Below are positions 1 through 64,000 of a stretch of 64,000 nucleotides of DNA, one piece after another (the stretch's first letter is position 1; each line of letters starts with the position of its first letter). Both the position numbers and the translations under genes were made by a program. The notes beneath the pieces are model-generated. The model had not been told where the DNA came from, searched no databases, and worked only from the letters and a program-made list of their open reading frames with translations. Origin of the DNA: a virus. Lineage: Duplodnaviria; Heunggongvirae; Uroviricota; Caudoviricetes. The stretch lies in the IMG/VR virus record IMGVR_UViG_3300045988_163275, positions 32,001 through 96,000 of that record. One strand, 5' to 3'.

Positions 1-68
1 ATATATTTTTAATGTTAAAAGCGTTTGTAGAAATAGGATTTGAAATCAGTTTACACAAATAAAATCGA

Positions 69-91
69 GCGCCCACTATGGGCGCTTTTTT
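69..91 (+). terminator. rho-independent terminator-like hairpin
   Basis: GCGCCCA / GGGCGC stem with CTAT loop followed by T6 on + strand. Confidence 0.5.
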
Positions 92-113
92 CGTTTCCAA
101 TACTCCCACCATA

Positions 114-139
114 ACGCGCCATCATTGGCGCGTTTTTTA
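114..139 (+). terminator. rho-independent terminator-like hairpin
   Basis: ACGCGCCA / TGGCGCGT stem with TCAT loop followed by T6. Confidence 0.5.
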
Positions 140-469
140 TTGTCCGAAGTTAGCCAAAACAGACCAAAGGCAAGCGCCATAAAAGCGCCAATTTAACGCA
201 TTTTTGCGAGTCGCAGTATCTGACCATTACCCACAATAAAAACACGTTATAGCACGTTTTACAGCGTTTTAGCGTGTTGCTTATTTTGTCGTGTCGTTGG
301 CGTGATCCGCGCTATCCTTCGGGACGTGTCGGCAATATTGGCGCTATCCGTGGGCGCTCGCATATGATTGCCACGTTGGGCAACGTGTACGCGCTTACAG
401 TGGTTTACCCACGGATTCACATAATCACATAGCGAAAGCTATCTGGATGGCCCAGGGGCTGAAACCCCA

Positions 470-660
470 CCAGCGCTACCCCAGCGCCGCTACGCAATTT
501 CTGGCGCGATTCCGGGTTTCTCCCGCTCAGTTTTCTACATAAAGGCGACCCCCGCCGTTTCCCGAAAAAATCTTGGCCGTTTCCCGTCGGCTCATGAATG
601 CGTTCCTCGCCGTTTCTGAAAATTTCCCTGCGGCAGCTGGTGGCTATAGAGAAAGGGCCG
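470..660. repeat. cluster of CCGTTTCC(C/T)G / TTTCCCTG short repeats (copy 1)
   Basis: at least five CCGTTTC-type repeats within ~150 bp; near-identical arrangement recurs at ~4400-4700. Confidence 0.5.
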
Positions 661-679
661 TTTCTGGCCCTCTTCTCAG

Positions 680-1162
680 TTACACGCCATCAAGGATGTG
701 GATGCGGTTGCTTGCGTATACATTCAGCATAAAGTTAGCGCAAAACAGTTTCCATGTGTCAACGCCAGCGGCATACGTAATGTTTTTGCATTTTATTGCA
801 TTGTTGGCGATCCACATCCCCTGCGATACTGCTTCATCGTCGGAAAATTTGAACGACGATTGAGTTTTAATCCAGACAGAAATCTGCGTAGCGAACTCAA
901 TCAGCTTGGACTGGCAGAATCGCCCGGAGCGCACCGGAAAGACGAACGTTCCGAATCCAGAATTTACCACATATGCTTTCTCAAATACCCGCGAGTAACG
1001 ACGATTGCCAATGATGTCGCGTGCAATAATGCATTTTTCTTGTGCTGACAGTTCTACCGTCTCATTGTCGCGCCATGCACCAAGTACTCGTTTTTCAATG
1101 TCAGAGAACGTTACAGCGATATTGCCATGTGCGGGTGCGTTTACAGTAGCGATAAAATTCAT
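680..1162 (-). CDS. hypothetical protein (160 aa)
   Basis: ATG start at 1160-1162; preceded by leader motif A; no recognisable domain. Confidence 0.5.
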   Translation of the reverse strand: MNFIATVNAPAHGNIAVTFSDIEKRVLGAWRDNETVELSAQEKCIIARDIIGNRRYSRVFEKAYVVNSGFGTFVFPVRSGRFCQSKLIEFATQISVWIKTQSSFKFSDDEAVSQGMWIANNAIKCKNITYAAGVDTWKLFCANFMLNVYASNRIHILDGV

Positions 1163-1182
1163 GATTAATTACTTATCGTAAA

Positions 1183-1216
1183 TAACAAATTGTTTTCTTG
1201 TTGGTGTTAATTATCG
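1183..1216 (-). promoter_or_regulatory. leader motif A copy (AACAAATTGTTTTCTTGTTGGTGTTAATTATC)
   Basis: conserved ~35-bp element 20 nt upstream of start of 680..1162. Confidence 0.5.
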
Positions 1217-1338
1217 TTGTACGAATAAGGCGTCAAAGTGGAAAGTTGCGGTAGCCGGACGGGAACAGGTGGGTTTGTCGGTTGCCTGGAGGTAAGAGGT
1301 TGGTGTTTTTAGCCTGCGGGAAACAGGATGGTCATTTA

Positions 1339-1360
1339 AGGCCACCAGCATTGGTGGCCT
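1339..1360 (-). terminator. stem-loop built from Chi-like octamers (GGCCACCAGC-A-TTGGTGGCC)
   Basis: 8-bp stem immediately 3' of stop of 1367..1654; contains CCACCAGC (Chi complement). Confidence 0.4.
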
Positions 1361-1366
1361 TACTCT

Positions 1367-1654
1367 TTAGTGGAGCAGACCGATGTCGATGGTATCCCCT
1401 GAATCATCCACACGGATCATCAGCATGGCGAAGGCGTTTAGTGGATAGCTTGCGTGCCATTCAGGGAAGCGGTCATCTCGCATGAAGTCGGCAATGTCGT
1501 AAACGCAGCCCTCAAAGTGGAAGAATCGCGTGCTTACCTGCTCGTCATATTCCACATGATCCATTTCTTGCTGTTCTGTTTCCGGCAAGTCCAGCCATGA
1601 TTCAAGGAATACATTTTGTGCTTTAGGGGTAATGGTGAAATCAGTCATGAGCAT
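1367..1654 (-). CDS. hypothetical small acidic protein (95 aa)
   Basis: track ORF 1367..1780 begins with TTG and covers motif A; first ATG with GAGGAT SD at 1652-1654 (MLMTDFTITPK...). Confidence 0.45.
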   Translation of the reverse strand: MLMTDFTITPKAQNVFLESWLDLPETEQQEMDHVEYDEQVSTRFFHFEGCVYDIADFMRDDRFPEWHASYPLNAFAMLMIRVDDSGDTIDIGLLH

Positions 1655-1667
1655 ATCCTCACTGCGT

Positions 1668-1700
1668 AAACATATTGTTTTCTTGTTGGTGTAATTATCG
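1668..1700 (-). promoter_or_regulatory. leader motif A copy
   Basis: CATATTGTTTTCTTGTTGGTGTAATTATC 14 nt upstream of ATG at 1654. Confidence 0.5.
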
Positions 1701-1810
1701 CAGTGTAGATAAGGCATAAAAGACGTTAATACAGGCTGAATACACAAGAAAGGTTCTGGAAGTTGATAGCCAGGTTTCAAACTAACCTTCGGTTATTAAA
1801 AGTCATTTAA

Positions 1811-1830
1811 GACCACCAATGCTGGTGGCC
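1811..1830 (-). terminator. stem-loop containing Chi octamer GCTGGTGG
   Basis: GACCACCA-ATGC-TGGTGGCC hairpin 3' of small ORF 1838..1981. Confidence 0.35.
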
Positions 1831-1837
1831 TTAATAA

Positions 1838-1981
1838 TTATCGCCCGATTACGCTAAGGATCTTTTCCTCAACTGATTTGTTGTTGCGACTAAACTGCCT
1901 TGCGTATCTTATGACAGAAGAGGCGTTTCGCTTTCTGACCATCTCGGCTCTCTCCTTCAGGCGTTTCTTGAAATCGCCCAT
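1838..1981 (-). CDS. hypothetical small basic protein (47 aa)
   Basis: ATG at 1979-1981, K/R-rich; not in ORF track (<60 aa); hand-translated. Confidence 0.25.
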   Translation of the reverse strand: MGDFKKRLKERAEMVRKRNASSVIRYARQFSRNNKSVEEKILSVIGR

Positions 1982-1983
1982 AT

Positions 1984-2358
1984 TTACCACCAGGCGCAGA
2001 AGGTCAGTCTATTATTGTGAAAGTCGTGGTTCTTAATCAGATCTTCCACAATCTCTTTCAACTCCCCCACATCATGCCAGTAACCTTCATCGTACTCCTG
2101 ACTGCCGAAGAAAAAACCTTCCTGGGTAGGCAAGTACTCTTCGCAATTACTTTCGTTTATGTGCATCAAATGAGCCTTCAGAAAACAAATGTCATTCATC
2201 GTTAATTCTAAAAGCTCACAATTTTCGACTTCACCTACGTTGCGCTCCATCCACCCAACGAGCGCATTGAACTTACGGAAGTAAGCAACCTGCTTTCTGG
2301 ATGCCTCGTTATTCAGATCGTTTTTTGGCTGCGTCTCGATGTAGATATCAAGCCCCAT
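1984..2358 (-). CDS. hypothetical protein
   Basis: track ORF 1984..2400 starts with GTG; internal ATG at 2356-2358 has AAGGAA SD (MGLDIYIETQ...); alternative ATG at 2392-2394. Confidence 0.45.
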   Translation of the reverse strand: MGLDIYIETQPKNDLNNEASRKQVAYFRKFNALVGWMERNVGEVENCELLELTMNDICFLKAHLMHINESNCEEYLPTQEGFFFGSQEYDEGYWHDVGELKEIVEDLIKNHDFHNNRLTFCAWW

Positions 2359-2416
2359 GATGGTTTCCTTATTAAGTTGCTTCAGTGAAATCATTTTCAC
2401 AAATCAGATAAGGCAG

Positions 2417-2440
2417 AAAACAAATTGTTATCGGGCATAA
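2417..2440 (-). promoter_or_regulatory. leader motif A copy (degenerate)
   Basis: GAAAACAAATTGTTATCGGGCATAAG upstream of 1984..2400. Confidence 0.35.
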
Positions 2441-2475
2441 GAAAATGGCGCGGGGTACGCGCCATTCAAAGAGGA

Positions 2476-2871
2476 TTAAGCGAATACGCTTTCAGGGACA
2501 ATGGTGTCGATCTTTTCGCCGGAGATTATTCGCAGACCGTGTTGTCCCATCCAGGTACTATTGGTATTTAAACTCGATGTATAAACCGCATCGACCTTTT
2601 TCATCAAATTTTCAAACAACGTCTGATCCGCGCCACGGAAATGAGTTTCCAGTTTTATCAGTAAAGGGTCAGAAGCATTACTGATGCTTTGGTAACGCAC
2701 CGAATATTTCCCCTTTGTCGCCTCGCCGGTGCGAGTTAAGGTACTGGTGTGAACTTCTTCGCCGGAGGCATTATCGCGTAGCACAATTGTAATTTTTGCA
2801 ACTTTGTCTCCATTTTCCGTCTCTGATGCATAATACATATCCAGGGTCAGATTTTCGCGTTTAACGGTCAT
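2476..2871 (-). CDS. hypothetical protein (131 aa)
   Basis: ATG at 2869-2871 with AAGGAGAG SD 5 nt upstream. Confidence 0.55.
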   Translation of the reverse strand: MTVKRENLTLDMYYASETENGDKVAKITIVLRDNASGEEVHTSTLTRTGEATKGKYSVRYQSISNASDPLLIKLETHFRGADQTLFENLMKKVDAVYTSSLNTNSTWMGQHGLRIISGEKIDTIVPESVFA

Positions 2872-2908
2872 TTCACTCTCCTTAGTGTTTAATTTTTAAT
2901 TTTATTAT

Positions 2909-2927
2909 CATAAGTAAGTACTTACAA
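2909..2927. promoter_or_regulatory. palindromic operator-like motif B copy (TAAGTAAGTACTTAC)
   Basis: palindrome core TAAGTACTTA, 38 nt upstream of ATG 2871. Confidence 0.5.
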
Positions 2928-2935
2928 TACAAAAA

Positions 2936-2962
2936 AGCCCCGAAGGATTGGCGGGGCTGTCG
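2936..2962 (-). terminator. rho-independent terminator
   Basis: minus strand GCCCCG-loop-CGGGGC followed by TTTTTT, just 3' of stop of 2993..3304. Confidence 0.6.
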
Positions 2963-2992
2963 TACATTCGACTAACTACTGCTTGCACATGT

Positions 2993-3304
2993 TTAAGCTA
3001 CCGCCTGAACAGACGCTCGTTGGATCTCTTGTTGGGCGACACGGTTGGCTTCCATCAGCGCCAGTTCAAGCTGGTCCTCTGGCCACATTTTCTGGACCGA
3101 CATCCACCCTCTTCCACGCTGGCGACGAACTACCATCACATAGCGCGTAAAATTGCCCGCGTCGAAGGTAATGGCTTTTTCACGAAACAGACGGATAGAA
3201 GTCCCATTCGCTACGATATCCAGCAATGTGAGATGCCCCATTAAGGTTGGTTTTTCTTTTCTATCCTGGCCTTCAGCAAGACCCAGCACCAATGAAGTAT
3301 TCAT
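2993..3304 (-). CDS. hypothetical protein (103 aa)
   Basis: ATG at 3302-3304 with GGAG SD; track ORF extends to 3334 over motif A. Confidence 0.5.
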   Translation of the reverse strand: MNTSLVLGLAEGQDRKEKPTLMGHLTLLDIVANGTSIRLFREKAITFDAGNFTRYVMVVRRQRGRGWMSVQKMWPEDQLELALMEANRVAQQEIQRASVQAVA

Positions 3305-3314
3305 CACCACTCCG

Positions 3315-3350
3315 TAAACAAATTGTTTTCTCAATGGCGTAAATAATACC
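3315..3350 (-). promoter_or_regulatory. leader motif A copy
   Basis: AAACAAATTGTTTTCTCAATGGCGTAAATAATAC 11 nt upstream of ATG 3304. Confidence 0.5.
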
Positions 3351-3464
3351 AGTGTAAAAACGGCTACAAAGCATATTGCTCAGGCACATGAATTATCTAA
3401 AGGTGGTTCTGCCCTGCGGCTACAGAGAAGTTAAGCCAGCAGGCGGTGCTGGCTTTGGTTGGGC

Positions 3465-3794
3465 TTACGCGAATAACTCAAGGAATTCCTGCACGTCCCA
3501 ATGCTGGACAAGGTGAAGATAGAGCTTAGAAATCACGTCATTCTCGCTATCGCATGTGAAGTAGTACTTCTGGCTGCGGTTGTATGTGTCCACACAAAAT
3601 TCGCTCATATCCATAAAGTCAGCATCTTCACCCATGTCGCAAATAATCAAAGCAGGAGCATCATCACGAGTCATCAGCTCAAGCACCCAGCGCGAATTGA
3701 TCAGCGTGGAAGACCAACCTTCTAACTCATAAAACTGGTCAAACTCTTTTTGAGTCATTTTCTTGATTTGGTTGATGTCGATATTTGCAAACAT
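3465..3794 (-). CDS. hypothetical protein (109 aa)
   Basis: ATG at 3792-3794 with AAGGAT SD; track ORF extends to 3860. Confidence 0.5.
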   Translation of the reverse strand: MFANIDINQIKKMTQKEFDQFYELEGWSSTLINSRWVLELMTRDDAPALIICDMGEDADFMDMSEFCVDTYNRSQKYYFTCDSENDVISKLYLHLVQHWDVQEFLELFA

Positions 3795-3806
3795 AAAGCA
3801 ATCCTT

Positions 3807-3840
3807 AAACATGTTGTTTTCTGAATTGCGTAAACAATAC
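3807..3840 (-). promoter_or_regulatory. leader motif A copy
   Basis: AAACATGTTGTTTTCTGAATTGCGTAAACAATAC upstream of 3794. Confidence 0.5.
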
Positions 3841-3933
3841 CAGTAAGAAAACGGCCACAAAGTATATCGTTACGGTGCTGCGCTGCCCCGGAGGTTAATA
3901 GCGACAAAAGCCACCGTGCTGGTGGTCTCACTC

Positions 3934-4152
3934 TTAATCTTCGTCGTCCGGGAACTCGCTGTGTACCGCGTCCACCAGCTCCCGCTTTTCATCTTCACTA
4001 AGCAGGTGCCAGATATCCTTCCCTTTGGGCGATTCCCCTTCTGCCGGGACGAACGACCACAACTTGCGGTACAACTCCGGCCCCACTGCATCCAGACACT
4101 CAGCCAGGGAATCCACGCCCCACACCTCAACCGTCACAGGCATCTTAATCAT
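3934..4152 (-). CDS. hypothetical acidic protein (72 aa)
   Basis: ATG at 4150-4152 with GAGGAT SD; preferred over overlapping low-complexity frame 3870..4130. Confidence 0.5.
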   Translation of the reverse strand: MIKMPVTVEVWGVDSLAECLDAVGPELYRKLWSFVPAEGESPKGKDIWHLLSEDEKRELVDAVHSEFPDDED

Positions 4153-4183
4153 CTCTTCATCCTCACTTCGTTTCTATAACGTC

Positions 4184-4218
4184 TAAATATGTTGTTTACT
4201 TGTTGGTGTTATTATCGC
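4184..4218 (-). promoter_or_regulatory. leader motif A copy
   Basis: AAATATGTTGTTTACTTGTTGGTGTTATTATCGC upstream of 4152. Confidence 0.5.
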
Positions 4219-4239
4219 AATAAGACAAAGGCGAAAAAG

Positions 4240-4700
4240 GATTTTATGTCGTGAAAGCCAGGCTGGGCAGTGAATATCCGGGAACGACACGGGAACCAGT
4301 ATTTACGATATTCTGCTCTACGCGCGCCGCAGGGCTGGTGGGCAGAATTTTCTTCTCCCCGAAAACCTACTGAAATCGCTTGAGACCCGAGGATGGTCTG
4401 GCAGACTGGAGTTCAGCAGCTGCACGAGAGGGAACGACACTCCCCCGCGATTTTCAGGCGAGTGAAGAGTAAGGCGCACTCCCGAAGATTTCCCGCACCG
4501 CTCCCGCAGTCGTCTCTCACTCTGTACCGGGATGTACCCGTTTCCCGACCGGCAGCCAGCCTTTTCCCGGTTCGTATAGCGAGATTCCCACCGTTTCCCT
4601 GAAAAACCTCCAGCCTTTTCCCTGCGGCGACGTTCCCGTTCCTGAAAAGGGACATGGCCTTTTCCCTGGATGGCCCGAAGGCTGACCGAAGGGGTGGATA
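4240..4700. repeat. cluster of GGGAAC / CCGTTTCCC / CCTTTTCCC short repeats (copy 2)
   Basis: CCGTTTCCCTGAAAAA ... CCTTTTCCCTGCGGC arrangement mirrors 540-640; ORF-free. Confidence 0.5.
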
Positions 4701-5560
4701 GGGACGTTACGGGGGATGAAAGCTATGGCTTGAATTTATACGAAGAAAGTGGCGATACCCCTCCTTCCCTTCCCACTTATACCTCCCACGAATTTTCTCT
4801 CTTATGTGGGCATAAATCTTCTCTCTGATAACGCTCAATACGGCGACTATTCCTGTGGGTGAAATGGGTGGTTTGTTCTTTCTACCGGCATATGTGGTTT
4901 CGTTCTTCTTGAGGTGGTTCTTCTCTGTGTTTTCGTCAGGGTTGTTCTCGTTGTTTTGGTGATTGTTCTTCTCTGTGTATGGAGTAATGGCAGGTGGGCG
5001 ATTCCTTTCGTTATTGTATTTGAGTTGTTTGTCTTGAGAGCGTGAAAGGCTTTTGTGGTTATTTGTGTATTGAGTAATGGCGTTTCCCCGCGAATGTTCT
5101 GTTTCGTGTCTTTGGGGATTGAGGGAGTCCTTGCGGTAACAGGCTTCGTTAGAGTTTCAGTGGTTCTGGTGTTTATTCGCTGTTTGGGGAATGGCGTGTA
5201 GTGGGTATCGCATGTATGAATGTTTCGAGTTGCCTGTGAAAGTTAGGTTGGTTGTCCGGTAGCCTGGGAAGAAGAGGTGGGTCTTTTCAGTAGCCTGCCA
5301 TAAAGAGGTTGGTTGTTTTTGGGAATGTGGGTAATGGCGTCTCTGGGTTTCCTGTGGGTGTGGTTAGCTTGTTTTCTTGTGTCTGAAAACAACTTGTTTA
5401 GATGTCCAATATAACGCAACGGGAGCGCTTCTGAGCGTGTCTGTTTTTGGGTGGTATCACGAGTCGTTTTTGACGTTTTGGTCGCAGGGAGATGGATTCT
5501 GGTACGCTGGATTTGGGTATAAGAGATGGCGTGCGAAAACATCAACTTTTTAGACCAAAT
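4700..5560. repeat. ORF-free region with extreme G+T strand bias and internal direct repeats
   Basis: plus strand almost entirely G/T; repeated (G)AGTAATGGCG at ~4983, 5073, 5186, 5329 and GTTCTTCTCTGTGT twice; track ORFs here are compositional artefacts. Confidence 0.5.
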
Positions 5561-5595
5561 CAGGGGAAAGCGTTGACTTTACGTTGATGTGTTAT

Positions 5596-5625
5596 TTATT
5601 TGTTTTCTTATGGGTGTAATTAGCT
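5596..5625 (-). promoter_or_regulatory. leader motif A-like copy facing the G+T-rich region
   Basis: TTATTTGTTTTCTTATGGGTGTAATTAGC; would direct minus-strand transcription into 4700-5560. Confidence 0.3.
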
Positions 5626-5741
5626 TAAATGCCTTGTCACGCCTGGGATTGAGTGGGGTAGGGTGGTGGGGAAAGTGGCGATCAACGGACTCTTATAGAA
5701 ATCCTCAATTTGTGACCGCCAATATCAACGAGTTGCAGCCG

Positions 5742-6311
5742 TTAGTTGTTCAGATAGGCATCCGGAACGCGCACATAAAAGTTTCTTTCGCCGGTCAGTT
5801 CCAGAGTAACGTTTATGTCGTTGCCGTTATCCAGCGTAGCCGTCGCTTTATAGAACTTGTCCGTCACCTTGTCCTGAATTGTCACCTTCATACATTTCGG
5901 CGCTGTGGTTCCGTTATTCTCTTTCAGAATGGTCGTTACGAGAGGACAAGCCGCTTCTTCAAGAGCAACCTCTTCCTGGTGTGGGATACCGATGAAGATG
6001 TTACCAGCAAGCAACGCGACGATTACGATAAAAGGAAGTCGACTGCCTTTTGTAACGGTGGCACGTTTCCAGAGATAGACCGGAAGGAGAAATACTCCCC
6101 ACAGGATGGCCGGTGGTTCATACCCTGCATCAGACAATGCCATTCTGTCAGCCACCAGAAAGCCGAGTCCAGCGACTCCACCTATCACTATTGCATAATT
6201 CAAATACTCATCTGGCGGTACTCCAAAGAAGAGAGGCAGTAAAGCTAGAAGCCACGCATAAGCATTATTCAGAGGTTTTGTTTGTTGGTTCTGGGTTTCC
6301 ATCACATCCAT
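5742..6311 (-). CDS. hypothetical integral membrane protein (189 aa)
   Basis: three hydrophobic helices (LLALLPLFFGV, VIGGVAGLGFLV, FIVIVALLAGNIFIG); ATG at 6309-6311. Confidence 0.5.
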   Translation of the reverse strand: MDVMETQNQQTKPLNNAYAWLLALLPLFFGVPPDEYLNYAIVIGGVAGLGFLVADRMALSDAGYEPPAILWGVFLLPVYLWKRATVTKGSRLPFIVIVALLAGNIFIGIPHQEEVALEEAACPLVTTILKENNGTTAPKCMKVTIQDKVTDKFYKATATLDNGNDINVTLELTGERNFYVRVPDAYLNN

Positions 6312-6387
6312 TCCATCAGATTAAAAAGCGGTACTATGTTACCAATTTTCTTCGCTTATATGACATGATTACTCAACGAGTGGGCGA

Positions 6388-6708
6388 TCACCATTCCCAT
6401 GCAGGTAGCCCATCCACCAGCTCGGCGTCGCAATCGAAGTGAACCACGTCAAAGCCGTCATCCAGTATGGTCTGTATGTTGGAGATCGCCTCTTGGGAAA
6501 TGCCGTACTCACGCAGTTCTTCCTTCCAGTCATTCCCTCGCATTCCAGCACGAACAATCCAGCCGTACTGTGTACCGTGTACCCAATTCAACCCGCGATC
6601 AGTAAGTGGGTCGAAGCAGGCAATGGGTAGCCGTTCTGAATCCGCTGCCGTGACGTGGGCGGTGCTGATCACCGCCGTCTTATACGATTCGGTGATTTTC
6701 AGCATCAT
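6388..6708 (-). CDS. hypothetical protein (106 aa)
   Basis: ATG at 6706-6708 with AAAGGAGAAGG SD; overlaps stop of upstream gene. Confidence 0.55.
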   Translation of the reverse strand: MMLKITESYKTAVISTAHVTAADSERLPIACFDPLTDRGLNWVHGTQYGWIVRAGMRGNDWKEELREYGISQEAISNIQTILDDGFDVVHFDCDAELVDGLPAWEW

Positions 6709-6941
6709 GCCTTCTCCTTTGGAAACAGAATGTTGGCCGTGTCAGAAATGACATCCCAATTCACGCCGACGCTGGCGTCATGGCACTCTTTGATTTTTCG
6801 CAAAACCTGAACGCACTGTTCGTCAGTCAGGTCTGGTCGCCCTTCACCTACATCTTCCTTGTGCCACATCACCATCAGCAGCGGCTCGTCTTCTGGGTAG
6901 TTCTCCAGCTTTTCGATAATTTCTTTCGCGGTTCCGAACAT
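6705..6941 (-). CDS. hypothetical protein (78 aa)
   Basis: track ORF starts TTG at 6959; ATG at 6939-6941 with AAGGAG SD 6 nt upstream. Confidence 0.5.
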   Translation of the reverse strand: MFGTAKEIIEKLENYPEDEPLLMVMWHKEDVGEGRPDLTDEQCVQVLRKIKECHDASVGVNWDVISDTANILFPKEKA

Positions 6942-6953
6942 GATTAACTCCTT

Positions 6954-6986
6954 AAACAATTTGTTTTCTTATTGGTATTATTATCT
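6954..6986 (-). promoter_or_regulatory. leader motif A copy
   Basis: AACAATTTGTTTTCTTATTGGTATTATTATC upstream of 6941. Confidence 0.5.
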
Positions 6987-7026
6987 CAAATAACGAAAGG
7001 CAGAAAACAAGATGTTTAAGGGATGA

Positions 7027-7293
7027 CTAGGTGAGTTTGAAGTCGTCTATGTCATCAACAAACTCCATATACCTGGCTTCGACACTCGACAATCTGATCA
7101 GATACGCAAGCCCGTAACTTAGTGAAGTGGGTTGCTCCAGCACAAATTCGAACCCATCCTCATGCGTTTTACCAAGCCAGAACCCCCCACCGTATTCTTT
7201 TTCACGTTGGAAGAAAACGAACTGTCCGGGTATTAGGTGCTTGAGTGCTTCGCCCCTATAGACGATCACATATTTAGAATTCTTGCTGCCCAT
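7027..7293 (-). CDS. hypothetical protein
   Basis: track ORF 7027..7350 starts TTG; ATG with GAGG SD at 7291-7293; start uncertain. Confidence 0.4.
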   Translation of the reverse strand: MGSKNSKYVIVYRGEALKHLIPGQFVFFQREKEYGGGFWLGKTHEDGFEFVLEQPTSLSYGLAYLIRLSSVEARYMEFVDDIDDFKLT

Positions 7294-7381
7294 TGCTCGC
7301 CTCGCAATACTGCACATATAAACAGTGGTATTTATTACGGTACTGGTCAACTTTACGGGTTAATTGAATAACAAGATGGTG

Positions 7382-7400
7382 AAAACAATTTGTTTTGGCG
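7382..7400. promoter_or_regulatory. leader motif A core in divergent intergenic region
   Basis: AAAACAATTTGTTTTGGCG between minus gene ending 7350 and plus gene at 7481. Confidence 0.35.
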
Positions 7401-7480
7401 CTTGAGATTTTGCAAATCGCACCTACATGGAAAACGGCAATTTTTGAAACCTGATTTGACCCATGTGAAAGGAGGAAACG

Positions 7481-7684
7481 ATGAAGACCTATGATCGCAA
7501 CCGTAACACTATCACTACCGGCAGCCGAGTGATGGTGGCAACGAATGGTGCAACGGGAGTCATCAAGGAAATCTGCGGAGAAGGCAAATCAGAAGAACAA
7601 TTACGCCGCTCTGACTGCGTGTCTATCGAAGGTGTGGAAGATCTGTTCTGCCCAATGGATTTAGTTCGCCTGGGATTCCAATAA
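7481..7684 (+). CDS. hypothetical protein (67 aa), plus strand
   Basis: ATG preceded by AAAGGAGGAAACG SD; isolated plus-strand gene. Confidence 0.5.
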   Translation: MKTYDRNRNTITTGSRVMVATNGATGVIKEICGEGKSEEQLRRSDCVSIEGVEDLFCPMDLVRLGFQ

Positions 7685-7698
7685 TTACACCACTAATT

Positions 7699-7712
7699 AA
7701 ACAAATTGTTTA
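7699..7712. promoter_or_regulatory. leader motif A core (partial)
   Basis: AAACAAATTGTTTA next to GGCCACAAATAATGGCC hairpin 7717-7738. Confidence 0.25.
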
Positions 7713-7739
7713 AGGCCACAAATAATGGCCTTATCTGGC

Positions 7740-8438
7740 TTACGGAACAGCAGTAATCAGATCGCAAATGCCTGTTTTAGTTAAATCACTATTTAGCTTC
7801 TGAAAATTGGCATTCAGCATTGCGGTATGTATTCGATTCTCAAGTTCAAAGAAGAGATCGATCTTGCCCTCTTTGGCTGCCACCTTCTTCCAAATATTCA
7901 CCTGGTCATCTGCGATACGACTTGCGCAGGTGAACAAGAACGAACTCCCTCTGGGAAGGGATGTCGTGCTGTAGTATTCACCGTCAACTTCAATATACTT
8001 AGCTCGGAATGACTCCAGAGTTAGCTTTTTACCGCTCTCAGCCTGCTTTGTGTCTGCCTTGCTTGTCTTTTCCTGAACTTCAGGCTGTTTCTGCACAGGC
8101 TTTGGTGTCTCATTGACCACCGCAGTGCTGGCCGAACCATCCAAACTCTTGAGGCCATTAATTTGGATTAGATAAGCCAACTCCAGAGTCTTATCACCAG
8201 TGAGTTTTCCACGCATACTTACCCATTGACGCTGAACCGTCTTTAAGGCGTCTGCGTCCCCCGGGTTTGCTTTGAGTGCGTTGGAATAGGTAGAGCTAAG
8301 TTGTTCGTCTAATTTTGACAGGCGTTCGTTATCGCAGATTTTGTGTTCGATTTCTGCCGAAGCCTTTTGGCAGTCAAAGCTGGCTGCAAATACAGCCGGC
8401 GATGCCACCAACAATGATGCCAGTAGGATATTTTTCAT
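7740..8438 (-). CDS. secreted protein with LprI/DUF1311-like N-terminal domain
   Basis: signal peptide MKNILLASLLVASPAVFA; FDCQKASAEIEHKICDNERLSKLDEQL pattern; ATG 8436-8438 with GGAG SD (track ORF starts at GTG 8444). Confidence 0.6.
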   Translation of the reverse strand: MKNILLASLLVASPAVFAASFDCQKASAEIEHKICDNERLSKLDEQLSSTYSNALKANPGDADALKTVQRQWVSMRGKLTGDKTLELAYLIQINGLKSLDGSASTAVVNETPKPVQKQPEVQEKTSKADTKQAESGKKLTLESFRAKYIEVDGEYYSTTSLPRGSSFLFTCASRIADDQVNIWKKVAAKEGKIDLFFELENRIHTAMLNANFQKLNSDLTKTGICDLITAVP

Positions 8439-8476
8439 ATTCACTCCATAAATATAAAAGCGCCTGACTATAGCAC

Positions 8477-8692
8477 TTAACCGATTGCTTCTCTCATCTG
8501 ATTGTGAAGCTCTTTCAGCCCATTACGTACCGCGTTCATGATACGTTCCAGGTATTGGTATCTGGGGTTTGGCACCGTTGGCCAACCGGCATACCACGGA
8601 TCGTCACCAAACAGACTCAGCAGTTCGTTACCGACACCGAAACAGCAGCAACTTTCTTTTACGTCATCAGCGTTTTCTGCCTCGTCCCACAT
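8477..8692 (-). CDS. hypothetical protein (71 aa)
   Basis: ATG at 8690-8692; reading frame stays open ~23 codons upstream without a start. Confidence 0.35.
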   Translation of the reverse strand: MWDEAENADDVKESCCCFGVGNELLSLFGDDPWYAGWPTVPNPRYQYLERIMNAVRNGLKELHNQMREAIG

Positions 8693-8738
8693 ATTGCGGG
8701 CCTGCTCTGCGTCGATTTCTCTCTCTCCCTGCGCAACT

Positions 8739-8978
8739 TTATGATTTCGGATTTGACGAAAAGCAGGTTTGCGTCGTTGTCATCGTCGACCGTACTGAAG
8801 TGGCACACTGAATTTGGCCGTCTGTAATGGGCAGATCCGGCAACTGTTTAAAAACTTCCATCTGCTCATGGATACGCAGAAACCACCTTGCCAGCTCCAT
8901 CTGCTCACCGCGGGTGAGGGGATTATTCAGCGGGGACTTAACAAAAGCGGAGACTCGCTCGACAAGCAGATCATTCAT
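8739..8978 (-). CDS. hypothetical protein (79 aa)
   Basis: ATG at 8976-8978 overlaps TGA of upstream gene (ATGA coupling). Confidence 0.35.
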   Translation of the reverse strand: MNDLLVERVSAFVKSPLNNPLTRGEQMELARWFLRIHEQMEVFKQLPDLPITDGQIQCATSVRSTMTTTQTCFSSNPKS

Positions 8979-9664
8979 GCCGCGCACCTCTCTGCTTTCT
9001 CCTGCAATTCGCGAACGAACTCGACCAAAGAGCCACCTGGCGGGATCTGGCATTCCTCAACCAACTGGAAGTATATGTCTGCGGCCGCGCGTGTGTTCGA
9101 GCCTTTGTTTAGCTGCTCTTCGCGCAGCGCATCACGTTCATTAATCAAACGGACGCACTCGCCGTTACGCTGATCCACAACGGCCTCAAGTTCAGCGATA
9201 CGTTCGCCAGGAGTCTTACCTTCTTTACGTTGAATGGTGACGGTAAACTCACCCATTTCAGGAACGTCGTACCCCAGCTCCAGGTAGTTTCTGGCCCCGC
9301 TACGAACAAACTCACCGGCAAACATGGTTGCGAACATCGCAGAGGCCATTTCACCTTTAAACAGAGACTCCAAATCTAACGGAGTACCCGCAGCCAGAGC
9401 CGTTTTTTCTGTATCAATTGCAGACATGAATGCATCAAATTCACGAGCACGTTTTTCCAGGTCTCTCCATTGCTCGCTCCAACGTTTAGCAACGAAGTCT
9501 ATGAATGTTTTCGCGGATTCATCATAATCCCCTTCAAACTTAACAGTGCCTTTGTCAATGATGATCTGGTCTACTGCTTCCTCTGCATAACCTCTCATTA
9601 CAAATTTGAAAGGAAAGTCGGCATGGCTTTTGACGTTAAAACGCTCTAACGGAAGATTGCTCAT
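8975..9664 (-). CDS. hypothetical protein (229 aa)
   Basis: ATG at 9662-9664; no recognisable motif. Confidence 0.5.
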   Translation of the reverse strand: MSNLPLERFNVKSHADFPFKFVMRGYAEEAVDQIIIDKGTVKFEGDYDESAKTFIDFVAKRWSEQWRDLEKRAREFDAFMSAIDTEKTALAAGTPLDLESLFKGEMASAMFATMFAGEFVRSGARNYLELGYDVPEMGEFTVTIQRKEGKTPGERIAELEAVVDQRNGECVRLINERDALREEQLNKGSNTRAAADIYFQLVEECQIPPGGSLVEFVRELQEKAERCAA

Positions 9665-9705
9665 GTGTTTTTTCTCTTATCATATAGTCACTATATTCTT
9701 ACATA

Positions 9706-9728
9706 GATTAGGTAAGTATTTACCTCTC
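9706..9728. promoter_or_regulatory. palindromic motif B copy
   Basis: GATTAGGTAAGTATTTACCTCTC between genes. Confidence 0.5.
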
Positions 9729-11412
9729 ATTTAACGCGTTTAAAAACGTATACGCTGACAGTAATCCCGGTGTCTTCAAACATGTTAGTAAACGACTTCC
9801 CTTTGGCATAAACGTAATTATCCAGCGTCATCCAGTTTAGAATTGGCGCGTCGCCCGGCAGCACTGCTACCAGACGCCCACCGACTTTCAGATGTCCCAG
9901 CGCGGCCAACGTGTGCTCTCTGTGACGGCCAAGAGAGTAGGGCGGGTTCATGACGATTTTGTCGAACTGATAACCTGCGTTGTCCTCAGACCACTTCATG
10001 AAGTCGCAGCAGACCGTATTTGTGTACCCCTTGCCAAGCAGGATATCAGCGAAGAGAGGTGCGACTTCTATGCAGGTAACGTCTTCCGGATTGGCGTCGA
10101 TGCAGGCCAGCAGATCTCCGCGCCCGGCTTCAGGCTCCAGCAGCTTCTCACCTGGCTTCAGCTCGATGGCTCTGGCAACGTACTCCGCTATCAAACGCGG
10201 GGTAGGGTAGAACTGGTGTGATTTTGTATCCGGTATTAAGCCGGTGGCCACAATCGTATTGAGCGTATGGCCGATCTCATACGGGAACTGCCAGTGCTTG
10301 TTCTCCTGCACGCCGCCAATAAAGCTCAGTGTACGCTCCAGCTCTTCCACCTGTGACTTCTGAAGACCGGAATCAGAGAAGTACCATACGCGTTTGTCAT
10401 TGCCAGATCGCCCGTCGCGAAGCGCAGTACGCACCGGCTCGGAGATCGTCTTCTGGATTAACCCGAACTGTTTTGGTGCCCGTGTTTTGGGCGCAGTACG
10501 ACATGGAGCCGGGATTGCAGCGGGCATACTGTAAGCCAGCACCTCATTCAGCTTCCAGGCTACGTCAGGATGTATTTCAAAGTGAACGTTGCCGTTCTTA
10601 AACATCTTCACACGCATCAGGTTTCCGTCGACATTCATCCAGTCGCCGGTCTGGCAGTCATTTGCTCGATACGCAGCTGACAGCATCTCGGCCGTGCGGT
10701 TGATGGTGATAAATTCTTTGTGTGCAAAGAAATGCAACATGACGCGCAGGTCGTCTATGTAATCCTCTTTCCGGTAGTTAACGCTGACGCTGTCCCGCCA
10801 GAAATCGGAAATGCAGTCGGCGATGATCAGACGCTCGCTGAAGCCGTTCGTCTTATTGGTCTTGTGAGCAGGACTCAACGCCTTAAACAAGCCATACACG
10901 CGCTCAGAGAGATATTTGTGCCTGTCATTCAGCAAATTAAGCATCGTTGGTATGACCGTTTCTGCTTTGAACTCAGGTACACCAACGAACTCTTTAACCT
11001 TCATTTGATAGCCAGTTCTGTCAGTCTTGATCGTTTCCTGCTTGCCCTCGATAAACTGTTCACGCCACTCGTCGCGGCGGGATGCTGGCATGATCAGCAG
11101 AACGTTGGTCATATCCGTGACCTTCTTCCAGTACTCGGCCCAGATATTTTGTTTCACCCATTCCAGGTCGACTTTGTCCAGCCAGGTTCTGTTAAAGCGT
11201 GTGCGCTCGTCGTCCGGCCGGTGGTTAAGTCGCAGTAGACGGTTAATCATGTTGTGGCGTTCGTCGCCATAAACGAAGTCGTGAACCTTATTCATGAACG
11301 CAATCTCTTTCTCGCATTCGGCCACAATTTCGTGGATAACATTCATTTCCTGCCGGTAGTCAATACCGGTGTCTGGAGTGATAGAGTCAATGATGGAAAG
11401 GGCTGTATTCAT
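9727..11412 (-). CDS. putative amino-methyltransferase (likely DNA N6-adenine) with large N-terminal domain of unknown function
   Basis: C-terminal FYPTP ... LEPEAGRGDLL ... VMNPPYS motifs (AdoMet motif I then NPPY); ATG 11410-11412 (track ORF starts TTG 11430). Confidence 0.55.
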   Translation of the reverse strand: MNTALSIIDSITPDTGIDYRQEMNVIHEIVAECEKEIAFMNKVHDFVYGDERHNMINRLLRLNHRPDDERTRFNRTWLDKVDLEWVKQNIWAEYWKKVTDMTNVLLIMPASRRDEWREQFIEGKQETIKTDRTGYQMKVKEFVGVPEFKAETVIPTMLNLLNDRHKYLSERVYGLFKALSPAHKTNKTNGFSERLIIADCISDFWRDSVSVNYRKEDYIDDLRVMLHFFAHKEFITINRTAEMLSAAYRANDCQTGDWMNVDGNLMRVKMFKNGNVHFEIHPDVAWKLNEVLAYSMPAAIPAPCRTAPKTRAPKQFGLIQKTISEPVRTALRDGRSGNDKRVWYFSDSGLQKSQVEELERTLSFIGGVQENKHWQFPYEIGHTLNTIVATGLIPDTKSHQFYPTPRLIAEYVARAIELKPGEKLLEPEAGRGDLLACIDANPEDVTCIEVAPLFADILLGKGYTNTVCCDFMKWSEDNAGYQFDKIVMNPPYSLGRHREHTLAALGHLKVGGRLVAVLPGDAPILNWMTLDNYVYAKGKSFTNMFEDTGITVSVYVFKRVK

Positions 11413-11423
11413 GATTGCACCAT

Positions 11424-11456
11424 TAAACAAATTGTTTTCTTATTGGTGTTATTTTC
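11424..11456 (-). promoter_or_regulatory. leader motif A copy
   Basis: TAAACAAATTGTTTTCTTATTGGTGTTATTTTCTC upstream of 11412. Confidence 0.5.
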
Positions 11457-11513
11457 TCAAAGCTAAAAAGGCGTAAAAGCAGCATTCACAGGCGTTGCAG
11501 CTGATTTAAGACG

Positions 11514-11536
11514 TAAAAAGGGGGCTTTCGTCCCCT
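11514..11536 (-). terminator. rho-independent terminator
   Basis: minus strand GGGGACGAAAGCCCCC followed by TTTTT, 3' of stop of 11553..12125. Confidence 0.6.
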
Positions 11537-11552
11537 GTACGCAGGTGAGAGA

Positions 11553-12125
11553 TTAGTGGTGTACGTGCTGCGTTTTGTACGGCTGTTTGTTCAGGTTGTG
11601 GCGGTGCATAAGCTCGCGCATCATGTCTTCAAGACGGCTCTTGGTGTCGTCAAGCTGGTCGGCCATTGCCCCCAGCAGCTGGCGAAGGGCCATCGGATCG
11701 TCGCTGTTCAGCTCAGGCATTTTGAACCCAGCCTGGGAAGACATCAGTTTGAAAGCGGCCAGCAACATCGCCAGAGAAGACTTCAGCCCGGCGATTTCAT
11801 GATCTTTGCTGGCGTTGGTTTCATCTGCCTTGACTGAATCCAGTGAGCACTTCGGCTTGCTTACCATTTCCAGAGTTGCCTGAAGTTTGTCGGCGCGTTC
11901 TTTCTCTTCCAGATACGCTTCGCCGAAATGACGCGCCAGCATCACAATTTCAATCGGATCATCAATCATGCTTGAGAACTTGAGAACGCTGAAAAGGCGG
12001 TCAATAGGGGAGGCGTCGTCTTCGTGACCAACCACAAGACCCATGATCTCAACCAGTTCGGCCGCACCAACTTTTTTAATCACGCTTTCAACTTTGGCAT
12101 TAGTTTTTTTGCATTTTTCACACAT
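11553..12125 (-). CDS. hypothetical protein (190 aa)
   Basis: ATG 12123-12125 with AAGGAAG SD. Confidence 0.5.
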   Translation of the reverse strand: MCEKCKKTNAKVESVIKKVGAAELVEIMGLVVGHEDDASPIDRLFSVLKFSSMIDDPIEIVMLARHFGEAYLEEKERADKLQATLEMVSKPKCSLDSVKADETNASKDHEIAGLKSSLAMLLAAFKLMSSQAGFKMPELNSDDPMALRQLLGAMADQLDDTKSRLEDMMRELMHRHNLNKQPYKTQHVHH

Positions 12126-12144
12126 GTGTTCTTCCTTATGCTTT

Positions 12145-12178
12145 TAAACAAGTTGTTTTCTTAATTGTTTAATTGTCT
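12145..12178 (-). promoter_or_regulatory. leader motif A copy
   Basis: TTTTAAACAAGTTGTTTTCTTAATTGTTTAATTG upstream of 12125. Confidence 0.45.
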
Positions 12179-12333
12179 CAAATTCTATGATGATGTGAAG
12201 AGTTGCATTAAGGCGAAAAGACACGCAAAAGGAAAAATCAGGCATACCAGACATTTATTTAAAGTGGCATTCATAGCAGAATGTTCTCATTGCCGAAGTT
12301 CTATTCAGACGTCAGTCCCTAAGAGAGAGCAAA

Positions 12334-13293
12334 ATGTTTGGTAATCTTTTCAAAACGGAAGAAACTAAGGCCCGGGAGGGCTTGGAGTCTCATTATCAGA
12401 AAGTCATGAGCTTCGTTGCTGAAAATGATCTACATGAAGCATGGGAAAAAACACGCAATATCATTTTTCGAAATATGGAAGTTAGAAGCTACATCACGCA
12501 AAACGGCGCGTTCGATCGTAACGATTTTTACTATAAGTCAGCCAAAGAGAAGCTTATTCAAAGCGCCTTCACTTCATACCTACTCATAAAAGTTTTACCT
12601 CAGTTCTATGAAATGCATCTCACCACTTTGAAAAGAAAAGAAAAAACACTCACAACACAGGATGAATACGGGGTCTGGAACTTTGACAAGTGGTTTGATG
12701 AAGTAGACTACTTTTATGACAAGGTAGTAAAAGAGAAAGTTTACGATTGGATCGAAGAGAACACAGGCCGGCTCAACAACCTTTGGTTGGCAGAGTCGGA
12801 GGACAAGAATGCCTGGGGGCGGCCAGTTTACTTTAAATTCCAGTTGCCTGAACAATTTGATCGCTGCGCAATAAATCACATTATGACGGTGGTAGACAAT
12901 ACACCAGAACCTGAATTACCTGAGTACACTTCGCTACTGACCGGGCACGAATATGAGCATTTTGTCGCTGGGGAGTTTATGAAGTATGGATCCGACACCC
13001 AAGTAACTAAGGGCAGCGGCGATCACGGTCTGGATATCCTTGTAACCTATAGAGAAGTTCGAATGGCTGTTCAGTGCAAACACTACCAGTCTAAAGTAGG
13101 CAACAAAGCTATTCAGGAAGCATTTTCCGCGAAACAGTTCTACGATTGCTCCCTCGCAATAGTAGTCAGCAACAGCGAGTTTACCCCTCACGCCAGACAA
13201 GCAGCCAAAAAACTGGACGTTTATCTGTATCACCATGAAGATATACACTTAATAATAGACGCCATTAATAATTGGCTGGATGCGCCGGAGTGA
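12334..13293 (+). CDS. Mrr-like (PD-(D/E)xK) restriction endonuclease-domain protein, N-terminal domain unknown
   Basis: C-terminal GSGDHGLDILV ... VQCKHYQSKVGNKAIQEAF ... IVVSNSEFTPHARQAAKKLDVYL resembles Mrr catalytic domain; plus-strand, AT-rich, amid minus-strand genes. Confidence 0.6.
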   Translation: MFGNLFKTEETKAREGLESHYQKVMSFVAENDLHEAWEKTRNIIFRNMEVRSYITQNGAFDRNDFYYKSAKEKLIQSAFTSYLLIKVLPQFYEMHLTTLKRKEKTLTTQDEYGVWNFDKWFDEVDYFYDKVVKEKVYDWIEENTGRLNNLWLAESEDKNAWGRPVYFKFQLPEQFDRCAINHIMTVVDNTPEPELPEYTSLLTGHEYEHFVAGEFMKYGSDTQVTKGSGDHGLDILVTYREVRMAVQCKHYQSKVGNKAIQEAFSAKQFYDCSLAIVVSNSEFTPHARQAAKKLDVYLYHHEDIHLIIDAINNWLDAPE

Positions 13294-13328
13294 AGATTGA
13301 GGGGCTAATGCCCCCCCCTATTCGTCGG

Positions 13329-13517
13329 TTAAAAGAACCCGAGGATGCCGCCCACTGGAACAATGAAAACTCCCACGACACGCGCAAGTGTCACTCCGGC
13401 ATGAGACTGGAGATCGCCATCGTTCACAAGTTTCACCAGATTCATGATCCAGCCGCTAAACAAAAAAACGGTAAAGCCAACAATCATCAAGGTGAATTTC
13501 TGGAAGTTCCATTTCAT
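13329..13517 (-). CDS. hypothetical small membrane protein (62 aa)
   Basis: two hydrophobic segments (FTLMIVGFTVFLF, VVGVFIVPVGGILGFF). Confidence 0.3.
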   Translation of the reverse strand: MKWNFQKFTLMIVGFTVFLFSGWIMNLVKLVNDGDLQSHAGVTLARVVGVFIVPVGGILGFF

Positions 13518-13526
13518 ACAATAGCC

Positions 13527-14120
13527 TCAGTCACAGCAGAAGGAAGATCCGGAGTCGCAGGTCGAGCTGGAATCGTGTCCATCAGCATCCCATCCAGAGA
13601 GACAGGAGGTCGTTCGGGCAGGGGGGTCATCTGCAAGGCCGTGGTGGCAGTGGAAGTAGTTGTGCCCGGCATCAAAAGGCTCTGACCGGCTGGTACGGTA
13701 ACCGCTGCCAGAGTTGCCAAAATCACTCCGTAGGCCATTGGCTTCAGTCGATTTCGTTGAAAATTTTCCATGAGAACTGTCCTTGTGTGTCCGGGTTTCA
13801 CGCAAAACACGAGAAGCAACGCTATTACGCACCTTCTCCATGCCTACTGTCGTGCCCAGATTAGCTATGGCGGTAGCTTGCGCATTAATGCGCTTCTCCA
13901 GTTCAAACACTCGTTCTTCCAGTTCCGCAAGGCGTGCGGAAACACGACCACTAAACAGCTCGGTCAGCACCAGGCGAATTGAACGGGGACGTTTATTGAA
14001 AGAAGTGAAAGACGTTTGACGGGCCATGTGGATTCCATTCAGTGTCAGAAAGAGTTGCGGCTGGCCAAGCCGCCTTTTGGCGTTCCATCCTGGAACCGTA
14101 CCTAACCGGTACTTCGTCAT
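13527..14120 (-). CDS. hypothetical coiled-coil protein; 3' part overlaps an alternative frame
   Basis: ATG 14118-14120; N-terminal half has LAELEERVFELEKRINAQ heptads; C-terminal third is low-complexity and overlapped by frame 13514..13819 (signal-peptide-like protein). Confidence 0.35.
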   Translation of the reverse strand: MTKYRLGTVPGWNAKRRLGQPQLFLTLNGIHMARQTSFTSFNKRPRSIRLVLTELFSGRVSARLAELEERVFELEKRINAQATAIANLGTTVGMEKVRNSVASRVLRETRTHKDSSHGKFSTKSTEANGLRSDFGNSGSGYRTSRSEPFDAGHNYFHCHHGLADDPPARTTSCLSGWDADGHDSSSTCDSGSSFCCD

Positions 14121-14151
14121 CCTGACGATTTATAAGATACCTGATTTATTA

Positions 14152-14175
14152 TAGTAGGTAAATACTTACTTATCT
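14152..14175. promoter_or_regulatory. palindromic motif B copy
   Basis: TAGTAGGTAAATACTTACTTATC 32 nt upstream of ATG 14120. Confidence 0.5.
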
Positions 14176-14177
14176 TT

Positions 14178-14774
14178 TTATGACAAAAACCCAATGTCAT
14201 GCTTGTGAGGCATATCAGCTGCGGAATAGGCGGCGATCTTCGCCAGACGGTCACACATTTCGTTCTCGCGATGACCTGCATGGCCTTTAACCCACTTCCA
14301 GCGGACATTATGACGACTGGCGGCCGCGTCGAGACGTTTCCAGAGATCCACGTTTTTGACTGGCTTCTTCTCAGACGTGATCCATCCGTTACGCTTCCAG
14401 CCTTTCATCCAGAGCGTCATGCCGTTTTTAAGATACTGGCTGTCGGAATGCAGGATCACGTTGCAGGGGTACTTCAGACGCTCCAGCGCAATCAGGGCGC
14501 CCATCATCTCCATCCGATTGTTGGTCGTGCTGTGGAAGCCCTCAGAAAGCTCGCGCTCTTCGCCTCGATACTGGAGAACGATGCCGTAACCGCCCGGCCC
14601 GCCCGGATTTTTGAGGCAGGAGCCATCACTGAATACTTTTACGGTTTTGAGCTGGGGATTGAACTCGACTACGGGTGTGTTGAAATTGGTACGGGAATGC
14701 TGGTGGGTTTGGCATCTGGCTTTAGACTTCGTGCGGCAGCCAGTGCGTTGCCGGACTGGGTTCTTGGTCGTCAT
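14178..14774 (-). CDS. rnhA: ribonuclease HI with ~40-aa basic N-terminal extension
   Basis: [18 protein letters not shown] ... [11 protein letters not shown] ... HSDSQY ... [13 protein letters not shown] ... [15 protein letters not shown] match RNase HI catalytic motifs; ATG 14772-14774 with GGAG SD. Confidence 0.85.
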
Positions 14775-15368
14775 TTTGGCTCCAGAATCGTGCGCCGCGA
14801 CGATTTTTGTTTTCTCGCGCGTGTGCGCACGCGTGCGTGTAAATAATAAAAAATTTTATAAAAGAAAAACTTACTTCCCAGAACAGGTTTTAATAAAACC
14901 TGAACTGAACGAACGAAGTGAGTGAAGTTCACCTCGAACGAAGTGAGAGGTTGTCTTTTCAGGTAATACTCTCCCAGGGAGGTGAGTACAAAATTTCCTC
15001 ACCAACCTGGTCGTTTCATAACCTGAAAAGTTATGACCTAAGTCTACTGCCAGCTTAGGCTTGGGAAGTTATGGATGACAGCACCCCAGAACCGAGATCT
15101 TCCCACACTTTATGAAGGGGAGTACTGGAATCAACCTCTCGAAACACTCCAGACTCGACAATCATAAAGTGACCCTTCTCTCTGCTCACTTTGGTTCCCC
15201 CTTCCCCAACCCCTAAACGGTGCTGGTTCTACGCTGGTAGTGAGCTTTTTTAAACCTGACGCCAGTGACGCAATCCCCCACCCATCAGGTCGAGCTGCCG
15301 AAAGTATCCGGAAGCGGATAGATTGTATCACTGGTTAGTGGCGCTTTGAATGGTAAGTACTTACCTAT
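14775..15368. other. ~600-bp ORF-poor structured non-coding region
   Basis: alternating GCGCGTGTGCGCACGCGTGCGTG tract, AT-rich block, direct repeat CGAACGAAGTGAG x2, several inverted repeats; only low-complexity ORF 15131..15331. Confidence 0.4.
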
Positions 15369-15370
15369 TA
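15349..15370. promoter_or_regulatory. palindromic motif B copy
   Basis: TGGTAAGTACTTACCTATTA; faces the non-coding region. Confidence 0.5.
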
Positions 15371-15598
15371 TATTGATTGATTAATTTCTCGCCCATGCAG
15401 CTGGACATTCAGAGCAAACACCTCATTGATCAGCTCACCCAACAACTGCTCCACCAGTTCTATGTGCTCGCCTGAATGAAGACACTTGAGCGACCATTCG
15501 TAGAGACTGAAAGCCTTATCGCGATCTTTCATCATGTCGCGTATCTTGGCCAGAAAATCGCTCTCAACGAGCGCTACGACGTTCGTCGGGTATATCAT
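15368..15598 (-). CDS. hypothetical protein (76 aa)
   Basis: ATG 15596-15598 with AAGGAAA SD. Confidence 0.5.
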   Translation of the reverse strand: MIYPTNVVALVESDFLAKIRDMMKDRDKAFSLYEWSLKCLHSGEHIELVEQLLGELINEVFALNVQLHGREINQSI

Positions 15599-15737
15599 GA
15601 TAATTTTCCTTACTGTGGTTCATAAAATCGATTCTAGAGCGTCTGGAGAGGGACTCCAGTGGGTTCTGGAGGTGTAAAACGGTCTGGGAGTTGTTTGGAA
15701 ATCACGTCTTAAAAAGCCTGCGTCTGTATATATTAAT

Positions 15738-15755
15738 AATTAGTACTTAGTTATT
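15738..15755. promoter_or_regulatory. palindromic motif B copy (degenerate) inside larger inverted repeat
   Basis: TAGTACTTAG flanked by CCTGCGTCTGTATATAT / ATATATACGGAAGCAGG arms. Confidence 0.4.
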
Positions 15756-15800
15756 TATATATACGGAAGCAGGTTCTCAAACTAACTCCCAGACTGGTGT

Positions 15801-16394
15801 TTACGCTGCCTTTTTACGTGGTCTCTTCTTCCTGACAACATTGGCAGGGTCATAACCACCCAGCTTTTTCATCACCGCCAGCGGTATCTTGCTGATGGTG
15901 TGCCCAGCTTCCTGACAGTAGCCACGGAAGATAAGCAACATGCTGCCACCAGGGTTGATGTTCACCTCCACCAGCCCAAGTTCAACATCCGGCTCAACGA
16001 ACGCCACGCGGCCGCCAGACAAGATGACGGTTTCGTTGGCGCATTCAGCCGCACGCTCGTACCACTGCGTATCGAGGGATTGTGGTATCAGCATGACCGT
16101 CGTCACTCCACGCGCCTGCTCGCGAATGGCTGCGTCTATCCAGGGGGTGATTTTGGAGTAGGGCGGGTTAAGGAACGCCACAGTGCCAGGTTCTCCCCAA
16201 CTGCACTTGAGCGCATCACGCTCAACACCGATAAAGTTCGGCAGGAGAGCATTATCTTTGTTGCAGGCGACGTCCACATCGAACTTTACGCCTATGTAAC
16301 GTTGGATGGCGACAAACAACCACTGCGGTGTGCGCCAAAGGTCGCGAAGAGAGGCATCACGCTCTCGCTTTTTGATTTTTTCGGCTGCGATCAT
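15801..16394 (-). CDS. dam: phage-type DNA N6-adenine methyltransferase (Dam family)
   Basis: DLWRTPQWLF ... DVACNKDNALLPNF ... FLNPPYS signature; ATG 16392-16394. Confidence 0.8.
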   Translation of the reverse strand: MIAAEKIKKRERDASLRDLWRTPQWLFVAIQRYIGVKFDVDVACNKDNALLPNFIGVERDALKCSWGEPGTVAFLNPPYSKITPWIDAAIREQARGVTTVMLIPQSLDTQWYERAAECANETVILSGGRVAFVEPDVELGLVEVNINPGGSMLLIFRGYCQEAGHTISKIPLAVMKKLGGYDPANVVRKKRPRKKAA

Positions 16395-16405
16395 TACTTT
16401 ACTCT

Positions 16406-16426
16406 GATAGGTAAATACTTACCTAT
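16406..16426. promoter_or_regulatory. palindromic motif B copy
   Basis: GATAGGTAAATACTTACCTAT 12 nt upstream of dam ATG. Confidence 0.55.
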
Positions 16427-16548
16427 TTTTTCATTTAATCCAACGGATAGCAAACAAAGAAGAACGCGCCAGATTCGCAAACGGGAAGCTCTCTGGCGCG
16501 TTTTATCGATGCTGGGTAAGCCAATTCATACCCAGCATCCTAAAGCTC

Positions 16549-17421
16549 TCAGGGTGCTTTAGATCGTGCAGAGGAACATTGTTCAATGGAATACTCCGCT
16601 ATGAATTTTTTGACGATCGGCGACTCTTTATTAAGCGTTAGATTTCCACCTTCTCTGGTGGCAATGCCTGTGGCCGGAAACACAGCCATCATCTGGCCAG
16701 CCTGAGTCGAAGCCGTGTTAAGTGGATATGGTTTCTCCGGGTAGCTCATTAGCGCCAGTTTGATGCTATTGCTGGTCGCCGTGTTCGTATCAAGAATATG
16801 GCGCATTGCGATTACCGTGTAGACGCTGATTTCCGGGCCACCACTAAACCAGTTCAGGAGGTTTAAGATTTTGTCTTTCGCTTTGACCGGCGCGCCTTCA
16901 AATGCGGCAGTAAAGCGCTCACTATCCAGACCGGCTGTCACATAGAACGATTCATCCTTACCCTCCAGCGTGAAGCGAGGTTTGGTCGGCGCACGCTTTG
17001 ATTGTGCCTTCTGGTGTTTTGGCTGCTCTTCTTCAGGTTTAGGCCCAGACTCCACTGAAGGTAAAAGCGTTGGAGCTATATCGGTGGTCTCAGCGCTTCG
17101 AGCATCAAGTTCAGGTGTTGGCTCGTCCACTATCTCCGCAATAGGGCCACGCTCTGGCTCCTCGACCTTCACCGATTCGTGTGCAATCTCAAGCTCTTCC
17201 AGAACGCCACTCAGATCGCCGGTAGAGCTGACATTCATGACTTCATCTGCCACCGCCTCGACTGGTTTTGCGATTGCATCATCCAGACCAGAAAGAAGAT
17301 CGTCGATCTCGTCGACACCGCTCATTTTCGCAGCTTTCTGAACCGGTTCTTCGAGAGATTGCAGCATTGCAGTCAATTCATCCAGGTCATCGTTTTTAAC
17401 AATGTTTGAAACTGCGCTCAT
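16549..17421 (-). CDS. hypothetical acidic protein (290 aa)
   Basis: ATG 17419-17421 with AAGGAG SD (MSAVSNIV...); D/E-rich; track ORF extends to 17505. Confidence 0.5.
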   Translation of the reverse strand: MSAVSNIVKNDDLDELTAMLQSLEEPVQKAAKMSGVDEIDDLLSGLDDAIAKPVEAVADEVMNVSSTGDLSGVLEELEIAHESVKVEEPERGPIAEIVDEPTPELDARSAETTDIAPTLLPSVESGPKPEEEQPKHQKAQSKRAPTKPRFTLEGKDESFYVTAGLDSERFTAAFEGAPVKAKDKILNLLNWFSGGPEISVYTVIAMRHILDTNTATSNSIKLALMSYPEKPYPLNTASTQAGQMMAVFPATGIATREGGNLTLNKESPIVKKFIAEYSIEQCSSARSKAP

Positions 17422-17549
17422 TTTTAACTCCTTATGTTTTCGTTGGTGCATTTCCGCGTTTTGGTTGAGCTTATTCTGGCAAAACCTATCAGGCAGAAAA
17501 GTCATAACTACAGGCAGTTAAAGGAACTGGAGGCAAAGAAAAAGCGCCA

Positions 17550-18104
17550 TCAGGCGCTTTCGAATGGGAGTTTGAAGAAGCCGTATTTCTCTCGGGCTTT
17601 GAAGAAACACTGCATCATCAGATCAGTATCGTAGAGAGCACTGTGGGCTTTCTCACGGTCGTAAGTGAACCCAAGTGAGAATGCCAGCTCTTCCAGGCGT
17701 GGGCGCTTCCCATCCTCGGTAGCCCACAGGGAAAATAGAGTGTCAACCAGAGGGATTTCTGGCAATTTCACTCCATAGCTTCCGAACTCGTGGCGAATGA
17801 ACGGAAGGTCAAAAGCCTCCCCGTTATGGGCGACTAACGCGCTACATGCCCCCATATATGCAGCAATCTTACCTGCGTGATCAGCCAACAGCGGTTCAGC
17901 AGCCAGTTCTTCCAGAGAGATACCATGTACAGCCTGCGCCTTCGGATCGATGCTACGACGCGGGTTGAAGCGCATCTCAAGGCTGTCAATGCGCTTCTGG
18001 GTTTCCAGTTCATAACGAGATATCGCGATTTCGATAATTTTGTGGCCGGATGTGAAGTCCAGCCCCGTGGACTCAATATCGACGCCACCGACAATCGTGG
18101 TCAT
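17550..18104 (-). CDS. DnaQ-like 3'-5' exonuclease (DEDDh)
   Basis: GGVDIESTGLD, AHNGEAFDLPFI, HSALYDTD exo motifs; ATG 18102-18104 with AAGGAG SD. Confidence 0.8.
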   Translation of the reverse strand: MTTIVGGVDIESTGLDFTSGHKIIEIAISRYELETQKRIDSLEMRFNPRRSIDPKAQAVHGISLEELAAEPLLADHAGKIAAYMGACSALVAHNGEAFDLPFIRHEFGSYGVKLPEIPLVDTLFSLWATEDGKRPRLEELAFSLGFTYDREKAHSALYDTDLMMQCFFKAREKYGFFKLPFESA

Positions 18105-18113
18105 TGGTACTCC

Positions 18114-28238: not shown

Positions 28239-28883
28239 TTAAAACGTCTCTGAGGGCTTCTGACGCGCTCTGCTGATGTCTATTACCCCAGCTTTTGGAC
28301 GAGGGTCTACAAGATTCAACTCTTCAGCACTGTGATACTCCGTGTCGAACTCCCGATCGACATGGCGAATGTAAATGGCTGTCAGAAGGCTGTTATCATT
28401 CAGAAAGTGTCCGTAAGATTTGCGAATTACTTCGCCAACCTTCTCAATCTTCTCTCCGCCCATGCAGAGATGGTTAAATCGGCTGTGTTTCCGCAGCATT
28501 TCATCCACCGGGCCTGAGTAGACCTTATCAACTCTCCCGAACCGGATGACATTTCCGGTATCAGCTTCAACCAGACAAACGAGTTTGCCAGGTTCGACAC
28601 GATCTCGCCAAGTGACACCAGAGCGCAGTGTGTTGAAGTAGGGAGCATCCAATCCGATGATCGGTTTACGAAATGCTAGTAGTGGCACGTAACGTATGCA
28701 GCTGTTTAGGTGGAAATGCGCACCGGCGTCGTGGAGTTTAAGCCGGGTTTCGTTAATCGGGCATTTCGAAGCAATGCCGCAAAGGTCGCAGAGCAACTTC
28801 TGTTTGTTCAGACTAGTGTTTGATTCAATGGTGTAGGAGCCATCTTCAAGACGGCGAACCCAGCGCGTGCGTTTAAGATCCAT
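28239..28883 (-). CDS. hypothetical protein (214 aa)
   Basis: ATG 28881-28883; divergent from repA; no SD found. Confidence 0.45.
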   Translation of the reverse strand: MDLKRTRWVRRLEDGSYTIESNTSLNKQKLLCDLCGIASKCPINETRLKLHDAGAHFHLNSCIRYVPLLAFRKPIIGLDAPYFNTLRSGVTWRDRVEPGKLVCLVEADTGNVIRFGRVDKVYSGPVDEMLRKHSRFNHLCMGGEKIEKVGEVIRKSYGHFLNDNSLLTAIYIRHVDREFDTEYHSAEELNLVDPRPKAGVIDISRARQKPSETF

Positions 28884-28969
28884 AATTCTTGTTCAAATAA
28901 TTTTGTCCGGGGCAACGATAACGGATAAGGCGCACCGGAGTTTGCAAATGCCTGTTTACTTATTCACTT

Positions 28970-29045
28970 TATTCACAGGCCCGATCCAATATTTAGATCC
29001 CCAGAGAGATCCTACAGAAGATCAAAAGAGATCCCCGATCGTCTC
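28970..29045. promoter_or_regulatory. GATC-rich origin-like element (6 GATC in ~60 bp), unit 1
   Basis: CACAGGCCCGATCCA ... AGATCC repeats; near-identical block again at 29346-29416. Confidence 0.55.
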
Positions 29046-29077
29046 CAGCGCTTGCGGTTACTGGCTTGAGAAGGGGT

Positions 29078-29183
29078 TACTATCCACTATAGGGAGCAAA
29101 ATAACCACTGTAGAGAGCATAATAACCGCTATGAAGAGCAAAACAACCTCTCTGGAGAGTAGTCGGTATCCACTGTAGTGAGT
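29078..29183 (+). repeat. iteron cluster A (5 direct repeats, ~21-bp period)
   Basis: consensus (A)TAACCACTGTAGAGAGT at ~29078, 29099, 29119, 29140, 29165. Confidence 0.8.
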
Positions 29184-29345
29184 AGGAGACAATGTTTTAA
29201 CTGGATAACTCCGAGCCTGTTTTTCTGCGGCAGATGGCTGATATTCTTGGAAATATTGTAAATTTTGCGTTGCGGCGTGTTTATTTCGATCACACATTAT
29301 CCCCAGAAGGGGAGTGATGCCTGATTTTGTAATTATCTGATTTTT

Positions 29346-29416
29346 ATACACAGGCCCGATCCAGTAATTCAGATCCCTGTTAGAACCAAAGAGAACCACA
29401 AAGACCCAAAGAGATC
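29346..29416. promoter_or_regulatory. GATC-rich origin-like element, unit 2
   Basis: second copy of CACAGGCCCGATCCA-N-AGATCCC plus GAGATCC. Confidence 0.5.
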
Positions 29417-29461
29417 CCCGGACCCTGCAAACCGTTGTGCCACATGGCTTTAGAGGTTATC

Positions 29462-29585
29462 GATATCCACTATAGCGAGAATAACAACCACTATGGAGAG
29501 TAAATCAACCACTATGGAGAGTAGAAAAACCGCTGTAGGCGGTAGGATAACCACTGTGATGGGTGCTACTATCCACTGTAATCAG
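29462..29585 (+). repeat. iteron cluster B (6 direct repeats) immediately upstream of repA
   Basis: six ~19-bp repeats at ~22-bp spacing ending 40 bp before repA ATG. Confidence 0.8.
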
Positions 29586-29625
29586 TAAAGGCACCCAAGC
29601 CGTCGAATAAAAAGAGACATTTGGA

Positions 29626-30681
29626 ATGAGCGTAAACGACAATAAAAACATTGCGATAAGCGAAGCATTTTCCGAAACAGACAAAAAGACCGGCGAAGTT
29701 GTTACGTTAGTTCCTAACACCAACAACACAGTTCAGCCTGTTGCTCTGATGCGTCTTGGTCTCTTCGTTCCGACGCTGAAATCGACATCCAGGGGTAGAA
29801 AGGGGCAAATGGTCTCTATGGACGCCTCCGCTGAACTCAAACAGCTGTCTCTGGCCAAAGCCGAAGGGTACGAGGATATAAGGATTGCTGGTCTTCGTCT
29901 TGATATGGATAACGATTTCAAAACATGGGTGGGCATCATCCACGCGTTCGCCAAGCACAAGGTTGTTGGTGACACCGTCACGTTGCCGTTCGTCGAGTTC
30001 GTCAGACTTTGTGGCATACCAACAGCCAGATCGTCCGCGAAGTTACGTAAGCGCCTGGACAGCTCTCTAAGTCGTATCGCCACAAACACCATCTCATTCC
30101 GCAGCAAAGGCTCTGAAGAGTATTACGTTACGCACCTTGTGCAGACGGCAAAGTACAGTACCAAGAATGACACGGTCGAACTGAAGGCCGATCCTAAGAT
30201 TTTCGAACTTTACCAGTTCGACAAAAAGGTGCTTTTGCAACTTCGGGCCATCAACGAACTCTCCAGAAAGGAATCCGCGCAGGCGCTCTACACCTTCATT
30301 GAAAGTTTGCCACCAGACCCGGCGCCAATCTCATTGGCTCGCTTACGCGCCAGACTTAACTTAACCAGCCGCACCATTACCCAGAATGCGACAGTCAGGA
30401 AGGCGATGGAGCAACTGCGAGAGATCGGCTATCTCGATTACACTGAAGTGAAACGCGGCAGCTCGGTCTACTTCGTCATCCACTATAGACGGCCGAAGTT
30501 ACGTTCGGCACTGCCGCCATCTATGGCCACGCCTGAAGATCCAGAAGATATCTTGCCAGGTGATGATCCGGAGGACATTATCGATGTTGCTCCTGAAGAA
30601 AAAGACGGGGAAATGGTCATGTTGAGCAAGGAAGAACTGGCGATTCTCGAAGAGCTGCGCAAGGCAAAGGCTCGCAAATAG
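29626..30681 (+). CDS. repA: plasmid replication initiator RepA (iteron-binding)
   Basis: flanked on both sides by iterons; [61 protein letters not shown] blocks resemble P1-type RepA as I recall it. Confidence 0.8.
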
Positions 30682-31247
30682 CCCAACCACTGTAGAGAGT
30701 AAAAAGGCTCACTATCCACTGTAGTGAGCCTTTTTGTTTATCGGAAATGCAATATCCACTGTAGTGAGTAAAAGAAACCGAAGAATAACCACTGTAGGCA
30801 GTGCGCACAAATCGCGAAGTAAATGTTAGTGGTTGCAAACATAGATAAAACAAGGGCTGAGAGGTTAGCGGTCACTGGGTATCCATGTTAAGTCTACTCT
30901 CTACAGCGGTTATCGTCGCTCTCTTCATTGTTGACTATCCACTGTGAAGAGCAGAATTGGCTGACTTGACCTTTATCCACTGTAGTGAGTGGATATCTGT
31001 TTAAAACAGCGAAGATTTACTCTCCATAGTGGATATCCGCTGGAGGAGGCATTCCATCACTCTCTATAGTGGTTGTTTGTAGTCAGTGAACGCCTGTTTA
31101 CTCACTACAGTGGATAGTTGATATCGTGGCAGAGGGTTTGCTCACTACAGTGGTTGGGGTGCATACCTGAAGGGTGTTCTACTCGCTACAGTGGTTATGA
31201 GCCGGATTCACACACGGTGAGCTGGCTACTCACCGCAGTGGATAGTG
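30682..31247. repeat. downstream iteron field (~13 repeats in both orientations)
   Basis: direct copies at ~30682, 30710, 30750, 30782, 30933, 30971; inverted copies at ~30891, 31017, 31058, 31097, 31137, 31176, 31225. Confidence 0.8.
30703..30735. terminator. bidirectional terminator-like hairpin after repA (embeds one iteron)
   Basis: AAAAAGGCTCAC-TATCCACTGT-AGTGAGCCTTTTT. Confidence 0.5.
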
Positions 31248-31250
31248 TTA

Positions 31251-31463
31251 TCAGTGGATTTTCTTCAGCAGACCCCAGAGTGTCCCGGCCTTCGTTGCGA
31301 GCTTACCTGTTTCCGGATCGTACATGTGCCATTCACGTCGCTGGTGGACAATATACCCATCTTCACGTTCCAGTCGTTCCAGTACGCCGGACTGCTTGAA
31401 CCCTTTGGCACGCCAGTAGCCGCTTGTTTTTTCGATTTCCAGACCTGTCAGTGTAACCGCCAT
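31251..31463 (-). CDS. hypothetical protein (70 aa)
   Basis: ATG 31461-31463 with AAGGAG SD. Confidence 0.4.
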   Translation of the reverse strand: MAVTLTGLEIEKTSGYWRAKGFKQSGVLERLEREDGYIVHQRREWHMYDPETGKLATKAGTLWGLLKKIH

Positions 31464-31798
31464 CAACTAATCTCCTTGCAGTCATCGAAAAGGTAGCTGT
31501 CGTTCTTCGCGTGAACGCCGTATACATCACCCGATTTGTTGTAAACGAACCTATCTTTACCTACGCCAGATAGTTCGCCGTTACGTTTAGTGAGAAACGG
31601 GGAAGACAGGACGCGATCATCGCGTACCACATAAAACTGTTCGCCGCGGTCCACAACCATCGCGCCGTAATTAGCTTTAACGACGTTACGGATCAGGCCG
31701 TTTTTCGCTTCGACCACAAACATTTCGCACTCATAGACATGTGTGTCCGCAAAGACGGGGAGAGTGAGCAGCGCCAGTACCAGGGCTGTTTTCTTCAT
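31463..31798 (-). CDS. hypothetical secreted protein (111 aa)
   Basis: signal peptide MKKTALVLALLTLPVFA. Confidence 0.5.
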   Translation of the reverse strand: MKKTALVLALLTLPVFADTHVYECEMFVVEAKNGLIRNVVKANYGAMVVDRGEQFYVVRDDRVLSSPFLTKRNGELSGVGKDRFVYNKSGDVYGVHAKNDSYLFDDCKEIS

Positions 31799-31974
31799 GC
31801 CACGACTCCTTTGAAAACGCCTAATGCTGAGTCGAAGACCAGTACTACGGCCAGCGCATTGATCATCACATCATTAACAGGCGCCAGCGCTTTACGGATT
31901 GCCTCTGTGAAGATGCAGTCGAGCACAAAGGCTATCGAGATAATAAGTAACGTAATATCTAATAAAATTTTCAT
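31795..31974 (-). CDS. hypothetical small membrane protein (59 aa)
   Basis: hand-translated MKILLDITLLIISIAFVLDC ... ; stop overlaps downstream ATG; not in track. Confidence 0.35.
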   Translation of the reverse strand: MKILLDITLLIISIAFVLDCIFTEAIRKALAPVNDVMINALAVVLVFDSALGVFKGVVA

Positions 31975-31975
31975 G

Positions 31976-31996
31976 ATAGGTAAATGCTAACTTATA
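31976..31996. promoter_or_regulatory. palindromic motif B copy
   Basis: GATAGGTAAATGCTAACTTAT directly upstream of ATG 31974. Confidence 0.45.
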
Positions 31997-32013
31997 TATT
32001 TTTGCTGTTAATA

Positions 32014-32289
32014 TCACTCAAAAGTGCTGATACCCAAAATGCGCTCAAGATGGGCCGCGTCTTCATCGCTTACCAGCATTGTGTCGTCGACGTACCAGCA
32101 GCTACCGTTGTGCCAACAAACACCGTCATCATCGATATAAATAGAATCCGTATCCATTCCTGTGTATTCAACTAGATTGCGTTCAATTGCCGCTTGAATT
32201 TCTTCATCGTTCAGCCCGTCGCACTTGATCATGAACAACGGGTAAACGTCATAGTCGCTACTAGATGAAATGCGAACCAAAGTCTTCAT
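32014..32289 (-). CDS. hypothetical acidic protein (91 aa)
   Basis: ATG 32287-32289 with AAGGAG SD; track ORF extends over motif B. Confidence 0.45.
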   Translation of the reverse strand: MKTLVRISSSSDYDVYPLFMIKCDGLNDEEIQAAIERNLVEYTGMDTDSIYIDDDGVCWHNGSCWYVDDTMLVSDEDAAHLERILGISTFE

Positions 32290-32305
32290 GTGTTTTCTCC
32301 TTGTT

Positions 32306-32325
32306 GGTAAGTACTTATCTATCTT
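32306..32325. promoter_or_regulatory. palindromic motif B copy
   Basis: GGTAAGTACTTATCTATC 17 nt upstream of ATG 32289; marks left edge of island. Confidence 0.55.
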
Positions 32326-32777
32326 AATGGGCGCTATAAGGCGCACAATCATTGTGTTCAGGCTGGTGGAAAGAACTTCTCCAGCGTGTGGTTGATAGCC
32401 TTATCAATGTGCATCAGGTGGCCAAATTCAGTGTGCCACTTCACTCGAACCCCAAGACCGGCAATGGAATCGCTTTGTAGAGCTAGAGTTAGTGCCGCAT
32501 CCTCGTATTGAGCACAGCGAAGCGATTGAGCTAGACTATGGCATGACGGGGGGCGCTCTAAAGGTTGAGATTAGAGCGGCCTCGGCAGGCTACTTACTCA
32601 GACAATGGAATGTGGATTGTTCTACCAACGCCACACTCCAAGATGGTGGAGCTCAATTGTACTTAAAGAACAGAGCAACACTTTATGGAGTTAAAAACAT
32701 CATGCTAGCTCCAGGGATTGAAAAAGAACTTGGTAACTAATGCACAAAAACGAACTTGGCGCAGAGAATAAATTTTG

Positions 32778-35700
32778 ATGAAAATAATCGATAACCTTAA
32801 CAACCTATTAGGTGACGAGCTTCAACAGACGCTGACACCGAATACAAAGTTAAAGATTGCTGCGTCTTGCTTTTCTATTTATGCGTATGAGGCTCTCAAA
32901 AAGGAGTTAGCGAAGATAGACTCACTTGAGTTCATCTTCACATCACCTACTTTTGTCGCAGATGAAGTTACCGATAAATTCAAAAAAGAAAAACGAGAGT
33001 TCTTTATTCCCAAAGCAGGGCGTGAACGCAGCCTTTACGGAACTGACTTTGAAATACAGTTAAAGAACAAGCTCACTCAAAAGGCGATCGCCAAAGAGTG
33101 TGCAAACTGGATCAGAAAGAAAGCGACATTCAAATCAAACAAAACTGATTCTCCAATGCAGTCGTTTGTTGTGACGGAAGCACCTAGACAGCAAACAGAG
33201 ACAATGAGTGCAGTTTTTGCTCCGGTTAGCGGGTTTACGGCGGTTGATCTAGGGTATCAGCGAGGAAATGCTATTTCGAATTTTGTGCAAAAAATCGATG
33301 AGCCAAATTTCACAGCCCAGTACTTACAGTTATTCGACCAAATTTGGAAAGACCCTGCGAAGCTTCAAGATGTTACTAAAACAATTTGCGAGCATATAGA
33401 GTCTGTCTACCAGGAAAACTCGCCTGAGAAAGTCTATTTCATTATTTTGTATAACATTTTTAATGAGTTCCTTGATGATATTACAGAGGATGTATTACCA
33501 AATGATCGAACCGGCTATCAGGACACCTTGATTTGGAACAAGTTATTCAACTACCAAAAAGATGCCGCGACTGGGATTATCAATAAGTTAGAGACCTATA
33601 ACGGCTGCATTCTGGCTGATAGTGTTGGTCTTGGTAAAACATTTACAGCGTTAGCTGTCATCAAGTATTACGAGCTCAGGAACAAGTCCGTACTTCTACT
33701 GTGTCCGAAAAAATTGGCAGATAACTGGCTCAACTTTAATCGAAACTTAAAGACAAATATTTTTGCTAAAGACCGTTTTAGTTACGATGTTTTGTGTCAC
33801 ACAGATTTGAGTCGAACCTCTGGCGAATCCTTCGGTACTCCGTTGAATAGAATAAACTGGGGTAACTATGACTTGGTCGTCATTGATGAGTCGCATAACT
33901 TTAGAAATAACGATGCAGTGAAAGATCGAGAAACTCGATATCAGAAACTGATGAATAAAGTGATTCGCGCTGGCGTAAAAACCAAGGTGCTGATGCTATC
34001 AGCGACACCAGTGAATAACAGATTTACTGACCTGAGAAACCAGCTCGCGTTAGCTTATGAAGGCGAGTCGAGCAATCTCACAAAGCATCTTAAAACCACA
34101 AAAAGCGTAGAACAGATCTTCAACCAAGCACAAGCCGCATTTAACGCTTGGTCCAAACTCGACCCAGAGACGCGAACAGCTAAAGCCATACTCGATGCCT
34201 TAGATTTTGACTTTTTTGAACTGCTTGATAGCGTCACTATCGCTCGCTCACGAAAGCACATCACAACTTTCTACGACACAACAGATATTGGCCATTTCCC
34301 TGAACGTAACAAGCCAATCTCGTTTCATTGTCCGCTTACTACTCGTTCGGATGTAGTAAGCCTGAATGAGATCTTTGAACAGCTTAAGCTACTCAAACTA
34401 TCTGTTTATGCGCCAGTGAGTTATATCCTCCCGAGTAGATTGAAGAAATATGAGGAGATGTATGACACGGAAGTTGAAGGCGGAAAAGGTAAGTTAAAGC
34501 AAAGCGACCGTGAAAAAAGTTTGGTTGCATTGATGACAACGAACCTCCTAAAGCGTCTTGAGAGCTCCGTATACTCGTTCAGAAGCACCTTGCAATCTCT
34601 CCATGATAACCATGTTCGTGTTCTAGGTATTATCGACGAATTCTATAAGCGAGACGGGCAAACCGAAGTGAGCAGTCTCGTTGAAGCGCTAGAGTCTATT
34701 GAAGCAGATGAAGACGATATGCCTTCTTATCACGATATGGAAATCGGTAACAAAATCAAAATTAAGCTAATGGATATGGATCTTCCATCCTGGCAGCAGG
34801 ATTTAGATGGCGATTTGGAGCTGATCAAAGGGTTACTAGATTCTGTTAGCAAAATTAAGCCAGAAGAAGATGCTAAGTTGCAGCATCTGAAATCACATAT
34901 TGCTGCAAAAATAAATAATCCGATAAATCCTGGAAACCGGAAAATCATCGTGTTCACGGCGTTTGCTGACACCGCTCAGTATCTGTACGAGCAGTTGTCA
35001 CCTGTGATGTTAAGCGAGCATAGAATCCATACTGCGATGATCACTGGTGGTGCCAGTTTACCTAAGACCACCTTAAAAACCGGACGAAAAGGTTACGACA
35101 CACAAGAAGTGCTCACCTTGTTTTCTCCAGTTTCCAAATCGAAAGCCAGTGTATTACCTGACGAACCCGCTGAAATCGATTTGTTGATTGCTACAGACTG
35201 TATCTCTGAAGGGCAGAACTTACAGGATTGCGATTACTTAATTAACTTTGATATTCATTGGAATCCAGTTCGGATTGTTCAGCGCTTTGGGCGTGTTGAC
35301 CGTATTGGCTCGGCGAATAAATGTATTCAGTTAGTTAACTACTGGCCTGATATATCGCTGGATGAGTACATCAACTTAAAAGAACGTGTTGAAAGTCGAA
35401 TGACGATTGTTGACGTAACAGCGACCGGTGATGACAACGTTCTAAGTTGTCAAGCGAATGATGTGTCGTACCGTAAAGAGCAGTTAAAGAAACTACAAGA
35501 AGAAGTCATCGAGCTTGAAGATTTAAAAACGGGGGTTTCTATCACCGATCTAGGTCTAAACGAATTTCGAATGGACCTGCTAAATCTAATGAAACTCTAC
35601 GGCGAACCAAGAAATGCACCAAGCGGCATGCATGCGGTGGTTGAGGCTAAGCCAGAATTAGGGTTATTGCCTGGCGTGGTGTTTGCGCTGAAAAACGTTA

Positions 35701-36110
35701 ATAACAGTATCGATAGAGATCTGCAAAACAGGCTCCACCCTTATTACCTTGTCTATGTATCGAATGAAGGGGACATCGTCGCTAATCATTTTGAGGTAAA
35801 GAGACTATTAGATTTAATCCGAAGTAGCTGTAAAGGTCAAACAGCACCGCTCAGTGAGATTTGTGCTTTATTTAATCGCTTAACGCAAGACGGTCGAGAT
35901 ATGCAGTGTTACTCTCACCTTCTAACAGATGCCATAAAAAGCATGGTTGAAGTTAAGGAAGAAAAAGATATTGATAGTTTGTTCAATGGTGGCGCTACCT
36001 CAGCTTTAGTGAATACATTTGCCGGGCTTGATGACTTTGAATTGCTGGCATTTATTGTGATCCAGCAAAAGCAGCTGATGGAAAACAGTGCCCAGGATGA
36101 GGTTAGCTAA
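32778..36110 (+). CDS. SNF2-family helicase with ~250-aa N-terminal domain of unknown function
   Basis: motif I ADSVGLGKTFTA, motif II LVVIDESHNFRN, motif III LMLSATPVNN, C-terminal helicase motifs ATDCISEGQNLQDCDYLINFDIHWNPVRIVQRFGRVDRIGS; 1110 aa; AT-rich. Confidence 0.85.
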   Translation: MKIIDNLNNLLGDELQQTLTPNTKLKIAASCFSIYAYEALKKELAKIDSLEFIFTSPTFVADEVTDKFKKEKREFFIPKAGRERSLYGTDFEIQLKNKLTQKAIAKECANWIRKKATFKSNKTDSPMQSFVVTEAPRQQTETMSAVFAPVSGFTAVDLGYQRGNAISNFVQKIDEPNFTAQYLQLFDQIWKDPAKLQDVTKTICEHIESVYQENSPEKVYFIILYNIFNEFLDDITEDVLPNDRTGYQDTLIWNKLFNYQKDAATGIINKLETYNGCILADSVGLGKTFTALAVIKYYELRNKSVLLLCPKKLADNWLNFNRNLKTNIFAKDRFSYDVLCHTDLSRTSGESFGTPLNRINWGNYDLVVIDESHNFRNNDAVKDRETRYQKLMNKVIRAGVKTKVLMLSATPVNNRFTDLRNQLALAYEGESSNLTKHLKTTKSVEQIFNQAQAAFNAWSKLDPETRTAKAILDALDFDFFELLDSVTIARSRKHITTFYDTTDIGHFPERNKPISFHCPLTTRSDVVSLNEIFEQLKLLKLSVYAPVSYILPSRLKKYEEMYDTEVEGGKGKLKQSDREKSLVALMTTNLLKRLESSVYSFRSTLQSLHDNHVRVLGIIDEFYKRDGQTEVSSLVEALESIEADEDDMPSYHDMEIGNKIKIKLMDMDLPSWQQDLDGDLELIKGLLDSVSKIKPEEDAKLQHLKSHIAAKINNPINPGNRKIIVFTAFADTAQYLYEQLSPVMLSEHRIHTAMITGGASLPKTTLKTGRKGYDTQEVLTLFSPVSKSKASVLPDEPAEIDLLIATDCISEGQNLQDCDYLINFDIHWNPVRIVQRFGRVDRIGSANKCIQLVNYWPDISLDEYINLKERVESRMTIVDVTATGDDNVLSCQANDVSYRKEQLKKLQEEVIELEDLKTGVSITDLGLNEFRMDLLNLMKLYGEPRNAPSGMHAVVEAKPELGLLPGVVFALKNVNNSIDRDLQNRLHPYYLVYVSNEGDIVANHFEVKRLLDLIRSSCKGQTAPLSEICALFNRLTQDGRDMQCYSHLLTDAIKSMVEVKEEKDIDSLFNGGATSALVNTFAGLDDFELLAFIVIQQKQLMENSAQDEVS

Positions 36111-36113
36111 TCT

Positions 36114-36800
36114 ATGTACTCACCTTGGATATTTCCTGACAAAGCAAAGTTCGGTCGAGTCGTGCCGAAGAACAAAATATACGAACACAGCGCGGCAAGC
36201 GCTGGATTGAAGTCACTTTTTGTAGAGCAAGTAGAGCAAATCCTTTGGGCTTACAAGCTATCGCCTAGCACGCTGAATATTCCTCAAACCAGTGAGGTCA
36301 GTGAAATACAGGTTTTCAGTGTGAAGCTTAAAGGTGACTCGATAGACGACAGCGTACTAAAAGCCATTGATTTGGCGATACCTTTTCCCATTCTATTTGA
36401 GGTATGGGAAGCTCGCGGTGAGCAAGGCCACTACGTTGCTTGCTATAAGCGTAAGGCAGAAAATGATCAGTCAAAATGGTTTTGTAGCCGCTATTTACGC
36501 TCAGAAACCTTCTATTCAAGTGATTCATTAGCAGTGACTTCAGAAGTTTTGGGGTTGCCTACCGCCATCGATATGGCGGAGCTGTATCAAAAGCTTCTTA
36601 CTCGCTTGTTACCCATACCCCAACGAGCCGCTGAGAGTATTGAAGAGGTCATTGAACGCTTGATGGCAATTCAGGCATTGGAAAAGCAAATCTCGCAATA
36701 TAAGAAGAAGGTTCATGCCGAGAAACAGTTTAACCGCAAGGTTGAGCTCAATAAGCAGTTAAAGAATTTAAGGTGCGAGCTTCAAGAGTTACTCGCATAA
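36114..36800 (+). CDS. 228-aa protein of unknown function, coiled-coil C-terminus, coupled to the helicase
   Basis: ATG 3 nt after helicase stop; C-terminal heptad-rich segment; no catalytic motif seen. Confidence 0.7.
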   Translation: MYSPWIFPDKAKFGRVVPKNKIYEHSAASAGLKSLFVEQVEQILWAYKLSPSTLNIPQTSEVSEIQVFSVKLKGDSIDDSVLKAIDLAIPFPILFEVWEARGEQGHYVACYKRKAENDQSKWFCSRYLRSETFYSSDSLAVTSEVLGLPTAIDMAELYQKLLTRLLPIPQRAAESIEEVIERLMAIQALEKQISQYKKKVHAEKQFNRKVELNKQLKNLRCELQELLA

Positions 36801-36873
36801 AGAATAAACAATTTCAATCAGTTAAATAGTGCCACATGCTTTTTATGCAAGGCATCACGCAAAAGGTGAACAC

Positions 36874-38796
36874 ATGGACAAATTAAAGATGCACAGCCCC
36901 GACATGACGCAGCAAAACATAGAGAAAATTCAGGCGTTGTTTCCGAACTGCGTGACGGAATCAAGAGGAGCTAACGGAGAGCTAAAGTTAGTCATTGATT
37001 TTGACCAACTTAAACAAGAGCTATCAAATTCAATCGTTGAAGGCCCGCAAGAGCGCTATCAGCTGAACTGGCCCGGTAAGCGAGAAGCACTACTAACAGC
37101 GAACGCACCTATTGCAAAAACATTAAGACCTTGTCGAGAAGAAAGTGTTAATTTTGATACCACAGAAAACCTCTTTATTGAAGGTGATAACCTTGATGCG
37201 CTAAAAATGTTGCAAGAAACCTATTTGGGCAAGGTTAAGGTGATTTATATAGATCCGCCCTATAATACGGGTAAGGATTTTATATACGAAGACGATTTTG
37301 CTGAAAATTCTGATGGGTTTTTGAAGCGGTCAAATCAAAAGGATGAAGAAGGCAATCGCCTTGTAGCCAATACCGATTCCAACGGTCGCTTTCACTCAGA
37401 CTGGTTGAGCATGATATTTTCGAGACTTAAACTTGCACGCAATATACTAAGTAGTGATGGAATTATCTTTATTAGTATAGATGAAAACGAGCTTGATAAC
37501 CTCTTGAAAATAGGAAAGGAAATATTTGGTGAAGAGAACCACATAACTACGTTTTGTTGGGAAAAAAAGAAGAAACCATCTTTTCTTAATAAAAATGTAG
37601 GTTCGAAATTCGAGTATATTGTCACCTTTTCAAAGAATCGTGATTACACAGGTGCATTTTCCATTGATCTTACAACTGAAGGTAAAAAGTACCCCCTGAA
37701 TAATGCAGGGAACTCACTCGGAAACCTTGTTTTTCCAGCAGGTTCGGTACGATTCAACTTGCCAGACCAGATTATAGAACCGCAAGATATGTCTGAGGGT
37801 AAAATAAAAACCAGGTTAATTAATAGGTTGGAAATAATTGGAGGTAAAAACGTTAATGAATTTATCCTTGAGGGTGAATGGAGATATTCTCAGAATAGAT
37901 TAAATGAAATTCTAGAAAATCGAGAAGAAATTATAATCAGCAAAGTTCCGTTTAGGCCAAATCATGTAAAAGCAGGAGGTGAGATAAAAAAAATGCACAA
38001 CCTCCTAAGTGTCGCTCATTATAAAGTTTCAACTAATGAGGATGCGGATGCCGAAAGTTCAGAGTTGATGGGGAATAAATACTTTGATTACACCAAGCCT
38101 TCAAATTTAATCAAACTATTAATCCAAGCAATAACTTATGACGATCAAGAATGTCTAGTATTAGATTTTTTTGCGGGTTCATCAACAACCGCCCATGCCG
38201 TGATGCAACTTAATGCAGAAGATGGCGGAAATCGAAAATTTATCATGGTTCAGTTGCCTGAAGAGTGTGATAAAAAATCAGAAGCCTTCAAAGCTGGCTA
38301 CAAAACAATTGCTGAGATATCAAAAGAACGCATCCGCCGTGCTGGTGCAAAAATATTAGAAGGGGAGTGCCACAAAGACTGGAATAAAGACGTTGGTTTC
38401 CGAGTGCTTAAAGTTGATACATCCAATATGGCCGATGTCTACTACTCGCCAGAGCAGGTTTCTCAGGGTTCGTTAGACTTATTGGTAGATAATATTAAAT
38501 CAGACCGCACTGATGAAGATTTACTTTTCCAGGTTCTACTTGATTGGGGCGTCGATTTAACCTTGCCAATTAGAAAAGAAACGATTCAAGGTAAATCGGT
38601 ATTCTTTGTCGATGATGATGCACTGGTGGCCTGTTTTGATCTGCGCATAAATGAAGCTTTGATTAAAGAGTTAGCCATAAAAGAACCTCTTCGCGTAGTG
38701 TTCCGTGATGACGGCTTTGAATCTGATGCAGTAAAAATCAATGCTGAGCAGATTTTCAAGCAAGTGTCGCCATATACTGAAGTTAAAGCGATTTAA
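36874..38796 (+). CDS. mod: Type III restriction-modification Mod subunit (beta-class N6-adenine methyltransferase)
   Basis: [13 protein letters not shown] ... [23 protein letters not shown] (motif IV) precedes [16 protein letters not shown] (motif I); ~640 aa; ATG with AAGGTG SD (track ORF starts GTG 36829). Confidence 0.85.
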
Positions 38797-38891
38797 GGGG
38801 GGAGCATGACAAATTTTACCGGATTAAAATTTGCACACAGCCTTGTCGCAGACAAGGTGTGCCCAAAGGGTTGCGTACAGGGAGGTGCGCA

Positions 38892-41800
38892 ATGAAACTT
38901 AAATTCAAAGTCCAGCCTTATCAAACTGTTGCCGTAGAGTCGGTTGTTGACTGCTTTGCGGGGCAACCTAATACCTCCGGTATAACCTACCGAATCGATC
39001 CTGGCATTGCCAAAGATAAATTTGGCAATGCTGGCTGGGATATGAGTGACCAGGATGGGTTTAAAAATGCTGAACTTGCGATCACTGAATCGCAGTTATT
39101 GCAAAATATCCATGGTGTTCAAAGTAGACAGAACCTCCCTGTTTCAGAAGCGTTAGCCAGCAATGCTAGCTCTAAGATTAATCTCGATGTTGAAATGGAA
39201 ACCGGTACAGGTAAGACATATTGCTACATCAAAACTATCTTTGAGATGAATAAACGCTATGGCTGGAGCAAATTTATTATCGTAGTGCCTAGCATTGCCA
39301 TTCGTGAAGGTGTTTACAAGTCGCTACAAATCACAGGTGAGCATTTTGCCCAGAATTACAACGGTAAAAAGGCACGGTTTTTCATCTATAACTCAAAACA
39401 ATTGCACCAGTTAGAGAGTTTTTCTTCTGACAGTGGCATCAATGTCATGATCATTAATATTCAAGCCTTTAATGCATCAGGAAAAGACAATCGACGTATT
39501 TATGAAGAGTTGGATGACTTCCAGTCTAGGCGTCCTATTGATGTTATTAGTGCAAACCGTCCAATCCTGATTTTGGATGAGCCGCAGAAGATGGAAGGTA
39601 AGAAGACATTAGATGCCTTAGCCAAATTCAAACCACTGATGGTACTTCGATATTCGGCCACGCATAAGACAACACATAATAAGGTGCATCGTCTGGATGC
39701 TCTTGACGCTTATAACAATAAGCTGGTTAAGAAAATTGCAGTTCGTGGTATCTCAGTAAAGGGTTTAGCGGGCACTACAGCCTATCTATATCTGGAATCC
39801 ATCGAAATCTCAAAAAAAATGCCAGTGGCTCGTATAGAGATCGAGGTTAAACAACAAAATGGCATCAAACGCATACCCAAGAAGGTCACTAAGGGCGATA
39901 ATCTTTTTGATCTTAGTAATGGTTTGGACCAGTACCGTGATTTTGTGGTTACTGATGTCAACGCGATTAACGACACAGTTGAATTCAAAAATGGCCATGT
40001 TTTAACCGCGGGCGATGCCACGGGAGACGTGACCGAAGAGACCATTCGCCGCATACAGATTCGCGAGACAATTAAAGCACACCTTGAAAAAGAAAAAATA
40101 CTTTTTAACCAGGGTATAAAGGTTCTCTCTCTCTTTTTTATTGACGAAGTCGCAAAGTATAGGGACTACTCTCAAGCCGATGAAAAAGGTGATTATGCTC
40201 GCGTTTTTGAAGAAGAGTATTCCTTGCTTGTACAGGAGTATCTTGATGAGTTGTCCCTTTTGCCAAGTGAGCAGACTGATGCCTATAAAGCCTATCTATC
40301 GGCCATTGAAGGCTCTAGAACGCATAATGGTTACTTCTCAATTGATAAGAAATCAAATCGTCTTCAGAACCCCGGCTTTAAAGTCCGTGGTGAAGATGCC
40401 GGGCTATCAGACGATGTAGATGCCTATGATTTGATTTTAAAAGATAAGGAAAAGTTACTTTCGTTTGAAGAGCCTACTCGATTTATCTTTTCACACTCGG
40501 CCTTGCGCGAGGGGTGGGATAATCCAAACGTATTTGTCATGTGTATGTTGAAACACAGCGACAATACTATCTCTCGTCGTCAAGAAGTTGGACGTGGTTT
40601 ACGTCTGGCCGTCAATAAACATGGTGACAGACAAGATCATCCGGCAACTGTGCATGAAATTAATGTCTTGTCGGTGATTGCAAGTGAAAGCTATAAAGAC
40701 TTTGTCACGAATCTGCAAAAAGAGATCAGCGAGTCTCTCTCAGCGAGACCTAGAAAAGCAGATGAAGCTTATTTTACGGGTAAGACAATTACAACAGCTG
40801 ATGGACCTGTAGAAGTAACACCTGTCATGGCTAAGCAAATTTATAAGTATTTGCTTAAAAATGATTATACCAATGACGTTGACGATTCAATTGCGCCATC
40901 ATTCCACCAGGCTAAGGCTAGTGGGCAGTTAGCGCCAATGCCTGCTGAGTTAGAGCCTTACCGCGAGCAAATATTGACCCTGATTGACGGTGTTTATAGT
41001 GAAGCGCAATTGCCAGGTGTTGGTGATGATCGTAAACCTAAAAACAATCCGTTGAATGCTAATTTTGATAAGAAAGAGTTTCAGGAGCTTTGGCACAAAA
41101 TCAATCGCAAAGCGGTTTATAAGGTTGATTTTGATTCGTCTGAGTTGATTAAAAATTGTATTCGGGTACTCAATAAAGAGCTTAAGGTAACGCCTCTTCA
41201 GTACACGATTCAAGATGGTGTTCAATTGGATGGCATTACCGACGAACAACTCAAAGCTGGACAAAGTTTCAAGGTGAAAAACACTGAGACTGAAACTCAT
41301 CAATCGAGCATTCATTCTGCTGTTCGTTATGACTTGGTTGGTAAGTTGGCTGAAAATTGTGTGCTGACTCGCAAAACAGTCGCCGAAATACTGATGGGTA
41401 TAGAACCTGTAGTATTTGCACAATTTAAGCAGAACCCTGAGCATTTTCTCGCTGAGGCTTCACGCCTTGTGAAAGAGCAAAAGGCATCTGTGATCATCGA
41501 GAAGCTATCATATGATCCAACGAACGAATCTTATGATGTTGATATATTCACGGCAGAGCAAAAAATCACTGATATGACAAAAGCCGTTAGTGGCGTTAAT
41601 AAGCATATTTATGATTATGTTGTCGTTGATTCACAAGGCATTGAACGGGACTTTGTTACCGAGCTTGATACAAGCAAAGAAGTCGTGGTTTATGCAAAAC
41701 TGCCTCGTGGTTTTCTGATACCGACGCCTGTTGGCGACTACAACCCTGATTGGGCGATTTCTTTCAAAGAAGGAAGTGTTAAACACATTTACTTTATTGC

Positions 41801-41969
41801 AGAGACTAAAGGAACGATGTCTTCGCTTGAATTGCGTGGCATAGAAGATCGCAAGATTGAATGTGCTAGGAAATTCTTTGAAAAAATTAATGCAGAGATA
41901 ACGAGTGAAAACGTCAAATATGATGTTGTAACGAGTTACTCGAAATTAATGGAAGTCATAAGCGGTTAG
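38892..41969 (+). CDS. res: Type III restriction enzyme Res subunit (helicase + PD-(D/E)xK nuclease)
   Basis: [23 protein letters not shown]-terminus, Walker [20 protein letters not shown]; C-terminal YNPDWAISF ... [10 protein letters not shown] nuclease motif; strong GGGAGGTG SD. Confidence 0.85.
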
Positions 41970-41990
41970 TTGTTTTCGTTTTTATATCGG

Positions 41991-42024
41991 GCTGTCAGTT
42001 CATCTGGCTGACAGCTCACTTTTA
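41991..42024 (+). terminator. rho-independent terminator ending the island operon
   Basis: GCTGTCAG-TTCATCTG-GCTGACAGC then TCACTTTT. Confidence 0.55.
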
Positions 42025-42211
42025 GTTACATAAAAATAATTGAAAAATTGAGTCAGCAGATTGAGTCTAAATGTCGCTCACTCATGCGGTTATATTTTAA
42101 GTATGGTTGTTGACATGACGGAGAAATAGCATGAATCCTGAAAAGTGAATCGCCACTGCCATCAGATAGAGTTTGATCATGTGTTTTCCTATGTGGCTAT
42201 TGTGTGTAGAT

Positions 42212-42230
42212 GATAAGTAAGTGATTATAT
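42212..42230. promoter_or_regulatory. palindromic motif B copy (degenerate)
   Basis: TGATAAGTAAGTGATTATA downstream of recA stop. Confidence 0.35.
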
Positions 42231-42270
42231 ATTTTCAAGGTATAAAGACGTCCATTCGGACGCCTGAAAA

Positions 42271-44610
42271 TTAATCTTCTAATTCATCTGTCGGTGATGT
42301 CTTCTCGCGCCTGTCATCTATTGCCTGTAACGCAGCAATGATTTCAGCTAATGGCTTCTCCCGGTACATCTCGACGATCTGTGATTTGGTGTATTTCTTC
42401 TCGCCAATTTCCACACGCCCGCTGGCGCTCTTGGGCAGGTATCCTTCCTCCAGCATGTATTCAACCAGAGACTCGACGACGTCCAGCCCGCGAGTCGGGT
42501 CGAAGTAGAATTTCCATGAGCATTTGCCAAACGGAGGCGCGACTTTGTTTTTAATGCACTCGGCGCCAACGTCCTGTCCGATCTTCTCTTTGCCATCCTT
42601 CATGACGGATGCACCCAGACGGATGCGCACCGACGCGTAGAACTTCGGAGAGTCGCCACCCGGAGACGTAGTCGGATCGCCAAACATCACACCAATTTTG
42701 GTACGCACCTGGTTCAAGAAGATGATGCACGCGTTGTACTTACGCGCCCAAAGCGCCAGAGTAGGGAAGTTCGCACTTGTCGCGCGCGCCAGCGCCGTGT
42801 TGTCGTTCATGTTCAGCTGATCTTTGTCCTTCGCAGTGCCTTCTGCCATCTTGTCGAACTTCTCAGCCTTCGAGTTCGGAACCATCGACGCCAGAGAGTC
42901 GGCTACGATGCAGATAGGGGCTGTTTCCGGAATAAGCTCTTCGTCGCGCACCAGCTTGAGGATTGTGCCGATCAGCTCTACGGAGTCTTCGAAGGTATCC
43001 GGCTGTTTGTAGACCCACTGACCGTCGTCTTCGTCGGCGTTCAGTCCGTTCGCTACCGCCAGACCAACGTCGAAACTGTTTTCGTGGTCAAGGAATACGG
43101 CCAGACCATCCTGTTTTTGTGCTGACACCATCGCAGCTGTCGCGAGGAATGTGTTGTGGCTGATAATCCCGTTAGACCAGAAAGAGTGTGTTTCCGGCAT
43201 CGCTACGTCGAACGTTGGTGCTTCACCTTCCTCAATAGCCACGACTTCGTCGTAGAACAAGTTAGAGTCAATTACCGCTGCCAGTTGTGCAAACAGATGC
43301 TCGTTAAAACGATTCTTTCTGCTAATGAAGGAGACATAGATTTCTCGCAGTTTGTCTATTCCGACACGATCGCCGCGGCCAATAACGTGATCTACCAGAA
43401 CGTAGTCTTTACGAGAGGTCTTGGTGAGTGACTCGTAGAGTGATTTCACTAAGCCGCTGATGTGCGGAACGTAGCCTAAATAAGTGCGGTCAAAACTAAT
43501 GTCCCGTTTGGTTGCCACTGCTAAACGAGCCGGAGACTCGAACCCAATCGTTGACAGGAAAAGGTCGTAGTTAGAGCCACTGAATGACAGCCGGTAATAT
43601 ATGTTTTTATAACCTGCGACGTGTTTTTCAGAGATAGTTGACGTAATCCCCAGATTCAGGAGCATGAGGCGAATTTGCTGTAGCAGCAGCCCACTCGCGC
43701 TCACAACCTCAATGCAGCGACCATCATTGATGTGGCATTCCAGCTCAAAGTAGCCGCGAAGGAATGCAATTTGAGCCTCGCTATTGGCGCGACGCACACT
43801 CAACGGAACCTGCTTGCCAGCAGCTTTCTCATACTCCAGACCATATTCTTTAAAAAGCAGCGAACGCACCTCTTTGCTAAACAGCACATGGTCTTCCGAG
43901 CCGTTATGTTTTCTCGTAACTGGCATCTTGTCTGATACCAGCGAAATGAGGCGGTAGTACTCATCCTTGATGAATGGATCTGTGTTAGAAAAATGCACAG
44001 AATTTTCAGAGGCCACGTATCCGTCAGCAATTAAATAGCCCATCAGTTTTGCGATATTGGCATCCAAGTGCTGATCGCCGAATTGATGTGTGCCAACCAT
44101 TGAAGGAATCGTGTCGCCTACACTGATTTTTTCAGCATACCGCCAGACGATATTGCCTAAGTCGTCAACCACACGAATTGGGTGACGGAACGTAGCCTCG
44201 ATGTAACCCCCTGATGCCAGCTTAATGCGCTTGAATTTGCGACGGTTGTTCCATGTCAGGTGTGAGGTCTTCTCTATCACGCCATTTTCATTGATGAGTC
44301 CAACGTTATGCTCTACATCGCGAGTAGTGCATGTTGCTTTGTGCCCCTCAATCTCAAACAGTTCTTTCACTGTTACCATTCCACGCTCCGTCAGCAGCAT
44401 GGTGTCTGCGGTAACACATTTCCCCGCGCTTGGTGGCCCGAAGACTTCAACGATACGCCCACACGGAAAACCACCGTCGTAACGTCCGGAAATGGCTTTG
44501 TTCAGTGGAGGGAAACCGGAGTCAATCCAGTGGGAGACCTTCTGAATCTCGTCATTGCTGCCGATTTTCTTTTTCAGCGCCAGTGCCAGTGCGGATTTGC
44601 CTTTTGCCAT
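42271..44610 (-). CDS. recA: RecA recombinase interrupted by a 422-aa intein
   Basis: exteins total ~357 aa with GPPSAGK P-loop and IFLNQVRTKIGVMFGDPTTSPGGDSPKFYASVRIRLG core; ATG with AAGGAG SD. Confidence 0.9.
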   Translation of the reverse strand: MAKGKSALALALKKKIGSNDEIQKVSHWIDSGFPPLNKAISGRYDGGFPCGRIVEVFGPPSAGKCVTADTMLLTERGMVTVKELFEIEGHKATCTTRDVEHNVGLINENGVIEKTSHLTWNNRRKFKRIKLASGGYIEATFRHPIRVVDDLGNIVWRYAEKISVGDTIPSMVGTHQFGDQHLDANIAKLMGYLIADGYVASENSVHFSNTDPFIKDEYYRLISLVSDKMPVTRKHNGSEDHVLFSKEVRSLLFKEYGLEYEKAAGKQVPLSVRRANSEAQIAFLRGYFELECHINDGRCIEVVSASGLLLQQIRLMLLNLGITSTISEKHVAGYKNIYYRLSFSGSNYDLFLSTIGFESPARLAVATKRDISFDRTYLGYVPHISGLVKSLYESLTKTSRKDYVLVDHVIGRGDRVGIDKLREIYVSFISRKNRFNEHLFAQLAAVIDSNLFYDEVVAIEEGEAPTFDVAMPETHSFWSNGIISHNTFLATAAMVSAQKQDGLAVFLDHENSFDVGLAVANGLNADEDDGQWVYKQPDTFEDSVELIGTILKLVRDEELIPETAPICIVADSLASMVPNSKAEKFDKMAEGTAKDKDQLNMNDNTALARATSANFPTLALWARKYNACIIFLNQVRTKIGVMFGDPTTSPGGDSPKFYASVRIRLGASVMKDGKEKIGQDVGAECIKNKVAPPFGKCSWKFYFDPTRGLDVVESLVEYMLEEGYLPKSASGRVEIGEKKYTKSQIVEMYREKPLAEIIAALQAIDDRREKTSPTDELED
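43153..44418 (-). mobile_element. intein with LAGLIDADG homing-endonuclease domain inserted in the RecA P-loop
   Basis: starts CVTADTMLL after GPPSAGK, TFRHP block, LMGYLIADGYV and FLRGYFELECH dodecapeptides, ends IISHN followed by T; boundary codons checked by hand. Confidence 0.8.
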
Positions 44611-44612
44611 GA

Positions 44613-44879
44613 TTAGGCTCCTTTTGATTCGTTGATTCGCTTCGAAGCAGCGGCTTCGTCAAACTTGATTGCGTCGTGGTTCAGGTGTTTGGCGACGCGA
44701 GCGATGATCTTCACGACCTGCTCACTGACCAGCGCGAACTCACGCTCAGTAGCAGAAATGCCAGCAGCGCCCAGAATGTTCGGCAGCGCTACCACAGCGT
44801 GCTCGCCGTGGCAGAAAACAATCTCCTTTGCCAGCATGGTTGGCGTAGTTGCCCCGCCATTAATGATGGATTTCAGCAT
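44613..44879 (-). CDS. hypothetical protein (88 aa)
   Basis: ATG overlaps stop of flap endonuclease; ends 3 nt before recA ATG. Confidence 0.45.
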   Translation of the reverse strand: MLKSIINGGATTPTMLAKEIVFCHGEHAVVALPNILGAAGISATEREFALVSEQVVKIIARVAKHLNHDAIKFDEAAASKRINESKGA

Positions 44880-45823
44880 CAGCAATACCTCTCAAACGGC
44901 AGAACAAACACTTCCAGATCTTCCAGAAACGAACGGAAATTCAGCTCGTAACACATCTGTTCAAAGGCGCTCATATCGCGTGCGCCTTTAATCGACTCGA
45001 TTTCGCTGGGTGGGAATTTTGTGTCGATAAGGTTCATCAGCATCATGTTGCGCTTAAAGGCTTCGAGCATCCGGCAGCCCGTCTTCTCGTTGAAGGCGTT
45101 CTTTGCCAGCTTGTTGAATGCCGTCTTATAGCGACCTTTGTTGATGACAATGGAACCGTCGTTAATGCCGCGTACCATTGCGGCCACGCTTCCCCATTCA
45201 TGAAGCAGCTCTTTCGCGCCACCATCACCAATGCCACCTACGCCTTTGATGTTGTCCGAGTTATCGCCCTGCAACGCTTTCGCTTCCAGAAACGCGCGTG
45301 GGGTCGGCAGACCGGTCAGCTCTGCGAACTGTTCGAAGTTCACCTGCTTGTGCTTGGCGTCTTCACGCAGGCTTATCCAGCTCACGTTCTCACGAACAAG
45401 CTGGAGCCAGTCGCCATCGCCCGTTAGCAGATAGATATGGTCAACAGTCGGCTGCGGAGCCAGACGAGAGACCAGCATTCCAGCCAGGTCATCCGCTTCT
45501 GCGTCCTTTGCAATGAGTTGGTTAACGCCCAGCGCGGTCATCATTTTCAAGATGTACGGCTTCTGGATGGCAAAGCCTTCTTTCATCTTCTTCATGTCCG
45601 GGTCGTCGTCGCGGTTCGCTTTGTACTCCGGGTAGAAGTCGCGACGTTTGTCGCTGAATCCATCCCACAAGATCATTGGCCGGGCATGGAGAATTGAGGC
45701 GTAACGACGAACGTTCTTCACGAAGCCAAAAGTCGCCTGAACTTCCATCTCGCCGTTGTGTAATTTGTCGGATTGCTGGTGGTAATAGCCCAGGCTGTTA
45801 CCGTCCACAAAGAGATAATTCAC
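44879..45823 (-). CDS. 5'-3' exonuclease / flap endonuclease (FEN)
   Basis: NYLFVDGNSLGYY, EADD, LLTGDGDWLQL, GDNSDNIKGVGGIG; probable GTG start at 45821-45823 with GGAAGGAG SD (track ORF starts 45874). Confidence 0.8.
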   Translation of the reverse strand: MNYLFVDGNSLGYYHQQSDKLHNGEMEVQATFGFVKNVRRYASILHARPMILWDGFSDKRRDFYPEYKANRDDDPDMKKMKEGFAIQKPYILKMMTALGVNQLIAKDAEADDLAGMLVSRLAPQPTVDHIYLLTGDGDWLQLVRENVSWISLREDAKHKQVNFEQFAELTGLPTPRAFLEAKALQGDNSDNIKGVGGIGDGGAKELLHEWGSVAAMVRGINDGSIVINKGRYKTAFNKLAKNAFNEKTGCRMLEAFKRNMMLMNLIDTKFPPSEIESIKGARDMSAFEQMCYELNFRSFLEDLEVFVLPFERYC

Positions 45824-45842
45824 CGGTACACTCCTTCCAAAA

Positions 45843-45866
45843 AGTAAGGCGTCCGCAGACGCCTTA
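45843..45866 (-). terminator. intercistronic hairpin between SSB and FEN genes
   Basis: AAGGCGTC-TGCG-GACGCCTT; possible attenuator. Confidence 0.35.
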
Positions 45867-45883
45867 CTGGTCACGTTATGGGA

Positions 45884-46900
45884 TTACAGAGCGTCCAGTT
45901 CAGCCAGCAGGTTATCGAGACCTTCATCAGCTGGTACAGATGCAGCGGCAGCAGATGCTGAAGCACTTGCGGCTTCGGTGGCTTCCGGAGCTTTCGCTTC
46001 TTCCGGTTTGAACTCAGCTTCAGCTGCACGCAGGATCTCTTCATCAACCAGGCTGGTGGACTCTGGCGCCGGAGTATGTGCTGTAGCGACAGCAGCTGCG
46101 CCTTCCGTATGTCCAGTGATAGAGCCAAAGCCTGGCAGTCCAGCTGCGGCTGATTTTGCAGCGGAAGAAATGGCTGGTGAGGACATAGTTGCTGCCGGAG
46201 CCGCAATACCAATCAGACGACCCATAGTGCGAGCCGTGGACAGCAAACGAGTTTCGTCAGACTGGTTCGCATATGCGATCAGATCGTGTTGGGTAGTCCA
46301 GAGCTTCTCAGGAATGTCGCCTTTGTAGACTTTACGTTTCGGGGATACGTCGTACTTGGTGTCACGACCGGAACCGGTGCGTTTAATCAGGAACGCATAG
46401 CCTTCTTCTTTGCTCAGTGGGTTGCCAATATCGTCCGCAATATCTTCGGACATCACTTTGCAGATATCGTCGAAGACCGTAGACGGCAGCTCAATTAGCT
46501 GGCATTTCTCTGCGTCCGCAAAGTCTTCACGCGCAGACAGAACACCGTTGACCAGATAACGCGGCGTAGCACGCATACTATTAATGCGCTCTTCCATCGC
46601 TTTGTTGCCCTTAAAGCGAGCGCGACCTTCCATAACCATCTCACACAGCTGGCAAGCGTGGCCGTGGGTGTGTTGTTCGCAGATATAGGCGGTGGTTACA
46701 TCTTTGCCTTCCTCATTCTGATGCTTAACGTAGTGCATACCGAAAGTCTGGAAGAACACGCCATTCGGATCGTCCTTGTTCGGAAAAATGCGCAGATAGT
46801 TATTGCCATCTTTCAGACGGGTCAAATCAATGTTATTGCCACGTTTGGAAGCAATATCGCCACGGGTCTTGTTAAGCAGATCAAGTAATGACTTAGACAT
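45884..46900 (-). CDS. putative ssDNA-binding protein (gp32-like) with acidic C-terminal tail
   Basis: GNNYLRIFPNKDDPNGVFFQTFGMHYVKH followed by H/C cluster (CEQHTHGHACQLC); A/E-rich tail; AAGGAG SD. Confidence 0.55.
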   Translation of the reverse strand: MSKSLLDLLNKTRGDIASKRGNNIDLTRLKDGNNYLRIFPNKDDPNGVFFQTFGMHYVKHQNEEGKDVTTAYICEQHTHGHACQLCEMVMEGRARFKGNKAMEERINSMRATPRYLVNGVLSAREDFADAEKCQLIELPSTVFDDICKVMSEDIADDIGNPLSKEEGYAFLIKRTGSGRDTKYDVSPKRKVYKGDIPEKLWTTQHDLIAYANQSDETRLLSTARTMGRLIGIAAPAATMSSPAISSAAKSAAAGLPGFGSITGHTEGAAAVATAHTPAPESTSLVDEEILRAAEAEFKPEEAKAPEATEAASASASAAAASVPADEGLDNLLAELDAL

Positions 46901-46986
46901 GTATTTCTCCTTGTTGTGATTGTGGCCATTGGCGCTATGCGCATTGGGCGTTCGTTTGTTCGTGGCTCTTTCGAGCGAGAAGAATG

Positions 46987-47010
46987 ATAGATCAGTACTT
47001 ACTTACTATC
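46987..47010. promoter_or_regulatory. palindromic motif B copy
   Basis: GATAGATCAGTACTTACTTACTATC upstream of SSB gene. Confidence 0.5.
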
Positions 47011-47019
47011 TAGCATAAA

Positions 47020-47493
47020 TTAACGGGGTAAATGGAATCGTTCGGCCCCCAGACGCTCTATCTCTACGATAGCCATCTTCGACGCCTGGACAATCATATC
47101 GCGGCGGTGGGAGAAGGCGGCTACAGCGTGCTTGTACAGGTCTGCAATGTGTCGAGCATCGTCGAGTTTCTGGCGCTTTGCGAGGTATTGCGGGTTGGTT
47201 CTAACCTTCGCTTCCAGTACTGATTCATTAAACTTAATTCCATTCATACTCAAGCTCTTACGCTCGTTGTCATAGATTTTTGCCTCGATCGCGTCGAGAG
47301 AGAGTTTTGCATCTGCAACCTCACGTTCTGCCCGTGCCAGCTTAGAGCCATACTCCATCAACAGACGCGGTTGCTGACGCCAGACTTCCTCCAGATTGTC
47401 GCGGTCGAACTCCAGATCGGACATGATTTTTTCGTAGATATCGGTGCTCATAAAGTTATCTATATACTTATTTTCGTATATCAATTTTATCAT
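47020..47493 (-). CDS. hypothetical coiled-coil protein (157 aa)
   Basis: ATG at 47491-47493, no SD. Confidence 0.35.
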   Translation of the reverse strand: MIKLIYENKYIDNFMSTDIYEKIMSDLEFDRDNLEEVWRQQPRLLMEYGSKLARAEREVADAKLSLDAIEAKIYDNERKSLSMNGIKFNESVLEAKVRTNPQYLAKRQKLDDARHIADLYKHAVAAFSHRRDMIVQASKMAIVEIERLGAERFHLPR

Positions 47494-47560
47494 GTTGGAA
47501 TCAGGCGGTGGAGCTGGCTTGCTGAAGAACTTGAGGGCTGACGTAGATAAGCTGATGTAA

Positions 47561-48121
47561 ATGGGGATAATTCTGATAACCTGTAGTCAGTACTGCGTAG
47601 TCGCAGATGCTCTGTATAGCCACGGTTGCGATGATGCGCTCATTTGCTACTACGGAAACTCAGTGTATGTAGAATTTGACCGAGAAGCTAAATCTTTAGA
47701 TGAAGCAATCGAATCGGCAATCCTTGATATTGAAACAGCAGGCATTGGCGCAGTGGTGGAATCGGTAGATTCAGCACTGGTAGGCTTGAGCGATATTGCT
47801 CAACTCTCTGGCTTAACGCGCCAGGCTATTACTCTGCTTAAAGACGGATTACGTGGCAAAGGTGATTTTCCTTGCCCTGTTCAGCGTATCAGCGGTCAGT
47901 CTCCACTCTGGGACTGGGCGGAAGTCGCTAAATGGTTGAATGACTGCGGTCGTCTTGACAGCAAAGACGAAAAAGCACGGGAAGAACTGGTGCGTAACGC
48001 GCGCACATTGAGTACGTGGAATCTTGCCCTGCGTATAAGATCGTTGGGCGACATTCATGAGGTGGAGAGAGTTACTCGCTCACTCAGTCACTCGCAAGAC
48101 TGCGAAAAAATTTGCGCATAA
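47561..48121 (+). CDS. putative transcriptional regulator with AlpA-like HTH C-terminal domain
   Basis: LSDIAQLSGLTRQAITLLKDGLRGKGDFPCPVQRISGQSPLWDWAEVAKWL; terminator follows; start uncertain. Confidence 0.45.
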   Translation: MGIILITCSQYCVVADALYSHGCDDALICYYGNSVYVEFDREAKSLDEAIESAILDIETAGIGAVVESVDSALVGLSDIAQLSGLTRQAITLLKDGLRGKGDFPCPVQRISGQSPLWDWAEVAKWLNDCGRLDSKDEKAREELVRNARTLSTWNLALRIRSLGDIHEVERVTRSLSHSQDCEKICA

Positions 48122-48150
48122 AACCCGCCAAATGGCGGGTTTTTCTTTAT
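48121..48150. terminator. bidirectional rho-independent terminator
   Basis: AACCCGCC-AAAT-GGCGGGTT then TTTTCTTTATT, between convergent genes. Confidence 0.6.
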
Positions 48151-51100
48151 TACTTATTTATCGTCTCCGCAATATCAGTCAGAATGGCCTCCAGTCGCTC
48201 TCCTTCTTCCGGTCGGAAGTAAAGGATATTCGGGTTAAATCCGTAGAAAACGGTCGCATCCAGCTCCGGCAGATACTCTTTGCGTCCAACCAGGTCGGAT
48301 GGTTTGCTCTTGTTGTTGAAGAGCGACGTCGCCCGGCTGCCACACGTCAGTACATAGGTCGGACGCACCAGATTGATCTCTTCACGCATAAAGTCGGTGA
48401 ACTGGCCGATCTCGTCTTTGGTGTAGTCCTTCTCTTTGTCCTTCACCTTTTTGCACACGCCGGTGACGTAGAGATCGCCCATACGCAGATCGCCGGCAGT
48501 AAGCAACTTCGCCTTAAAGTCGTCGTAGCCGTTCTCCATGAAGTAGCCGGTACGCCCATCATTGCCGTTCGCGTTGTCCAGAATGACCATGATTTTCGGC
48601 TTAATGCCAATGCTTGGGCGGATCAGGTCGTCTCCCAGACCCATTTCGGCCGCCATGCGAGTCATCAGTGCATTCACCTCGGCAGAGCGCTTAGGGTTCA
48701 TCTCGAACGGTCGAGAGGCTTTTACAGCGTCGATCACCAGATTGCCCATCAACTCTGCCTGGTCGCGCAGTCGTTCCGGATCTGTCGCTGGCAGACTGCC
48801 AGACTCAATCGATGCGAACGCACCGACTCTTTGCAGTGATTCGCGTACCCGGCTGTTACATGCACGCTTCTCGACCGCTTCCTCAAATTGCTCAAGTGAC
48901 TCGAATTTGCCGCCAACTTTCTCACGCGCTCTCATGATGGCCTGGCAACCATTCTCAGAGCAGCCTTTCACAGCAGAGAATGGTGCATACAGAACCTGAC
49001 TGCCGTCTTCCAGCGTGCGGATCTCAATTCGGTTAGATGACACGTTAACGTCTGGTGGCAATACGCGAATGCCATAGGTCAGCGCATCCTTAACCAGCCC
49101 CTGGTGCTTATCCTCGCCCAGAATGGTGAGCGCAGCAGCGAAGAACTCAGCAGGGTAATGTGTCTTTAACCACATAGACTGATAGCTGATTAAAGAATAA
49201 GCAACACTGTGTGATTTGTTGAAGGCATATCCACCGAACTTCTCAAAGGCGTCCCATATTTCTTGGGCTTTTTCCTTACTGAGACCTTCTTGTTCAGAGA
49301 CGATCTCCACGTAGTCTATGCCGTCACTAATAGCCTCGCTGTAGCTTCTACGCTTACCGTCTGAGCAATCCAATTTTGCGTGTTTGTGAACCTCTACAGT
49401 ACCTCCATTTTTGAGTGACAGTGTCACCCAGCCTGCTTGTGCTCGTTCTACAAAATCGCTGCCGATCGCTTTCATCTTATCCATGTTCTTTTTACCGATA
49501 GCGGAACGCAGAGCGTCTGCTTCGGCCATAGAGAACCCGGCAAGTACTCGGGAACTTTGCATGATTTGTTCCTGATAGAGCAAAACACCATTAGTCTCCC
49601 GGGTGACTTCCTCAAGACGCGGATGAATTGAATGTGGAGCCATGAAGCCTTTGGCCACGGAGACATAGTCGTCCAACATGCCGGATTGGATCGGGCCAGG
49701 TCGGAAGAGTGCGGTCGTGGCGACAACGGTTTTGAAGCTCATTGGCTCAATGCCACCGCCCAGATCTTTAAGCAGCTTGCGCATGGGGCCGGACTCCAGC
49801 TGGAATACGCCTTGCGTGTACCCTGCAGCGAACCCATCCAGAACCTTACGATCGTCCAGTGGAATAGCATCGAGATTGATGTCTTCCCCGGTACTCTCTT
49901 TGATGTAGCGTTTCGCGCTATCCAGCAGATCGAGCGTTGCCAGACCGAGAACGTCCAGCTTAATCAGCCCCATCGCCTCGCAGTAACGTTTATCGAACGC
50001 AATACAGCGAGCGTTGCCACGCAGCTCGACGGGCGTGCGCTCTACCAGTGGAACGCCAGCGACGATCATCCCCGCAGCGTGACGACCAAAACCACGCATC
50101 AGGCTTTGCAGCTTACACGCCGCTTTGAACGCTTCCGGGTTTTTCGTGGCGTATTTGTCCAGGCTGGCCAGTTGCTCGCGCAGCTCTTCCAGAGACAGGC
50201 TATCGTCTTCCAGATTCTTGAACTCTTTGGATACCGCCATATCCGCAGCGTCGACACCGTAAATACGCGCAGTGTCTCGCAGCGCAGAAGCGGCGCCCAG
50301 ATAGGTGAAGTTTGGAATACCGGCAACGTAATCTTCGCCATAGCGTTCATTCAGATACTCGATCACCTCATGACGACGTGCCTGGCTGAAGTCCAGATCC
50401 GCATCCGGTAAGTCAAGACGTTCAGGGTTGATGAAACGCTCAAACAGAAGACCGTGACGGATAGGATCGACGTTGGTTATGCCTATGCACCACGCTACCA
50501 GAGAACCCGCTGACGAACCACGCCCTGGCCCAACCGGTATTCCTGTTTCACGGCTGTGATTCATCAGATCGCGTACCATCAGGAAGTAGCCACAGAAGCC
50601 CAGACGGGTCAGTGTGTCCATTTCGTACTTCAGTCGCTCAACATACACTCGGTGCTCAGAAGCCGGTGGTGTGTAGCCAAACTCTTTAGTAGTTAGACGC
50701 TTGCGTAGCCCCGCGACAGCCAGCTTCAGCAGCGTTGCAGGCTCGTCGTCTGCCATCTTGGGCAGTGCTGGTGGCAGTTCATGCCAGCGCCATGTGCAGG
50801 CTTCAATAATGGTGTCCTGCGTTGTTGAGGCCATTGCAGCTGTTACCGGTACGCCCATGCGAACGGAGAAGGCCTTCAGCGCTTCAAGGAGATGGCGACG
50901 ACCATTAACAGCGTTATCTCGCTGGTGGGGGATGCGCAGACGATGCGGCTGGTCGATTTTGATGTTGTTCGTAACCATGTGCGCAATGTCTTTAATGTCA
51001 GCGTCGTCGATCGCTTCGTAATAAGCGGGATAGAACGCCACTGGCTCTATTTTCAGTGCGCTCGCCACTTTCATCGCCCGGACGTTAATCTGGTCGTAGA

Positions 51101-51656
51101 ATGGGGTAGGGTGCGGATAAACCACGCTGTAGAAGTTATCGCGACCGCCAGCTGTGACCAGCGTACCGATAATTTTTGCGAAGTCCCGGCGCTGGAATAC
51201 ACTGCCAATGTCGGACGTCAGCAGGATGATGTTGCCTTTGGCATATGCGGCTGCCAGCTGCTCAAGCGCCAGACGCGGGACAAAGTAGAATTGCTCGCGC
51301 TTGTTCGCTAAGGTCATCAGTTCGCACACGTCGCGATAACCTTGTTCATTCTTTATCAGTGCCGTGAAGCAGTAGCTGCGATCACGAACTAATGATTCCA
51401 TACATCTTCCTGACTCTTTCGCCAAGCGAGCGCGGTGCTCGTATGTCGGATCGTCGACAACATTCAGCTTAACGCCACAAATTACCGACATGTCGTCGCC
51501 AGCGGCACGTTGCAGAGGGATTACACTGGCAATATTCATGCTGTCGGCGGAAATGACAGCGGTGTAGCCAGCGTCTCTCGCGATTTTCACCGCGTTTTCT
51601 GCTTTTAGAGCTGACTCTCCCAGGGAGAAGTCAGTTCTGACCATCAGAGCCTTCAT
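48150..51656 (-). CDS. dnaE: DNA polymerase III alpha (DnaE)-like replicative polymerase
   Basis: N-terminal PHP-like region; GYFLMVRDLMNHSRETGIPVGPGRGSSAGSLVAWCIGITNVDPIRHGLLFERFINPERLDLPDADLDF matches DnaE palm block; 1168 aa. Confidence 0.9.
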   Translation of the reverse strand: MKALMVRTDFSLGESALKAENAVKIARDAGYTAVISADSMNIASVIPLQRAAGDDMSVICGVKLNVVDDPTYEHRARLAKESGRCMESLVRDRSYCFTALIKNEQGYRDVCELMTLANKREQFYFVPRLALEQLAAAYAKGNIILLTSDIGSVFQRRDFAKIIGTLVTAGGRDNFYSVVYPHPTPFYDQINVRAMKVASALKIEPVAFYPAYYEAIDDADIKDIAHMVTNNIKIDQPHRLRIPHQRDNAVNGRRHLLEALKAFSVRMGVPVTAAMASTTQDTIIEACTWRWHELPPALPKMADDEPATLLKLAVAGLRKRLTTKEFGYTPPASEHRVYVERLKYEMDTLTRLGFCGYFLMVRDLMNHSRETGIPVGPGRGSSAGSLVAWCIGITNVDPIRHGLLFERFINPERLDLPDADLDFSQARRHEVIEYLNERYGEDYVAGIPNFTYLGAASALRDTARIYGVDAADMAVSKEFKNLEDDSLSLEELREQLASLDKYATKNPEAFKAACKLQSLMRGFGRHAAGMIVAGVPLVERTPVELRGNARCIAFDKRYCEAMGLIKLDVLGLATLDLLDSAKRYIKESTGEDINLDAIPLDDRKVLDGFAAGYTQGVFQLESGPMRKLLKDLGGGIEPMSFKTVVATTALFRPGPIQSGMLDDYVSVAKGFMAPHSIHPRLEEVTRETNGVLLYQEQIMQSSRVLAGFSMAEADALRSAIGKKNMDKMKAIGSDFVERAQAGWVTLSLKNGGTVEVHKHAKLDCSDGKRRSYSEAISDGIDYVEIVSEQEGLSKEKAQEIWDAFEKFGGYAFNKSHSVAYSLISYQSMWLKTHYPAEFFAAALTILGEDKHQGLVKDALTYGIRVLPPDVNVSSNRIEIRTLEDGSQVLYAPFSAVKGCSENGCQAIMRAREKVGGKFESLEQFEEAVEKRACNSRVRESLQRVGAFASIESGSLPATDPERLRDQAELMGNLVIDAVKASRPFEMNPKRSAEVNALMTRMAAEMGLGDDLIRPSIGIKPKIMVILDNANGNDGRTGYFMENGYDDFKAKLLTAGDLRMGDLYVTGVCKKVKDKEKDYTKDEIGQFTDFMREEINLVRPTYVLTCGSRATSLFNNKSKPSDLVGRKEYLPELDATVFYGFNPNILYFRPEEGERLEAILTDIAETINK

Positions 51657-51834
51657 GTGCTTTTACCTTTCTGGTTTTCTTGATTTTATCATTGGGGAAG
51701 CCAACGAACTTCCCATACATCGAAATCGCAACCTCTTTGGCTGACTGGTGGCACTCGGGTCTATCCGGACATGCCAAACAAGCACTGCCAGTTTCAGACG
51801 CTGCGATAAGAGAGCCGAAACATCCTTTACGCAC
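51631..51834 (-). CDS. hypothetical small Cys-containing protein (67 aa)
   Basis: GTG start 3 nt after upstream stop; overlaps dnaE start. Confidence 0.25.
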   Translation of the reverse strand: MRKGCFGSLIAASETGSACLACPDRPECHQSAKEVAISMYGKFVGFPNDKIKKTRKVKAHEGSDGQN

Positions 51835-51836
51835 GA

Positions 51837-53072
51837 TTAACCAAAGATCTTCTGAACCACTTCACGCGCTGCCTGTGCAGACGTGGATGGAAGTTTATTG
51901 ATAAACGACTTTTCGATGCCGGCAGAGAAATCACCGCGCATCATTCCGATTTTGGCGGACAGCAGCAGCTCACGAGGCCCGATTGGCTGGCTAATCTGAT
52001 GCTTTTCATAACCTTCACGGATAAGATTCGCGAACTTCACCATCTTCTCGGCGTATTCGCGGATGACGCCTGCTTCAGCCAGCATGTTGACTTCTGCCTT
52101 CGTACTCATGTACTTCACGTTTGAAACAATGCCAAAACGCGAGAAGTTCGCTGCGTTCTGGATGTTTGTGCCTTGATAGAGACCTGTTTCGTCGCCAGAG
52201 CCGTTAGTGTTGCCAGTGCCAATGAAGGCAAAGCGTTTATGCGGGGTGATGCGGCGCCAGTCCGCAGTTGCCTCTTTGATGATCAGCGGCTCTCCTTCAA
52301 GAACTGGCTGATACACACCCAGAATCTGCGGGAACGCGAAGTCATATTCATCAGCGAGGTAAACCCAACCATTTTTCATCGCCAGCGCTAGTAAACCCGG
52401 TTCGAAATAGGTGGAACCATCGCGAGCGAGGATCTGGCCTGTAACGTGCGCTTCCTCCATAGACGCCGTATGCTGGGCGCGGATCAGTGGTCGATTTAGC
52501 AGGGCACATAGCTGCGTAGGAAGAGAAGATTTACCGGTTCCTGCATGGCCCCAGAGATAACCCGGGATTCCGATTTCCAGCATCATAAAGATGTCTTTGA
52601 TCAGGTCGAAGTCGCCATACACATAGTTTTTCTTCGCTTCCGGTACGAACTCCGGATAGGGCGTGTTGACGTTGACTGTCACCTGTAGTGGCTTTCCGCG
52701 TGGCGTTCCCAGCTCTTTGATCGTTACGCCAAGCAGCTCGTGCGCGGCCACCAGTTCGGTCTTGTATTCGACCGTTCCTGCGTAGCCCGGATGTGCGCTA
52801 ATCTCCGCTACTTTTCCTTCGCCTGAATGCTTTTCGGCACGCTTCTCATTGAGTTTGGCCAGTGCCGTGCGAGAGATCGTTGGTTCATCTGGAAACGCAG
52901 AGGTGTACATCTTCACCACTTCGTCCACGTCCAGACCCTTCGCAGACTCAGGAATATTCTCGCAACGGCCCATAGAGATATGGGATTTCAGGTAATGAAA
53001 GGATTTGCCACACCACTTGCAGACGATGGCTTCCGGCAAATGTTCTTCTTGCTGTAGTGCAGTAGCGGTCAT
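51837..53072 (-). CDS. AAA+ ATPase (MoxR/CobS-like) with N-terminal zinc finger
   Basis: CKWCGKSF ... GRCEN; Walker A GHAGTGKSS; Walker B YLADEYDF; AAGGAAAA SD. Confidence 0.7.
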   Translation of the reverse strand: MTATALQQEEHLPEAIVCKWCGKSFHYLKSHISMGRCENIPESAKGLDVDEVVKMYTSAFPDEPTISRTALAKLNEKRAEKHSGEGKVAEISAHPGYAGTVEYKTELVAAHELLGVTIKELGTPRGKPLQVTVNVNTPYPEFVPEAKKNYVYGDFDLIKDIFMMLEIGIPGYLWGHAGTGKSSLPTQLCALLNRPLIRAQHTASMEEAHVTGQILARDGSTYFEPGLLALAMKNGWVYLADEYDFAFPQILGVYQPVLEGEPLIIKEATADWRRITPHKRFAFIGTGNTNGSGDETGLYQGTNIQNAANFSRFGIVSNVKYMSTKAEVNMLAEAGVIREYAEKMVKFANLIREGYEKHQISQPIGPRELLLSAKIGMMRGDFSAGIEKSFINKLPSTSAQAAREVVQKIFG

Positions 53073-53131
53073 GTTTTTTCCTTACTGTTTGTCGTTTGTG
53101 GGGTATATCTTATAGAAATATATTAGGCTGT

Positions 53132-53150
53132 ATAGTAAGTAGTTACTTAT
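53132..53150. promoter_or_regulatory. palindromic motif B copy
   Basis: ATAGTAAGTAGTTACTTAT upstream of the AAA+ gene. Confidence 0.45.
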
Positions 53151-53167
53151 TTTTAAGGGTAAAGCTA

Positions 53168-55399
53168 TTACCAAAGAATGATACGAGATAACTCAGTGAC
53201 GACTGACGGCCCTAACTCTTCAACACTGTTAACCAGTGCGTAATTTTTGTAGTAACGCCGTGGTTCGTCGGTCAGAATGCCGATAGCCATCAGTTCGATG
53301 TCGCTCAAGGTCTCAATTTCTTTGGTGACGGTTCGTAAATGCTGATGGAATCCACTACCTGTAGCACATGGCTCCCCATCACTCATAACCAGCATGATCT
53401 TTTTGTCCTCCATTCGCCCTGCAAACAGGGTAGCCAGTTGCGCGACACTCTCACCATCGACGTTATTGAGCAGGGGGAACGTCTCACATACGCATCCCAT
53501 GCGAGCACGGATCTCTGGAGAGTTTGCTTTCTCATTCCAGTTTTTGATAATGGGCAGCATGAGCGCCTCGAAGCGTGTAAACCCGCGCTTCGACCTGGTT
53601 TCATAATCTGGGCTACCGAACGTGGTAAAGCCGGTGATGATGTTGGGGACATTGATACGATCTAAAGCATCCGCAATGGTATAGGCACTGGCTAGGGCCA
53701 GTTGAATCTTCACGCCATCCATTGAGCCGGACAAGTCGATGACCTGCTGGACACACGCATTCACCGCTCTATGGTCTTCCTTCTTGCGGAACACTCGGTC
53801 GTCGTTCATTGCCAGACGATACAGGCTCGCGCCATGTATCCGCCCACGCCTCTGACCAGGTATAAACTGAACTCGGTTGCGGCTGGCGATGGCCCGCTCC
53901 AGGTCTTTGGCCAGCGTCGAAGAAACGCCTGCAGACAGATGTTTTTCGATTTTCAGTTCAAAGAGTTTTCTGCCTTCTGGCACCATACGGTAGCGGTCGA
54001 CTGGTGAGTGCATTGGTATTGCACCGAACGTCTTTCTGGTGCGCTTCACATGCTCTTCGGCTCCATCAATCAACCCGATAAAGTCGTATGATCGATCGTA
54101 TGGCCGATAATCAGAAGGTGAGACGCTCATAAGCTCTTTGCTGATGGTGGCCGACAGTGCGTCTTCGGTCATTTCACCGATTCCGTCTTCCATCTCGTCG
54201 AGCGCCTTTAGCGCCTCCTCCAGAGTCATTTCATCCGGCGCAGGAACAAAGCCAGACTCACTGTCTTTGGGCACTTCCGCACCATCTTTATTTTTTTTGC
54301 CTTCGACGTCTTCTTCTTCAGTTTCCCCACGATCAGTATCGGAGTCCTCACCGCCATCACCATCGGTGTCAGAGTCACTTGATTTCATGCCGATAGCATC
54401 GGATTCTGGGGTGTCTCCTGACTCTTCGTGGCCTGCTTCTGTATATTTACTTTCTGTATCACTAATATCTTTAACGTGTGTAGGTAAGTCCTTATCTAAC
54501 GAATCAGGCAAATCGGAATCCCCAGAATCTTCCTCTTCTGATGCATCATCTTCTCGTTCTTCCTTGTCATCGCCTTCGCCTTTGGCAGGCTTAGATGCAG
54601 AGTCACCATGAGATGGCTCGTCACCTGATTCTGGCGTTTCCTCGGACTCGTCTTTGCTCTCCGACGGATTTCTGGCAGATGATTTAAGTTCTGGTAATTT
54701 GCCCTCTGGCTTGTCTTTCATATCCTGCATGATTTGGGCTATAGCAGCAGCGACCTTCACGCAATCCTCAGTGTTCGACATATTGCGAACGGCCACGTCT
54801 ATACCATGCTCCTTTAGTAAGGCTACCGGCCTCTCGATAAGGCGCCAGTGTTCTTCCATAAAATCGATGAAGGGGCTTTGTCCATCCCAGGCGCGGACGA
54901 CCGGGCAAAGGAAGAATTTCAAAAACAATTCACGCTGGTCTCCGTGACAGGCTAAAACCGCTTCTGGTACTTTATTCCTGAAGTATTTGTCGATAACCAG
55001 ACTCTGTGTTGCAAGTAAATTACGCCGGGTTCCGTTAAAGACCTGCCCCATTCTGCGTTCAATAAAAACGTCTTCCAGCGCATTCCAAAGCCCCGTAGAC
55101 GGAGCCTTTCCTCTTTCGCGCATCTGCATTGCGACTTTCGGTTCAGTAAAGAGAATATGGGCCACCTCATGGTCGAGAAAACCACGCACTGCGTTCATGA
55201 GGGTTGGCGACGCGTCGTCCGGTATAGATGGGATGTTTACCAGCACTGGTTCGCCGCGCCGGTTATAGCGGACATATGCTTCATTGCCTCGTTCTGCAAC
55301 AGGTATCTGTTTACCTGAAAGCATCGCTACAACTCGTTTTACACAGTCGCGAAAATCCTGCACCTCTTTCAGTACAGCTTTGGTGGTTTTTTTGGACAT
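53168..55399 (-). CDS. von Willebrand factor A (vWA) domain protein with acidic low-complexity linker
   Basis: C-terminal MIDAS DLSGSMDG and LVMSDGEP; central D/E/S-rich region; ATG 55397-55399 with AAGGGAA SD (track ORF extends to 55468). Confidence 0.7.
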   Translation of the reverse strand: MSKKTTKAVLKEVQDFRDCVKRVVAMLSGKQIPVAERGNEAYVRYNRRGEPVLVNIPSIPDDASPTLMNAVRGFLDHEVAHILFTEPKVAMQMRERGKAPSTGLWNALEDVFIERRMGQVFNGTRRNLLATQSLVIDKYFRNKVPEAVLACHGDQRELFLKFFLCPVVRAWDGQSPFIDFMEEHWRLIERPVALLKEHGIDVAVRNMSNTEDCVKVAAAIAQIMQDMKDKPEGKLPELKSSARNPSESKDESEETPESGDEPSHGDSASKPAKGEGDDKEEREDDASEEEDSGDSDLPDSLDKDLPTHVKDISDTESKYTEAGHEESGDTPESDAIGMKSSDSDTDGDGGEDSDTDRGETEEEDVEGKKNKDGAEVPKDSESGFVPAPDEMTLEEALKALDEMEDGIGEMTEDALSATISKELMSVSPSDYRPYDRSYDFIGLIDGAEEHVKRTRKTFGAIPMHSPVDRYRMVPEGRKLFELKIEKHLSAGVSSTLAKDLERAIASRNRVQFIPGQRRGRIHGASLYRLAMNDDRVFRKKEDHRAVNACVQQVIDLSGSMDGVKIQLALASAYTIADALDRINVPNIITGFTTFGSPDYETRSKRGFTRFEALMLPIIKNWNEKANSPEIRARMGCVCETFPLLNNVDGESVAQLATLFAGRMEDKKIMLVMSDGEPCATGSGFHQHLRTVTKEIETLSDIELMAIGILTDEPRRYYKNYALVNSVEELGPSVVTELSRIILW

Positions 55400-55426
55400 T
55401 AGAATTCCCTTGTTGTTAAAACAATT

Positions 55427-55460
55427 TGTTTTCTGATGTGCGTAATTTATCACTGTACGA
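55427..55460 (-). promoter_or_regulatory. leader motif A copy
   Basis: TAAAACAATTTGTTTTCTGATGTGCGTAATTTATC upstream of 55399. Confidence 0.5.
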
Positions 55461-55511
55461 ACAGGCATCTAATCTGTTCGTACAGGCGCTAGAGAGGATG
55501 GGAGGGGGGTG

Positions 55512-55724
55512 TTAAATTGTGCGGACGGCTACTGAACCGCAGCCGGTATTGATGAGAGTGAAGCACTTGCCCTTTAGCTCAAAGATGTATGCGGTTGCGT
55601 CTTTCATGCCAAGTAACAAAGACTTTGTTGGCAGTTCAGTGAGTATGGCTGCTGCCCCGTCAGCGTCAATTGAAACCGTATGTCCGACCTTAAGGGCGAT
55701 CAAATTAGAAGTTATTTTTTTCAT
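55512..55724 (-). CDS. hypothetical protein (70 aa)
   Basis: ATG 55722-55724; weak SD. Confidence 0.35.
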   Translation of the reverse strand: MKKITSNLIALKVGHTVSIDADGAAAILTELPTKSLLLGMKDATAYIFELKGKCFTLINTGCGSVAVRTI

Positions 55725-55932
55725 TTCATATCATCCAACTGAACACGTAAATGCCTTGCAATACTACTACCTATTGTATCAATACGGAATACTTATATAT
55801 CAAATACAACTTAGTTTTAAGTTCTTAAATGAGTTGTTTTTTAGATAGTTGTCTATTAATGAAGCCTTTTGCGGTCAATAACTCTACGAAAAAAAATAGA
55901 TAAGTCTTTACAACACTAACCTTTGATGTAAT

Positions 55933-55952
55933 ATCAGTAAGCACTTACCATA
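55933..55952. promoter_or_regulatory. palindromic motif B copy upstream of XRE regulator gene
   Basis: ATCAGTAAGCACTTACCATA ~30 nt upstream of ATG 55981. Confidence 0.5.
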
Positions 55953-55980
55953 TAAAATCAAAACACGCAGGTTGATAATT

Positions 55981-56370
55981 ATGGCTACCAACGAAATAAC
56001 AGAAGCTAAAGTAGGTCGCTATGCTGCTTACATTGACGCTTTAATCGCGATTTCTCCGAAAAGCCAGGCGACCATCGCGAAAGAAGCAGGCTATAAAAAT
56101 CCTAACAATCTTTCACTTATCAAGAGCGGCAAAATCCCGCTTCCGATCGACAAGGTCAGAGCGTTGGCTAAAGCATTGGATGCCGATTCGGTCCGATTGA
56201 TGCTAATGGTGCTGGAAGAGCGTCATCCAGAGCTGTTAGCGTTTTTTCGCGACGAAGGCACAGCCCCTCTGACTAAAGATGAAAAACTAGTTCTGGAAGC
56301 CTTCCGTCGACGTTTCGGTGACCAACGTGGTGCGTCGGAGCGGGTTGTTGAGGCAATCAAGTCGCTATGA
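55981..56370 (+). CDS. XRE-family helix-turn-helix transcriptional regulator (candidate repressor)
   Basis: SQATIAKEAGYKNPNNLSLIKSGKIPLPIDKVRALAKAL; divergent from lytic-type operon, convergent with recombinase. Confidence 0.55.
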   Translation: MATNEITEAKVGRYAAYIDALIAISPKSQATIAKEAGYKNPNNLSLIKSGKIPLPIDKVRALAKALDADSVRLMLMVLEERHPELLAFFRDEGTAPLTKDEKLVLEAFRRRFGDQRGASERVVEAIKSL

Positions 56371-57468
56371 GAAATTTACACGGATTAGCTCAGTAGCGAG
56401 TCGATCTCCCTTGAACTTATGATCTATCTCCTCTAAATCCTGTTTCTCTACGATTGATGCGATGTACGCCGAAAAACTGTTTAAGGCGTCTCGCATCTCG
56501 TCTATATAATCGTGTCGATCGTATACTCGATCTATCCCCTCAAGACTGTGGTTCATAATTTTGCGGGATACCTCCTGACTTATGCCTAACGCGGGGAAGT
56601 AACTACGCGCAGTACGACGCAAATCTCGGGGGGTAAATGGCTCAAGCTCCATCAACTCTGGACGTTCTAAAATCCTTCTCAACGCCTGTGATATGGCCAC
56701 CTTAGACATTGGCACATCCTCACCCTGTTTCTTGTTTGAAGGAACAAGCCACTGGCTGCCTTTTCCGTATTTGATCAGCTCCTCAACACATTTGCGCATT
56801 AGCGGGCTTAATGGTAACGAGTGCTGGCGAGCCGATTTATTCCTCGTTCCTTGATTCCATAAATTATATTCGAGGTTGAATTCTGATCTTTTAGCTCGGA
56901 GCACTTCATCTGGTCGTCTGGCCGCTACAAGGCATAATCTGGCCGCCCACTTTGTACCCTCACATACGTTGAAGTAGTCCCATACATTCCAAAAGACCCA
57001 GACCTCTGCGTCGGTCAGTTTGCGCTCGCGCGGCGTGGGCTTCGCGCCACCGGCTACTCTGTTAAGCGACATATCGTTCAATGGGGATGTATCAATTAAG
57101 CCCTGAAATGCACACCAACTGAGAAACTGCTTCATCAGCGAGAACACACGTCTGCCCTGGACGATCTTACCTTCCAGTATCAGTGGGTTCACCAGCTGGT
57201 TGACCAAGACCCTACTTATATCACTTACCTTTACATCAGAGATATGCGGCATTACATGTATCAAAACACAATGAACGGCTATTTCAGGTCGACGCCTCGT
57301 TATCAGTAAAGATAAGCGAGTGAATAACATGAAGGCAGAAGAAAACGACATGTCTCCGTCGAATTTGGCGGTCGACACTGCCGACAAACCGGAAGCGCGT
57401 TCGAGGTACTCGATGGCTTCCCGAGAGGTATTTTCTGCTGCGCGTGCTTTATCAAAGGTGTTTTTCAT
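56365..57468 (-). CDS. tyrosine site-specific recombinase / integrase
   Basis: FTPRDLRRTARSYF and VYDRHDY C-terminal catalytic-region motifs; 367 aa. Confidence 0.8.
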   Translation of the reverse strand: MKNTFDKARAAENTSREAIEYLERASGLSAVSTAKFDGDMSFSSAFMLFTRLSLLITRRRPEIAVHCVLIHVMPHISDVKVSDISRVLVNQLVNPLILEGKIVQGRRVFSLMKQFLSWCAFQGLIDTSPLNDMSLNRVAGGAKPTPRERKLTDAEVWVFWNVWDYFNVCEGTKWAARLCLVAARRPDEVLRAKRSEFNLEYNLWNQGTRNKSARQHSLPLSPLMRKCVEELIKYGKGSQWLVPSNKKQGEDVPMSKVAISQALRRILERPELMELEPFTPRDLRRTARSYFPALGISQEVSRKIMNHSLEGIDRVYDRHDYIDEMRDALNSFSAYIASIVEKQDLEEIDHKFKGDRLATELIRVNFS

Positions 57469-57493
57469 CGTCCACTCACTGAGTGAAGCCTTT

Positions 57494-57513
57494 TACTGTA
57501 TATATAAACAGTA
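57494..57513. promoter_or_regulatory. LexA (SOS) box
   Basis: TACTGTATATATAAACAGTA = CTGT-N8-ACAG with AT-rich spacer, ~26 bp upstream of recombinase ATG. Confidence 0.65.
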
Positions 57514-57640
57514 TATTAGGCATAAGTTTTTGTATGATCAACCATAAAATAGCCTGTTTTATACAATGATTCCATACTTAATAGGTATGGAATCATTTAA
57601 GGACGGAAATTTAAATTCTGAGATTTTATTAGCGTGATTG

Positions 57641-58051
57641 TCACGGATTAGTGAGAGCTTGAAATGCGGCGGCGTATGCAGCGATATCGGCCATAATTTT
57701 TGGATCTTTCGCAAACTGATGTGCGTTGTTAGGGAAGATTGCCAATAGGCTATACACATCTTGGAAATGTGCATGTTGACTGTAAACGAGTGCGCGGTCG
57801 CTTGTGCAATTGAATCTGTTGCGGCTGCTGGTTCGTTCTTGCTTCGTGAGCAAGAGATGAACGTGATAAACGCGGGAGGACACAATAGCACCCGGAGCCG
57901 TATACGGGCCATCTTTCCCGAATACGGTTGGGTACATGCCTTGTTTAAGCGACGTGAAATCGTTGAGTAACGTGATCTTTAAATCAGGCTTTATATCGAA
58001 GGTCGGCTGTAAAAATTGGGCGTAACTATCACTGTTCCATGTGACCTTCAT
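57641..58051 (-). CDS. YafO-like toxin candidate
   Basis: VFGKDGPY ... RVYHVHLL ... ALVYSQHA ... LLAIFPNNAHQFAKDPKIMADIAAYAAAFQ follows the YafO pattern as recalled; SD inside 3' end of upstream gene. Confidence 0.5.
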   Translation of the reverse strand: MKVTWNSDSYAQFLQPTFDIKPDLKITLLNDFTSLKQGMYPTVFGKDGPYTAPGAIVSSRVYHVHLLLTKQERTSSRNRFNCTSDRALVYSQHAHFQDVYSLLAIFPNNAHQFAKDPKIMADIAAYAAAFQALTNP

Positions 58052-58060
58052 CGATCAACC

Positions 58061-58669
58061 TCAATGGAATGAGAAGTTGGCGAAGACGTCCTCATCGATG
58101 AGGCCAGTCTGCGATTCGATGACGTCTACGTCGTTAAAACACTGATTTAAAATCAATAGCAGATCAGAGATAGCCAAACGATACTCAGTTACAGAATCGC
58201 TCAGGCGTTTCAAGTAGGGATGAGGTTGCTCAGAGTCACGAATCAACTTGTTAACGAATCCCTCCAAACCACGAATGGTCAGGTCAACGTTCTTCAATTC
58301 TTCGTAACGGCTTTCACCGAAGCTGGTGCGAATCTTTTCCGCTTTCCATCCAGAGATGGCATGAGCCAGGCGAACGTGTTTCGCCGTCAATTCTGCGAGC
58401 TTGCTTTCGATCTCCGCCAGCTGCGCCGCATCGCTGTTCTCTTGAACAGGTATACCTGCGGTTCTCACATAGGCTTGTTCTTTGAATCCAGCAAATTTCG
58501 CAGAGTGCTTCACCGTGCCACGGAAGCGTCGATAGCCAAGCGGCTCAATAAAGGCACGCCCAAATTTAGCTTTAGGCTTTGCAGTTGAAAAGCGCGAGGC
58601 GTTAGAGGTCACAGTAGCAAGGGCATTGCTAATGACACTCATATCTTCCAGGCAATTTTCTAAACGCAT
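58061..58669 (-). CDS. hypothetical protein (202 aa); possible antitoxin partner
   Basis: ATG with AAGAGG SD; ends 10 nt before toxin ATG. Confidence 0.45.
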   Translation of the reverse strand: MRLENCLEDMSVISNALATVTSNASRFSTAKPKAKFGRAFIEPLGYRRFRGTVKHSAKFAGFKEQAYVRTAGIPVQENSDAAQLAEIESKLAELTAKHVRLAHAISGWKAEKIRTSFGESRYEELKNVDLTIRGLEGFVNKLIRDSEQPHPYLKRLSDSVTEYRLAISDLLLILNQCFNDVDVIESQTGLIDEDVFANFSFH

Positions 58670-58764
58670 AAAACCTCTTAACTACTCAATGGCTCGTAAC
58701 TAAGTGTACGCTGTGTTGATGAAAGCGACAAATAATAAACGGCCCCAAAAGGAGCCGTATTGTA

Positions 58765-59010
58765 TTACAGAGTGCTCGCAAAAGCAGCAAATTCTGTATA
58801 GCCGCCGATAGGATCACCATTAACGAACACCTGCGGTATGGTTTCCACCGGTTTGCCAACCAGGTCGCTCAACTTCTCTTTGTCGATGCCGGCAGACACA
58901 ATATCGATGTATTCGTAATCGCCAAAGCCGTGGCCGTGCAGCTGCTTCGCCAGCTCGACCGCACGTTTGCAGTATGAGCAATTATCGCGTCCGTAGATAA
59001 CGACCTTCAT
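58765..59010 (-). CDS. glutaredoxin-like protein
   Basis: VVIYGRDNCSYCKRAVELAK with CxxC site and C-terminal VFVNGDPIGGYTEF; ATG overlaps PhoH-like stop. Confidence 0.8.
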   Translation of the reverse strand: MKVVIYGRDNCSYCKRAVELAKQLHGHGFGDYEYIDIVSAGIDKEKLSDLVGKPVETIPQVFVNGDPIGGYTEFAAFASTL

Positions 59011-59630
59011 CACTTCGCCTCGTGCAGCTGCTGCTTGAGAAGATAGCCTTCCAGCGGCCAGATTTTGGCAATCGCGTTCTGACGTGTAATTTTACGCCCG
59101 ATCTCCGGGTCAAAGTTCTCCGGGCTGGCGCACGCAGACTCGCCGGTTACGGTAAAGCCGTTCTTGGCCACCTCTGGCTTTAAGCAATATTCAAGGAATG
59201 AGCCACCCAAACGCTTCTGTAGCACGTCATAGACGGGCCGGAAGAACGGAGCGAACTTCTCGCTCATGTCGCCCGGAAGGAAGCCCAGATCTTCTTCTGC
59301 TTGCAATACCGGACGCGTCACGATGATCTTCCCGACTTCCTTATCCAGCAGACGCTGCGCTGCGACGGCAGCAGCCAGGTAGGTTTTGCCGCAGCCGGCT
59401 TCACCAGTGGCGAACGTCAGAGATTTGGTGTCGAGGGAGATAAGATAGTGGGCCTGGGCCTCGTTTCGCGCTTCGATGGGAGAGTTGTCGCGTTTAGGTT
59501 TTGGTGGCAGAGCAGGGGCGACAGCCAGCTCGTCAACGATGATTGTGTCAATTTCGTAGCCGTGGATGCGTGGCTTTGACTTCAGTGCCTGACGAGCTGC
59601 GCGACGCGCCTGTTTACGTTTGTTTCCCAT
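59010..59630 (-). CDS. PhoH-like P-loop ATPase lacking the usual C-terminal half
   Basis: FATGEAGCGKTYLAAAVAAQ ... IIVTRPVLQAEEDLGFLPGDMSEKFAPFFRPVYD; ATG 59628-59630 with AAAGGA SD. Confidence 0.65.
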   Translation of the reverse strand: MGNKRKQARRAARQALKSKPRIHGYEIDTIIVDELAVAPALPPKPKRDNSPIEARNEAQAHYLISLDTKSLTFATGEAGCGKTYLAAAVAAQRLLDKEVGKIIVTRPVLQAEEDLGFLPGDMSEKFAPFFRPVYDVLQKRLGGSFLEYCLKPEVAKNGFTVTGESACASPENFDPEIGRKITRQNAIAKIWPLEGYLLKQQLHEAK

Positions 59631-59676
59631 ATTGAGTCCTTTCAAGTGAGTAACTGAAAGAACTATACCGACAAAT

Positions 59677-59697
59677 AATAGGTAAGTCATTACCTAT
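59677..59697. promoter_or_regulatory. palindromic motif B copy
   Basis: AATAGGTAAGTCATTACCTAT 47 nt upstream of PhoH-like ATG. Confidence 0.5.
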
Positions 59698-59743
59698 TTT
59701 TCGTGCATTATCCCTCTACCATGTAGAGGGATATCGTCATGAC

Positions 59744-60532
59744 TCACGGCAGTTTTGCTCTAATTTCGAGTAATTTCTGTGCCGTTATGCTGATTTCATA
59801 CGCCAAATCTTGTGTTTGGTTAATGATTCCGTAATAGCGCTCAACCTGATCAGGATAAAAACGTCTGATATGGGGGATATCGATATAATCATAATACCCA
59901 AGCCCTCCAGCAGAATGTTCTCTGAACAGCGCCCAAAAGTTGTTCACTTTCCCGACCAACTCCATACGGATTGTTTCTAAAACAACATCATTGAAGCTGT
60001 AAAAGGGGTTATGGGCAATATTATCAAATGCGTAGAGAGGGTCGGTAATGTCGGTGCTAACTTTTGCCCGGAACTGTTCGCTCTTCAGAATTTGGAGGTA
60101 GTTGTAATTAAAAATATCAGTAATGGCTTTTAAAACACCGACATCTCTTTCTGAGTAATTGTTCTGACTCACCTGGTGCGTCATCTGAAGCAGAAGAGAT
60201 TGTTGAGTTTCGGCCAGCTGCTTCCAGTTTTTCAATTGCTCAACGGAATAGATAGTGTAGTCAGAGTCAATGAGTGCGCCATGTGAACGACACATCCATA
60301 TACCGTTATCAATCGAGCTTCGCTGTTCTGGGGTCAAGCTAGGATCATATCTCGGTCCACCCGGCGCTGCTGCTGTAATATGTGCCGCGATACCATTATT
60401 AATCCTGCCGTTTGTATCACTGCTATCTGGGCCGACTGTTACCTGGTTGCATCCAAGAAAAGAGCACTTCCAGCCTACGCGTTCGGCTAGTGTTCGCTTC
60501 ACCGATGGAGAAAAATCATCTCTGTTACTCAC
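59744..60532 (-). CDS. HNH nuclease-domain protein with C-terminal region of unknown function
   Basis: KCSFLGCNQ ... IAAHITAAAPGGPRY ... NGIWMCRSHGALID; probable GTG start with GAGGT SD. Confidence 0.55.
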   Translation of the reverse strand: MSNRDDFSPSVKRTLAERVGWKCSFLGCNQVTVGPDSSDTNGRINNGIAAHITAAAPGGPRYDPSLTPEQRSSIDNGIWMCRSHGALIDSDYTIYSVEQLKNWKQLAETQQSLLLQMTHQVSQNNYSERDVGVLKAITDIFNYNYLQILKSEQFRAKVSTDITDPLYAFDNIAHNPFYSFNDVVLETIRMELVGKVNNFWALFREHSAGGLGYYDYIDIPHIRRFYPDQVERYYGIINQTQDLAYEISITAQKLLEIRAKLP

Positions 60533-60571
60533 GTTTACCTCGCTGTGTTTAAACAATCTTATGGCTATTTG

Positions 60572-61126
60572 TTAGTGGCGTTTATCTTCTTCCAGACGAG
60601 CCGTTTTTAATTGTTTATCGGTAAAGGTAAGCAACGTTACGCCCTCTTTTTCGTTCAAAAGGCCTGCACCGTTAATCACCATTACTAACCGATCCTTCCC
60701 TCGATAGACTTCATAATACTTGCCCGCACCACAGGTCTTTGTCTCAATACAGTCCATACCAGATATAGCTTCTTGGTCGAAAATTCTGTCTTTCGTTGCT
60801 ACCGGTTTTCCGTACTCCTTTGTCAGCATTTCACCGATCTGCATGAACGTATACTTGCCGACATTTGTCGTTAAAGACGATTCAACCTTTCCATCAATGA
60901 GATTGCCATACGTATGCGGTTCCTGCTCCTTCGGTGCATTTTTATCTTGAAGTGCGAAGGCTTCAATATTGGGTGTTTGCTCTTGGAACTGGGCTTTATA
61001 GTTCTGTGCAAGATCGCTTTTATCTCTACCTATTAAGGTGATTTTGTCGATCTCCGACTCGTTACATCCCGTCAGAGCGAACGCGATCACCAGAGATGCG
61101 AGAATATTGAGGTTGCGCTTTTTCAT
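60572..61126 (-). CDS. lipoprotein (184 aa)
   Basis: MKKRNLNILASLVIAFALTGC lipobox; ATG 61124-61126 with GGAG SD. Confidence 0.55.
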   Translation of the reverse strand: MKKRNLNILASLVIAFALTGCNESEIDKITLIGRDKSDLAQNYKAQFQEQTPNIEAFALQDKNAPKEQEPHTYGNLIDGKVESSLTTNVGKYTFMQIGEMLTKEYGKPVATKDRIFDQEAISGMDCIETKTCGAGKYYEVYRGKDRLVMVINGAGLLNEKEGVTLLTFTDKQLKTARLEEDKRH

Positions 61127-61428
61127 TGGCTTATCTCCATGTTTTACTGCCACATCCTATCACCCACATGCAGGCAGTCTAATGCTGCCGTTGCTAAATG
61201 AAGGCCCAAAGGTGGTAAAACCATACGTGGAAATATTCTGGAGTCAACCCAGCAAAAAAGGGGCCGAAGCCCCTTTGATTTTTGCGCTAAAAAGTGTTGG
61301 TACAATGCTAAGAAGCAATGGTTAAGAACGTCTGCCGTGTCTATCACAGCGCTGAACGGTCTGGCGACATTTGCGGAGTCTTTCCGTTCGGACGGTGGTG
61401 GCGAACTCCAAACCGTTCAGCGCTATGT

Positions 61429-61503
61429 TGGCGATGGTGGGTGGACTCGAACCACCGACCAGTTGATTAACAGTCAACCGCTCTACCACTGAGCTACACC
61501 ATC
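61429..61503 (-). tRNA. tRNA-Asn (anticodon GTT), CCA encoded
   Basis: hand-folded cloverleaf: acceptor GATGGTG/CACCATC, anticodon stem GTTGA/TCAAC with loop CTGTTAA, T-arm GGTGGTTCGAGTCCACC; differs from E. coli tRNA-Asn. Confidence 0.85.
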
Positions 61504-62233
61504 ATTTTTCGCGGCGGTACTTGTTCATGGACAACCAGGCAACCAAGAACTTTCCCGCAACTTGCACTTTACGTTAGTGCCAGACGAGGCTTGTGGCTCG
61601 CTCACATAGAGCGAAGATCTGGAATCCTTCTCGGCTGTTGATGGCCGCCAGACTCTTCGATCTTATTGGATGTATGGAATCATCCATGTTGTGAAACCAG
61701 GGGCTACATAGGCAACAATGATTTCACCAGAGGGTTAAAGAATCCTGCTTTCACAACGTTGAGGCCACTGAACCGATTTATGTTCGACCCAACATATTGA
61801 TCAGTCACTACAGCTCTGTGGAATCACCTGTATGATTAAAAGAAAAACAGTGACCTCAACGTTGTGCGCTGGCTAACCAAGCCAGCCGGGTTACGTCGCC
61901 GCTTTTAACCCAAGATTAAACGACATAAGTAATGGAAATGACGTAACAGGATGGACGGTCAGCTGGCTGAAACCGGGATGATGGAATGGAATGAGGAAAC
62001 CAACCGCCCATCCTGTTACTTCATCGAATAGGGCATGGGTGGTGCAACATGCCCTATCCTGCGTTCTGCAATCACACTCGCTCAGTGTGTCCCATTTCGG
62101 TGACGAGGCTGGAAACTGACCTCGCTGGTGTTTGGCTTCTTAGGCTACTGCCAGGTATGCATCTTCGTTTGCAGTTATATTTAACGTTCAAACAGTCGCA
62201 TCTCAACGAAAACAAAGTGATCTTATACATATT

Positions 62234-62260
62234 AGATAAGTAAGTAAATACTTATCTATC
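62234..62260. promoter_or_regulatory. palindromic motif B copy
   Basis: TAGATAAGTAAGTAAATACTTATCTATC overlapping stop of 62252..62557. Confidence 0.5.
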
Positions 62261-62557
62261 TGTAATGCGTTTAGTTGCTATCTTTTTGATCAGGCTCCCC
62301 TTTTGTTCCGGAGTTCTCGTGATGATGGCGGTAAAACGCTTCGCTTGAATAGTGATAGTTTCGTTTTCCTTGAGTTCGCCGTAATGCGTCTCTAACAGGG
62401 ACCCCAGACGCCACAGACCGTCGTCTATGCGTTTATGGCTGGCGAATCTTATCAGCAGTAGCTTTACGATTAACTGACCAACGTAAAAGGCAAATCCGAA
62501 GCCGGCCGCAACAAGGTAGGTTGCCAGCCACCAGTCGAAGGAAGTCAAATTGCTCAT
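62252..62557 (-). CDS. hypothetical membrane protein (101 aa)
   Basis: N-terminal TM segment WWLATYLVAAGFGFAFYVGQLIV; ATG with GGGAG SD. Confidence 0.5.
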   Translation of the reverse strand: MSNLTSFDWWLATYLVAAGFGFAFYVGQLIVKLLLIRFASHKRIDDGLWRLGSLLETHYGELKENETITIQAKRFTAIITRTPEQKGSLIKKIATKRITDR

Positions 62558-62706
62558 TTTCGCACTCCCGTCTCGTGAACAACCCGATACACACGCTTAC
62601 CGACACGAAGTGTTTTGGTTTTCAGTTCCTGCTGGACCAGGGCGCGGCAGATTGCGAGGCCGAGACCCACGCCACCAGTGAATGATAAAATGATGTATGG
62701 AATCAT
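62554..62706 (-). CDS. hypothetical small membrane protein (50 aa)
   Basis: hand-translated MIPYIILSFTGGVGLGLAICRAL...; overlapping start/stop with neighbours; not in track. Confidence 0.3.
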   Translation of the reverse strand: MIPYIILSFTGGVGLGLAICRALVQQELKTKTLRVGKRVYRVVHETGVRK

Positions 62707-62918
62707 CAGTATGCCCCCGCCTCAGTCAATTGCTGCAACAACAAATAACCTTTTTCAGTCAGTTGATAGTTCTCAATACATCCCTTTGGAGAAACGTTGG
62801 CGACAAGATTCATGCGCTCCAGTTTGGCTCTGGTCTTCGGCTTCCAGTTGGCATAGAACTCCTTCCACTTGCTAATTTCACGCAGGGTTTCCTTCTCTCG
62901 TTTACTTAACATGATCAT
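62706..62918 (-). CDS. hypothetical protein (70 aa)
   Basis: ATG with AAGGAG SD. Confidence 0.45.
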   Translation of the reverse strand: MIMLSKREKETLREISKWKEFYANWKPKTRAKLERMNLVANVSPKGCIENYQLTEKGYLLLQQLTEAGAY

Positions 62919-63081
62919 CCTTAATCTCCTTCAGTGTGTCCGTGATATCTACTATGCGATAAATACGACCTCGCCTTTGCATGACACCGGCTTTTACGTA
63001 ATCGTGGATACAGCTGGACATAACCAGACTTCCGATAACAATGCCGACGACTAAAAATACAAACATCCAGCCGAGCATCAT
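62902..63081 (-). CDS. hypothetical small membrane protein (59 aa)
   Basis: hand-translated MMLGWMFVFLVVGIVIGSLVM...; GGAGATAAAGA SD; not in track. Confidence 0.35.
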   Translation of the reverse strand: MMLGWMFVFLVVGIVIGSLVMSSCIHDYVKAGVMQRRGRIYRIVDITDTLKEIKDDHVK

Positions 63082-64000
63082 TCTTTATCTCCAATACGAT
63101 CTTCGGTATCTCGAAGACATTTAGGCCACTTCAGACGTGGATGACGCAAGCTACCATCTGGCGTTTTCTCATGGCAGTGAACCTCAACGATGCGTCCACG
63201 ATACTTCTCCTGATTGTTCCAGATTTCATCCAGGTATTTATGCTTGATACCGCTGGCACGAACGATGACGCCGTTCTCCAGACGAATCACTATCTTGCCT
63301 AGCGTATGCGCAAATCCAGAATCCGGATCGCCAGGCTCGAAGTCGATGATTTCACCGTCTTCTGAATCCTCGTCTTTCAGCTTCCACCAGCTGCGGGTAC
63401 GTTTGAACTCGTAAACTGAATCCGGATCTTTGCCCATCTCTCCCTCTTCATTCTCGTCCAGTCGCTTCATGAAACGTTCGATGAAATCTTCGTGGCTATG
63501 GATGATGTAGAACGGATGAAGGTGGATATCTTGCGCATAATCTTCCACGCAAGTGTTGCGGAACAACGCCACCAGCATAGCCAGGCGCTCTTTCAGCTTC
63601 ATACCGGTCTTCAGGTACTCTTTGCTTTTTGCCTGAGCACGCCACTCCGGTAAGAAGAAATCGAAAATGTGGTAAACGGCACCAATGGCTTTCACGTTCT
63701 TCTTACGAAGCGCCGACACTGACTGGTTGAATGTACCTGCAGTGCCCTCTCCATCGAAGAAGATGTGATTGAAGCCGGAGAGTCTGCCCCGCTCCAGCAT
63801 GGCTGGTTTAAGGTGATCGAGTGACGTAATCGGATTGCCGGTGCGCGTCAGGAAATTGACCTCACCCTCGTCCACGATGACTTCGCAGATAACCCGGAGA
63901 CCATCGAGTTTGAGACTGCCGATCATTGGCCACTTGGCCTTTGGATTTGGTTTAAATGGGTATTTGTCGCCTTTCTCCTTGTACGGAGACGCCAGCTGTA
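63078..64000 (-). CDS. ATP-dependent DNA ligase, 5' end outside window
   Basis: KLDGLRV adenylation motif only 6 residues after first in-window ATG; frame stays open to position 64000; FDGEGT and SWWKLK motifs. Confidence 0.8.
   Translation of the reverse strand, partial: QLASPYKEKGDKYPFKPNPKAKWPMIGSLKLDGLRVICEVIVDEGEVNFLTRTGNPITSLDHLKPAMLERGRLSGFNHIFFDGEGTAGTFNQSVSALRKKNVKAIGAVYHIFDFFLPEWRAQAKSKEYLKTGMKLKERLAMLVALFRNTCVEDYAQDIHLHPFYIIHSHEDFIERFMKRLDENEEGEMGKDPDSVYEFKRTRSWWKLKDEDSEDGEIIDFEPGDPDSGFAHTLGKIVIRLENGVIVRASGIKHKYLDEIWNNQEKYRGRIVEVHCHEKTPDGSLRHPRLKWPKCLRDTEDRIGDKE

Follow-up and report, generated by a model that had tools for sequence, protein, structure and literature searches.

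Why should a phage-plasmid carry the octamer Chi (GCTGGTGG), at which the host nuclease RecBCD is halted, in large excess, and what decides the strand on which each copy lies? Both questions are raised by a 64-kb stretch of DNA (hereafter the window) which, judged from its sequence, makes up about 60 % of an E. coli phage-plasmid of the SSU5/pHCM2 type. The closest matches are E. coli plasmids of 100–130 kb with repA, dnaE and phage structural genes, and Salmonella phage SSU5 gives a 93 % match to it. The terminase genes lie beyond the window limits.

Enrichment of Chi

An exact count on both strands yields 20 Chi sites (12 plus, 8 minus), i.e., one per 3.2 kb, where dinucleotide shuffles (n = 100) give a mean of 1.36 (sd 1.18, maximum 5). 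The excess over chance proposed from an earlier manual scan is thus borne out. Among the octamers of the window Chi ranks second by frequency, and in two complete relatives it comes first with 31 copies each.

Could the excess be a by-product of host-like codon or oligonucleotide usage, or of shared ancestry, without selection on Chi? The common Leu codon CTG forms part of Chi, many sites are common to relatives by descent, and in some lineages two Chi sites in dnaE have been lost through synonymous changes. Moreover, the Markov expectation climbs from 1.5 (order 1) and 4.7 (order 3) to 7.5 (order 5) and 15 (order 6), the order-6 model being no independent null since it already contains two Chi heptamers. 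However, the 13 genic sites compare with 3.85 expected, a count of 13 being reached in 0 of 1000 synonymous-codon shuffles, and the seven antisense sites among them with 1.5 in codon-preserving shuffles. Enrichment is strongest in non-coding DNA (seven sites in 12.95 kb versus 0.26 expected), and each of the 24 one-mismatch neighbours of Chi occurs just 0–9 times in the window. The exact count is zero in the low-GC defence island (32.8–42.0 kb) and in the integrase cargo (56.4–61.4 kb); together with the non-coding and genic excess, this lack of Chi in recent cargo speaks for selection on Chi. In addition, independent, non-homologous sites of distant relatives share the same orientation, and in the plus-only domain described below and the next ~24 kb Chi occupies the strand richer in C at four-fold sites, unlike on the E. 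coli chromosome. A mere by-product is therefore very unlikely; the excess is specific and not an effect of composition.

Orientation domains and the plasmid origin

The original prediction also held that Chi is biased towards the plus strand. All nine sites listed by eye are exact copies of GCTGGTGG on the strands given, but the list was incomplete, lacking four plus sites (19999, 45775, 46052, 50921) and seven minus sites (467, 3972, 6414, 15968, 21672, 63384, 63569). The claimed bias is a counting error due to these omissions, the exact split of 12:8 (binomial p = 0.50) being the very result named beforehand as refuting it. In the complete relatives the plus:minus ratios are 16:15 and 12:19. 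The apparent bias has its source in a single domain of 25 kb right of repA, together with the sites overlooked elsewhere.

It had been suggested further that the sites attenuate RecBCD when it comes in from high coordinates. The polarity assumed is correct, since a plus-strand 5'-GCTGGTGG-3' acts on RecBCD arriving from high coordinates (PMC12315714), and the 20-kb stretch 31340–50921 does hold six plus and no minus sites, an arrangement conserved in the family. However, the left-end cluster is split 4:3, and the next sites at high coordinates (63384 and 63569; 0 plus, 2 minus) are oppositely oriented. With no net strand bias, the window overall is not arranged against RecBCD from one side. 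A plus-biased Chi set with this function is accordingly unlikely; for the whole window it is ruled out by the exact count, and it holds only for the domain right of repA.

Orientation is better described from the plasmid replicon outwards. Six iterons (TATCCACTGTAGTGAGT) at 29081–29586, with DnaA-box-like and GATC-rich sequence just upstream (28969–29420), probably mark the plasmid origin. They precede repA (29626–30681, plus strand), whose product is 100 % identical to an annotated RepA, the plasmid replication initiator, and a second iteron field (30684–31246), with six direct and at least six inverted copies, follows it in an incA-like position. The flanks of repA thus follow the oriR-repA-incA layout of P1. 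A first flip of Chi, from minus to plus, brackets this origin and is the only one of the flips to match the position of a mapped feature. To its left, four sites alternate within minus-strand genes: 14699–14706 (plus) is antisense in an RNase H-like gene (about 14181–14774), 15968–15975 (minus) sense in an N6-adenine methyltransferase gene (15804–16394), 19999–20006 (plus; kept in 41 related loci) antisense in gene 19717–20109, and 21672–21679 (minus), the final minus site before the origin, sense in gene 21415–22290. The split left of repA in the window is thus just 2:2, and polarity there is visible only at the family level.

To the right, the plus-only domain opens with 31340–31347, antisense in a small minus-strand gene (31254–31463) and kept in 29 loci, followed by 32362–32369 in non-coding pseudogene remnants. 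The other four sites are again antisense in minus-strand genes: 45775–45782 in a 5'-3' exonuclease gene (44882–45823; 38 loci), 46052–46059 in a gp32-like SSB gene (45887–46900; 26 loci), and 50767–50774 and 50921–50928 in dnaE (48153–51656; 45 and 56 loci), where the sense strand reads CCA CCA GCA (Pro-Pro-Ala) and C CAC CAG C (His-Gln), respectively. The last of these is the final plus site before a second flip, from plus to minus, within a Chi-free interval (50929–63383) that holds an AAA ATPase gene, a CobT-like gene, an integrase with variable cargo and tRNA-Asn (61429–61503). Related loci narrow this flip to about 50.9–57.0 kb, near the CobT-like gene and tRNA-Asn. Beyond it, 63384–63391 and 63569–63576 lie on the minus strand, sense in the minus-strand DNA ligase gene, and are kept in 43 and 25 loci. 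Since all genes in the orientation domains are on one strand, the flips do not follow from gene direction.

In a family survey, six anchors led to 419 related loci and to 198 clusters of homologous Chi sites. Counting clusters present in at least three loci by distance from repA gives 9 plus and 0 minus in domain A (0–25.5 kb), 10 and 30 in domain B (25.5–75 kb), 19 and 22 in domain C (75–90 kb) and 5 and 14 in domain D (90–115 kb). Fisher tests yield 4.5e-5 for A versus B and 5.8e-4 for A versus D; these values come from loci that are not phylogenetically independent, a problem that clustering of homologous sites lessens but does not abolish. Among 70 loci with the CobT-like gene as anchor, ligase-side Chi is sense in every case, while dnaE-side Chi, leaving aside two rearranged loci (L035 and L059), is antisense except for three singletons. 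This polarity persists from 100 % down to 39 % anchor identity and extends to non-homologous sites of the remotest relatives. Chi orientation thus varies by domain, antisense only in the ~25 kb right of repA and sense almost everywhere else.

The left-end cluster

The predicted clustering in the first 4.4 kb is confirmed, with seven sites in 467–4341 (3.9 kb; scan-statistic P 0.012–0.018), and the cluster faces both ways (4 plus, 3 minus). Could these octamers be kept as parts of other elements, such as terminator stems or protein-binding repeat arrays, rather than as Chi? The proposal that several sites sit in hairpin stems after genes holds for three of the 20. Chi 1342–1349 (minus) occupies stem and loop of a terminator-like hairpin (1337–1362; -19.3 kcal/mol, z -4.2), upstream of which lies a minus-strand ORF (1367–1780) without a match in the transferred annotation. 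Chi 1821–1828 (plus) lies within hairpin 1807–1834 (-17.4 kcal/mol, z likewise about -4), whereas the hairpin around 3918–3925 (plus) is weak (3911–3925, followed on the minus strand by TTTT; the preceding gene is 3937–4149). No significant hairpin accompanies the non-coding sites 467, 636, 4334 and 32362. A repeat patch does adjoin two of them: 467–474 (minus) flanks the “CCGTTTCCC” patch on its left, and 636–643 (plus) abuts it in a junction (TTCCCTGCGGCA|GCTGGTGG) that recurs in related loci; 4334–4341 (plus) lies ~100–200 bp ahead of a second patch (about 4520–4680).

A GCCACC-loop-GCTGGTGGC form is also found in 7 of the 198 family clusters versus 1.2 expected, all in the small-gene zone. 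However, such elements account for only 3–4 of the 20 window sites, and the 13 genic sites stand in varied contexts, among them 3972–3979 and 6414–6421 (both minus), sense in the minus-strand genes 3937–4149 and 6391–6708. Moreover, hairpins 1337–1362 and 1807–1834 form an inverted repeat (I2, 96 %) of the same palindrome and differ in the 4-nt loop, whose inversion from GCAT to ATGC in the latter places Chi on the opposite strand. Since either loop completes Chi, this looks like selection for Chi within the stem, and retention of the octamers for another purpose is quite unlikely. From comparison of the related sequences, the cluster belongs to a Chi-dense zone of small genes, rich in promoters and terminators, that recurs throughout the family and in which both orientations are frequent (63 clusters in 15 kb; 30 plus, 33 minus). 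This zone starts immediately ahead of the gene for the small terminase subunit and covers window positions 1–7.7 kb.

RecBCD, DNA ends and other Chi-rich replicons

The reading that we favour, with a probability of about 0.7, is that Chi is selected in the backbone, that RecBCD and RecA repair the element as in P1, and that orientation is laid out domain by domain in a chromosome-like manner. As expected from established RecBCD biology, host RecBCD would load at a double-strand end, which could come from a replication fork that breaks while the prophage persists as a low-copy plasmid, from a concatemer or terminase-cut end in lytic growth, or from injected linear DNA. It would degrade the DNA until it reaches 5'-GCTGGTGG-3' from the 3' side and would there switch to RecA loading, leading to repair from a sister copy rather than destruction. 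In the chromosome-like layout each Chi would face RecBCD heading back to the plasmid origin from a broken fork, and the terminus would be strongly off-centre.

The E. coli chromosome has a similar Chi density (one per 4.6 kb in K-12; PMC12315714), no higher than that of the window, and its Chi orientation likewise flips at the replication origin. By a position tally, an origin-to-terminus scheme fits ~68–77 % of Chi (21/31 in pEC21Z137-115K, 24/31 in SSU5). In contrast to the chromosome, the second flip of the element is just ~25 kb from the origin and not opposite to it, so that the scheme needs a terminus ~25 kb away on one side and ~85–90 kb on the other. This counts against it, as do the failure of a search to find a dif- or cer-like site, the four-fold-site GC skew, which changes at the second flip but in the sense opposite to Chi, and the position of Chi on the C-rich rather than the G-rich four-fold strand in two domains. 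A further point against the use of RecBCD is that the element encodes recombination proteins of its own (a RecA/UvsX-like recombinase, a gp32-like SSB, a 5'-3' exonuclease and SbcCD-like proteins), by the precedent of lambdoid phages, in which such proteins go with few Chi sites (PMC12315714).

Orientation might instead reflect lytic-cycle DNA ends, i.e., a terminase-cut free end or rolling-circle tails, as in lambda and LLS, and not theta replication. RecBCD would then first meet the Chi-dense zone that immediately precedes the terminase genes. Most sites are oriented in the direction of terS, terL and the head and tail genes, which by analogy with lambda and LLS would be the active one, and the SSU5 record has two correctly oriented Chi less than 1 kb from its right end, although the start of that record may be arbitrary. 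The four-fold-site GC skew would point to an origin rather than a terminus at the second flip, and Chi on either side of this flip faces outward-running RecBCD, as expected if rolling-circle tails are protected. However, the plus-only domain right of repA is wrongly oriented for entry from the terminase side, half of the dense-zone sites point the wrong way, and one flip coincides with the plasmid origin, just as P1 flips at oriR. The literature searched revealed neither the packaging site nor the packaging mode of the SSU5-type family, which also counts against an origin in lytic ends. We consider this explanation possible, though clearly the less probable one.

Chi reportedly protects rolling-circle plasmid multimers from RecBCD, as described by Dabert, Ehrlich and Gruss in 1992 for engineered single sites in small plasmids. 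There, correctly oriented Chi stops RecBCD on linear tails, and a similar benefit may be proposed for concatemer formation here; in contrast, the element is natural and about 110 kb long, and protection by Chi would hold for it by analogy.

Lambdoid phages of the LLS class, which are without a Rec module, also show Chi enrichment beyond codon usage and local concentration of Chi, for which selection to exploit host RecBCD has been proposed (Zheng et al. 2025, PMC12315714; Bobay et al. 2013, PMC3784561). In LLS, however, 20 of 23 Chi have one orientation and are concentrated at the right cos end, whereas the split is 12:8 in the window and ~1:1 to 2:3 in whole genomes. Moreover, the element is a non-lambdoid plasmid prophage and has the recombinases that the LLS class lacks.

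The closest parallel is P1, which, like LLS, is a published Chi-rich phage that benefits from RecBCD and which reportedly depends on host RecA and RecBCD (PMC12315714). P1 belongs to an unrelated lineage (a myovirus, whereas the element is a siphovirus of SSU5 type), its Chi is denser (50 in 94.8 kb, one per 1.9 kb, versus one per 3.2–3.7 kb) and its annotated genes include no RecA-type recombinase, unlike the element with its RecA/UvsX-like, gp32-like and SbcCD-like proteins. Yet both are temperate, tRNA-bearing phages kept as low-copy plasmids by an oriR-repA-incA iteron replicon. In P1, too, Chi is the commonest genomic octamer (PMC12315714), as in the complete relatives of the element, and at the plasmid origin its orientation switches, minus giving way to plus (16 plus and 5 minus right of oriR; 1 plus and 2 minus just left). 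The Chi-rich state of a phage is already known from P1, and the element described here resembles P1 in this respect; its Chi sites would probably likewise turn host RecBCD and RecA to the repair of the element.

The Chi complement of the phage-plasmid

An exact search of both strands of the 64-kb window for the Chi octamer GCTGGTGG, the signal of the host RecBCD enzyme, returns 20 matches, with 12 on the plus strand (636, 1821, 3918, 4334, 14699, 19999, 31340, 32362, 45775, 46052, 50767 and 50921) and eight on the minus strand (467, 1342, 3972, 6414, 15968, 21672, 63384 and 63569). The original prediction, made from a manual scan, had claimed an excess of Chi biased towards the plus strand. 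All of its coordinates are correct, but four plus-strand and seven minus-strand sites had been missed, and the true split of 12:8 (binomial p = 0.50) refutes a bias across the whole window, which was dropped. The strand-biased excess as submitted is largely an artefact of the incomplete count. The excess itself is borne out, since dinucleotide-preserving shuffles give 1.36 sites (sd 1.18, maximum 5) against the 20 observed. Markov models of order 1, 3 and 5 predict 1.5, 4.7 and 7.5 sites, and the 24 one-mismatch neighbours of Chi have 0–9 copies apiece. A single octamer of the window outnumbers Chi, a word belonging to a repeated promoter block; in two complete relatives, plasmid pEC21Z137-115K and Salmonella phage SSU5 (31 copies each), Chi ranks first, as it does in P1 and the lambdoid phage LLS (PMC12315714).

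On a gene map transferred from two annotated relatives, 13 Chi sites fall in genes, six of them on the sense and seven on the antisense strand, and the 12.95 kb of non-coding DNA hold another seven against an expectation of 0.26. Shuffling synonymous codons within each gene yields 3.85 sites on average, with none of 1000 shuffles reaching 13, and shuffling codon order yields 2.27; codon usage is thus ruled out as the source of the excess. Two stretches of recent cargo, a defence island and an integrase block, are free of Chi. At one per 3.2 kb, Chi is at least as dense in the window as in E. coli K-12, which has one per 4.6 kb (at the K-12 density, Poisson P = 0.07 for 20 or more sites). From the excess, the codon shuffles, the Chi-free cargo, the top rank in relatives and the density we conclude that the Chi sites are under selection. 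Two sites in dnaE are kept in most lineages at ~82 % nucleotide identity, in sequences that are not independent, and some lineages have lost them through synonymous changes.

Sequence matches assign the window to an SSU5/pHCM2-type phage-plasmid, since it aligns at 96–100 % identity with E. coli plasmids of 100–130 kb and at 93 % with SSU5 over the shared genes. The E. coli plasmids carry repA, dnaE, ligase and nucleotide-metabolism genes together with a full head, tail and terminase set. Almost all genes of the window lie on the minus strand, the exceptions being repA (29626–30681), the defence island, two small genes (7481–7681 and 55981–56367) and an HTH-regulator pseudogene (~47561–48121). 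The defence island (32778–41966, plus strand), whose place is taken by a type I system in certain relatives, encodes a helicase-related protein, a DUF4391 protein, a DNA methyltransferase and a type III restriction endonuclease; it runs opposite to the backbone and has a GC content of ~41 %, against ~49 % elsewhere. The other Chi-free stretch (56368–61503), a tyrosine recombinase gene and about eight small genes between a CobT-like gene and tRNA-Asn (61429–61503, minus strand), looks like variable cargo beside a tRNA gene, as it is shorter in pEC21Z137-115K and missing in SSU5. Among the recombination genes is one for a RecA/UvsX-like protein (42274–44610, minus strand; PF00154, 1.3e-36) split by an intein with a LAGLIDADG homing endonuclease, so that the product has 779 aa as compared with 358 aa for the intein-free SSU5 gene. 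A gp32-like SSB, a 5'-3' exonuclease and SbcCD-like proteins are also encoded. No product named as a RecBCD inhibitor (Gam, Abc2 etc.) appears in the annotation of three relatives, and a profile scan covered 11 window proteins.

The octamer GCTGGTGG is recognised as Chi by E. coli and other enterics (PMC12315714), and the closest relatives of the window are E. coli plasmids. The relatives farthest off (L077, L071 and L076; 39–52 % identity in the CobT-like protein, GC 41–45 %) have 0–3 Chi per 22 kb, with L077 (IMGVR_UViG_2639762749_000008; GC 42 %) having none in 22 kb, a scarcity compatible with hosts that use another Chi sequence. The excess of Chi is real but expected for a temperate enterobacterial phage-plasmid lifestyle, and the richness itself is unsurprising.

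Orientation domains and the plasmid origin

The net strand split is 16:15 and 12:19 in the two complete relatives. Going rightwards from repA, the first five or six Chi are all on the plus strand and the next five to nine almost all on the minus strand. For the family as a whole, six anchor proteins spaced around the genome retrieved 419 IMG/VR loci, none longer than 22 kb, and their 1658 Chi occurrences were clustered on flanking sequence into 198 groups of homologous sites. Counting groups present in at least three loci, with strands in window orientation, the plus/minus numbers are 9/0 in domain A (0–25.5 kb from repA), 10/30 in domain B (25.5–75 kb), 19/22 in domain C (75–90 kb) and 5/14 in domain D (90–115 kb). 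Fisher tests on site groups give 4.5e-5 for A against B and 5.8e-4 for A against D. The plus bias of the original prediction is domain A, to the right of repA. These conserved domains are the sole mildly new result. Gene direction is ruled out as their cause, since all the genes concerned lie on one strand.

Around the CobT-like anchor, orientation holds essentially without exceptions from 100 % down to 39 % anchor identity, two rearranged loci (L035 and L059) being left out; the most distant relatives have other sites in an unchanged orientation. To the right of the anchor, L035 (IMGVR_UViG_2609459856_000007) has a truncated CobT-like gene, beyond which the DNA is non-syntenic and holds 10 Chi within 10 kb, eight of them on one strand; the locus has probably been rearranged or joined to other host-like DNA.

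One Chi flip coincides with the plasmid origin. A P1-like replicon (28947–31246) carries the 17-nt iteron TATCCACTGTAGTGAGT on both sides of repA, with 12 direct copies in all. Six of these lie upstream (29081–29586), adjoining DnaA-box-like (TTATTCACA / TTATACACA) and GATC-rich sequence, and the downstream field (30684–31246) includes at least six inverted copies. The replicon also holds an internal duplication of ~380 bp (29062–29162 against 29445–29545, 71 %). The change from minus to plus occurs between 21.7 kb (window) or 26.8 kb (family) and 31.3 kb, an interval that brackets the iterons at 29.08–29.59 kb.

Among known systems P1 comes nearest, a phage-plasmid rich in Chi whose iteron replicon has an oriR-repA-incA layout resembling the iteron-repA-iteron arrangement of the window. 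The present element likewise combines a RepA-iteron origin, in the window, with head, tail and terminase genes, on the complete relatives. By direct count, P1 has 16 plus and five minus Chi to the right of oriR and one plus and two minus just to its left, and thus also flips at oriR. P1 reportedly depends on the RecA and RecBCD of its host (PMC12315714); no experimental data on such a dependence in the SSU5 family, nor any paper linking SSU5-type elements with Chi, were found in the literature searched.

The second flip, from plus to minus, lies between 50.9 and ~57 kb, some 22–27 kb from the origin in a circle of ~110 kb. No dif- or cer-like Xer site is present there at up to three mismatches, and inspection of 55380–56400 revealed nothing but one more copy of a common promoter module. 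GC skew at four-fold sites of minus-strand genes (8–48 kb of pEC21Z137-115K; 1–32 kb of SSU5 rotated to repA) switches sign at this flip, from +0.04 to +0.10 before it to -0.06 to -0.10 after it. In the plus domain and the next ~24 kb the sign is opposite to that expected from the chromosome rule, the departure being modest (~2.6–3.3 sigma, our own estimate from site counts). Skew was therefore rejected as an arbiter between origin and terminus: it switches in the right place, but in a sense that goes against the chromosome rule and that we could not reconcile with the oriR flip. Replichore polarity of the E. coli type, with which the element shares the flip at the replication origin, also has a second flip roughly opposite the origin, a dimer-resolution site and Chi on the G-rich leading strand. 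None of these is seen here, the last as judged by four-fold-site skew.

The small-gene zone beside the terminase genes

The first 7.7 kb of the window belong to domain C, which in the complete relatives starts just upstream of the terminase small-subunit gene and packs 63 of the 198 site groups into 15 kb, in both orientations (30:33). The cluster predicted for the left end of the window is real (seven sites in 467–4341, scan-statistic P 0.012–0.018), but its strands are mixed, with four plus and three minus. The element shares Chi enrichment with the LLS class, but most LLS Chi point one way near a single packaging end, and the dense zone beside the terminase genes here is mixed. LLS phages moreover have no recombinase, annealing protein or RecBCD inhibitor of their own. 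The encoded recombination set and the mixed orientations rule out this class as a home for the element.

Most of the small minus-strand genes of domain C have their own promoter-like block of ~55 nt (TAAACAAnTTGTTTTCTTGTTGGTGTnATTATCGC..., containing the palindrome AACAnnnTGTT), and a terminator-like hairpin comes after several of them. The block occurs at 1167–1240, 1660–1728, 3308–3376, 3799–3867, 4184–4239, 5598–5630, 6953–7000 and 55410–55460, directly upstream of most of these genes and of the CobT-like gene, and may serve a single regulator as a common operator-promoter module. The proposal that several Chi sites sit in the stems of hairpins after genes holds for three: 1342 and 1821, in one family of strong terminator-like palindromes, and 3918, in a weak one. 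The hairpins at 1337–1362 and 1807–1834 share their stem and flanks, and their Chi lie on opposite strands because the 4-nt loops are inverted (GCAT against ATGC). Across the family, Chi is found inside a GCCACC-loop-GGTGGC stem in seven site groups, against 1.2 expected, and all seven are in domain C.

Two non-coding patches of short CCGTTTCCC(G/T) / TTTTCCCTG repeats, at ~510–630 and ~4520–4680, could act as a protein-binding array, as a lytic origin or in packaging. The first lies between two Chi that point away from it, 467 on the minus and 636 on the plus strand, and its junction TTCCCTGCGGCA|GCTGGTGG is seen again in related loci. The zone also contains runs of three to four head-to-tail repeats of ~30 nt (CGGTAGCCTGG...AGAGGTTGGT) at 1249–1338, just downstream of a minus-strand ORF (1367–1780), and at 5223–5319.

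Replication, DNA breaks and the orientation map

An enrichment that does not depend on codon usage, domains of Chi orientation and a flip coinciding with the plasmid origin are all shown here, and can be set against established RecBCD-Chi biology. RecBCD would load at any double-strand end and degrade the DNA until it meets Chi from its 3' side; past Chi it would load RecA, and the element would be repaired from a sister copy. Cyrano, a relative in strain LF82, has a copy number of ~5.5, and induction data are also given (PMC9928086); in the Cyrano virome ERR8973296, coverage does not rise above the plasmid background. The reading of the polarity that we favour is chromosome-like: each Chi would face a RecBCD that started at a broken fork and is heading back towards oriR. 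In our own tally this scheme fits 21 of the 31 sites of pEC21Z137-115K and 24 of the 31 of SSU5. Its weak points are a terminus only ~25 kb from the origin, the absence of a dif-like site and a skew of the opposite sense. The main rival holds that ends arising in the lytic cycle set the pattern, either the end freed by terminase cutting, on the model of lambda and LLS, or the rolling-circle tails of a lytic origin located at the second flip. Lytic ends account for the majority orientation and the dense zone beside the terminase genes, and leave domain A and the oriR flip unexplained. Packaging ends of the SSU5-type family were not found in the literature searched, including the Cyrano paper (PMC9928086).

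That the conserved orientation map as a whole records the replication mode of the family and the places where its DNA breaks is a tentative proposal, to which we give about one chance in five. On this proposal the flip at ~51–57 kb, upstream of the CobT-like gene and near tRNA-Asn, would mark an unannotated landmark of DNA metabolism. It could be a fixed site of fork arrest or terminus, only 25 kb away from oriR; alternatively it could be a lytic origin sending rolling-circle tails both ways, a version that the opposite sign of the GC skew would favour. The Chi-dense small-gene zone, with Chi built into terminator stems and flanking the CCGTTTCCC repeat array, would be a preferred entry region for RecBCD.

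If the map does have this meaning, a phage with its own RecA/gp32/SbcCD-type set still selects host Chi, and the lambdoid rule that pairs a Rec module with few Chi would be broken. Phage-plasmids of the SSU5/pHCM2 type, which bring resistance and defence genes with them, are frequent in E. coli, Shigella sonnei, Salmonella Typhi and Klebsiella (bioRxiv 10.1101/2025.09.12.675607). Should their persistence or spread depend on RecBCD acting at Chi, they would have a host dependency in common with P1, and this may affect how well such elements survive DNA breaks. It may also limit the uptake of CRISPR spacers, which is reported to stop at Chi. For a family in which replication and packaging have hardly been studied, the orientation map offers a cheap predictor of the positions of the plasmid origin and of a second landmark.

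Follow-up and report, generated by a model that had tools for sequence, protein, structure and literature searches.

Two phased box arrays flank the variable small-gene block of an SSU5-type phage-plasmid

The window, a 64,000-nt stretch of viral DNA, represents a phage-plasmid of the SSU5/pHCM2/pMT1 type. Its two clusters of short repeats, arrays A and B, are cis-acting DNA elements conserved among relatives. Both lie in DNA devoid of genes, one on each side of a block of small early genes that varies in content. We consider it probable (about 80%) that they are docking sites for one element-encoded, sequence-specific DNA-binding protein, which would assemble cooperatively along one helix face. 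Joint action of the two is likely, since both edges carry the same box.

A preliminary description of this DNA had noted duplicated repeat clusters about 4 kb apart, and the clusters are real. The motif CCKTTTCCC has eight matches in the 64 kb, all on the + strand, where 0.96 +/- 0.84 were expected from 100 dinucleotide-preserving shuffles (maximum 3); a separate Markov simulation yielded 0.8 matches on average and never more than 4. Seven of the eight copies fall in two same-strand clusters, 555-634 and 4538-4666, starting at 555 and 577 (block A) and at 4538, 4560, 4591, 4614, and 4658 (block B), with a spacing of mostly 22 bp. The search for the motif elsewhere in the element, proposed with that description, returned a single stray in the window beyond both clusters (36381), and in 100 kb of a near-identical complete plasmid the boxes were restricted to the two array loci. 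Comparing the window with itself, another check proposed, aligned 551-622 with 4587-4648 (70% identity over 73 nt, E ~1e-3 within the window), the sole non-self match for either block. The 12-mer TTTCCCTGCGGC occurs in the window at 623 and 4617 only, and CTGGATGGCCC is common to 443-453 (+ strand), left of array A, and 4666-4676, right of array B. A two-element arrangement had also been ascribed to the two blocks. Both have it (CCGTTTCCCGAAAAA at 555, CCGTTTCCCTGAAAA at 4591), but the second element of block A is GAAAATTTCCCTGCGGC and not CC(G)TTTTCCCTGCGGC, and the spacing between the two elements is unequal (68 vs 26 bp).

Boxes measure 9-10 bp and share the consensus R-S-C-C-K-T-T-T-C-C-C with the invariant core CGTTTC. 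Within the arrays, boxes run head-to-tail on a single strand, mostly 22 bp (two helical turns) apart. Array A (555-634, + strand) comprises three boxes, and a terminator hairpin supplies one more. Its elements are CCGTTTCCC at 555-563 and 577-585 (22 bp apart), the weaker copy CCGTTTCTG at 610-618, and TTTCCCTGCGGC at 623-634; no genes occupy this stretch, which has convergent transcription units on either side. The terminator-like hairpin (GGGCC-GTTTCT-GGCCC, 655-670) is conserved, lies just 3' of a 160-aa gene (stop codon 680-682), and holds the fourth, degenerate box of array A (658-666, again CCGTTTCTG). Array B (4538-4666, + strand) has six boxes, the five given above and the weaker copy CCGTTCCTG at 4636, with CCGTTTCCC-type and CCTTTTCCC-type boxes in alternation and spacings of 22, 31, 23, 22, and 22 bp. 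The further GGGAAC copies that had been listed between 4240 and 4600 are opposite-strand boxes. A pair of them occupies 4280-4297, with GGGAACGACAC (4280-4290) followed by GGGAACC (4291-4297) on the + strand, which on the - strand reads GGTTCCC-GT-GTCGTTCCC, the boxes being ~10 bp apart; GGGAACGACAC at 4430-4440 is a further such box on the - strand. Relative to the first small gene, the pair is ~40-60 bp upstream of the leader/promoter region; it is partly conserved in Klebsiella relatives as GGGAGC and absent in SSU5.

Array A was detected in 769 plasmid records and array B in 718 (Escherichia, Klebsiella, Enterobacter, Salmonella, Citrobacter, and Cronobacter). The arrays were also present in the phages SSU5 and Cyrano and in a clade only 65-70% identical, which was revealed by scanning viral contigs for two boxes in register (107 loci, mostly SSU5-like). 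The same search of 596 Gb of genomes gave noise and CRISPR-like repeats, with only one Klebsiella match. Array A was conserved in all relatives examined, and ACCGTTTC of array B was invariant across seven divergent relatives; the 12-mer common to A and B is not retained in B in some relatives, and pMT1 has lost array B. A 52-kb derivative without any virion genes retains both arrays, and six near-identical 52-kb plasmids have IS100 between array B and the block genes. In loci fetched by BLAST and not by pattern, box columns were 93% / 86% identical, compared with 81% / 64% for spacer columns, and the modal start-to-start spacing was 22 bp, accounting for 51 of the 131 intervals of array A and 100 of the 153 non-overlapping ones of array B. 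By sequence comparison, the boxes are evidently under purifying selection: boxes and phasing are kept at 65-80% identity, whereas spacers and intervening DNA have diverged beyond recognition.

This pattern of divergence argues against the arrays being inert leftovers of an old segmental duplication of ~0.8 kb, a reading that we regard as very improbable. What does suggest a duplicated module is an unrelated second family of repeats (1232-1340 and 5236-5320), whose two copies are arranged colinearly with A and B at near-equal distance (681 vs 649 bp).

Protein binding, as offered in the preliminary description, is the best-fitting reading of the arrays, and it is supported indirectly by the boxes and 22-bp register kept between diverging spacers, by the single orientation, and by finding neither a coding nor an RNA-structure signal. 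The ORFs 4393-4602 (+) and 4413-4655 (-) and SSU5_109, which is annotated over array B, were rejected as coding: indels that set relatives apart are of 1 nt or non-triplet, and spacers diverge while boxes stay. Action at the RNA level is hardly credible to us. It would make the arrays a + strand Rho-loading (rut) site against antisense read-through, a GGGAAA-rich - strand sponge or antitermination element, or partners in pairing between A-strand and B-strand leader RNAs. The strict strand polarity would suit such roles, as would a C-rich, G-poor + strand RNA that folds less well than shuffles (fold z = +1.5 / +1.4) and the place of array A, where + strand read-through would collide with the block. 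Conserved, however, are the 22-bp register and a specific box, not mere composition; the absence of the shared 12-mer from B in some relatives also speaks against RNA, and neither a promoter for the needed strand nor covariation was found. A structured RNA was rejected on an alifold consensus of -5.8 / -6.6 kcal/mol with a positive, that is unfavourable, covariation term, and Rfam gave no match in 140-5750 at E <= 1. An FljA-like RNA-binding protein, whose gene in relatives is 1.8 kb beyond the window's left end, was dropped as a candidate binder of GGGAAACGG RNA; it had been suggested by a presumed similarity to the fliC leader.

The arrays do bracket the small leader-motif genes, as had been described: eight minus-strand ORFs, 680-1162 through 3934-4152, each with the leader palindrome AAACAAnTTGTTT, form the block 680-4152. 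All eight belong to PHROGs of unknown function, and no Pfam domain was found in their proteins. The inter-array block measures 1.5-4 kb and differs in gene content among relatives, in every one of which the arrays bracket it; the 160-aa gene (680-1162) adjoining array A is its only constant member. Homologues of the 160-aa protein come almost only from large (~100-kb) Enterobacteriaceae contigs, and as a candidate array binder it was not supported (hhalign vs Nu1, probability 0.3%). Next to array B is a gene-free, conserved segment of 1.1 kb, rich in repeats and strongly skewed between strands. The block coincides with the densest Chi zone of the element (467-4341): with GCTGGTGG at 636, 1821, 3918, and 4334 and CCACCAGC at 467, 1342, and 3972, it has seven Chi in 4.3 kb vs 13 in the remaining 59.7 kb, in both orientations. 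Six relatives, the distant clade included, present the same concentration.

Because of this Chi density, and because the box core CGTTTCC is identical to that of the lambda cosB R boxes (gpNu1 sites), we tentatively prefer a role in packaging, in which the small terminase, or a partner of it, may recognise the arrays as pac/cosB-like sites or boundaries. The Chi-rich block lying between or beside them would then be the terminally redundant part of the virion chromosome. Whichever end of the injected linear DNA RecBCD entered, it would meet correctly oriented Chi in the block, and RecA would recircularise the genome to give the plasmid prophage. The early genes would sit at a DNA end, as in T5, SPO1, and T7. 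More doubtful is the specific version in which the SSU5-type virion chromosome would carry the block either as a direct terminal repeat or as its pac-proximal redundant end, the same-orientation arrays would be boundary signals for a non-lambda terminase with a converged or inherited lambda-R-like box, and the Chi cluster would drive RecBCD/RecA recircularisation.

The likeness to lambda extends to R2 (GGAAACGACAG), which resembles the inverted array-region box GGGAACGACAC, and to the presence of several non-coding copies within ~150 bp, one of them inverted. The 7-bp core is shared, with different flanks (..CGTTTCCKTTCT.. in lambda vs ..CCGTTTCCCKGAAAA.. in the arrays). Unlike lambda cosB, there are two arrays and not one, their regular 22-bp phasing differs from the R3-R2-R1 spacing, and the terminase genes are 12-16 kb from the arrays instead of adjacent to the site. 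In the relative pGS04EC-1 (the terminase region lies outside the window), TerL is T4-type, matches Terminase_6N, and is not gpA-type. The ORF directly upstream, the candidate TerS, is annotated by PHROG as 'DNA binding domain', which counts for packaging; no Nu1 homologue was recognised in it (no Pfam family, BLASTP E = 9 vs lambda Nu1). Since the candidate TerS lacks Nu1 similarity and TerL is not gpA-type, the 7-bp match may be due to chance, which we estimate at ~5% given the number of known sites compared. A lambda cosN-like GCGGCGAC at 4624-4631 was discarded as a chance match not conserved among relatives.

The relatives of TerL are from T1-like, Jersey-like, and T5-like phages (26% identity to T5-like terminases), which are headful or terminal-repeat packagers, the T1-like and Jersey-like ones being headful. 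A single pac would suffice for headful packaging, which argues against this role for two arrays. In T5 and SPO1, the terminal-repeat early regions contain numerous small early genes that have promoters of their own, next to non-coding DNA rich in repeats. The SSU5-type block is likewise a set of small early genes beside such DNA, and the T5-like TerL is distantly related; unlike in T5 and SPO1, terminal repetition of this block is a proposal, and the other TerL relatives are T1-like and Jersey-like. None of 13 SSU5-like phage records carries the block twice, and none of those with a listed position starts at an array; the ends of the GenBank phage records, circular or starting at the terminase, are uninformative on termini. 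Also against packaging, sequence analysis found no binding protein for the array boxes, and a high density of Chi could have other uses, for instance in cassette exchange or in protection following restriction.

The opposite-strand boxes at 4280-4297, just upstream of the promoter of the first small gene, resemble a transcription-factor site more closely than a packaging signal. Long-range regulation is a possible role, to which we give somewhat less credit: a phage-plasmid regulator bound to both arrays and to the promoter-proximal inverted boxes would loop or insulate the block, leaving it silent in the lysogen or activated on infection. There are precedents in the lambda OL-OR loop and in P2 Cox and 186 Apl, each of which binds direct-repeat arrays at two separate loci, and head-to-tail repeats are typical of winged-helix regulators. 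Arrays that surround the block in every relative despite its varying content, and inverted boxes so close to the first gene's leader, speak for such a regulator. In the Cyrano lysogen transcriptome, CYRAN_109 is the only block gene listed as expressed above local background (PMC9928086), which counts for regulation and also, as it fits lytic or early genes, for packaging. On the other hand, array A has no promoter nearby, lying 3' of a terminator and amid convergent genes; the leader palindromes make better candidates for operators; the promoter-proximal boxes are absent in SSU5; IS100 parts array B from the genes in the six 52-kb plasmids; and the Chi density is left unexplained.

Partition or plasmid pairing is unlikely in our view. 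The arrays would be centromere or pairing sites of a low-copy plasmid prophage, bound by the small partner of the ParA-like ATPase or by a ParB-N-domain protein. Type Ib/II centromeres (R1 parC, pB171 parC1/parC2) are direct-repeat arrays, often in two clusters; R1 parC, pB171 parC1/parC2, and TP228 parH resemble arrays A and B in their short direct repeats in two clusters, and are bound cooperatively by a small protein. The arrays are direct repeats in non-coding DNA, as a centromere requires, the 52-kb derivative keeps both of them without virion genes, and no array of centromere-like repeats was found next to the family's ParA-like (MipZ/CbiA) gene and the 117-aa partner encoded with it. 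The Cyrano copy number of ~5.5 (PMC9928086) was also counted for partition. However, type Ib/II centromeres flank or precede their own par operon, whereas the arrays are ~40 kb from the family's only ParA-like operon: in pGS04EC-1, the ParA-like gene and partner lie at 33.8-34.9 kb and the arrays at 73.9 and 77.9 kb. The 319-bp region upstream of this operon in pGS04EC-1 held no boxes, though autoregulation would predict them there. The loss of array B from pMT1 also counts against partition but is not decisive, because pMT1 carries a P1-type par system.

An accessory role in replication appears more unlikely still, whether the arrays were the iterons of a second origin or a lytic one, or formed a bipartite pair such as ori/crr of satellite phage P4. 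In P4, two iteron clusters ~4.5 kb apart are both initiator-bound, and 22-bp phased direct repeats are the classic iteron layout; those of R6K, RK2, P1, and F are likewise head-to-tail repeats of ~22 bp, sometimes in two clusters that pair (handcuffing). As in P4, the same short box forms two clusters a few kb apart in the same orientation, with variable distance tolerated, and array B is next to the repeat-rich, strand-skewed segment. Unlike plasmid iterons, the arrays have no adjacent rep gene, DUE, or DnaA box, and unlike in P4, the neighbouring genes include no alpha-like primase-helicase initiator and no connection of the arrays with replication emerged. No 40-mer of >=72% A+T was found within 140-680 or near 4240-4700, DnaA boxes gave one-mismatch matches only, none within or directly beside either array, and there was no GATC cluster nearby. 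Adjacent proteins showed no initiator-like domain, cumulative GC skew had no turning point at the arrays, and pMT1 replicates without array B. Of the roles offered in the preliminary description (partition, packaging, or origin), that of plasmid origin is excluded, with RepA (IncFIB-type) having different 21-bp iterons (CCACTATAGAGAGCAAAATAA, 29084-29159 and 29467-29531) that bear no likeness to CCKTTTCCC and lie upstream of repA (29626-30681), 25 kb away.

A full-text literature search returned no paper on CCKTTTCCC repeats or on cis-acting sites (packaging, partition, or lytic control) of SSU5-type phage-plasmids; by that search, the role of both arrays is previously undescribed. These phage-plasmids are common, with pHCM2 in S. 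Typhi, pMT1 in Y. pestis, and hundreds of Klebsiella, E. coli, and Enterobacter plasmids, and some carry resistance genes. Both arrays are among the best-conserved non-coding DNA of the family and mark the limits of the gene block that varies most in it, where early and possibly anti-defence genes are probably stored. If the terminal-repeat reading were true, it would give the first map of cis-acting packaging and circularisation for the pHCM2/pMT1/SSU5 family. Identification of the presumed array-binding protein would help to explain how SSU5-type elements switch between plasmid and virion and why new gene cassettes accumulate exactly between the arrays, and it would offer handles for curing or incompatibility tools.

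The two repeat clusters of the preliminary description proved to be real. The box CCKTTTCCC occurs eight times in the window, all on the plus strand, against 0.96 expected, and seven of the eight copies fall inside two clusters, array A (555-634) and array B (4538-4666). With degenerate copies counted, the boxes of array A start at 555, 577, and 610, with a further one at 658 within a terminator hairpin, and those of array B at 4538, 4560, 4591, 4614, 4636, and 4658, all in plus orientation. When the window was compared with itself, the two array regions were each other's only non-self match (70% over 73 nt), and both contain the 12-mer TTTCCCTGCGGC and the 11-mer CTGGATGGCCC. The further GGGAAC copies are also present, as boxes on the opposite strand (GGGAACGACAC twice, and GGGAACC) at 4280-4297 and 4430-4440. 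A complete plasmid of 98% identity, examined over 100 kb, has the strict box in array B and as one chance match on the other strand; its array A contains degenerate boxes only.

The window belongs to a phage-plasmid of the SSU5/pHCM2/pMT1 type, as judged from sequence matches and gene content. Its first 8 kb match 783 plasmid records, for the most part non-mobilizable, from Klebsiella, Escherichia, Enterobacter, Yersinia, Salmonella, and others, together with the phages SSU5, Cyrano, and their relatives; the remainder contains repA and dnaE as well as a gene resembling DNA methyltransferases (DUF4942) and further genes of this family. The complete single-replicon relatives examined are 106-112 kb long and of IncFIB type, and on the 106-kb plasmid pGS04EC-1 the window corresponds to about 73.3 kb through 106 kb and on to 20 kb. 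A tRNA-Asn (GTT) gene lies at 61429-61503 (minus strand).

Both arrays lie in non-coding DNA. Array A lies within a 540-bp gene-free interval that separates convergent units: to its left, a plus-strand gene ends at 62, with two terminators (67-87 and 113-134) behind it, and to its right, the minus-strand gene for a 160-aa protein (680..1162) ends at 680, followed by a hairpin (655-670). Array B lies toward the left of a region without genes (4153-5741, about 1.5 kb), where no gene is annotated in any relative compared. A coding sequence is ruled out by the indels and the drift pattern among relatives.

The surrounding DNA has features of its own. Left of array A, conserved non-coding sequence (140-540) carries GCGCTATCC in copies 32 bp apart (296-354), the palindrome CACGTTGGGCAACGTG (372-387), and two copies of TTACCCAC (227 and 405). 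A 0.94-kb gene-free segment (4700-5640), kept in all relatives, is strongly GT-rich on the plus strand (G 29%, T 37%, C 16%) and bears 24-bp GTTCTTCTC repeats (4916-4978) and four GTAATGGCG boxes. GATC is absent between 3700 and 5679, where about eight would be expected. Another repeat family, CGGTAGCCTGG-N6-AGAGGTGGGT, is present as three copies, spaced about 30 bp, at 1249-1338 and again at 5223-5316. Relative to arrays A and B these sites are colinear, about 650-680 bp away, so that a module of about 0.8 kb may have been duplicated long ago.

Array A DNA is present in 769 plasmid records and array B DNA in 718; the numbers differ because Yersinia pMT1 kept A and lost B, an IS1541-associated deletion in Y. 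pestis (locus L238, 10728-11186) having taken array B and about 20 kb. Among seven loci retrieved by BLAST, identity is 93% (A) and 86% (B) in box columns but 81% and 64%, respectively, in the intervening spacers, and ACCGTTTC shows no variation when seven divergent array-B sequences are aligned. Scanning viral contigs for the pattern yielded about 70 further loci, among them those of a clade whose flanking DNA is only 65-70% identical (L138, L150, L197, L207, L231) and which retains both arrays. It is very improbable that the arrays are inert remnants of duplication. The box-to-box distance has its mode at 22 bp (51 intervals in A and 100 in B, among unique sequences), with minor classes at 21, 30-34, 44, and 48 bp.

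Because the box is short and asymmetric, keeps one orientation and a two-turn register, and is conserved while the spacers are free to vary in a non-coding site, we infer that a sequence-specific protein would bind each array cooperatively, head to tail, on one face of the DNA (probability roughly 0.8). The pattern is akin to iterons, centromere repeats, terminase R boxes, and excisionase/Cox/Apl arrays. However, the arrays belong neither with RepA iterons nor with lambda cosB, and the adjacency expected of centromeres is absent. A full-text literature search returned nothing on them; they would be arrays like known protein-binding kinds, themselves without a description that we could find. 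A CRISPR array was rejected, since the boxes are 9-10 bp and the spacers, of 12-13 bp, are orthologous between relatives. A known or structured RNA was also rejected for both arrays, and we regard roles at the RNA level as highly unlikely.

Among the functions proposed preliminarily, the plasmid origin lies elsewhere. It is formed by two sets of 21-bp iterons, CCACTATAGAGAGCAAAATAA, upstream of repA (29084-29159 and 29467-29531; RepA, 29626..30681). An AT-rich element, a good DnaA box, and a GATC cluster are all missing near the arrays, and GC skew has no turning point at them; an accessory role in replication, as for P4 ori/crr, ranks fourth and is improbable. Partition, ranked third, is slightly less so. 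A distance of 40 kb separates the arrays from the genes of the family's ParA-like ATPase and of its 117-aa partner, and the DNA upstream of the ParA-like gene has no repeat array and no boxes, only the palindromic leader common to the small genes described next (locus L009, 34900-34925).

As first described, the arrays bracket a run of small genes, eight minus-strand ORFs (680..4152). None of the eight has a Pfam family, and all fall in PHROGs of unknown function. Relatives differ in which genes this block holds, and the distance between the arrays therefore ranges from about 1.5 kb (L161, L172) up to about 4 kb; the block's constant member is the 160-aa gene. The encoded protein is restricted to the SSU5/pHCM2/pMT1 family, and its predicted model, although of good quality, gave no significant fold match. 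Upstream of every small minus-strand gene stands a conserved leader (1184-1207, 1669-1692, 3317-3340, 3808-3831, 4186-4209, 5594-5617, and 6955-6978) whose palindrome, AAACAAnTTGTTT, is probably an operator for a dimeric repressor; no credible ORF follows the copy at 5594, which is directed into the gene-free region. In the transcriptome of the Cyrano lysogen of E. coli LF82, CYRAN_109 is the only block gene listed as expressed above local background (PMC9928086), which fits a block of lytic or early genes. Long-range regulation or looping of this early block by the arrays ranks second, after packaging, and is a doubtful possibility: the inverted boxes at 4280-4297 are promoter-proximal, but array A sits behind a terminator, and the leader palindromes are better operator candidates.

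Every relative also encodes a FljA-family protein (PF03614, repressor of phase-1 flagellin; E = 6e-69), an unexpected cargo for a phage-plasmid. Its gene (locus L010, 21636-22160) is located 1.8 kb outside the left edge of the window, immediately upstream of the region with array A. The other conserved genes to the left in relatives encode two proteins of unknown family.

An IS100 has inserted between array B and the genes, at the equivalent of 4462-4473, in locus L240 (CP057419.1, 39700-41660). This insertion is present in six near-identical 52-kb plasmids without any virion genes, and such a derivative keeps both arrays. Neither this derivative nor the B-less pMT1 tells the candidate roles apart.

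We tentatively rank first, although as less likely than not, a role of the arrays as packaging or terminal-redundancy signals. The R boxes of lambda cosB have the same core as our box, CGTTTCC, and the inverted copies resemble R2. The element is not a lambda-type cos, although it could function like one, because TerL is T4-type (Terminase_6N), the ORF upstream of it (phrog_867, annotated 'DNA binding domain') is unrelated to lambda Nu1, and the terminase genes lie 12-16 kb from the arrays. Relatives of this TerL include T1-like, Jersey-like, and T5-like phages, which are headful or terminal-repeat packagers. Outside the window, upstream of TerL, the late operon (L010, 12045-16302) encodes two ParB-N-domain proteins and two ABC-type ATPases consecutively. 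Candidate binders of the arrays would be the phrog_867 protein, the 160-aa protein (phrog_1641), the 117-aa partner of the ParA-like ATPase, these two ParB-N proteins, and a 186-aa excisionase-like protein encoded at 47561..48121 of the window.

Finally, Chi sites (GCTGGTGG) are concentrated between the arrays, about 7-fold more densely than in the rest of the window: the 4.3-kb block has seven, in both orientations (467-, 636+, 1342-, 1821+, 3918+, 3972-, and 4334+), and the remaining 59.7 kb has 13. In pGS04EC-1, 7 of the 28 sites in 100 kb fall in this block, and all relatives checked have the same concentration, from Klebsiella, Salmonella, Cyrano, and SSU5 to the distant clade (L002, L003, L006, L007, L150, and L009 with L010). 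Three sites lie within terminator-hairpin stems (1336-1362, 1808-1834, and 3911-3925), and those on both sides of array A are oriented to stop RecBCD coming from either side. P1, also a phage-plasmid, is unusually Chi-rich. A Chi-dense segment bounded by arrays is what chromosome-end DNA that needs recombination would be expected to show. Under this proposal, which we consider rather unlikely as a whole, the arrays would delimit a terminally redundant module for Chi-driven circularisation and early genes; the segment between them would be located at, or adjacent to, the termini of the linear chromosome as injected, and this end DNA would have to recombine for the chromosome to circularise.

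Follow-up and report, generated by a model that had tools for sequence, protein, structure and literature searches.

The window analysed here, a stretch of 64,000 nucleotides, belongs to an E. coli phage-plasmid of the SSU5/pHCM2/pMT1 type and carries a dispersed family of short cassettes which we regard as probably (at roughly 60%) being promoters of the sigma-70 extended -10 class, each followed by an operator for a putative phage-plasmid DNA-binding regulator. An earlier, sequence-only reading of this DNA had proposed a non-canonical promoter or, alternatively, a translational or operator site in the leaders of the genes concerned. The repeat it reported is real and far above chance, yet its description needs correcting, and among the options it raised, the operator is the best supported: a dyad core sits at a fixed distance of 13-14 nt past the -10 hexamer, at about +8 to +20.

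This invariant core is a mirror-symmetric dyad of 13 bp, AAACAAnTTGTTT, effectively AAACA-N3-TGTTT, of which the core named previously, AACAATTTGTT, is a part. Perfect dyads occur eight times in the window, and the count rises to 13 with up to one mismatch and to 17 with up to two, compared to 0, 0.38 and 5.1 in first-order Markov simulations. The family was recovered by repeat finding and alignment via the core, as an exact 32-mer search proved insufficient; the 32-nt consensus quoted earlier rightly announced a repeat family, but matches just three places at up to three mismatches (none expected). Altogether, there are 15 sites in the window, namely nine full-length cassettes on the minus strand, a decayed one and five core-only sites (Table 1). 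The "thirteen copies" reported before thus shrink to these nine full-length ones, the rest being core-only sites (2418, 5387, 7005, 7383 and 7699), and their alleged placement 11-32 nt upstream of start codons holds for the full-length copies (11, 12, 12, 12, 19, 19, 20, 20 and 32 nt) but not for the core-only sites. A full-length cassette begins with a TGn-extended -10 hexamer, then has a spacer of 13-14 nt and the dyad, which covers about +8 to +20; a Shine-Dalgarno (SD) sequence comes next, and the ATG lies 11-32 nt past the dyad. Pfam and PHROGs searches with the driven proteins returned unknown function for all but the methyltransferase. Besides, none of the papers in the literature collection that was searched contains any of four dyad strings, and no published description of the motif or its regulatory circuit was found.

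Table 1. Cassettes and core-only sites in the window (positions count from its first nucleotide; n.t., nucleotides)
Feature	Position	Strand	Dyad	Promoter elements	Dyad to ATG (n.t.)	Gene headed or surroundings
Cassette 1	1183..1240	-	1183-1195; minus strand reads AAACAATTTGTTA	GATAAT at 1210-1215 without TG; TTGACG -35-like box upstream	20 (ATG at 1162)	160-aa ORF 680-1162
Cassette 2	1668..1724	-	1668-1680	TGC+GATAAT at 1694-1699, spacer 13	19	93-aa acidic ORF 1367-1648
Cassette 3	3316..3373	-	3316-3328, perfect	TGG+TATTAT at 3343-3348, spacer 14	11	103-aa ORF 2993-3304
Cassette 4	3807..3864	-	3807-3819	TGG+TATTGT at 3834-3839	12	109-aa acidic ORF 3465-3794
Cassette 5	4185..4241	-	4185-4197, 2 mismatches	TGC+GATAAT at 4211-4216	32	72-aa acidic ORF 3934-4152
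Cassette 6	6954..7017	-	O2 6954-6966 and O1 7005-7017, 51 bp apart	TGA+GATAAT at 6980-6985; O1 over -35 region	12 (from O2)	78-aa DUF1380-type ORF 6705-6941
Cassette 7	11425..11481	-	11425-11437, perfect	TGA+GAAAAT at 11451-11456	12	561-aa DNA methyltransferase gene 9727-11412 and following genes; terminator-like hairpin upstream at 11519-11536
Cassette 8	12146..12202	-	12146-12158, perfect	TTCACA-16-TGA+GACAAT at 12172-12177	20	190-aa ORF 11553-12125
Cassette 9	55419..55490	-	55419-55431, perfect	TGA+TAAATT at 55444-55449	19	cobT-like / AAA ATPase / dnaE operon (cobT-like ORF 53168-55399); conserved hairpin upstream
Decayed cassette	5593..5650	-	5593-5605, reads GCTAATTACACCCATAAGAAAACAAATAAAT; right half lost	-10 only 3/6		
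Core-only dyad	2418..2430	.	minus strand GATAACAATTTGTTTTCTGCCTTATCTGATTTGTGAAAAT	TGT+GAAAAT at 2393-2398; dyad over -35 region (centre ~-38)		promoter of 124-aa ORF 1984-2358; directly past terminator hairpin of upstream gene
Core-only dyad	5387..5399	.	AAACAACTTGTTT, perfect			within 1.6-kb stretch without annotated gene; no ORF start downstream
Core-only dyad	7383..7395	.	perfect			divergent intergenic region between 88-aa ORF (7027-7293, -) and ydfZ (7481-7684, +)
Core-only dyad	7699..7711	.	perfect			between convergent ydfZ and LprI genes, beside hairpin GGCCACAAATAATGGCC (convergent terminator)

The promoter half of the cassettes points to an ordinary class. GATAAT serves as the -10 hexamer in four of the nine window copies, while TATTAT, TATTGT, GAAAAT, GACAAT and TAAATT are found once each, and in eight of the nine the hexamer is preceded by TGn, an extension that had been overlooked. 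When distinct leader contexts from the window and its relatives were inspected for a -10-like hexamer (similar to TATAAT, the second base being A and the sixth T), one was present 12-15 nt upstream of the dyad in 100 of 163, compared to 16 in shuffles; TG at -15/-14 accompanied it in 82 of these 100 (0.8 expected). The observation that no consistent -35 hexamer exists was confirmed, with the best -35 matches reaching merely 2-3 of six positions. By their sequence, the copies appear to fit the sigma-70 extended -10 class (GATAAT or TATTAT preceded by TGn, the -35 being weak), which would explain the missing -35 and makes a non-canonical promoter a needless assumption. Due to the poor -35 boxes, a canonical sigma-70 scan recognised only one copy, and it reported fewer promoter-like sites than in shuffles. 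A reading of the element as a plus-strand promoter was rejected, as the spacings were inconsistent and nothing lay downstream on that strand.

The dyad is fixed relative to the promoter and not to the start codon: its spacing from the -10 hexamer is 13-14 nt in 95 of 129 contexts, whereas its distance from the ATG varies between 11 and 71 nt in the window and its relatives. The symmetry is what would be expected of a site for a dimeric DNA-binding protein (AAACA-N3-TGTTT, in which the centre is unconstrained). The central base is G in 58, A in 37, C in 34 and T in 34 cases; mismatches cluster at positions 6 and 8 on the inside of the dyad, without any compensatory change. Information content amounts to ~1.6-1.9 bits at the dyad positions and stays below ~0.8 bits at most flanking ones, the flanks being asymmetric, with AAG towards the promoter and A towards the gene. 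Besides, neighbouring dyads (up to two mismatches) are 51 bp apart in 61 cases (43 distinct sequences), 25 bp in 26 and 50 bp in two, and other distances never fell below 96 bp. The constant 51-bp spacing could, instead of reflecting selection, have been inherited through duplication.

About one-third of the sites, including five of the 15 in the window, lie outside leaders; conserved sites at such positions or in untranscribed DNA are found over a -35 region (2418 and 7005, the latter being O1 of cassette 6), just after terminators and in a divergent intergenic region. Sites 2418 and 5387 are both conserved in SSU5, pLR-46_1 and Cyrano, site 7383 is likewise perfect in SSU5 and pLR-46_1, and SSU5 and Cyrano have a site like 7699, again beside such a hairpin, which in addition covers the -35 of a TGTGAAAAT promoter. 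The dyad is lost at the position homologous to 7699, that is, from the same gene cassette, in the unrelated lambdoid phage ev099. The site of cassette 9 is kept in 75 related loci, and its upstream hairpin shows compensatory changes. The same motif is present in all relatives examined, comprising SSU5, Cyrano, relatives from Klebsiella, Kluyvera and Buttiauxella, and Yersinia pestis pMT1. The complete relative pCUVET18-789.1 harbours 18 sites (~0.6 expected), which precede, among others, helicase, parA, cobT-dnaE, ant and terminase genes, and the dyad at the parA operon promoter is perfect both there and in Cyrano. The sites recur centred near +14 or -38, overlapping the RNA polymerase footprint (15 in the window, 18 in the complete relative).

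Published RNA-seq data are available for an LF82 lysogen of phage Cyrano, in which most of the driven genes scarcely differ from the background of ~10 normalised counts (PMC9928086, S1 Table), an indirect line of evidence taken from a relative of the present element: cobT reaches 7.8, CYRAN_58 5.7, CYRAN_104-111 ~6-26 and the helicase 21 counts, with the small ORF CYRAN_109 (58) and the parA operon (50-89) as exceptions. The latter operon bears a dyad and yet is expressed in the lysogen, which counts against repression.

As to the transcription start, repression and DNA-level mechanism of the cassettes, we infer the following course of events. Host sigma-70 would read the TGn-extended -10 promoter, with transcription beginning ~7 nt past the hexamer. 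The dyad, spanning about +8 to +20, would then act as a double-stranded DNA operator for a symmetric, presumably dimeric phage-plasmid regulator, which at many promoters may also bind a second dyad near -38, exactly 51 bp upstream. Sitting at +14 (and -38), this regulator would block RNA polymerase, so that a set of scattered genes stays off while the element persists as a plasmid (lysogeny); this regulon would comprise small, mostly acidic early or accessory genes, the DNA methyltransferase, ant, helicase-primase genes, cobT-cobS-dnaE, parA and the terminase operon. One candidate regulator is the 117-aa partner of a small ParA, whose own operon bears a site and whose sequence is reminiscent of a ribbon-helix-helix protein that has a basic tail. 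Other candidates are a 129-aa helix-turn-helix (HTH) repressor (55981-56370), although its own promoter has a different palindrome, and an uncharacterised small protein. Since the dyad, the second palindrome, a FljA-like protein, the 129-aa HTH protein and the ParA partner are co-conserved in every relative found, covariation with the site does not assign the regulator.

The FljA-like protein leads to the alternative that survives best, albeit as an unlikely one, namely that the leader RNA (...AAGAAAACAAnUUGUUUA, followed by the SD) is an mRNA operator at which a FljA-family protein blocks ribosome loading and shuts off early-gene translation, comparable to the action of FljA on the fliC 5'-UTR. 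In every relative examined, a 174-aa PF03614 (Flag1_repress) protein is indeed encoded at a position ~1.2 kb past the left window edge, outside the window (E 6e-69 in pCUVET18-789.1; present in 40 viral loci), and nine or ten window sites lie in 5' leaders adjoining the SD. In a genome scan for distant FljA homologues, eight loci emerged, of which five were of the phage-plasmid type with 4-11 dyads each and three were canonical fljBA loci with 0-1; no third genomic context was seen among these eight. The Salmonella fliC leader contains CAAGTTGT, which equals the inner dyad core, while the fljB-type leaders examined are devoid of it. This fliC lead was downgraded because the E. coli leader lacks CAAGTTGT and has CAACGACTTG in place of CAAnTTG; moreover, a plasmid with a FljA of this type turns motile E. 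coli non-motile (PMC2652032). A translational site, as considered by the sequence-only reading, is less likely for further reasons: the position of the element is tied to the -10 hexamer and not to the ribosome binding site, roughly a third of the sites lie outside leaders, some of them past terminators, and the driven genes of the Cyrano lysogen are low already at the mRNA level. Nor would a single-stranded RNA site be expected to show such exact symmetry around an unconstrained centre, with compensatory changes lacking. The potential dyad hairpin consists of just five A-U-rich pairs and is not stable, nine leaders folded no better than shuffles (z -1.3 to +1.0), and an Rfam search of the window gave a tRNA as the sole match at gathering score, without any cis-regulatory RNA family; within 4150-5760, there was no match at E up to 1. 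Finally, the FljA-like gene is itself barely expressed in the LB lysogen of Cyrano (18 counts against a background of ~10; PMC9928086).

A broader version of this idea, which we consider distinctly unlikely, starts from a structural prediction according to which the FljA-family protein of SSU5-type phage-plasmids has a tandem Sm/Hfq fold. The protein might then be a global translational repressor that recognises the leader AAGAAAACAAnUUGUUUA on ~20 early mRNAs, much as T4 RegA acts translationally on many early mRNAs. If so, the early mRNAs would have the element as their common operator, and flagellar FljA would be a domesticated representative of a phage family for translational control.

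Improbable, too, is the proposal that the dyads are mainly dispersed centromere or partition sites bound by the partner of the small ParA, with promoter silencing as a by-product. The perfect dyad at the parA operon promoter of pCUVET18-789.1 and Cyrano speaks for it, as do the support of phrog_164 for the identity of ParA and the expression of the operon in the lysogen. The 117-aa protein encoded after parA seems to combine a disordered basic N-terminus with a strand-helix-helix-like pattern (KSRTMSLEDEYFELL...FTRSDVIRAAIFHLAE), and SRTMS is invariant among its homologues (50-97% identity). Dispersed sites of this sort are exemplified by the SopB sites of phage-plasmid N15, the KorB OB sites of RK2 and omega of pSM19035. 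Against this stands that only one site is found at parA, in contrast to 14 in the early-gene array, each precisely placed relative to a promoter; besides, the parA operon is outside the window and the strand-helix-helix fold of its 117-aa product is putative. This proposal overlaps with the promoter-operator reading and differs from it only in the identity of the protein and in which of the two functions comes first.

Most doubtful is the assumption that no dedicated trans-acting factor is involved and that a promoter-leader cassette simply spread by duplication and recombination, with its A/U-rich leader being merely a promoter-proximal, translation-enhancing or host-factor (e.g. Hfq) site. 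The PeSLs of T4-type phages, which are strong sigma-70-like promoters plus stem-loop terminators mediating modular shuffling (PMC2839356), would be a precedent. The array is built of small ORFs that are not essential and have a promoter and a terminator each. Terminator-like hairpins do precede several copies, but at varying distances (0-120 nt) and with differing sequences. When the window was compared to SSU5, six of 16 homology ends fell within ~60 bp of elements, which cover ~12% of the region; the pattern is similar for Cyrano and the Kluyvera and Buttiauxella relatives. Between the elements, entire gene cassettes have been swapped. However, the dyad is far better conserved than the remaining cassette. 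Ahead of helicase, parA and terminase genes, it is also found by itself, in either orientation and next to unrelated promoters; its strict symmetry was kept over long divergence, while it decays outside the phage-plasmid family. These features are not accounted for by descent alone.

An extended -10 promoter with a downstream operator, our preferred reading, would have implications beyond this window, given that SSU5-type phage-plasmids are widespread, examples being S. Typhi pHCM2, Y. pestis pMT1, pLF82/Cyrano and numerous plasmids from Klebsiella and E. coli. One and the same 13-bp site is present at ~20 promoters, among them those of replication, partition, antirepressor and packaging genes and those of an array of small acidic early genes. 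It therefore offers a direct experimental handle on this set, and it defines candidate early or anti-host genes. Early genes are exchanged among relatives at boundaries marked by the cassettes.

Several known systems invite comparison. The cassettes resemble sigma-70 extended -10 promoters by their poor or missing -35 and by a TG one base ahead of a -10 hexamer that has A2 and T6. With the FljA/fliC mRNA operator and RegA they share an adjoining FljA-family gene and the many sites in short A/U-rich 5' leaders by the SD; unlike in FljA/fliC, their position is fixed to the promoter, many sites are outside leaders and identity between the phage-plasmid protein and canonical FljA is just ~37%. As for PeSLs (PMC2839356, PMC4122927), repeated early-type promoter modules bound small, variable, non-essential ORFs, with breakpoints at the modules. 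Unlike PeSLs as described, there is no fixed composite of promoter and stem-loop here, the best-conserved part is a dyad operator, and the host is a temperate phage-plasmid and not a T4-like virulent phage. Global repressors with dispersed operators are familiar from plasmids and phage-plasmids, such as KorB of RK2 with its 13-bp palindromic OB, C1 of P1 with many scattered operators (asymmetric 17-mers) and omega of pSM19035. Here as in those regulons, one short site recurs at many promoters of the replicon, over the -35 or just past the start, and here would likewise tie replication, partition and accessory genes to one regulator. The sites of KorB are 13-bp palindromes as well; the sequence of the present site is unrelated to those of the known systems. 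What sets the present family apart from all three is that most copies are single-gene cassettes packed into a tight array, with a constant promoter-operator geometry.

Repeat finding and alignment clearly recovered the family of leader repeats proposed in the sequence-only reading, whereas the 32-nt consensus quoted there matched only three places when up to three mismatches were allowed. The invariant part of the repeat is a 13-bp mirror-symmetric dyad, AAACAAnTTGTTT, which occurs in the window 8 times perfectly, 13 times at ≤1 mismatch and 17 times at ≤2 mismatches (0, 0.38 and 5.1 expected for the same classes in Markov simulations). The minus strand carries nine full-length copies and a decayed tenth, and in the full-length copies the dyad sits 11–32 nt before the start codon of minus-strand ORFs, in agreement with that reading. 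Its count of thirteen copies at this distance, while based on a real repeat, lumps together two classes of site, since five core-only sites (dyads without the rest of the cassette) are placed elsewhere.

In the coding-strand (minus) orientation, the complete element consists of a weak −35-like box (CTTTnnnGCC), TGn and then GATAAT, TATTAT or a near variant ∼15 nt after this box, the string ACACCAAYAAG between the −10 and the dyad, the dyad followed by A, and finally an SD and ATG. The set of leaders compared, 163 distinct contexts in all, was drawn from the window, Salmonella phage SSU5, the related phage Cyrano, 40 viral contigs and two E. coli plasmids. A −10-like hexamer lies 12–15 nt before the dyad in 100 of them (16 in shuffles), and in 82 of these 100 the hexamer is preceded by the TG typical of extended −10 promoters (0.8 expected). 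For the −35, the best matches reach only 2–3/6, which upholds the earlier remark that no consistent −35 accompanies the element. The non-canonical promoter considered on these grounds is unnecessary, however, because promoters of the extended −10 class account for a poor −35. With a gap between hexamer and dyad of 13–14 nt in 95 of 129 contexts, the dyad would span about +8 to +20, if transcription starts, as predicted, about 7 nt after the hexamer.

Six lines of evidence point to a double-stranded DNA site, probably an operator, rather than to a target for an FljA-family protein in the leader mRNA: the promoter-fixed position, the free centre, the spacing, the presence of sites expected to be untranscribed, the lack of a fold and the low mRNA levels. 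The position of the dyad is constant relative to the promoter, while its distance to the start codon varies between 11 and 71 nt. Its centre base is free and mismatches fall mostly at two inner positions, none of them compensatory, so that the effective form is AAACA-N3-TGTTT. Dyads follow each other at 51 bp in 61 cases (43 distinct sequences), at 50 bp in two and at 25 bp in 26, with no other spacing below 96 bp; the 51-bp pairs flank the promoter, one dyad being centred near −38 and the other near +14. The core-only sites that are conserved overlap −35 regions immediately 3′ of terminator hairpins, a location at which they should not be transcribed. As to RNA structure, folding of nine leaders was not above that of shuffled sequence (z −1.3 to +1.0), and Rfam returned no family. 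In two paralogous leaders, the dyad is enclosed by a 7-bp helix in which the SD is paired, the helix sequence differing between the two (CGCCAUU/AGUGGUG vs GCAAUUC/GGAUUGC); an SD-sequestering stem limited to these leaders is possible.

Positions of sites and neighbouring features in the window
Feature	Position	Strand	Context
Core-only dyad	2418		overlaps promoter −35 region
Core-only dyad	7005		overlaps promoter −35 region
Core-only dyad	7383		divergent intergenic region
Core-only dyad	7699		adjoins hairpin between convergent genes
Core-only dyad	5387		gene-free stretch
51-bp dyad pair	7005 with 6954
Decayed cassette	5593	minus	gene-free stretch begins after it
Leaders with enclosing helix	3284–3339, 3774–3830	minus	paralogous
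Dyad with proposed triplet inversion	3807–3819		orthologue at Cyrano record 95801
Second palindrome, ≤3 mismatches	9709, 14155, 15350, 16408, 21251, 22526, 27958, 32304, 46988, 54481, 59679, 62241
Second palindrome, further places	about 2903; about 55935–55955
129-aa HTH protein gene	55981–56370		CYRAN_45 homologue
Conserved hairpin	55450–55490		between 70-aa gene and cobT cassette
28–31-nt repeat, tandem pairs	1275–1338, 5253–5319		3′ of small early genes
Terminator hairpins	1337–1362, 1807–1834		near-identical
Gene-free stretch (1.6 kb)	4160–5740	minus (reading)	includes dyad 5387
C/A-rich, G-poor part	5650 down to 4870
GGGAAA(A/C)GG repeats	4700 down to 4400
319-aa ORF	12334–13293	plus
Iteron-like repeats	∼29.06–29.59, 30.67–31.00, 31.09–31.25 kb (within 29060–31250)	both orientations	around expected repA position

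The low mRNA levels come from RNA-seq of an E. coli LF82 lysogen of Cyrano, a member of the family, in which the driven genes, headed by dyad sites, were at or near the background of ∼10 normalised counts (PMC9928086 S1 Table). The same table lists cobT at 7.8, CYRAN_58 at 5.7, the helicase at 21 and CYRAN_104-111 at ∼6–26, except for the small ORF CYRAN_109 at 58; the repressor-like CYRAN_45 stood at 96 normalised counts, and values for the parA operon were 50–89. Upstream of cobT, a conserved hairpin (CTGTACGAACAG-N9-CTGTTCGTACAG) shows compensatory changes in its Cyrano-group version (CTGCGCGAA/TTCGCGCAG). Expression drops ∼30-fold across it on induction of the upstream gene in the Cyrano RNA-seq, so that a role as terminator or attenuator is likely.

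Since every candidate regulator, as well as the two repeated palindromes, is retained together in relatives, covariation gives no leverage for assigning the dyad-binding protein. Candidates are the 117-aa partner of the small ParA (homologue of CYRAN_29), the FljA-like protein and the 129-aa HTH protein, the last of which is expressed in the lysogen. The promoter of the HTH protein's own gene carries the other palindrome (GGTAAGCACTTACC) directly 3′ of the −10, and the 8-bp separation of the dyad half-site centres appears to us short for an HTH dimer. Sites of this second palindrome (consensus ATAGGTAAGTACTTACCTAT) are also dispersed, numbering 12 at ≤3 mismatches against 0.02 expected, and are distributed in a largely complementary manner to the dyad cassettes. 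Because it lies immediately 3′ of −10 boxes, including the one in the promoter, itself conserved, from which the 129-aa HTH repressor would be expressed, it is probably the operator of this repressor. It resembles what we take to be the SlmA-binding consensus (GTGAGTACTCAC). The FljA family (Pfam Flag1_repress) has long been annotated as 'transcriptional repressor', yet is predicted to comprise two tandem Sm/Hfq-like domains and no HTH; its gene lies outside the window, at 83443–83967 of the related plasmid pCUVET18-789.1. A separate FljA clade, which shares about 37% identity with flagellar FljA, was found almost only on contigs that are SSU5-type in size or gene content. A 'putative repressor-like protein' in the SSU5 record (SSU5_116, 94056–94328) is called on the opposite strand to a cassette-headed ORF; PGAP calls the latter at the equivalent position of the 98%-identical plasmid pLR-46_1, and SSU5_116 is probably an annotation artefact.

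Positions 1–12500 are 86% identical to SSU5 across 73% of their length and reach 95–98% identity with several E. coli plasmids; 783 plasmid records match them (Klebsiella, Escherichia, Enterobacter, Yersinia, Salmonella). By these sequence matches, the window is part of an SSU5/pHCM2/pMT1-type phage-plasmid. For context we used the whole sequence of pCUVET18-789.1 (113.7 kb), a closely related complete plasmid, in which the equivalent of the window runs from ∼85.1 kb, via the repA origin, to ∼35 kb. Iteron-like repeats (TATCCACTGTAGTGAGTA and AACCACTGTAGAGAGTA) surround the position at which repA is expected from this alignment (repA at record position 1), and presumably mark the plasmid origin.

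In pCUVET18-789.1, there are 18 dyads at ≤1 mismatch (about 0.6 expected). Those additional to the window's precede the genes for a DnaB-like helicase, a small ParA and Rha/Ant, while the terminase operon is headed by a pair with 25-bp spacing; the promoters at these places are unlike the canonical cassette, yet keep AGAAAACAAnTTGTTTA. The motif stays the same in relatives with protein identities down to about 64–67%, among them SSU5, Cyrano, Y. pestis pMT1, Klebsiella-type contigs and the Kluyvera and Buttiauxella relatives. Dyad positions hold roughly 1.6–1.9 bits, most flanking positions under about 0.8 bits. The LprI gene cassette is found in lambdoid phage ev099 as well, with the homologous dyad position decayed to AAAAAAATATTTAAGG, as would fit a site that is kept only in the presence of its partner. 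One imperfect dyad and its Cyrano orthologue are exact reverse complements within identical flanks (coding strand, AAACAACATGTTT vs AAACATGTTGTTT), which suggests that the central triplet was inverted via a hairpin-templated event.

Most driven ORFs are small and have no known function; several are strongly acidic (pI 4.1–4.6) and on this basis may be early anti-host proteins. When the window is aligned with its SSU5, Cyrano, Kluyvera and Buttiauxella relatives, homology breaks at the elements, between which entire genes are replaced. In the SSU5 comparison, 6 of 16 breakpoint ends are no more than about 60 bp away from an element, elements making up about 12% of the region. The 319-aa ORF at 12334–13293 of the window, annotated in the closest plasmid as a restriction endonuclease, stands where SSU5 and pCUVET18-789.1 have a dyad-headed Rha/Ant antirepressor gene. 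Besides, a 28–31-nt repeat (GTAGCCTGG..AAGAGGT.GGT) forms two tandem pairs, and there are two near-identical terminator hairpins (TAAGGCCACCAGCATTGGTGGCCTTA), so that terminator modules, like promoter modules, are repeated. In a 98%-identical plasmid, no gene is annotated in the gene-free stretch, and Rfam gave no match to it. It contains a strikingly C/A-rich part with GCCATTAC repeats and at least five GGGAAA(A/C)GG repeats, and may encode a long non-coding RNA or serve to titrate a protein.

The four dyad strings were all absent from the literature searched, and hence we found no published description of the element. It is solid and useful for a widespread, poorly understood family of phage-plasmids, and would be mechanistically surprising only if the FljA-type mRNA model were true. 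In their breakpoints and gene swaps, the elements are like PeSLs, the promoter-terminator cassettes known from T4-type phages (PMC2839356). Unlike PeSLs, the elements have no fixed stem-loop partner, and their conserved core is a putative operator. Functionally, the element is comparable to the scattered operators that serve global regulators of plasmids and phage-plasmids, such as the KorB OB sites, the P1 C1 operators and the omega heptads, here joined to ordinary extended −10 promoters.

Follow-up and report, generated by a model that had tools for sequence, protein, structure and literature searches.

Introduction

The closest described parallels to the sites reported here are the C1 operators of the plasmid prophage P1, the gp71 stoperators of the Cluster A mycobacteriophage L5, and the Kor sites of the plasmids RK2/RP4. 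In P1, one repressor acts at many operators scattered before lytic functions in a genome of ~100 kb, and these operators are asymmetric 17-bp sequences with the consensus ATTGCTCTAATAAATTT. Late promoters of P1 are read by an activator, Lpa, at a palindrome centered near -22, upstream of the -10 box. L5 stoperators are asymmetric as well, 13 bp in length, and found in a single orientation relative to transcription; the proposal is that they stop transcription across the whole genome of the lysogen. In RK2/RP4, KorA and KorB coordinate the repression of many plasmid operons through the OA and OB sites, the sequence of OB being TTTAGCSGCTAAA.

The current study concerns a 20-bp palindrome present in ~18 copies within a 64,000-nucleotide stretch of DNA, hereafter the window, which belongs to an E. 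coli SSU5-like phage-plasmid (IMG/VR record IMGVR_UViG_3300045988_163275, positions 32,001 to 96,000). By analogy, this palindrome network is a new case of the type known from P1, L5 and RK2. Like P1, the element is a plasmid prophage of ~100 kb in which one repressor, for which there is a candidate here, would act at many scattered operators preceding lytic functions, whereas the site itself is a perfect dyad of 20-26 bp and the candidate binder is a small protein with an XRE fold. The P1-type comparison drawn in the original prediction holds for functional logic, but not for sequence, as the site is symmetric and the C1 consensus is not enriched in the window, where it has one match at three mismatches, the level expected by chance. 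P1 late genes also answer to a separate activator, whereas the late operons of relatives of the present element carry the same palindrome. The Lpa-dependent promoters are comparable in having a palindrome ~20 bp upstream of the start with a -10 box directly behind it, repeated before many operons. However, the -10-like hexamer described below is symmetric and found at only about half of the sites, and early DNA-metabolism genes are preceded by the palindrome as well.

With respect to distribution, the L5 stoperators appear by analogy to be the closest match, with 25-30 sites located in narrow gaps between genes, in early as well as late operons, and frequently right behind stop codons. Unlike stoperators, the sites here are symmetric and without orientation, and the phage type and repressor family are both unrelated. 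The OA/OB sites are similarly short, dispersed palindromes, some overlapping promoters and some distant from them, but the sequences differ, KorB is a ParB-family CTPase, and Kor sites regulate plasmid functions rather than phage lytic genes. The predicted fold of the candidate binder, together with palindromic operators whose half-sites are about one turn apart, is also reminiscent of the CI-Cro proteins of lambda, 434 and P22 and of restriction-modification controller (C) proteins; as in CI-Cro switches, several sites are clustered between the putative repressor gene and a divergent gene. However, the 2-6 operators of such systems are confined to one or two control regions, compared with ~27 genome-wide here, and the XRE protein has no S24 cleavage domain, nor does the divergent 70-aa ORF have a Cro-like fold.

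Eighteen palindromic sites in the window

The palindrome is a real, family-wide site. Nineteen positions in the window lie within six mismatches of ATAGGTAAGTACTTACCTAT, corresponding to 18 sites, since 62236 and 62240 belong to a single site read in two registers; these span 2910 to 62259, in agreement with the eighteen copies originally reported between 2909 and 62260. Nine sites have at most three mismatches, compared with none in 100 dinucleotide shuffles, and a symmetrized PWM recovers 16 sites of at least 20 bits plus ~6 weaker ones, compared with ~1.8 sites above 10 bits when Markov shuffles are scored with the same PWM. The exact 20-mer ATAGGTAAGTACTTACCTAT is absent from the window, its closest match being the single-mismatch site at 16407, while the exact core TAAGTACTTA occurs only three times and sites 21400, 53131 and 55933 have six mismatches each. 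In both respects the original prediction stated the pattern too strictly. Its description of the copies as lying between genes applies to 17 of 18, the exception being 54480, and the copies it had placed before dam, thyA, sbcD, the SSB gene, the AAA+ gene, the PhoH-like gene and the XRE gene are those at 16407, 21250, 27957, 46987, 53131, 59678 and 55933, respectively. The flanks of the copies are unrelated to each other, and neither target-site duplications nor longer repeat units were found at the window copies. The palindromes and their surroundings are as follows, with PWM scores in brackets.

2910..2929, ATAAGTAAGTACTTACAATA (20.6 bits): between ORF 2993-3334 and ORF 2476-2871, 38 nt before the ATG; overlapped by promoter-like TTGTAA-17-TAAAAT (minus strand, 2927-2899). 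A GC-rich terminator-like hairpin immediately precedes the palindrome.
9708..9727 (22.2 bits): overlaps the DUF4942 stop codon (gene 9727-11430, minus strand), with the next ATG (9664) 43 nt away; orthologues at Cyrano 84620 and pJN2-26 20935.
14154..14173 (24.8 bits): after an RNase H-like ORF (14178-14774, minus strand), with TATAAT directly beyond the site on the coding strand.
15349..15368 (25.3 bits): overlaps the stop of a 76-aa ORF (15368-15598, minus strand); extended -10 promoter-like site at 15350-15322, minus strand.
16407..16426 (27.8 bits; one mismatch, the best in the window): 12 nt separate it from the ATG of the downstream gene for the dam methyltransferase (15801-16394, minus strand).
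21250..21269 (27.3 bits): ~17 nt upstream of the thymidylate synthase (thyA) start (gene 20129-21232, minus strand). A separate GC-rich terminator (21349-21326) lies upstream.
21400..21419 (17.2 bits; weak): overlaps the stop of a MazG-like gene (21412-22290, minus strand); promoter-like TTGTAA-17-TATATT (minus strand, 21421-21393).
22525..22544 (25.8 bits): 11 nt past the stop of a RuvC-like gene (22556-23125, minus strand) and immediately followed by a GC-rich terminator hairpin (22518-22495).
27957..27976 (25.4 bits): 115 nt ahead of the gene for the SbcD-like metallophosphoesterase (26756-27841, minus strand), with promoter-like TTGTCA-16-TATTCT (27951-27924) just downstream.
31976..31995 (20.4 bits): ends 1 nt from the ATG of a 59-aa ORF (31795-31974, minus strand); center altered to -10-like TAGCAT, within promoter-like TTAACA-16-TAGCAT (32011-31984), with the same deviant center in Cyrano and pJN2-26.
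32303..32322 (23.7 bits): abuts the Shine-Dalgarno sequence AAGGAG, 13 nt to the ATG of a 91-aa ORF (32014-32289, minus strand).
42213..42232 (21.0 bits): downstream of the RecA/LAGLIDADG gene (42271-44610, minus strand) and of a terminator-like hairpin; forms the spacer and -10 of TTGAAA-17-TATCAT (42238-42210), which matches 10 of 12 consensus positions.
46987..47006 (21.4 bits): 86 nt ahead of the gene for the gp32-type SSB (45884-46900, minus strand), within promoter-like TAGATA-17-TATCAT (47012-46984).
53131..53150 (20.0 bits; weak): 58 nt short of the ATG of the AAA_5 ATPase gene (51837-53072, minus strand), with the CobT-like gene on the other side.
54480..54499 (21.2 bits): falls within the coding sequence of the CobT-like gene (53168-55468, minus strand); the copy is also conserved in p1919D62-2 (at 40610) and pJN2-26 (at 91932).
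55896..55915 (13.3 bits; weak): only the left half, ATAGATAAGT, is good; the copy overlaps the predicted XRE promoter at its -35.
55933..55952 (16.4 bits): outer triplets deviant but conserved (ATCAGTAAGCACTTACCATA); 28 nt ahead of the XRE ATG, overlapping the inferred start site as well as the last part of the predicted -10.
59678..59697 (25.5 bits): the PhoH-like gene (59010 to ~59630, minus strand) lies 47 nt downstream; overlaps promoter-like ATGACT-17-TATAGT.
62236..62259 (25.0 and 23.1 bits): two registers 4 nt apart, overlapping the stop of ORF 62252-62557 (minus strand). The site lies upstream of a tRNA-Asn region.

Conservation among relatives and a switch in Acinetobacter

The same palindrome is found at orthologous intergenic positions in p1919D62-2, Cyrano, Klebsiella pJN2-26, pCAV1015 and Moellerella plasmids, and in these relatives it reaches the late structural operons too. 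When the window-trained PWM was applied to the fully annotated Cyrano genome, 22 sites were obtained, 21 of which fall between genes in a genome with 87% coding sequence (binomial p = 6e-18), at distances of 1 to 160 nt, and often 1-50 nt, from the start codon. In an alignment of the dam upstream regions of the window, Cyrano and pJN2-26, the palindrome and its 11-12-nt spacing to the ATG are kept, whereas the intervening sequence differs. All 30 IMG/VR loci with the exact 18-mer are SSU5-like, and a BLAST search of 5,426 E. coli genomes returned 640 places, all on plasmids and none chromosomal. Immunity repressors usually diversify in specificity, so the sharing of one operator specificity by elements from E. 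coli, Salmonella, Klebsiella, Yersinia and Moellerella would be atypical of an immunity repressor and is a point against an operator/repressor reading.

The distant Acinetobacter relative pPB364_1 encodes ~33 copies of a different palindrome, ATCAGTCAGTACTGACTGAT, compared with 3.3 expected, at positions that include the terL-portal gap, the gp32 upstream region and the XRE intergenic region (three copies). The occurrence of a different palindrome at the same places indicates that the binder is encoded by the element itself and co-evolves with its sites. The original proposal of operators for a dimeric, element-encoded regulator is in keeping with both the symmetry of the DNA site and this switch of the entire set.

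The palindrome as paired DNA half-sites

It is evident that the palindrome behaves as paired DNA half-sites and is not constrained as an RNA helix. Each copy comprises two half-sites of 7-10 bp (ATARGTAAG) ~10 bp apart, and the most conserved bases, T6 and A15, are separated by about one helical turn. Changes at mirrored positions are independent of each other, and A·C pairs occur as often as G·U, which argues against an RNA hairpin: the pairs at positions 4/17 are statistically independent (AC 24, GT 21, GC 20, AT 19), and G·U totals 79 over all mirrored positions vs. 67 for A·C (p = 0.36). Three window sites fold as RNA at only 0 to -1.8 kcal/mol and still keep both half-site sequences. The -10-like hexamer TATYAT starts at palindrome position 18 in 48% of sites and is present on the mirrored side in 49%, which argues that it is part of a symmetric 26-bp site rather than a directional signal.

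Overlap with predicted promoters

Among 40 sigma-70-like hits in 60 kb, 11 overlap palindromes, compared with ~0.6 expected from positions alone, and nine of these 11 point in the gene direction. At gp32 and the portal 3' end, among others, the palindrome forms the spacer and -10 of a conserved sigma-70-like promoter. A six-lineage alignment of the gp32 upstream region places the palindrome at the same location in all six, and clear -35/-10 hexamers can be read in the window, pCAV1015 and Acinetobacter, the last with its own palindrome variant. The register between palindrome and promoter differs between sites, as would be expected of operators rather than activator sites. A full -35/-10 architecture is present at only ~15 of 97 non-redundant sites, many sites being without a recognizable promoter, and the asymmetry between forward and reverse promoters is weak (15 vs. 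4 sites; Wilcoxon p = 0.09; Acinetobacter, p = 0.24). The sites inside late operons, such as those in the 26-34-nt terL-portal gap, would be unusual for promoter operators and count against that role.

A candidate binder

The binder is probably the XRE protein, whose gene adjoins the integrase gene on the strand opposite to the lytic genes. The relevant features are:

55981-56370, plus strand: XRE gene, candidate binder, 129 aa, predicted XRE/Cro-CI-type helix-turn-helix fold.
55907..55934, plus strand: predicted sigma-70-like XRE promoter TTTACA-16-TAATAT, a consensus match only.
55512..55724, minus strand: 70-aa ORF divergent from XRE, in a Cro-like position and conserved in all lineages, with no recognizable DNA-binding fold.

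A Pfam search of the XRE protein gave no hit. Confidence in its AF2 model is limited to the N-terminal 70 residues (pLDDT 80-89 over residues 11-70), and the Foldseek hits of this model include C.AhdI, C.BclI, ClgR, lambda cI, 434 repressor, SinR and Stl. The protein is 65-67% identical to CYRAN_45, the 'putative repressor' of Cyrano, which is the only DNA-binding candidate in a table of Cyrano lysogen genes expressed above background (PMC9928086). Palindrome copies, one to four upstream, lie over the predicted XRE promoter in every lineage examined, and in Cyrano, pJN2-26 and pCAV1015 the counterparts of 55933 precede the XRE start by 28-32 nt. Since almost every operon has a site, the presence of sites beside the XRE gene is weak support for its product as the binder. 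The putative recognition helix reads NN(L/I)S(L/M)IKSG in elements with ATARGTA half-sites and NVLSMIKSGE in Acinetobacter, a correspondence that is weakly suggestive, as it spans only two specificity classes and every element protein diverges between those lineages.

Discussion

We favor, with moderate confidence, the view that the palindromes are dsDNA operators for one element-encoded dimeric regulator, most likely the XRE protein, which would silence phage genes in the plasmid state; binding, repression and the identity of the binder are all things that we infer from the patterns described above. In the plasmid (lysogenic) state, XRE dimers would occupy ~25-30 sites per genome, 18 of them in the window. 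Where the palindrome supplies the spacer, -10 or start site of a sigma-70 promoter, as it does at gp32, the portal 3' end, site 42213 and the 59-aa ORF, a bound site would presumably occlude that promoter, and bound sites directly behind stop codons could act as roadblocks that stop transcription. Copies over the XRE gene's own promoter would permit autoregulation. The earlier suggestion that the motif marks lytic operons is upheld by its presence at phage genes and not at plasmid-state genes; a PWM scan of the window found no copies at repA or the restriction-modification island.

The same operator logic could be served by a different element-encoded binder, such as one or other of the two ParB_N-domain proteins whose genes lie beyond the window, upstream of the terminase genes. 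RK2 KorB and N15 SopB, which bind dispersed palindromes and silence many operons, provide a model, and the sites here are similarly symmetric, dispersed and variable in their distance from promoters. Both ParB_N proteins are conserved in all lineages, Acinetobacter included, a palindrome is present in the divergent region upstream of their operon in every lineage, and covariation cannot separate the candidate binders. We nevertheless consider this assignment unlikely, though not negligible, given that no helix-turn-helix was detected in either protein beyond the ParB_N domain, that sites cluster (up to 3-4) at the XRE intergenic region and not at the ParB_N operon, that ~27 sites far exceed known centromere sets, and that the ParB_N genes are absent from the Cyrano lysogen expressed list, in which the XRE homologue is present (PMC9928086). 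It is also conceivable that lytic promoters depend on an element-encoded activator, which would recognize the palindrome and turn the marked genes on after induction. TATYAT at position 18 would place the dyad center near -20, a good -35 is missing at most sites, and sites precede nearly every lytic operon, much like T4- or P1-type phage-specific promoters. This scenario is decidedly improbable, however, in view of the equal frequency of the hexamer on the mirrored side, the half of sites without a -10 at any fixed offset, the register that varies from site to site, and the location of some sites in near-consensus sigma-70 promoters (TTGAAA-17-TATCAT/TATGAT), which should need no activator.

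A role in RNA, whether as a terminator hairpin, a processing or stabilizing element or the target of a translational repressor, would suit the intergenic location of the motif, often 1-50 nt before start codons, as well as the copies that fold at -7 to -8 kcal/mol (z below -3.8) and the T run after site 27957. Such a role is largely refuted by the absence of a pairing constraint and by the three poorly folding sites, in which it is the sequence that is conserved and not the pairing; furthermore, true GC-rich terminators are separate hairpins adjoining the palindromes and the start-codon distance is highly variable, making an RNA function very improbable. The conservation of the motif across many host genera could alternatively mean that a host transcription factor or nucleoid protein binds it, or the motif could be a passive repeat, such as a recombination linker or miniature mobile element, given that repeats at module boundaries could promote mosaic exchange. 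Neither is easily reconciled with the lack of chromosomal copies among the E. coli genomes, the confinement of the exact 18-mer to SSU5-like viral contigs, the switch of the motif as a set in Acinetobacter, or the unrelated flanks without duplications or longer repeat units, and we regard both as extremely unlikely. Besides the palindrome, which we continue to view as the operator of an element-encoded regulator, a second dispersed motif is present alongside it.

The element and its gene layout

The 9-24 kb portion of the window shares 94.5% identity with Salmonella phage SSU5 and ~99% with numerous E. coli IncFIB plasmids of 96-115 kb; since the window is also collinear with pYLPI6a and p1919D62-2, it evidently makes up about 60% of a phage-plasmid of the SSU5 type. 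The SSU5-like family counts among its members pHCM2 of Salmonella Typhi, pMT1 of Yersinia pestis, and numerous plasmids of 100-115 kb from E. coli, Klebsiella, Enterobacter, and Acinetobacter, and resistance genes are carried by some of them. In PLSDB, the family accounts for 771 to about 1,000 records. To our knowledge, the lysis-lysogeny control of these elements is essentially undescribed, and searches of the literature for the motif sequence, or for SSU5 together with a palindrome, returned no description of it (a 2026 phage-plasmid preprint concerns an unrelated family).

The gene calls used here are annotations carried over from relatives. Nearly all of the phage genes lie on the minus strand, with the following plus-strand exceptions:

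29626-30681, plus strand, repA
32400-42150, plus strand, low-GC (about 41%) helicase/type III restriction-modification island, annotated from p1919D62-2
47561-48121, plus strand, helix-turn-helix (HTH) gene
55981-56370, plus strand, XRE gene, encoding 129 aa; no Pfam match, fold assigned from an AF2 model and Foldseek

The low-GC island encodes a 1111-aa helicase-related protein, a DUF4391 protein, a methyltransferase, and a type III restriction enzyme, and its locus is occupied by a type I system or by nothing in relatives. Several other features of the layout can be recorded here. Iteron-like 10-mers, ACAGTGGATA and ACTATCCACT, are repeated 6-7 times on both flanks of repA (29079-31237), and a restriction-endonuclease gene lies on the opposite strand (12334-13293, plus) at a locus where close relatives encode a Rha-family regulator. 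The PhoH-like ORF (59010-59690, minus) is an apparent fusion or truncation in which an N-terminal PhoH portion (profile positions 2-101 of 205) precedes a Phage_gp49_66 domain; pJN2-26 encodes the two parts in distinct genes. A single tRNA-Asn gene (61429-61503, minus) is located downstream of the palindrome at 62236, the same place at which Cyrano encodes three tRNAs.

A dispersed palindrome at gene boundaries

The palindrome observation is real and well supported. The original prediction counted eighteen copies of a 20-bp palindrome, and 18 sites do lie within 6 mismatches of ATAGGTAAGTACTTACCTAT, from 2910 to 62259. Nine of these differ from it by no more than 3 mismatches, compared to 0 in 100 shuffles, and a symmetrised position weight matrix (PWM) detects 16 window sites of at least 20 bits, whereas Markov shuffles yield ~1.8 sites exceeding 10 bits. 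The consensus originally proposed is correct and has two perfect occurrences in the Klebsiella phage pJN2-26, but the exact 20-mer is absent from the window and the exact 10-bp core occurs there just three times. All of the neighbors named at that time (dam, thyA, the sbcD-like gene, the gp32-type SSB gene, the AAA_5 ATPase gene, the PhoH-like gene, and XRE) were found beside copies. The description of the copies as intergenic holds with one exception, as the copy at 54480-54499 is located within the CobT-like coding sequence. This internal copy is kept in several relatives (p1919D62-2, at 40610; pJN2-26, at 91932), and its conservation points to a regulatory role inside the gene rather than a fortuitous match.

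When the window-trained PWM was applied to p1919D62-2, Cyrano, and pJN2-26, whose DNA is about 77-80% identical, 22-28 sites per genome were recovered in the same intergenic positions. In Cyrano, which has a curated annotation and is 87% coding, 21 of 22 sites are intergenic (p = 6e-18); a start codon follows 1-160 nt past the end of the palindrome, which itself often begins no more than 14 nt after the preceding stop codon. Complete relatives also carry sites in the late region, namely in the gap separating terL from the portal gene, at the 3' end of the portal gene, behind the major capsid gene, between genes of the tail, and upstream of the holin gene. Thus, the motif marks the whole phage program, not the early genes alone. 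PWM scans of the window, p1919D62-2, and Cyrano detected no copies at repA, the partition and toxin-antitoxin genes, or the accessory islands, and there is no strong copy within the low-GC island (32400-42150).

The nature of the site

Several explanations other than an operator of the element itself could account for a dispersed palindrome. A site for a host factor should recur in host chromosomes, yet the 30-nt extended consensus matched 640 plasmid places and 0 chromosomal ones among 5,426 complete E. coli genomes, which makes a host regulon very unlikely and led us to reject this explanation; likewise, the exact 18-mer TAGGTAAGTACTTACCTA occurs at 30 IMG/VR loci, all of them SSU5-like. An RNA hairpin or intrinsic terminator would impose a pairing constraint, which we examined using 97 non-redundant sites pooled from five genomes and oriented by transcription. 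At positions 4/17 of the palindrome, the combinations AC, GT, GC, and AT occur 24, 21, 20, and 19 times, respectively, so mirrored positions vary independently, and G·U-type pairs are not commoner than A·C-type mismatches (79 vs. 67, p = 0.36). All 97 sites share T6 and A15, which are spaced 9-10 bp apart, or about one helical turn, and even the flanks are symmetric (roughly ATR before ATAGGTAAGTACTTACCTAT and YAT after it). What is conserved is the sequence of two half-sites. The window copies have folding energies between 0 and -8.3 kcal/mol, with no fold at all in three of them, a U tract follows only a few, and the true GC-rich terminators are separate hairpins beside some copies (e.g., 21349-21326 and 22518-22495). 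With neither a pairing constraint nor consistent folding, the RNA explanation was rejected. Independent half-sites, invariant T6 and A15, and symmetric flanks are together the signature of a dimeric protein on double-stranded DNA.

The relationship of the palindromes to promoters bears upon what such a protein would do. Among 40 sigma-70-like matches in 60 kb, 11 overlap palindromes vs. about 0.6 expected from their positions, a figure inflated by AT-rich intergenic DNA, and 9 of the 11 point in the gene direction. Overlap with a promoter core is clear at gp32 (46987), the portal 3' end, 42213, 31976, and 59678. Upstream of gp32 (47012-46984 in the window), the -35 (TAGATA in the window, TTGATA in pCAV1015, TTGAAA in Acinetobacter) is separated from a TATCAT/TATACT -10 by a 17-18 bp spacer formed by each lineage's own palindrome; the palindrome is at the same place in the other three lineages, in which the hexamers were not individually scored. 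The portal 3' site (TTGAAA-17-TATGAT/TATCAT) and the 42213 site (promoter 42238-42210) are similar, and promoters so close to consensus would be expected to require repression rather than activation. Elsewhere the register differs: at 31976 the palindrome center is mutated to a -10 (TAGCAT/TAGTAT) and the copy ends 1 nt before the ATG of a 59-aa ORF, at 2910 and 21400 the -35 falls inside the palindrome, and at 32303 the palindrome abuts the Shine-Dalgarno sequence. Read from sequence, this variable register fits operators, not activator sites. A directional promoter element is a further alternative. P1 Lpa-type promoters have, at essentially all sites, a dyad at a fixed distance upstream of the -10 box, on the downstream side only. 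Here, a -10-like TATYAT arising from the last triplet of the palindrome is present at a fixed offset in 48% of sites and in 49% on the mirrored side, with no other offset enriched, and the forward/reverse -35 asymmetry is marginal (p = 0.09 for the 97 sites, p = 0.24 in Acinetobacter). The hexamer is therefore part of the dyad, which argues against a P1-Lpa-type element, and this explanation was also rejected. Simple matrices score a complete promoter at only about 15 of the 97 sites; this and the weak asymmetry count against promoter occlusion as the sole mode of action, so many copies may be roadblocks, or their promoters may be missed by such matrices.

A separate GC-rich intrinsic-terminator hairpin is often paired with the palindrome (22495-22544, 21326-21419, 2930-2960, and 42233-42262). 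It is directly upstream at 2910 and 42213 and directly downstream at 22525 as well as after the capsid gene in relatives; in the downstream arrangement, the start site would fall inside the 5' arm of the terminator.

The candidate binder and a switch in specificity

Neither the XRE protein nor the products of neighboring small ORFs had a sequence match in Pfam, NCBIfam, or the PDB. The AF2 model of XRE is confident over residues 11-70 (pLDDT 80-89), and it matches C.AhdI (TM 0.78-0.82 on target), C.BclI, ClgR, lambda cI, 434 repressor, SinR, and Stl in Foldseek with modest E-values of 0.006-0.08, so that the predicted structure displays the five-helix XRE/Cro-CI helix-turn-helix fold. The gene adjoins the integrase gene, is on the opposite strand to the lytic genes, and diverges from a conserved 70-aa ORF. 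We considered the latter as a Cro analogue and rejected it, as its low-confidence model has weak Roadblock-like fold matches only and no DNA-binding fold. Palindromes also accompany the XRE promoter region:

55907-55934, predicted XRE promoter, TTTACA-16-TAATAT, overlapped by a weak copy at 55896 and by a copy at 55933 with conserved deviant outer triplets

Equivalent copies precede the XRE start by 28-32 nt in Cyrano, pJN2-26, and pCAV1015 and by a greater distance in Moellerella and Acinetobacter; counting E. coli, all six lineages have 1-4 putative operators in the region between XRE and the divergent gene. XRE homologues are found in essentially all family members, with matching per-genus counts. 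The Cyrano homologue, CYRAN_45, is annotated as a putative repressor; of the Cyrano genes that a published table lists as expressed above background in the lysogen, no other is a DNA-binding candidate (PMC9928086).

Comparison with three more distant relatives provides a further perspective. In Moellerella pNX2019-MW3, XRE is 43% identical and the palindrome retains ATARGTA-N6-TACYTAT with a free center, while pCAV1015-111 has an XRE of only 101 aa, retains ATAAGTAAG...TTACTTAT, and has four copies separating the XRE gene from the first lytic gene. In A. baumannii pPB364_1, in which XRE (46806-47270) is 39% identical, the enterobacterial motif is absent; another palindrome, ATCAGTCAGTACTGACTGAT, which has the same design but a different sequence, is present in about 33 copies vs. 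3.3 expected (e.g., at 1486, 29791, 53607, 84090, 91490, and 98132). They occupy equivalent positions in the intergenic gaps of early and late genes, including the gap between terL and the portal gene, the gp32 upstream region, and the XRE intergenic region, which contains three; in about 6, the downstream end is replaced by a -10-like TATACT. A concerted change of about 30 sites is expected only if the element encodes the binder, which co-evolves with its sites. The putative recognition helix of XRE reads NN(L/I)S(L/M)IKSG wherever ATARGTA half-sites are used and NVLSMIKSGE in Acinetobacter, thus pairing ATAGGTAAG with NNLSLIKSGK vs. ATCAGTCAG with NVLSMIKSGE. A scan of genome contigs for further XRE specificity classes yielded only close Enterobacterales loci plus three alphaproteobacterial loci lacking the motif, and a scan of viral contigs yielded only relatives at 60% identity or higher; accordingly, the covariation of motif and XRE rests on two classes.

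Proposed function and comparison with known systems

Taken together, the palindrome is a co-evolving DNA site that is symmetric and specific to the element. It stands at some 25-30 gene boundaries; at a subset of these it overlaps clear promoters, and in every lineage it overlaps the promoter region of XRE. The original prediction interpreted the copies as dispersed operators with XRE as a candidate binder, and it is supported in part: we consider it very likely that the palindrome is a DNA operator for a dimer encoded by the element and likely that the bound protein represses, while XRE is a plausible binder, for which the evidence is consistent and circumstantial. The binder may instead be another element protein, notably one of two ParB_N-domain proteins that relatives encode upstream of the terminase genes, outside the window. 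If XRE is the repressor, its dimer would occupy the palindromes in the plasmid state, blocking initiation where a site lies in a promoter core and perhaps also elongation where a site merely follows a stop codon, while weaker sites at its own promoter would provide autoregulation. XRE has no S24 cleavage domain, so SOS induction would have to be indirect. A perfect LexA-box-like sequence, CTGTATATATAAACAG, is located at 57496-57511 between the YafO-toxin and integrase genes, 28 nt upstream of the integrase start (57468, minus). Because ciprofloxacin induces Cyrano (PMC9928086), this box could be a link between the element and the SOS response.

Among known systems, ours fits the class of XRE/Cro-CI-type repressors with palindromic operators, having dyad half-sites about one helical turn apart that vary independently, albeit with an unusually large genome-wide operator set. 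The analogy to P1 C1 drawn originally holds at the level of function, both systems having dispersed operators. However, the P1 C1 operator is an asymmetric 17-bp site with the consensus ATTGCTCTAATAAATTT, which has 1 window match at 3 mismatches vs. 0.28 expected, a result equaled in 24 of 100 shuffles; with this chance-level match and a symmetric motif, a P1 C1 system was rejected. The candidate binder here is a 129-aa XRE-fold protein. In distribution, the stoperators of mycobacteriophage L5 are even closer than P1, given the 22-28 sites per genome placed in short intergenic gaps of early and late operons (terL to portal, major capsid to next gene, tail genes, before holin). L5 stoperators are asymmetric and have a single orientation relative to transcription, whereas the present site, its flanks, and its -10-like hexamer (48% vs. 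49% mirrored) are symmetric. Among plasmids, the arrangement resembles the KorA/KorB operator networks of RK2, in which KorB is a ParB-family (CTPase) protein binding dispersed OB palindromes.

A more novel reading, which we regard as improbable, is that the palindromes are not classical promoter operators, but loading or anchoring sites of a genome-wide silencing system. This would be either a network of "symmetric stoperators," with a non-cleavable XRE repressor forming a roadblock to RNA polymerase at about 27 gene boundaries, or, more exotically, a system in which the sites would load the two ParB_N (CTPase-type) proteins and the prophage would be silenced in a KorB-like manner. If either were true, the Enterobacterales and Acinetobacter variants would define cross-genus immunity/incompatibility groups of phage-plasmids.

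The palindrome represents no new kind of mechanism. What it offers is a regulatory code that is clean and amenable to experiment, in a phage-plasmid family of clinical relevance that has been little studied. The copies by themselves map the transcription units of the family, single out one candidate repressor, yield a recognition code that can be tested directly, and offer a way to predict homo-immune elements, all of which should be useful for annotation, for induction or curing strategies, and for the engineering of SSU5-like elements.

A second dispersed palindrome

A second, unrelated palindrome, AAACAAnTTGTTT, is likewise dispersed, with 13-mers at 1183, 1668, 2418, 3316, 3807, 5387, 6954, 7383, 7699, 11425, 12146, and 55419. 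On the coding (minus) strand, an extended -10-like box (tGaGATAAT, GATAAT, or TATTAT) usually precedes it by about 13 nt, and a Shine-Dalgarno sequence and ATG follow it by 10-25 nt; with this spacing, it would fall at roughly +8 to +20 in transcripts from a second promoter class, or within the 5' UTR. As speculation, its partner might be the FljA-like (PF03614) regulator found in relatives. In a few cases a copy comes directly after a GC hairpin, and there are 13 copies in Cyrano, 16 in pJN2-26 (including those before parA, terS, dnaB, and the cobT-like gene), 2 in Acinetobacter, and 0 in Moellerella.
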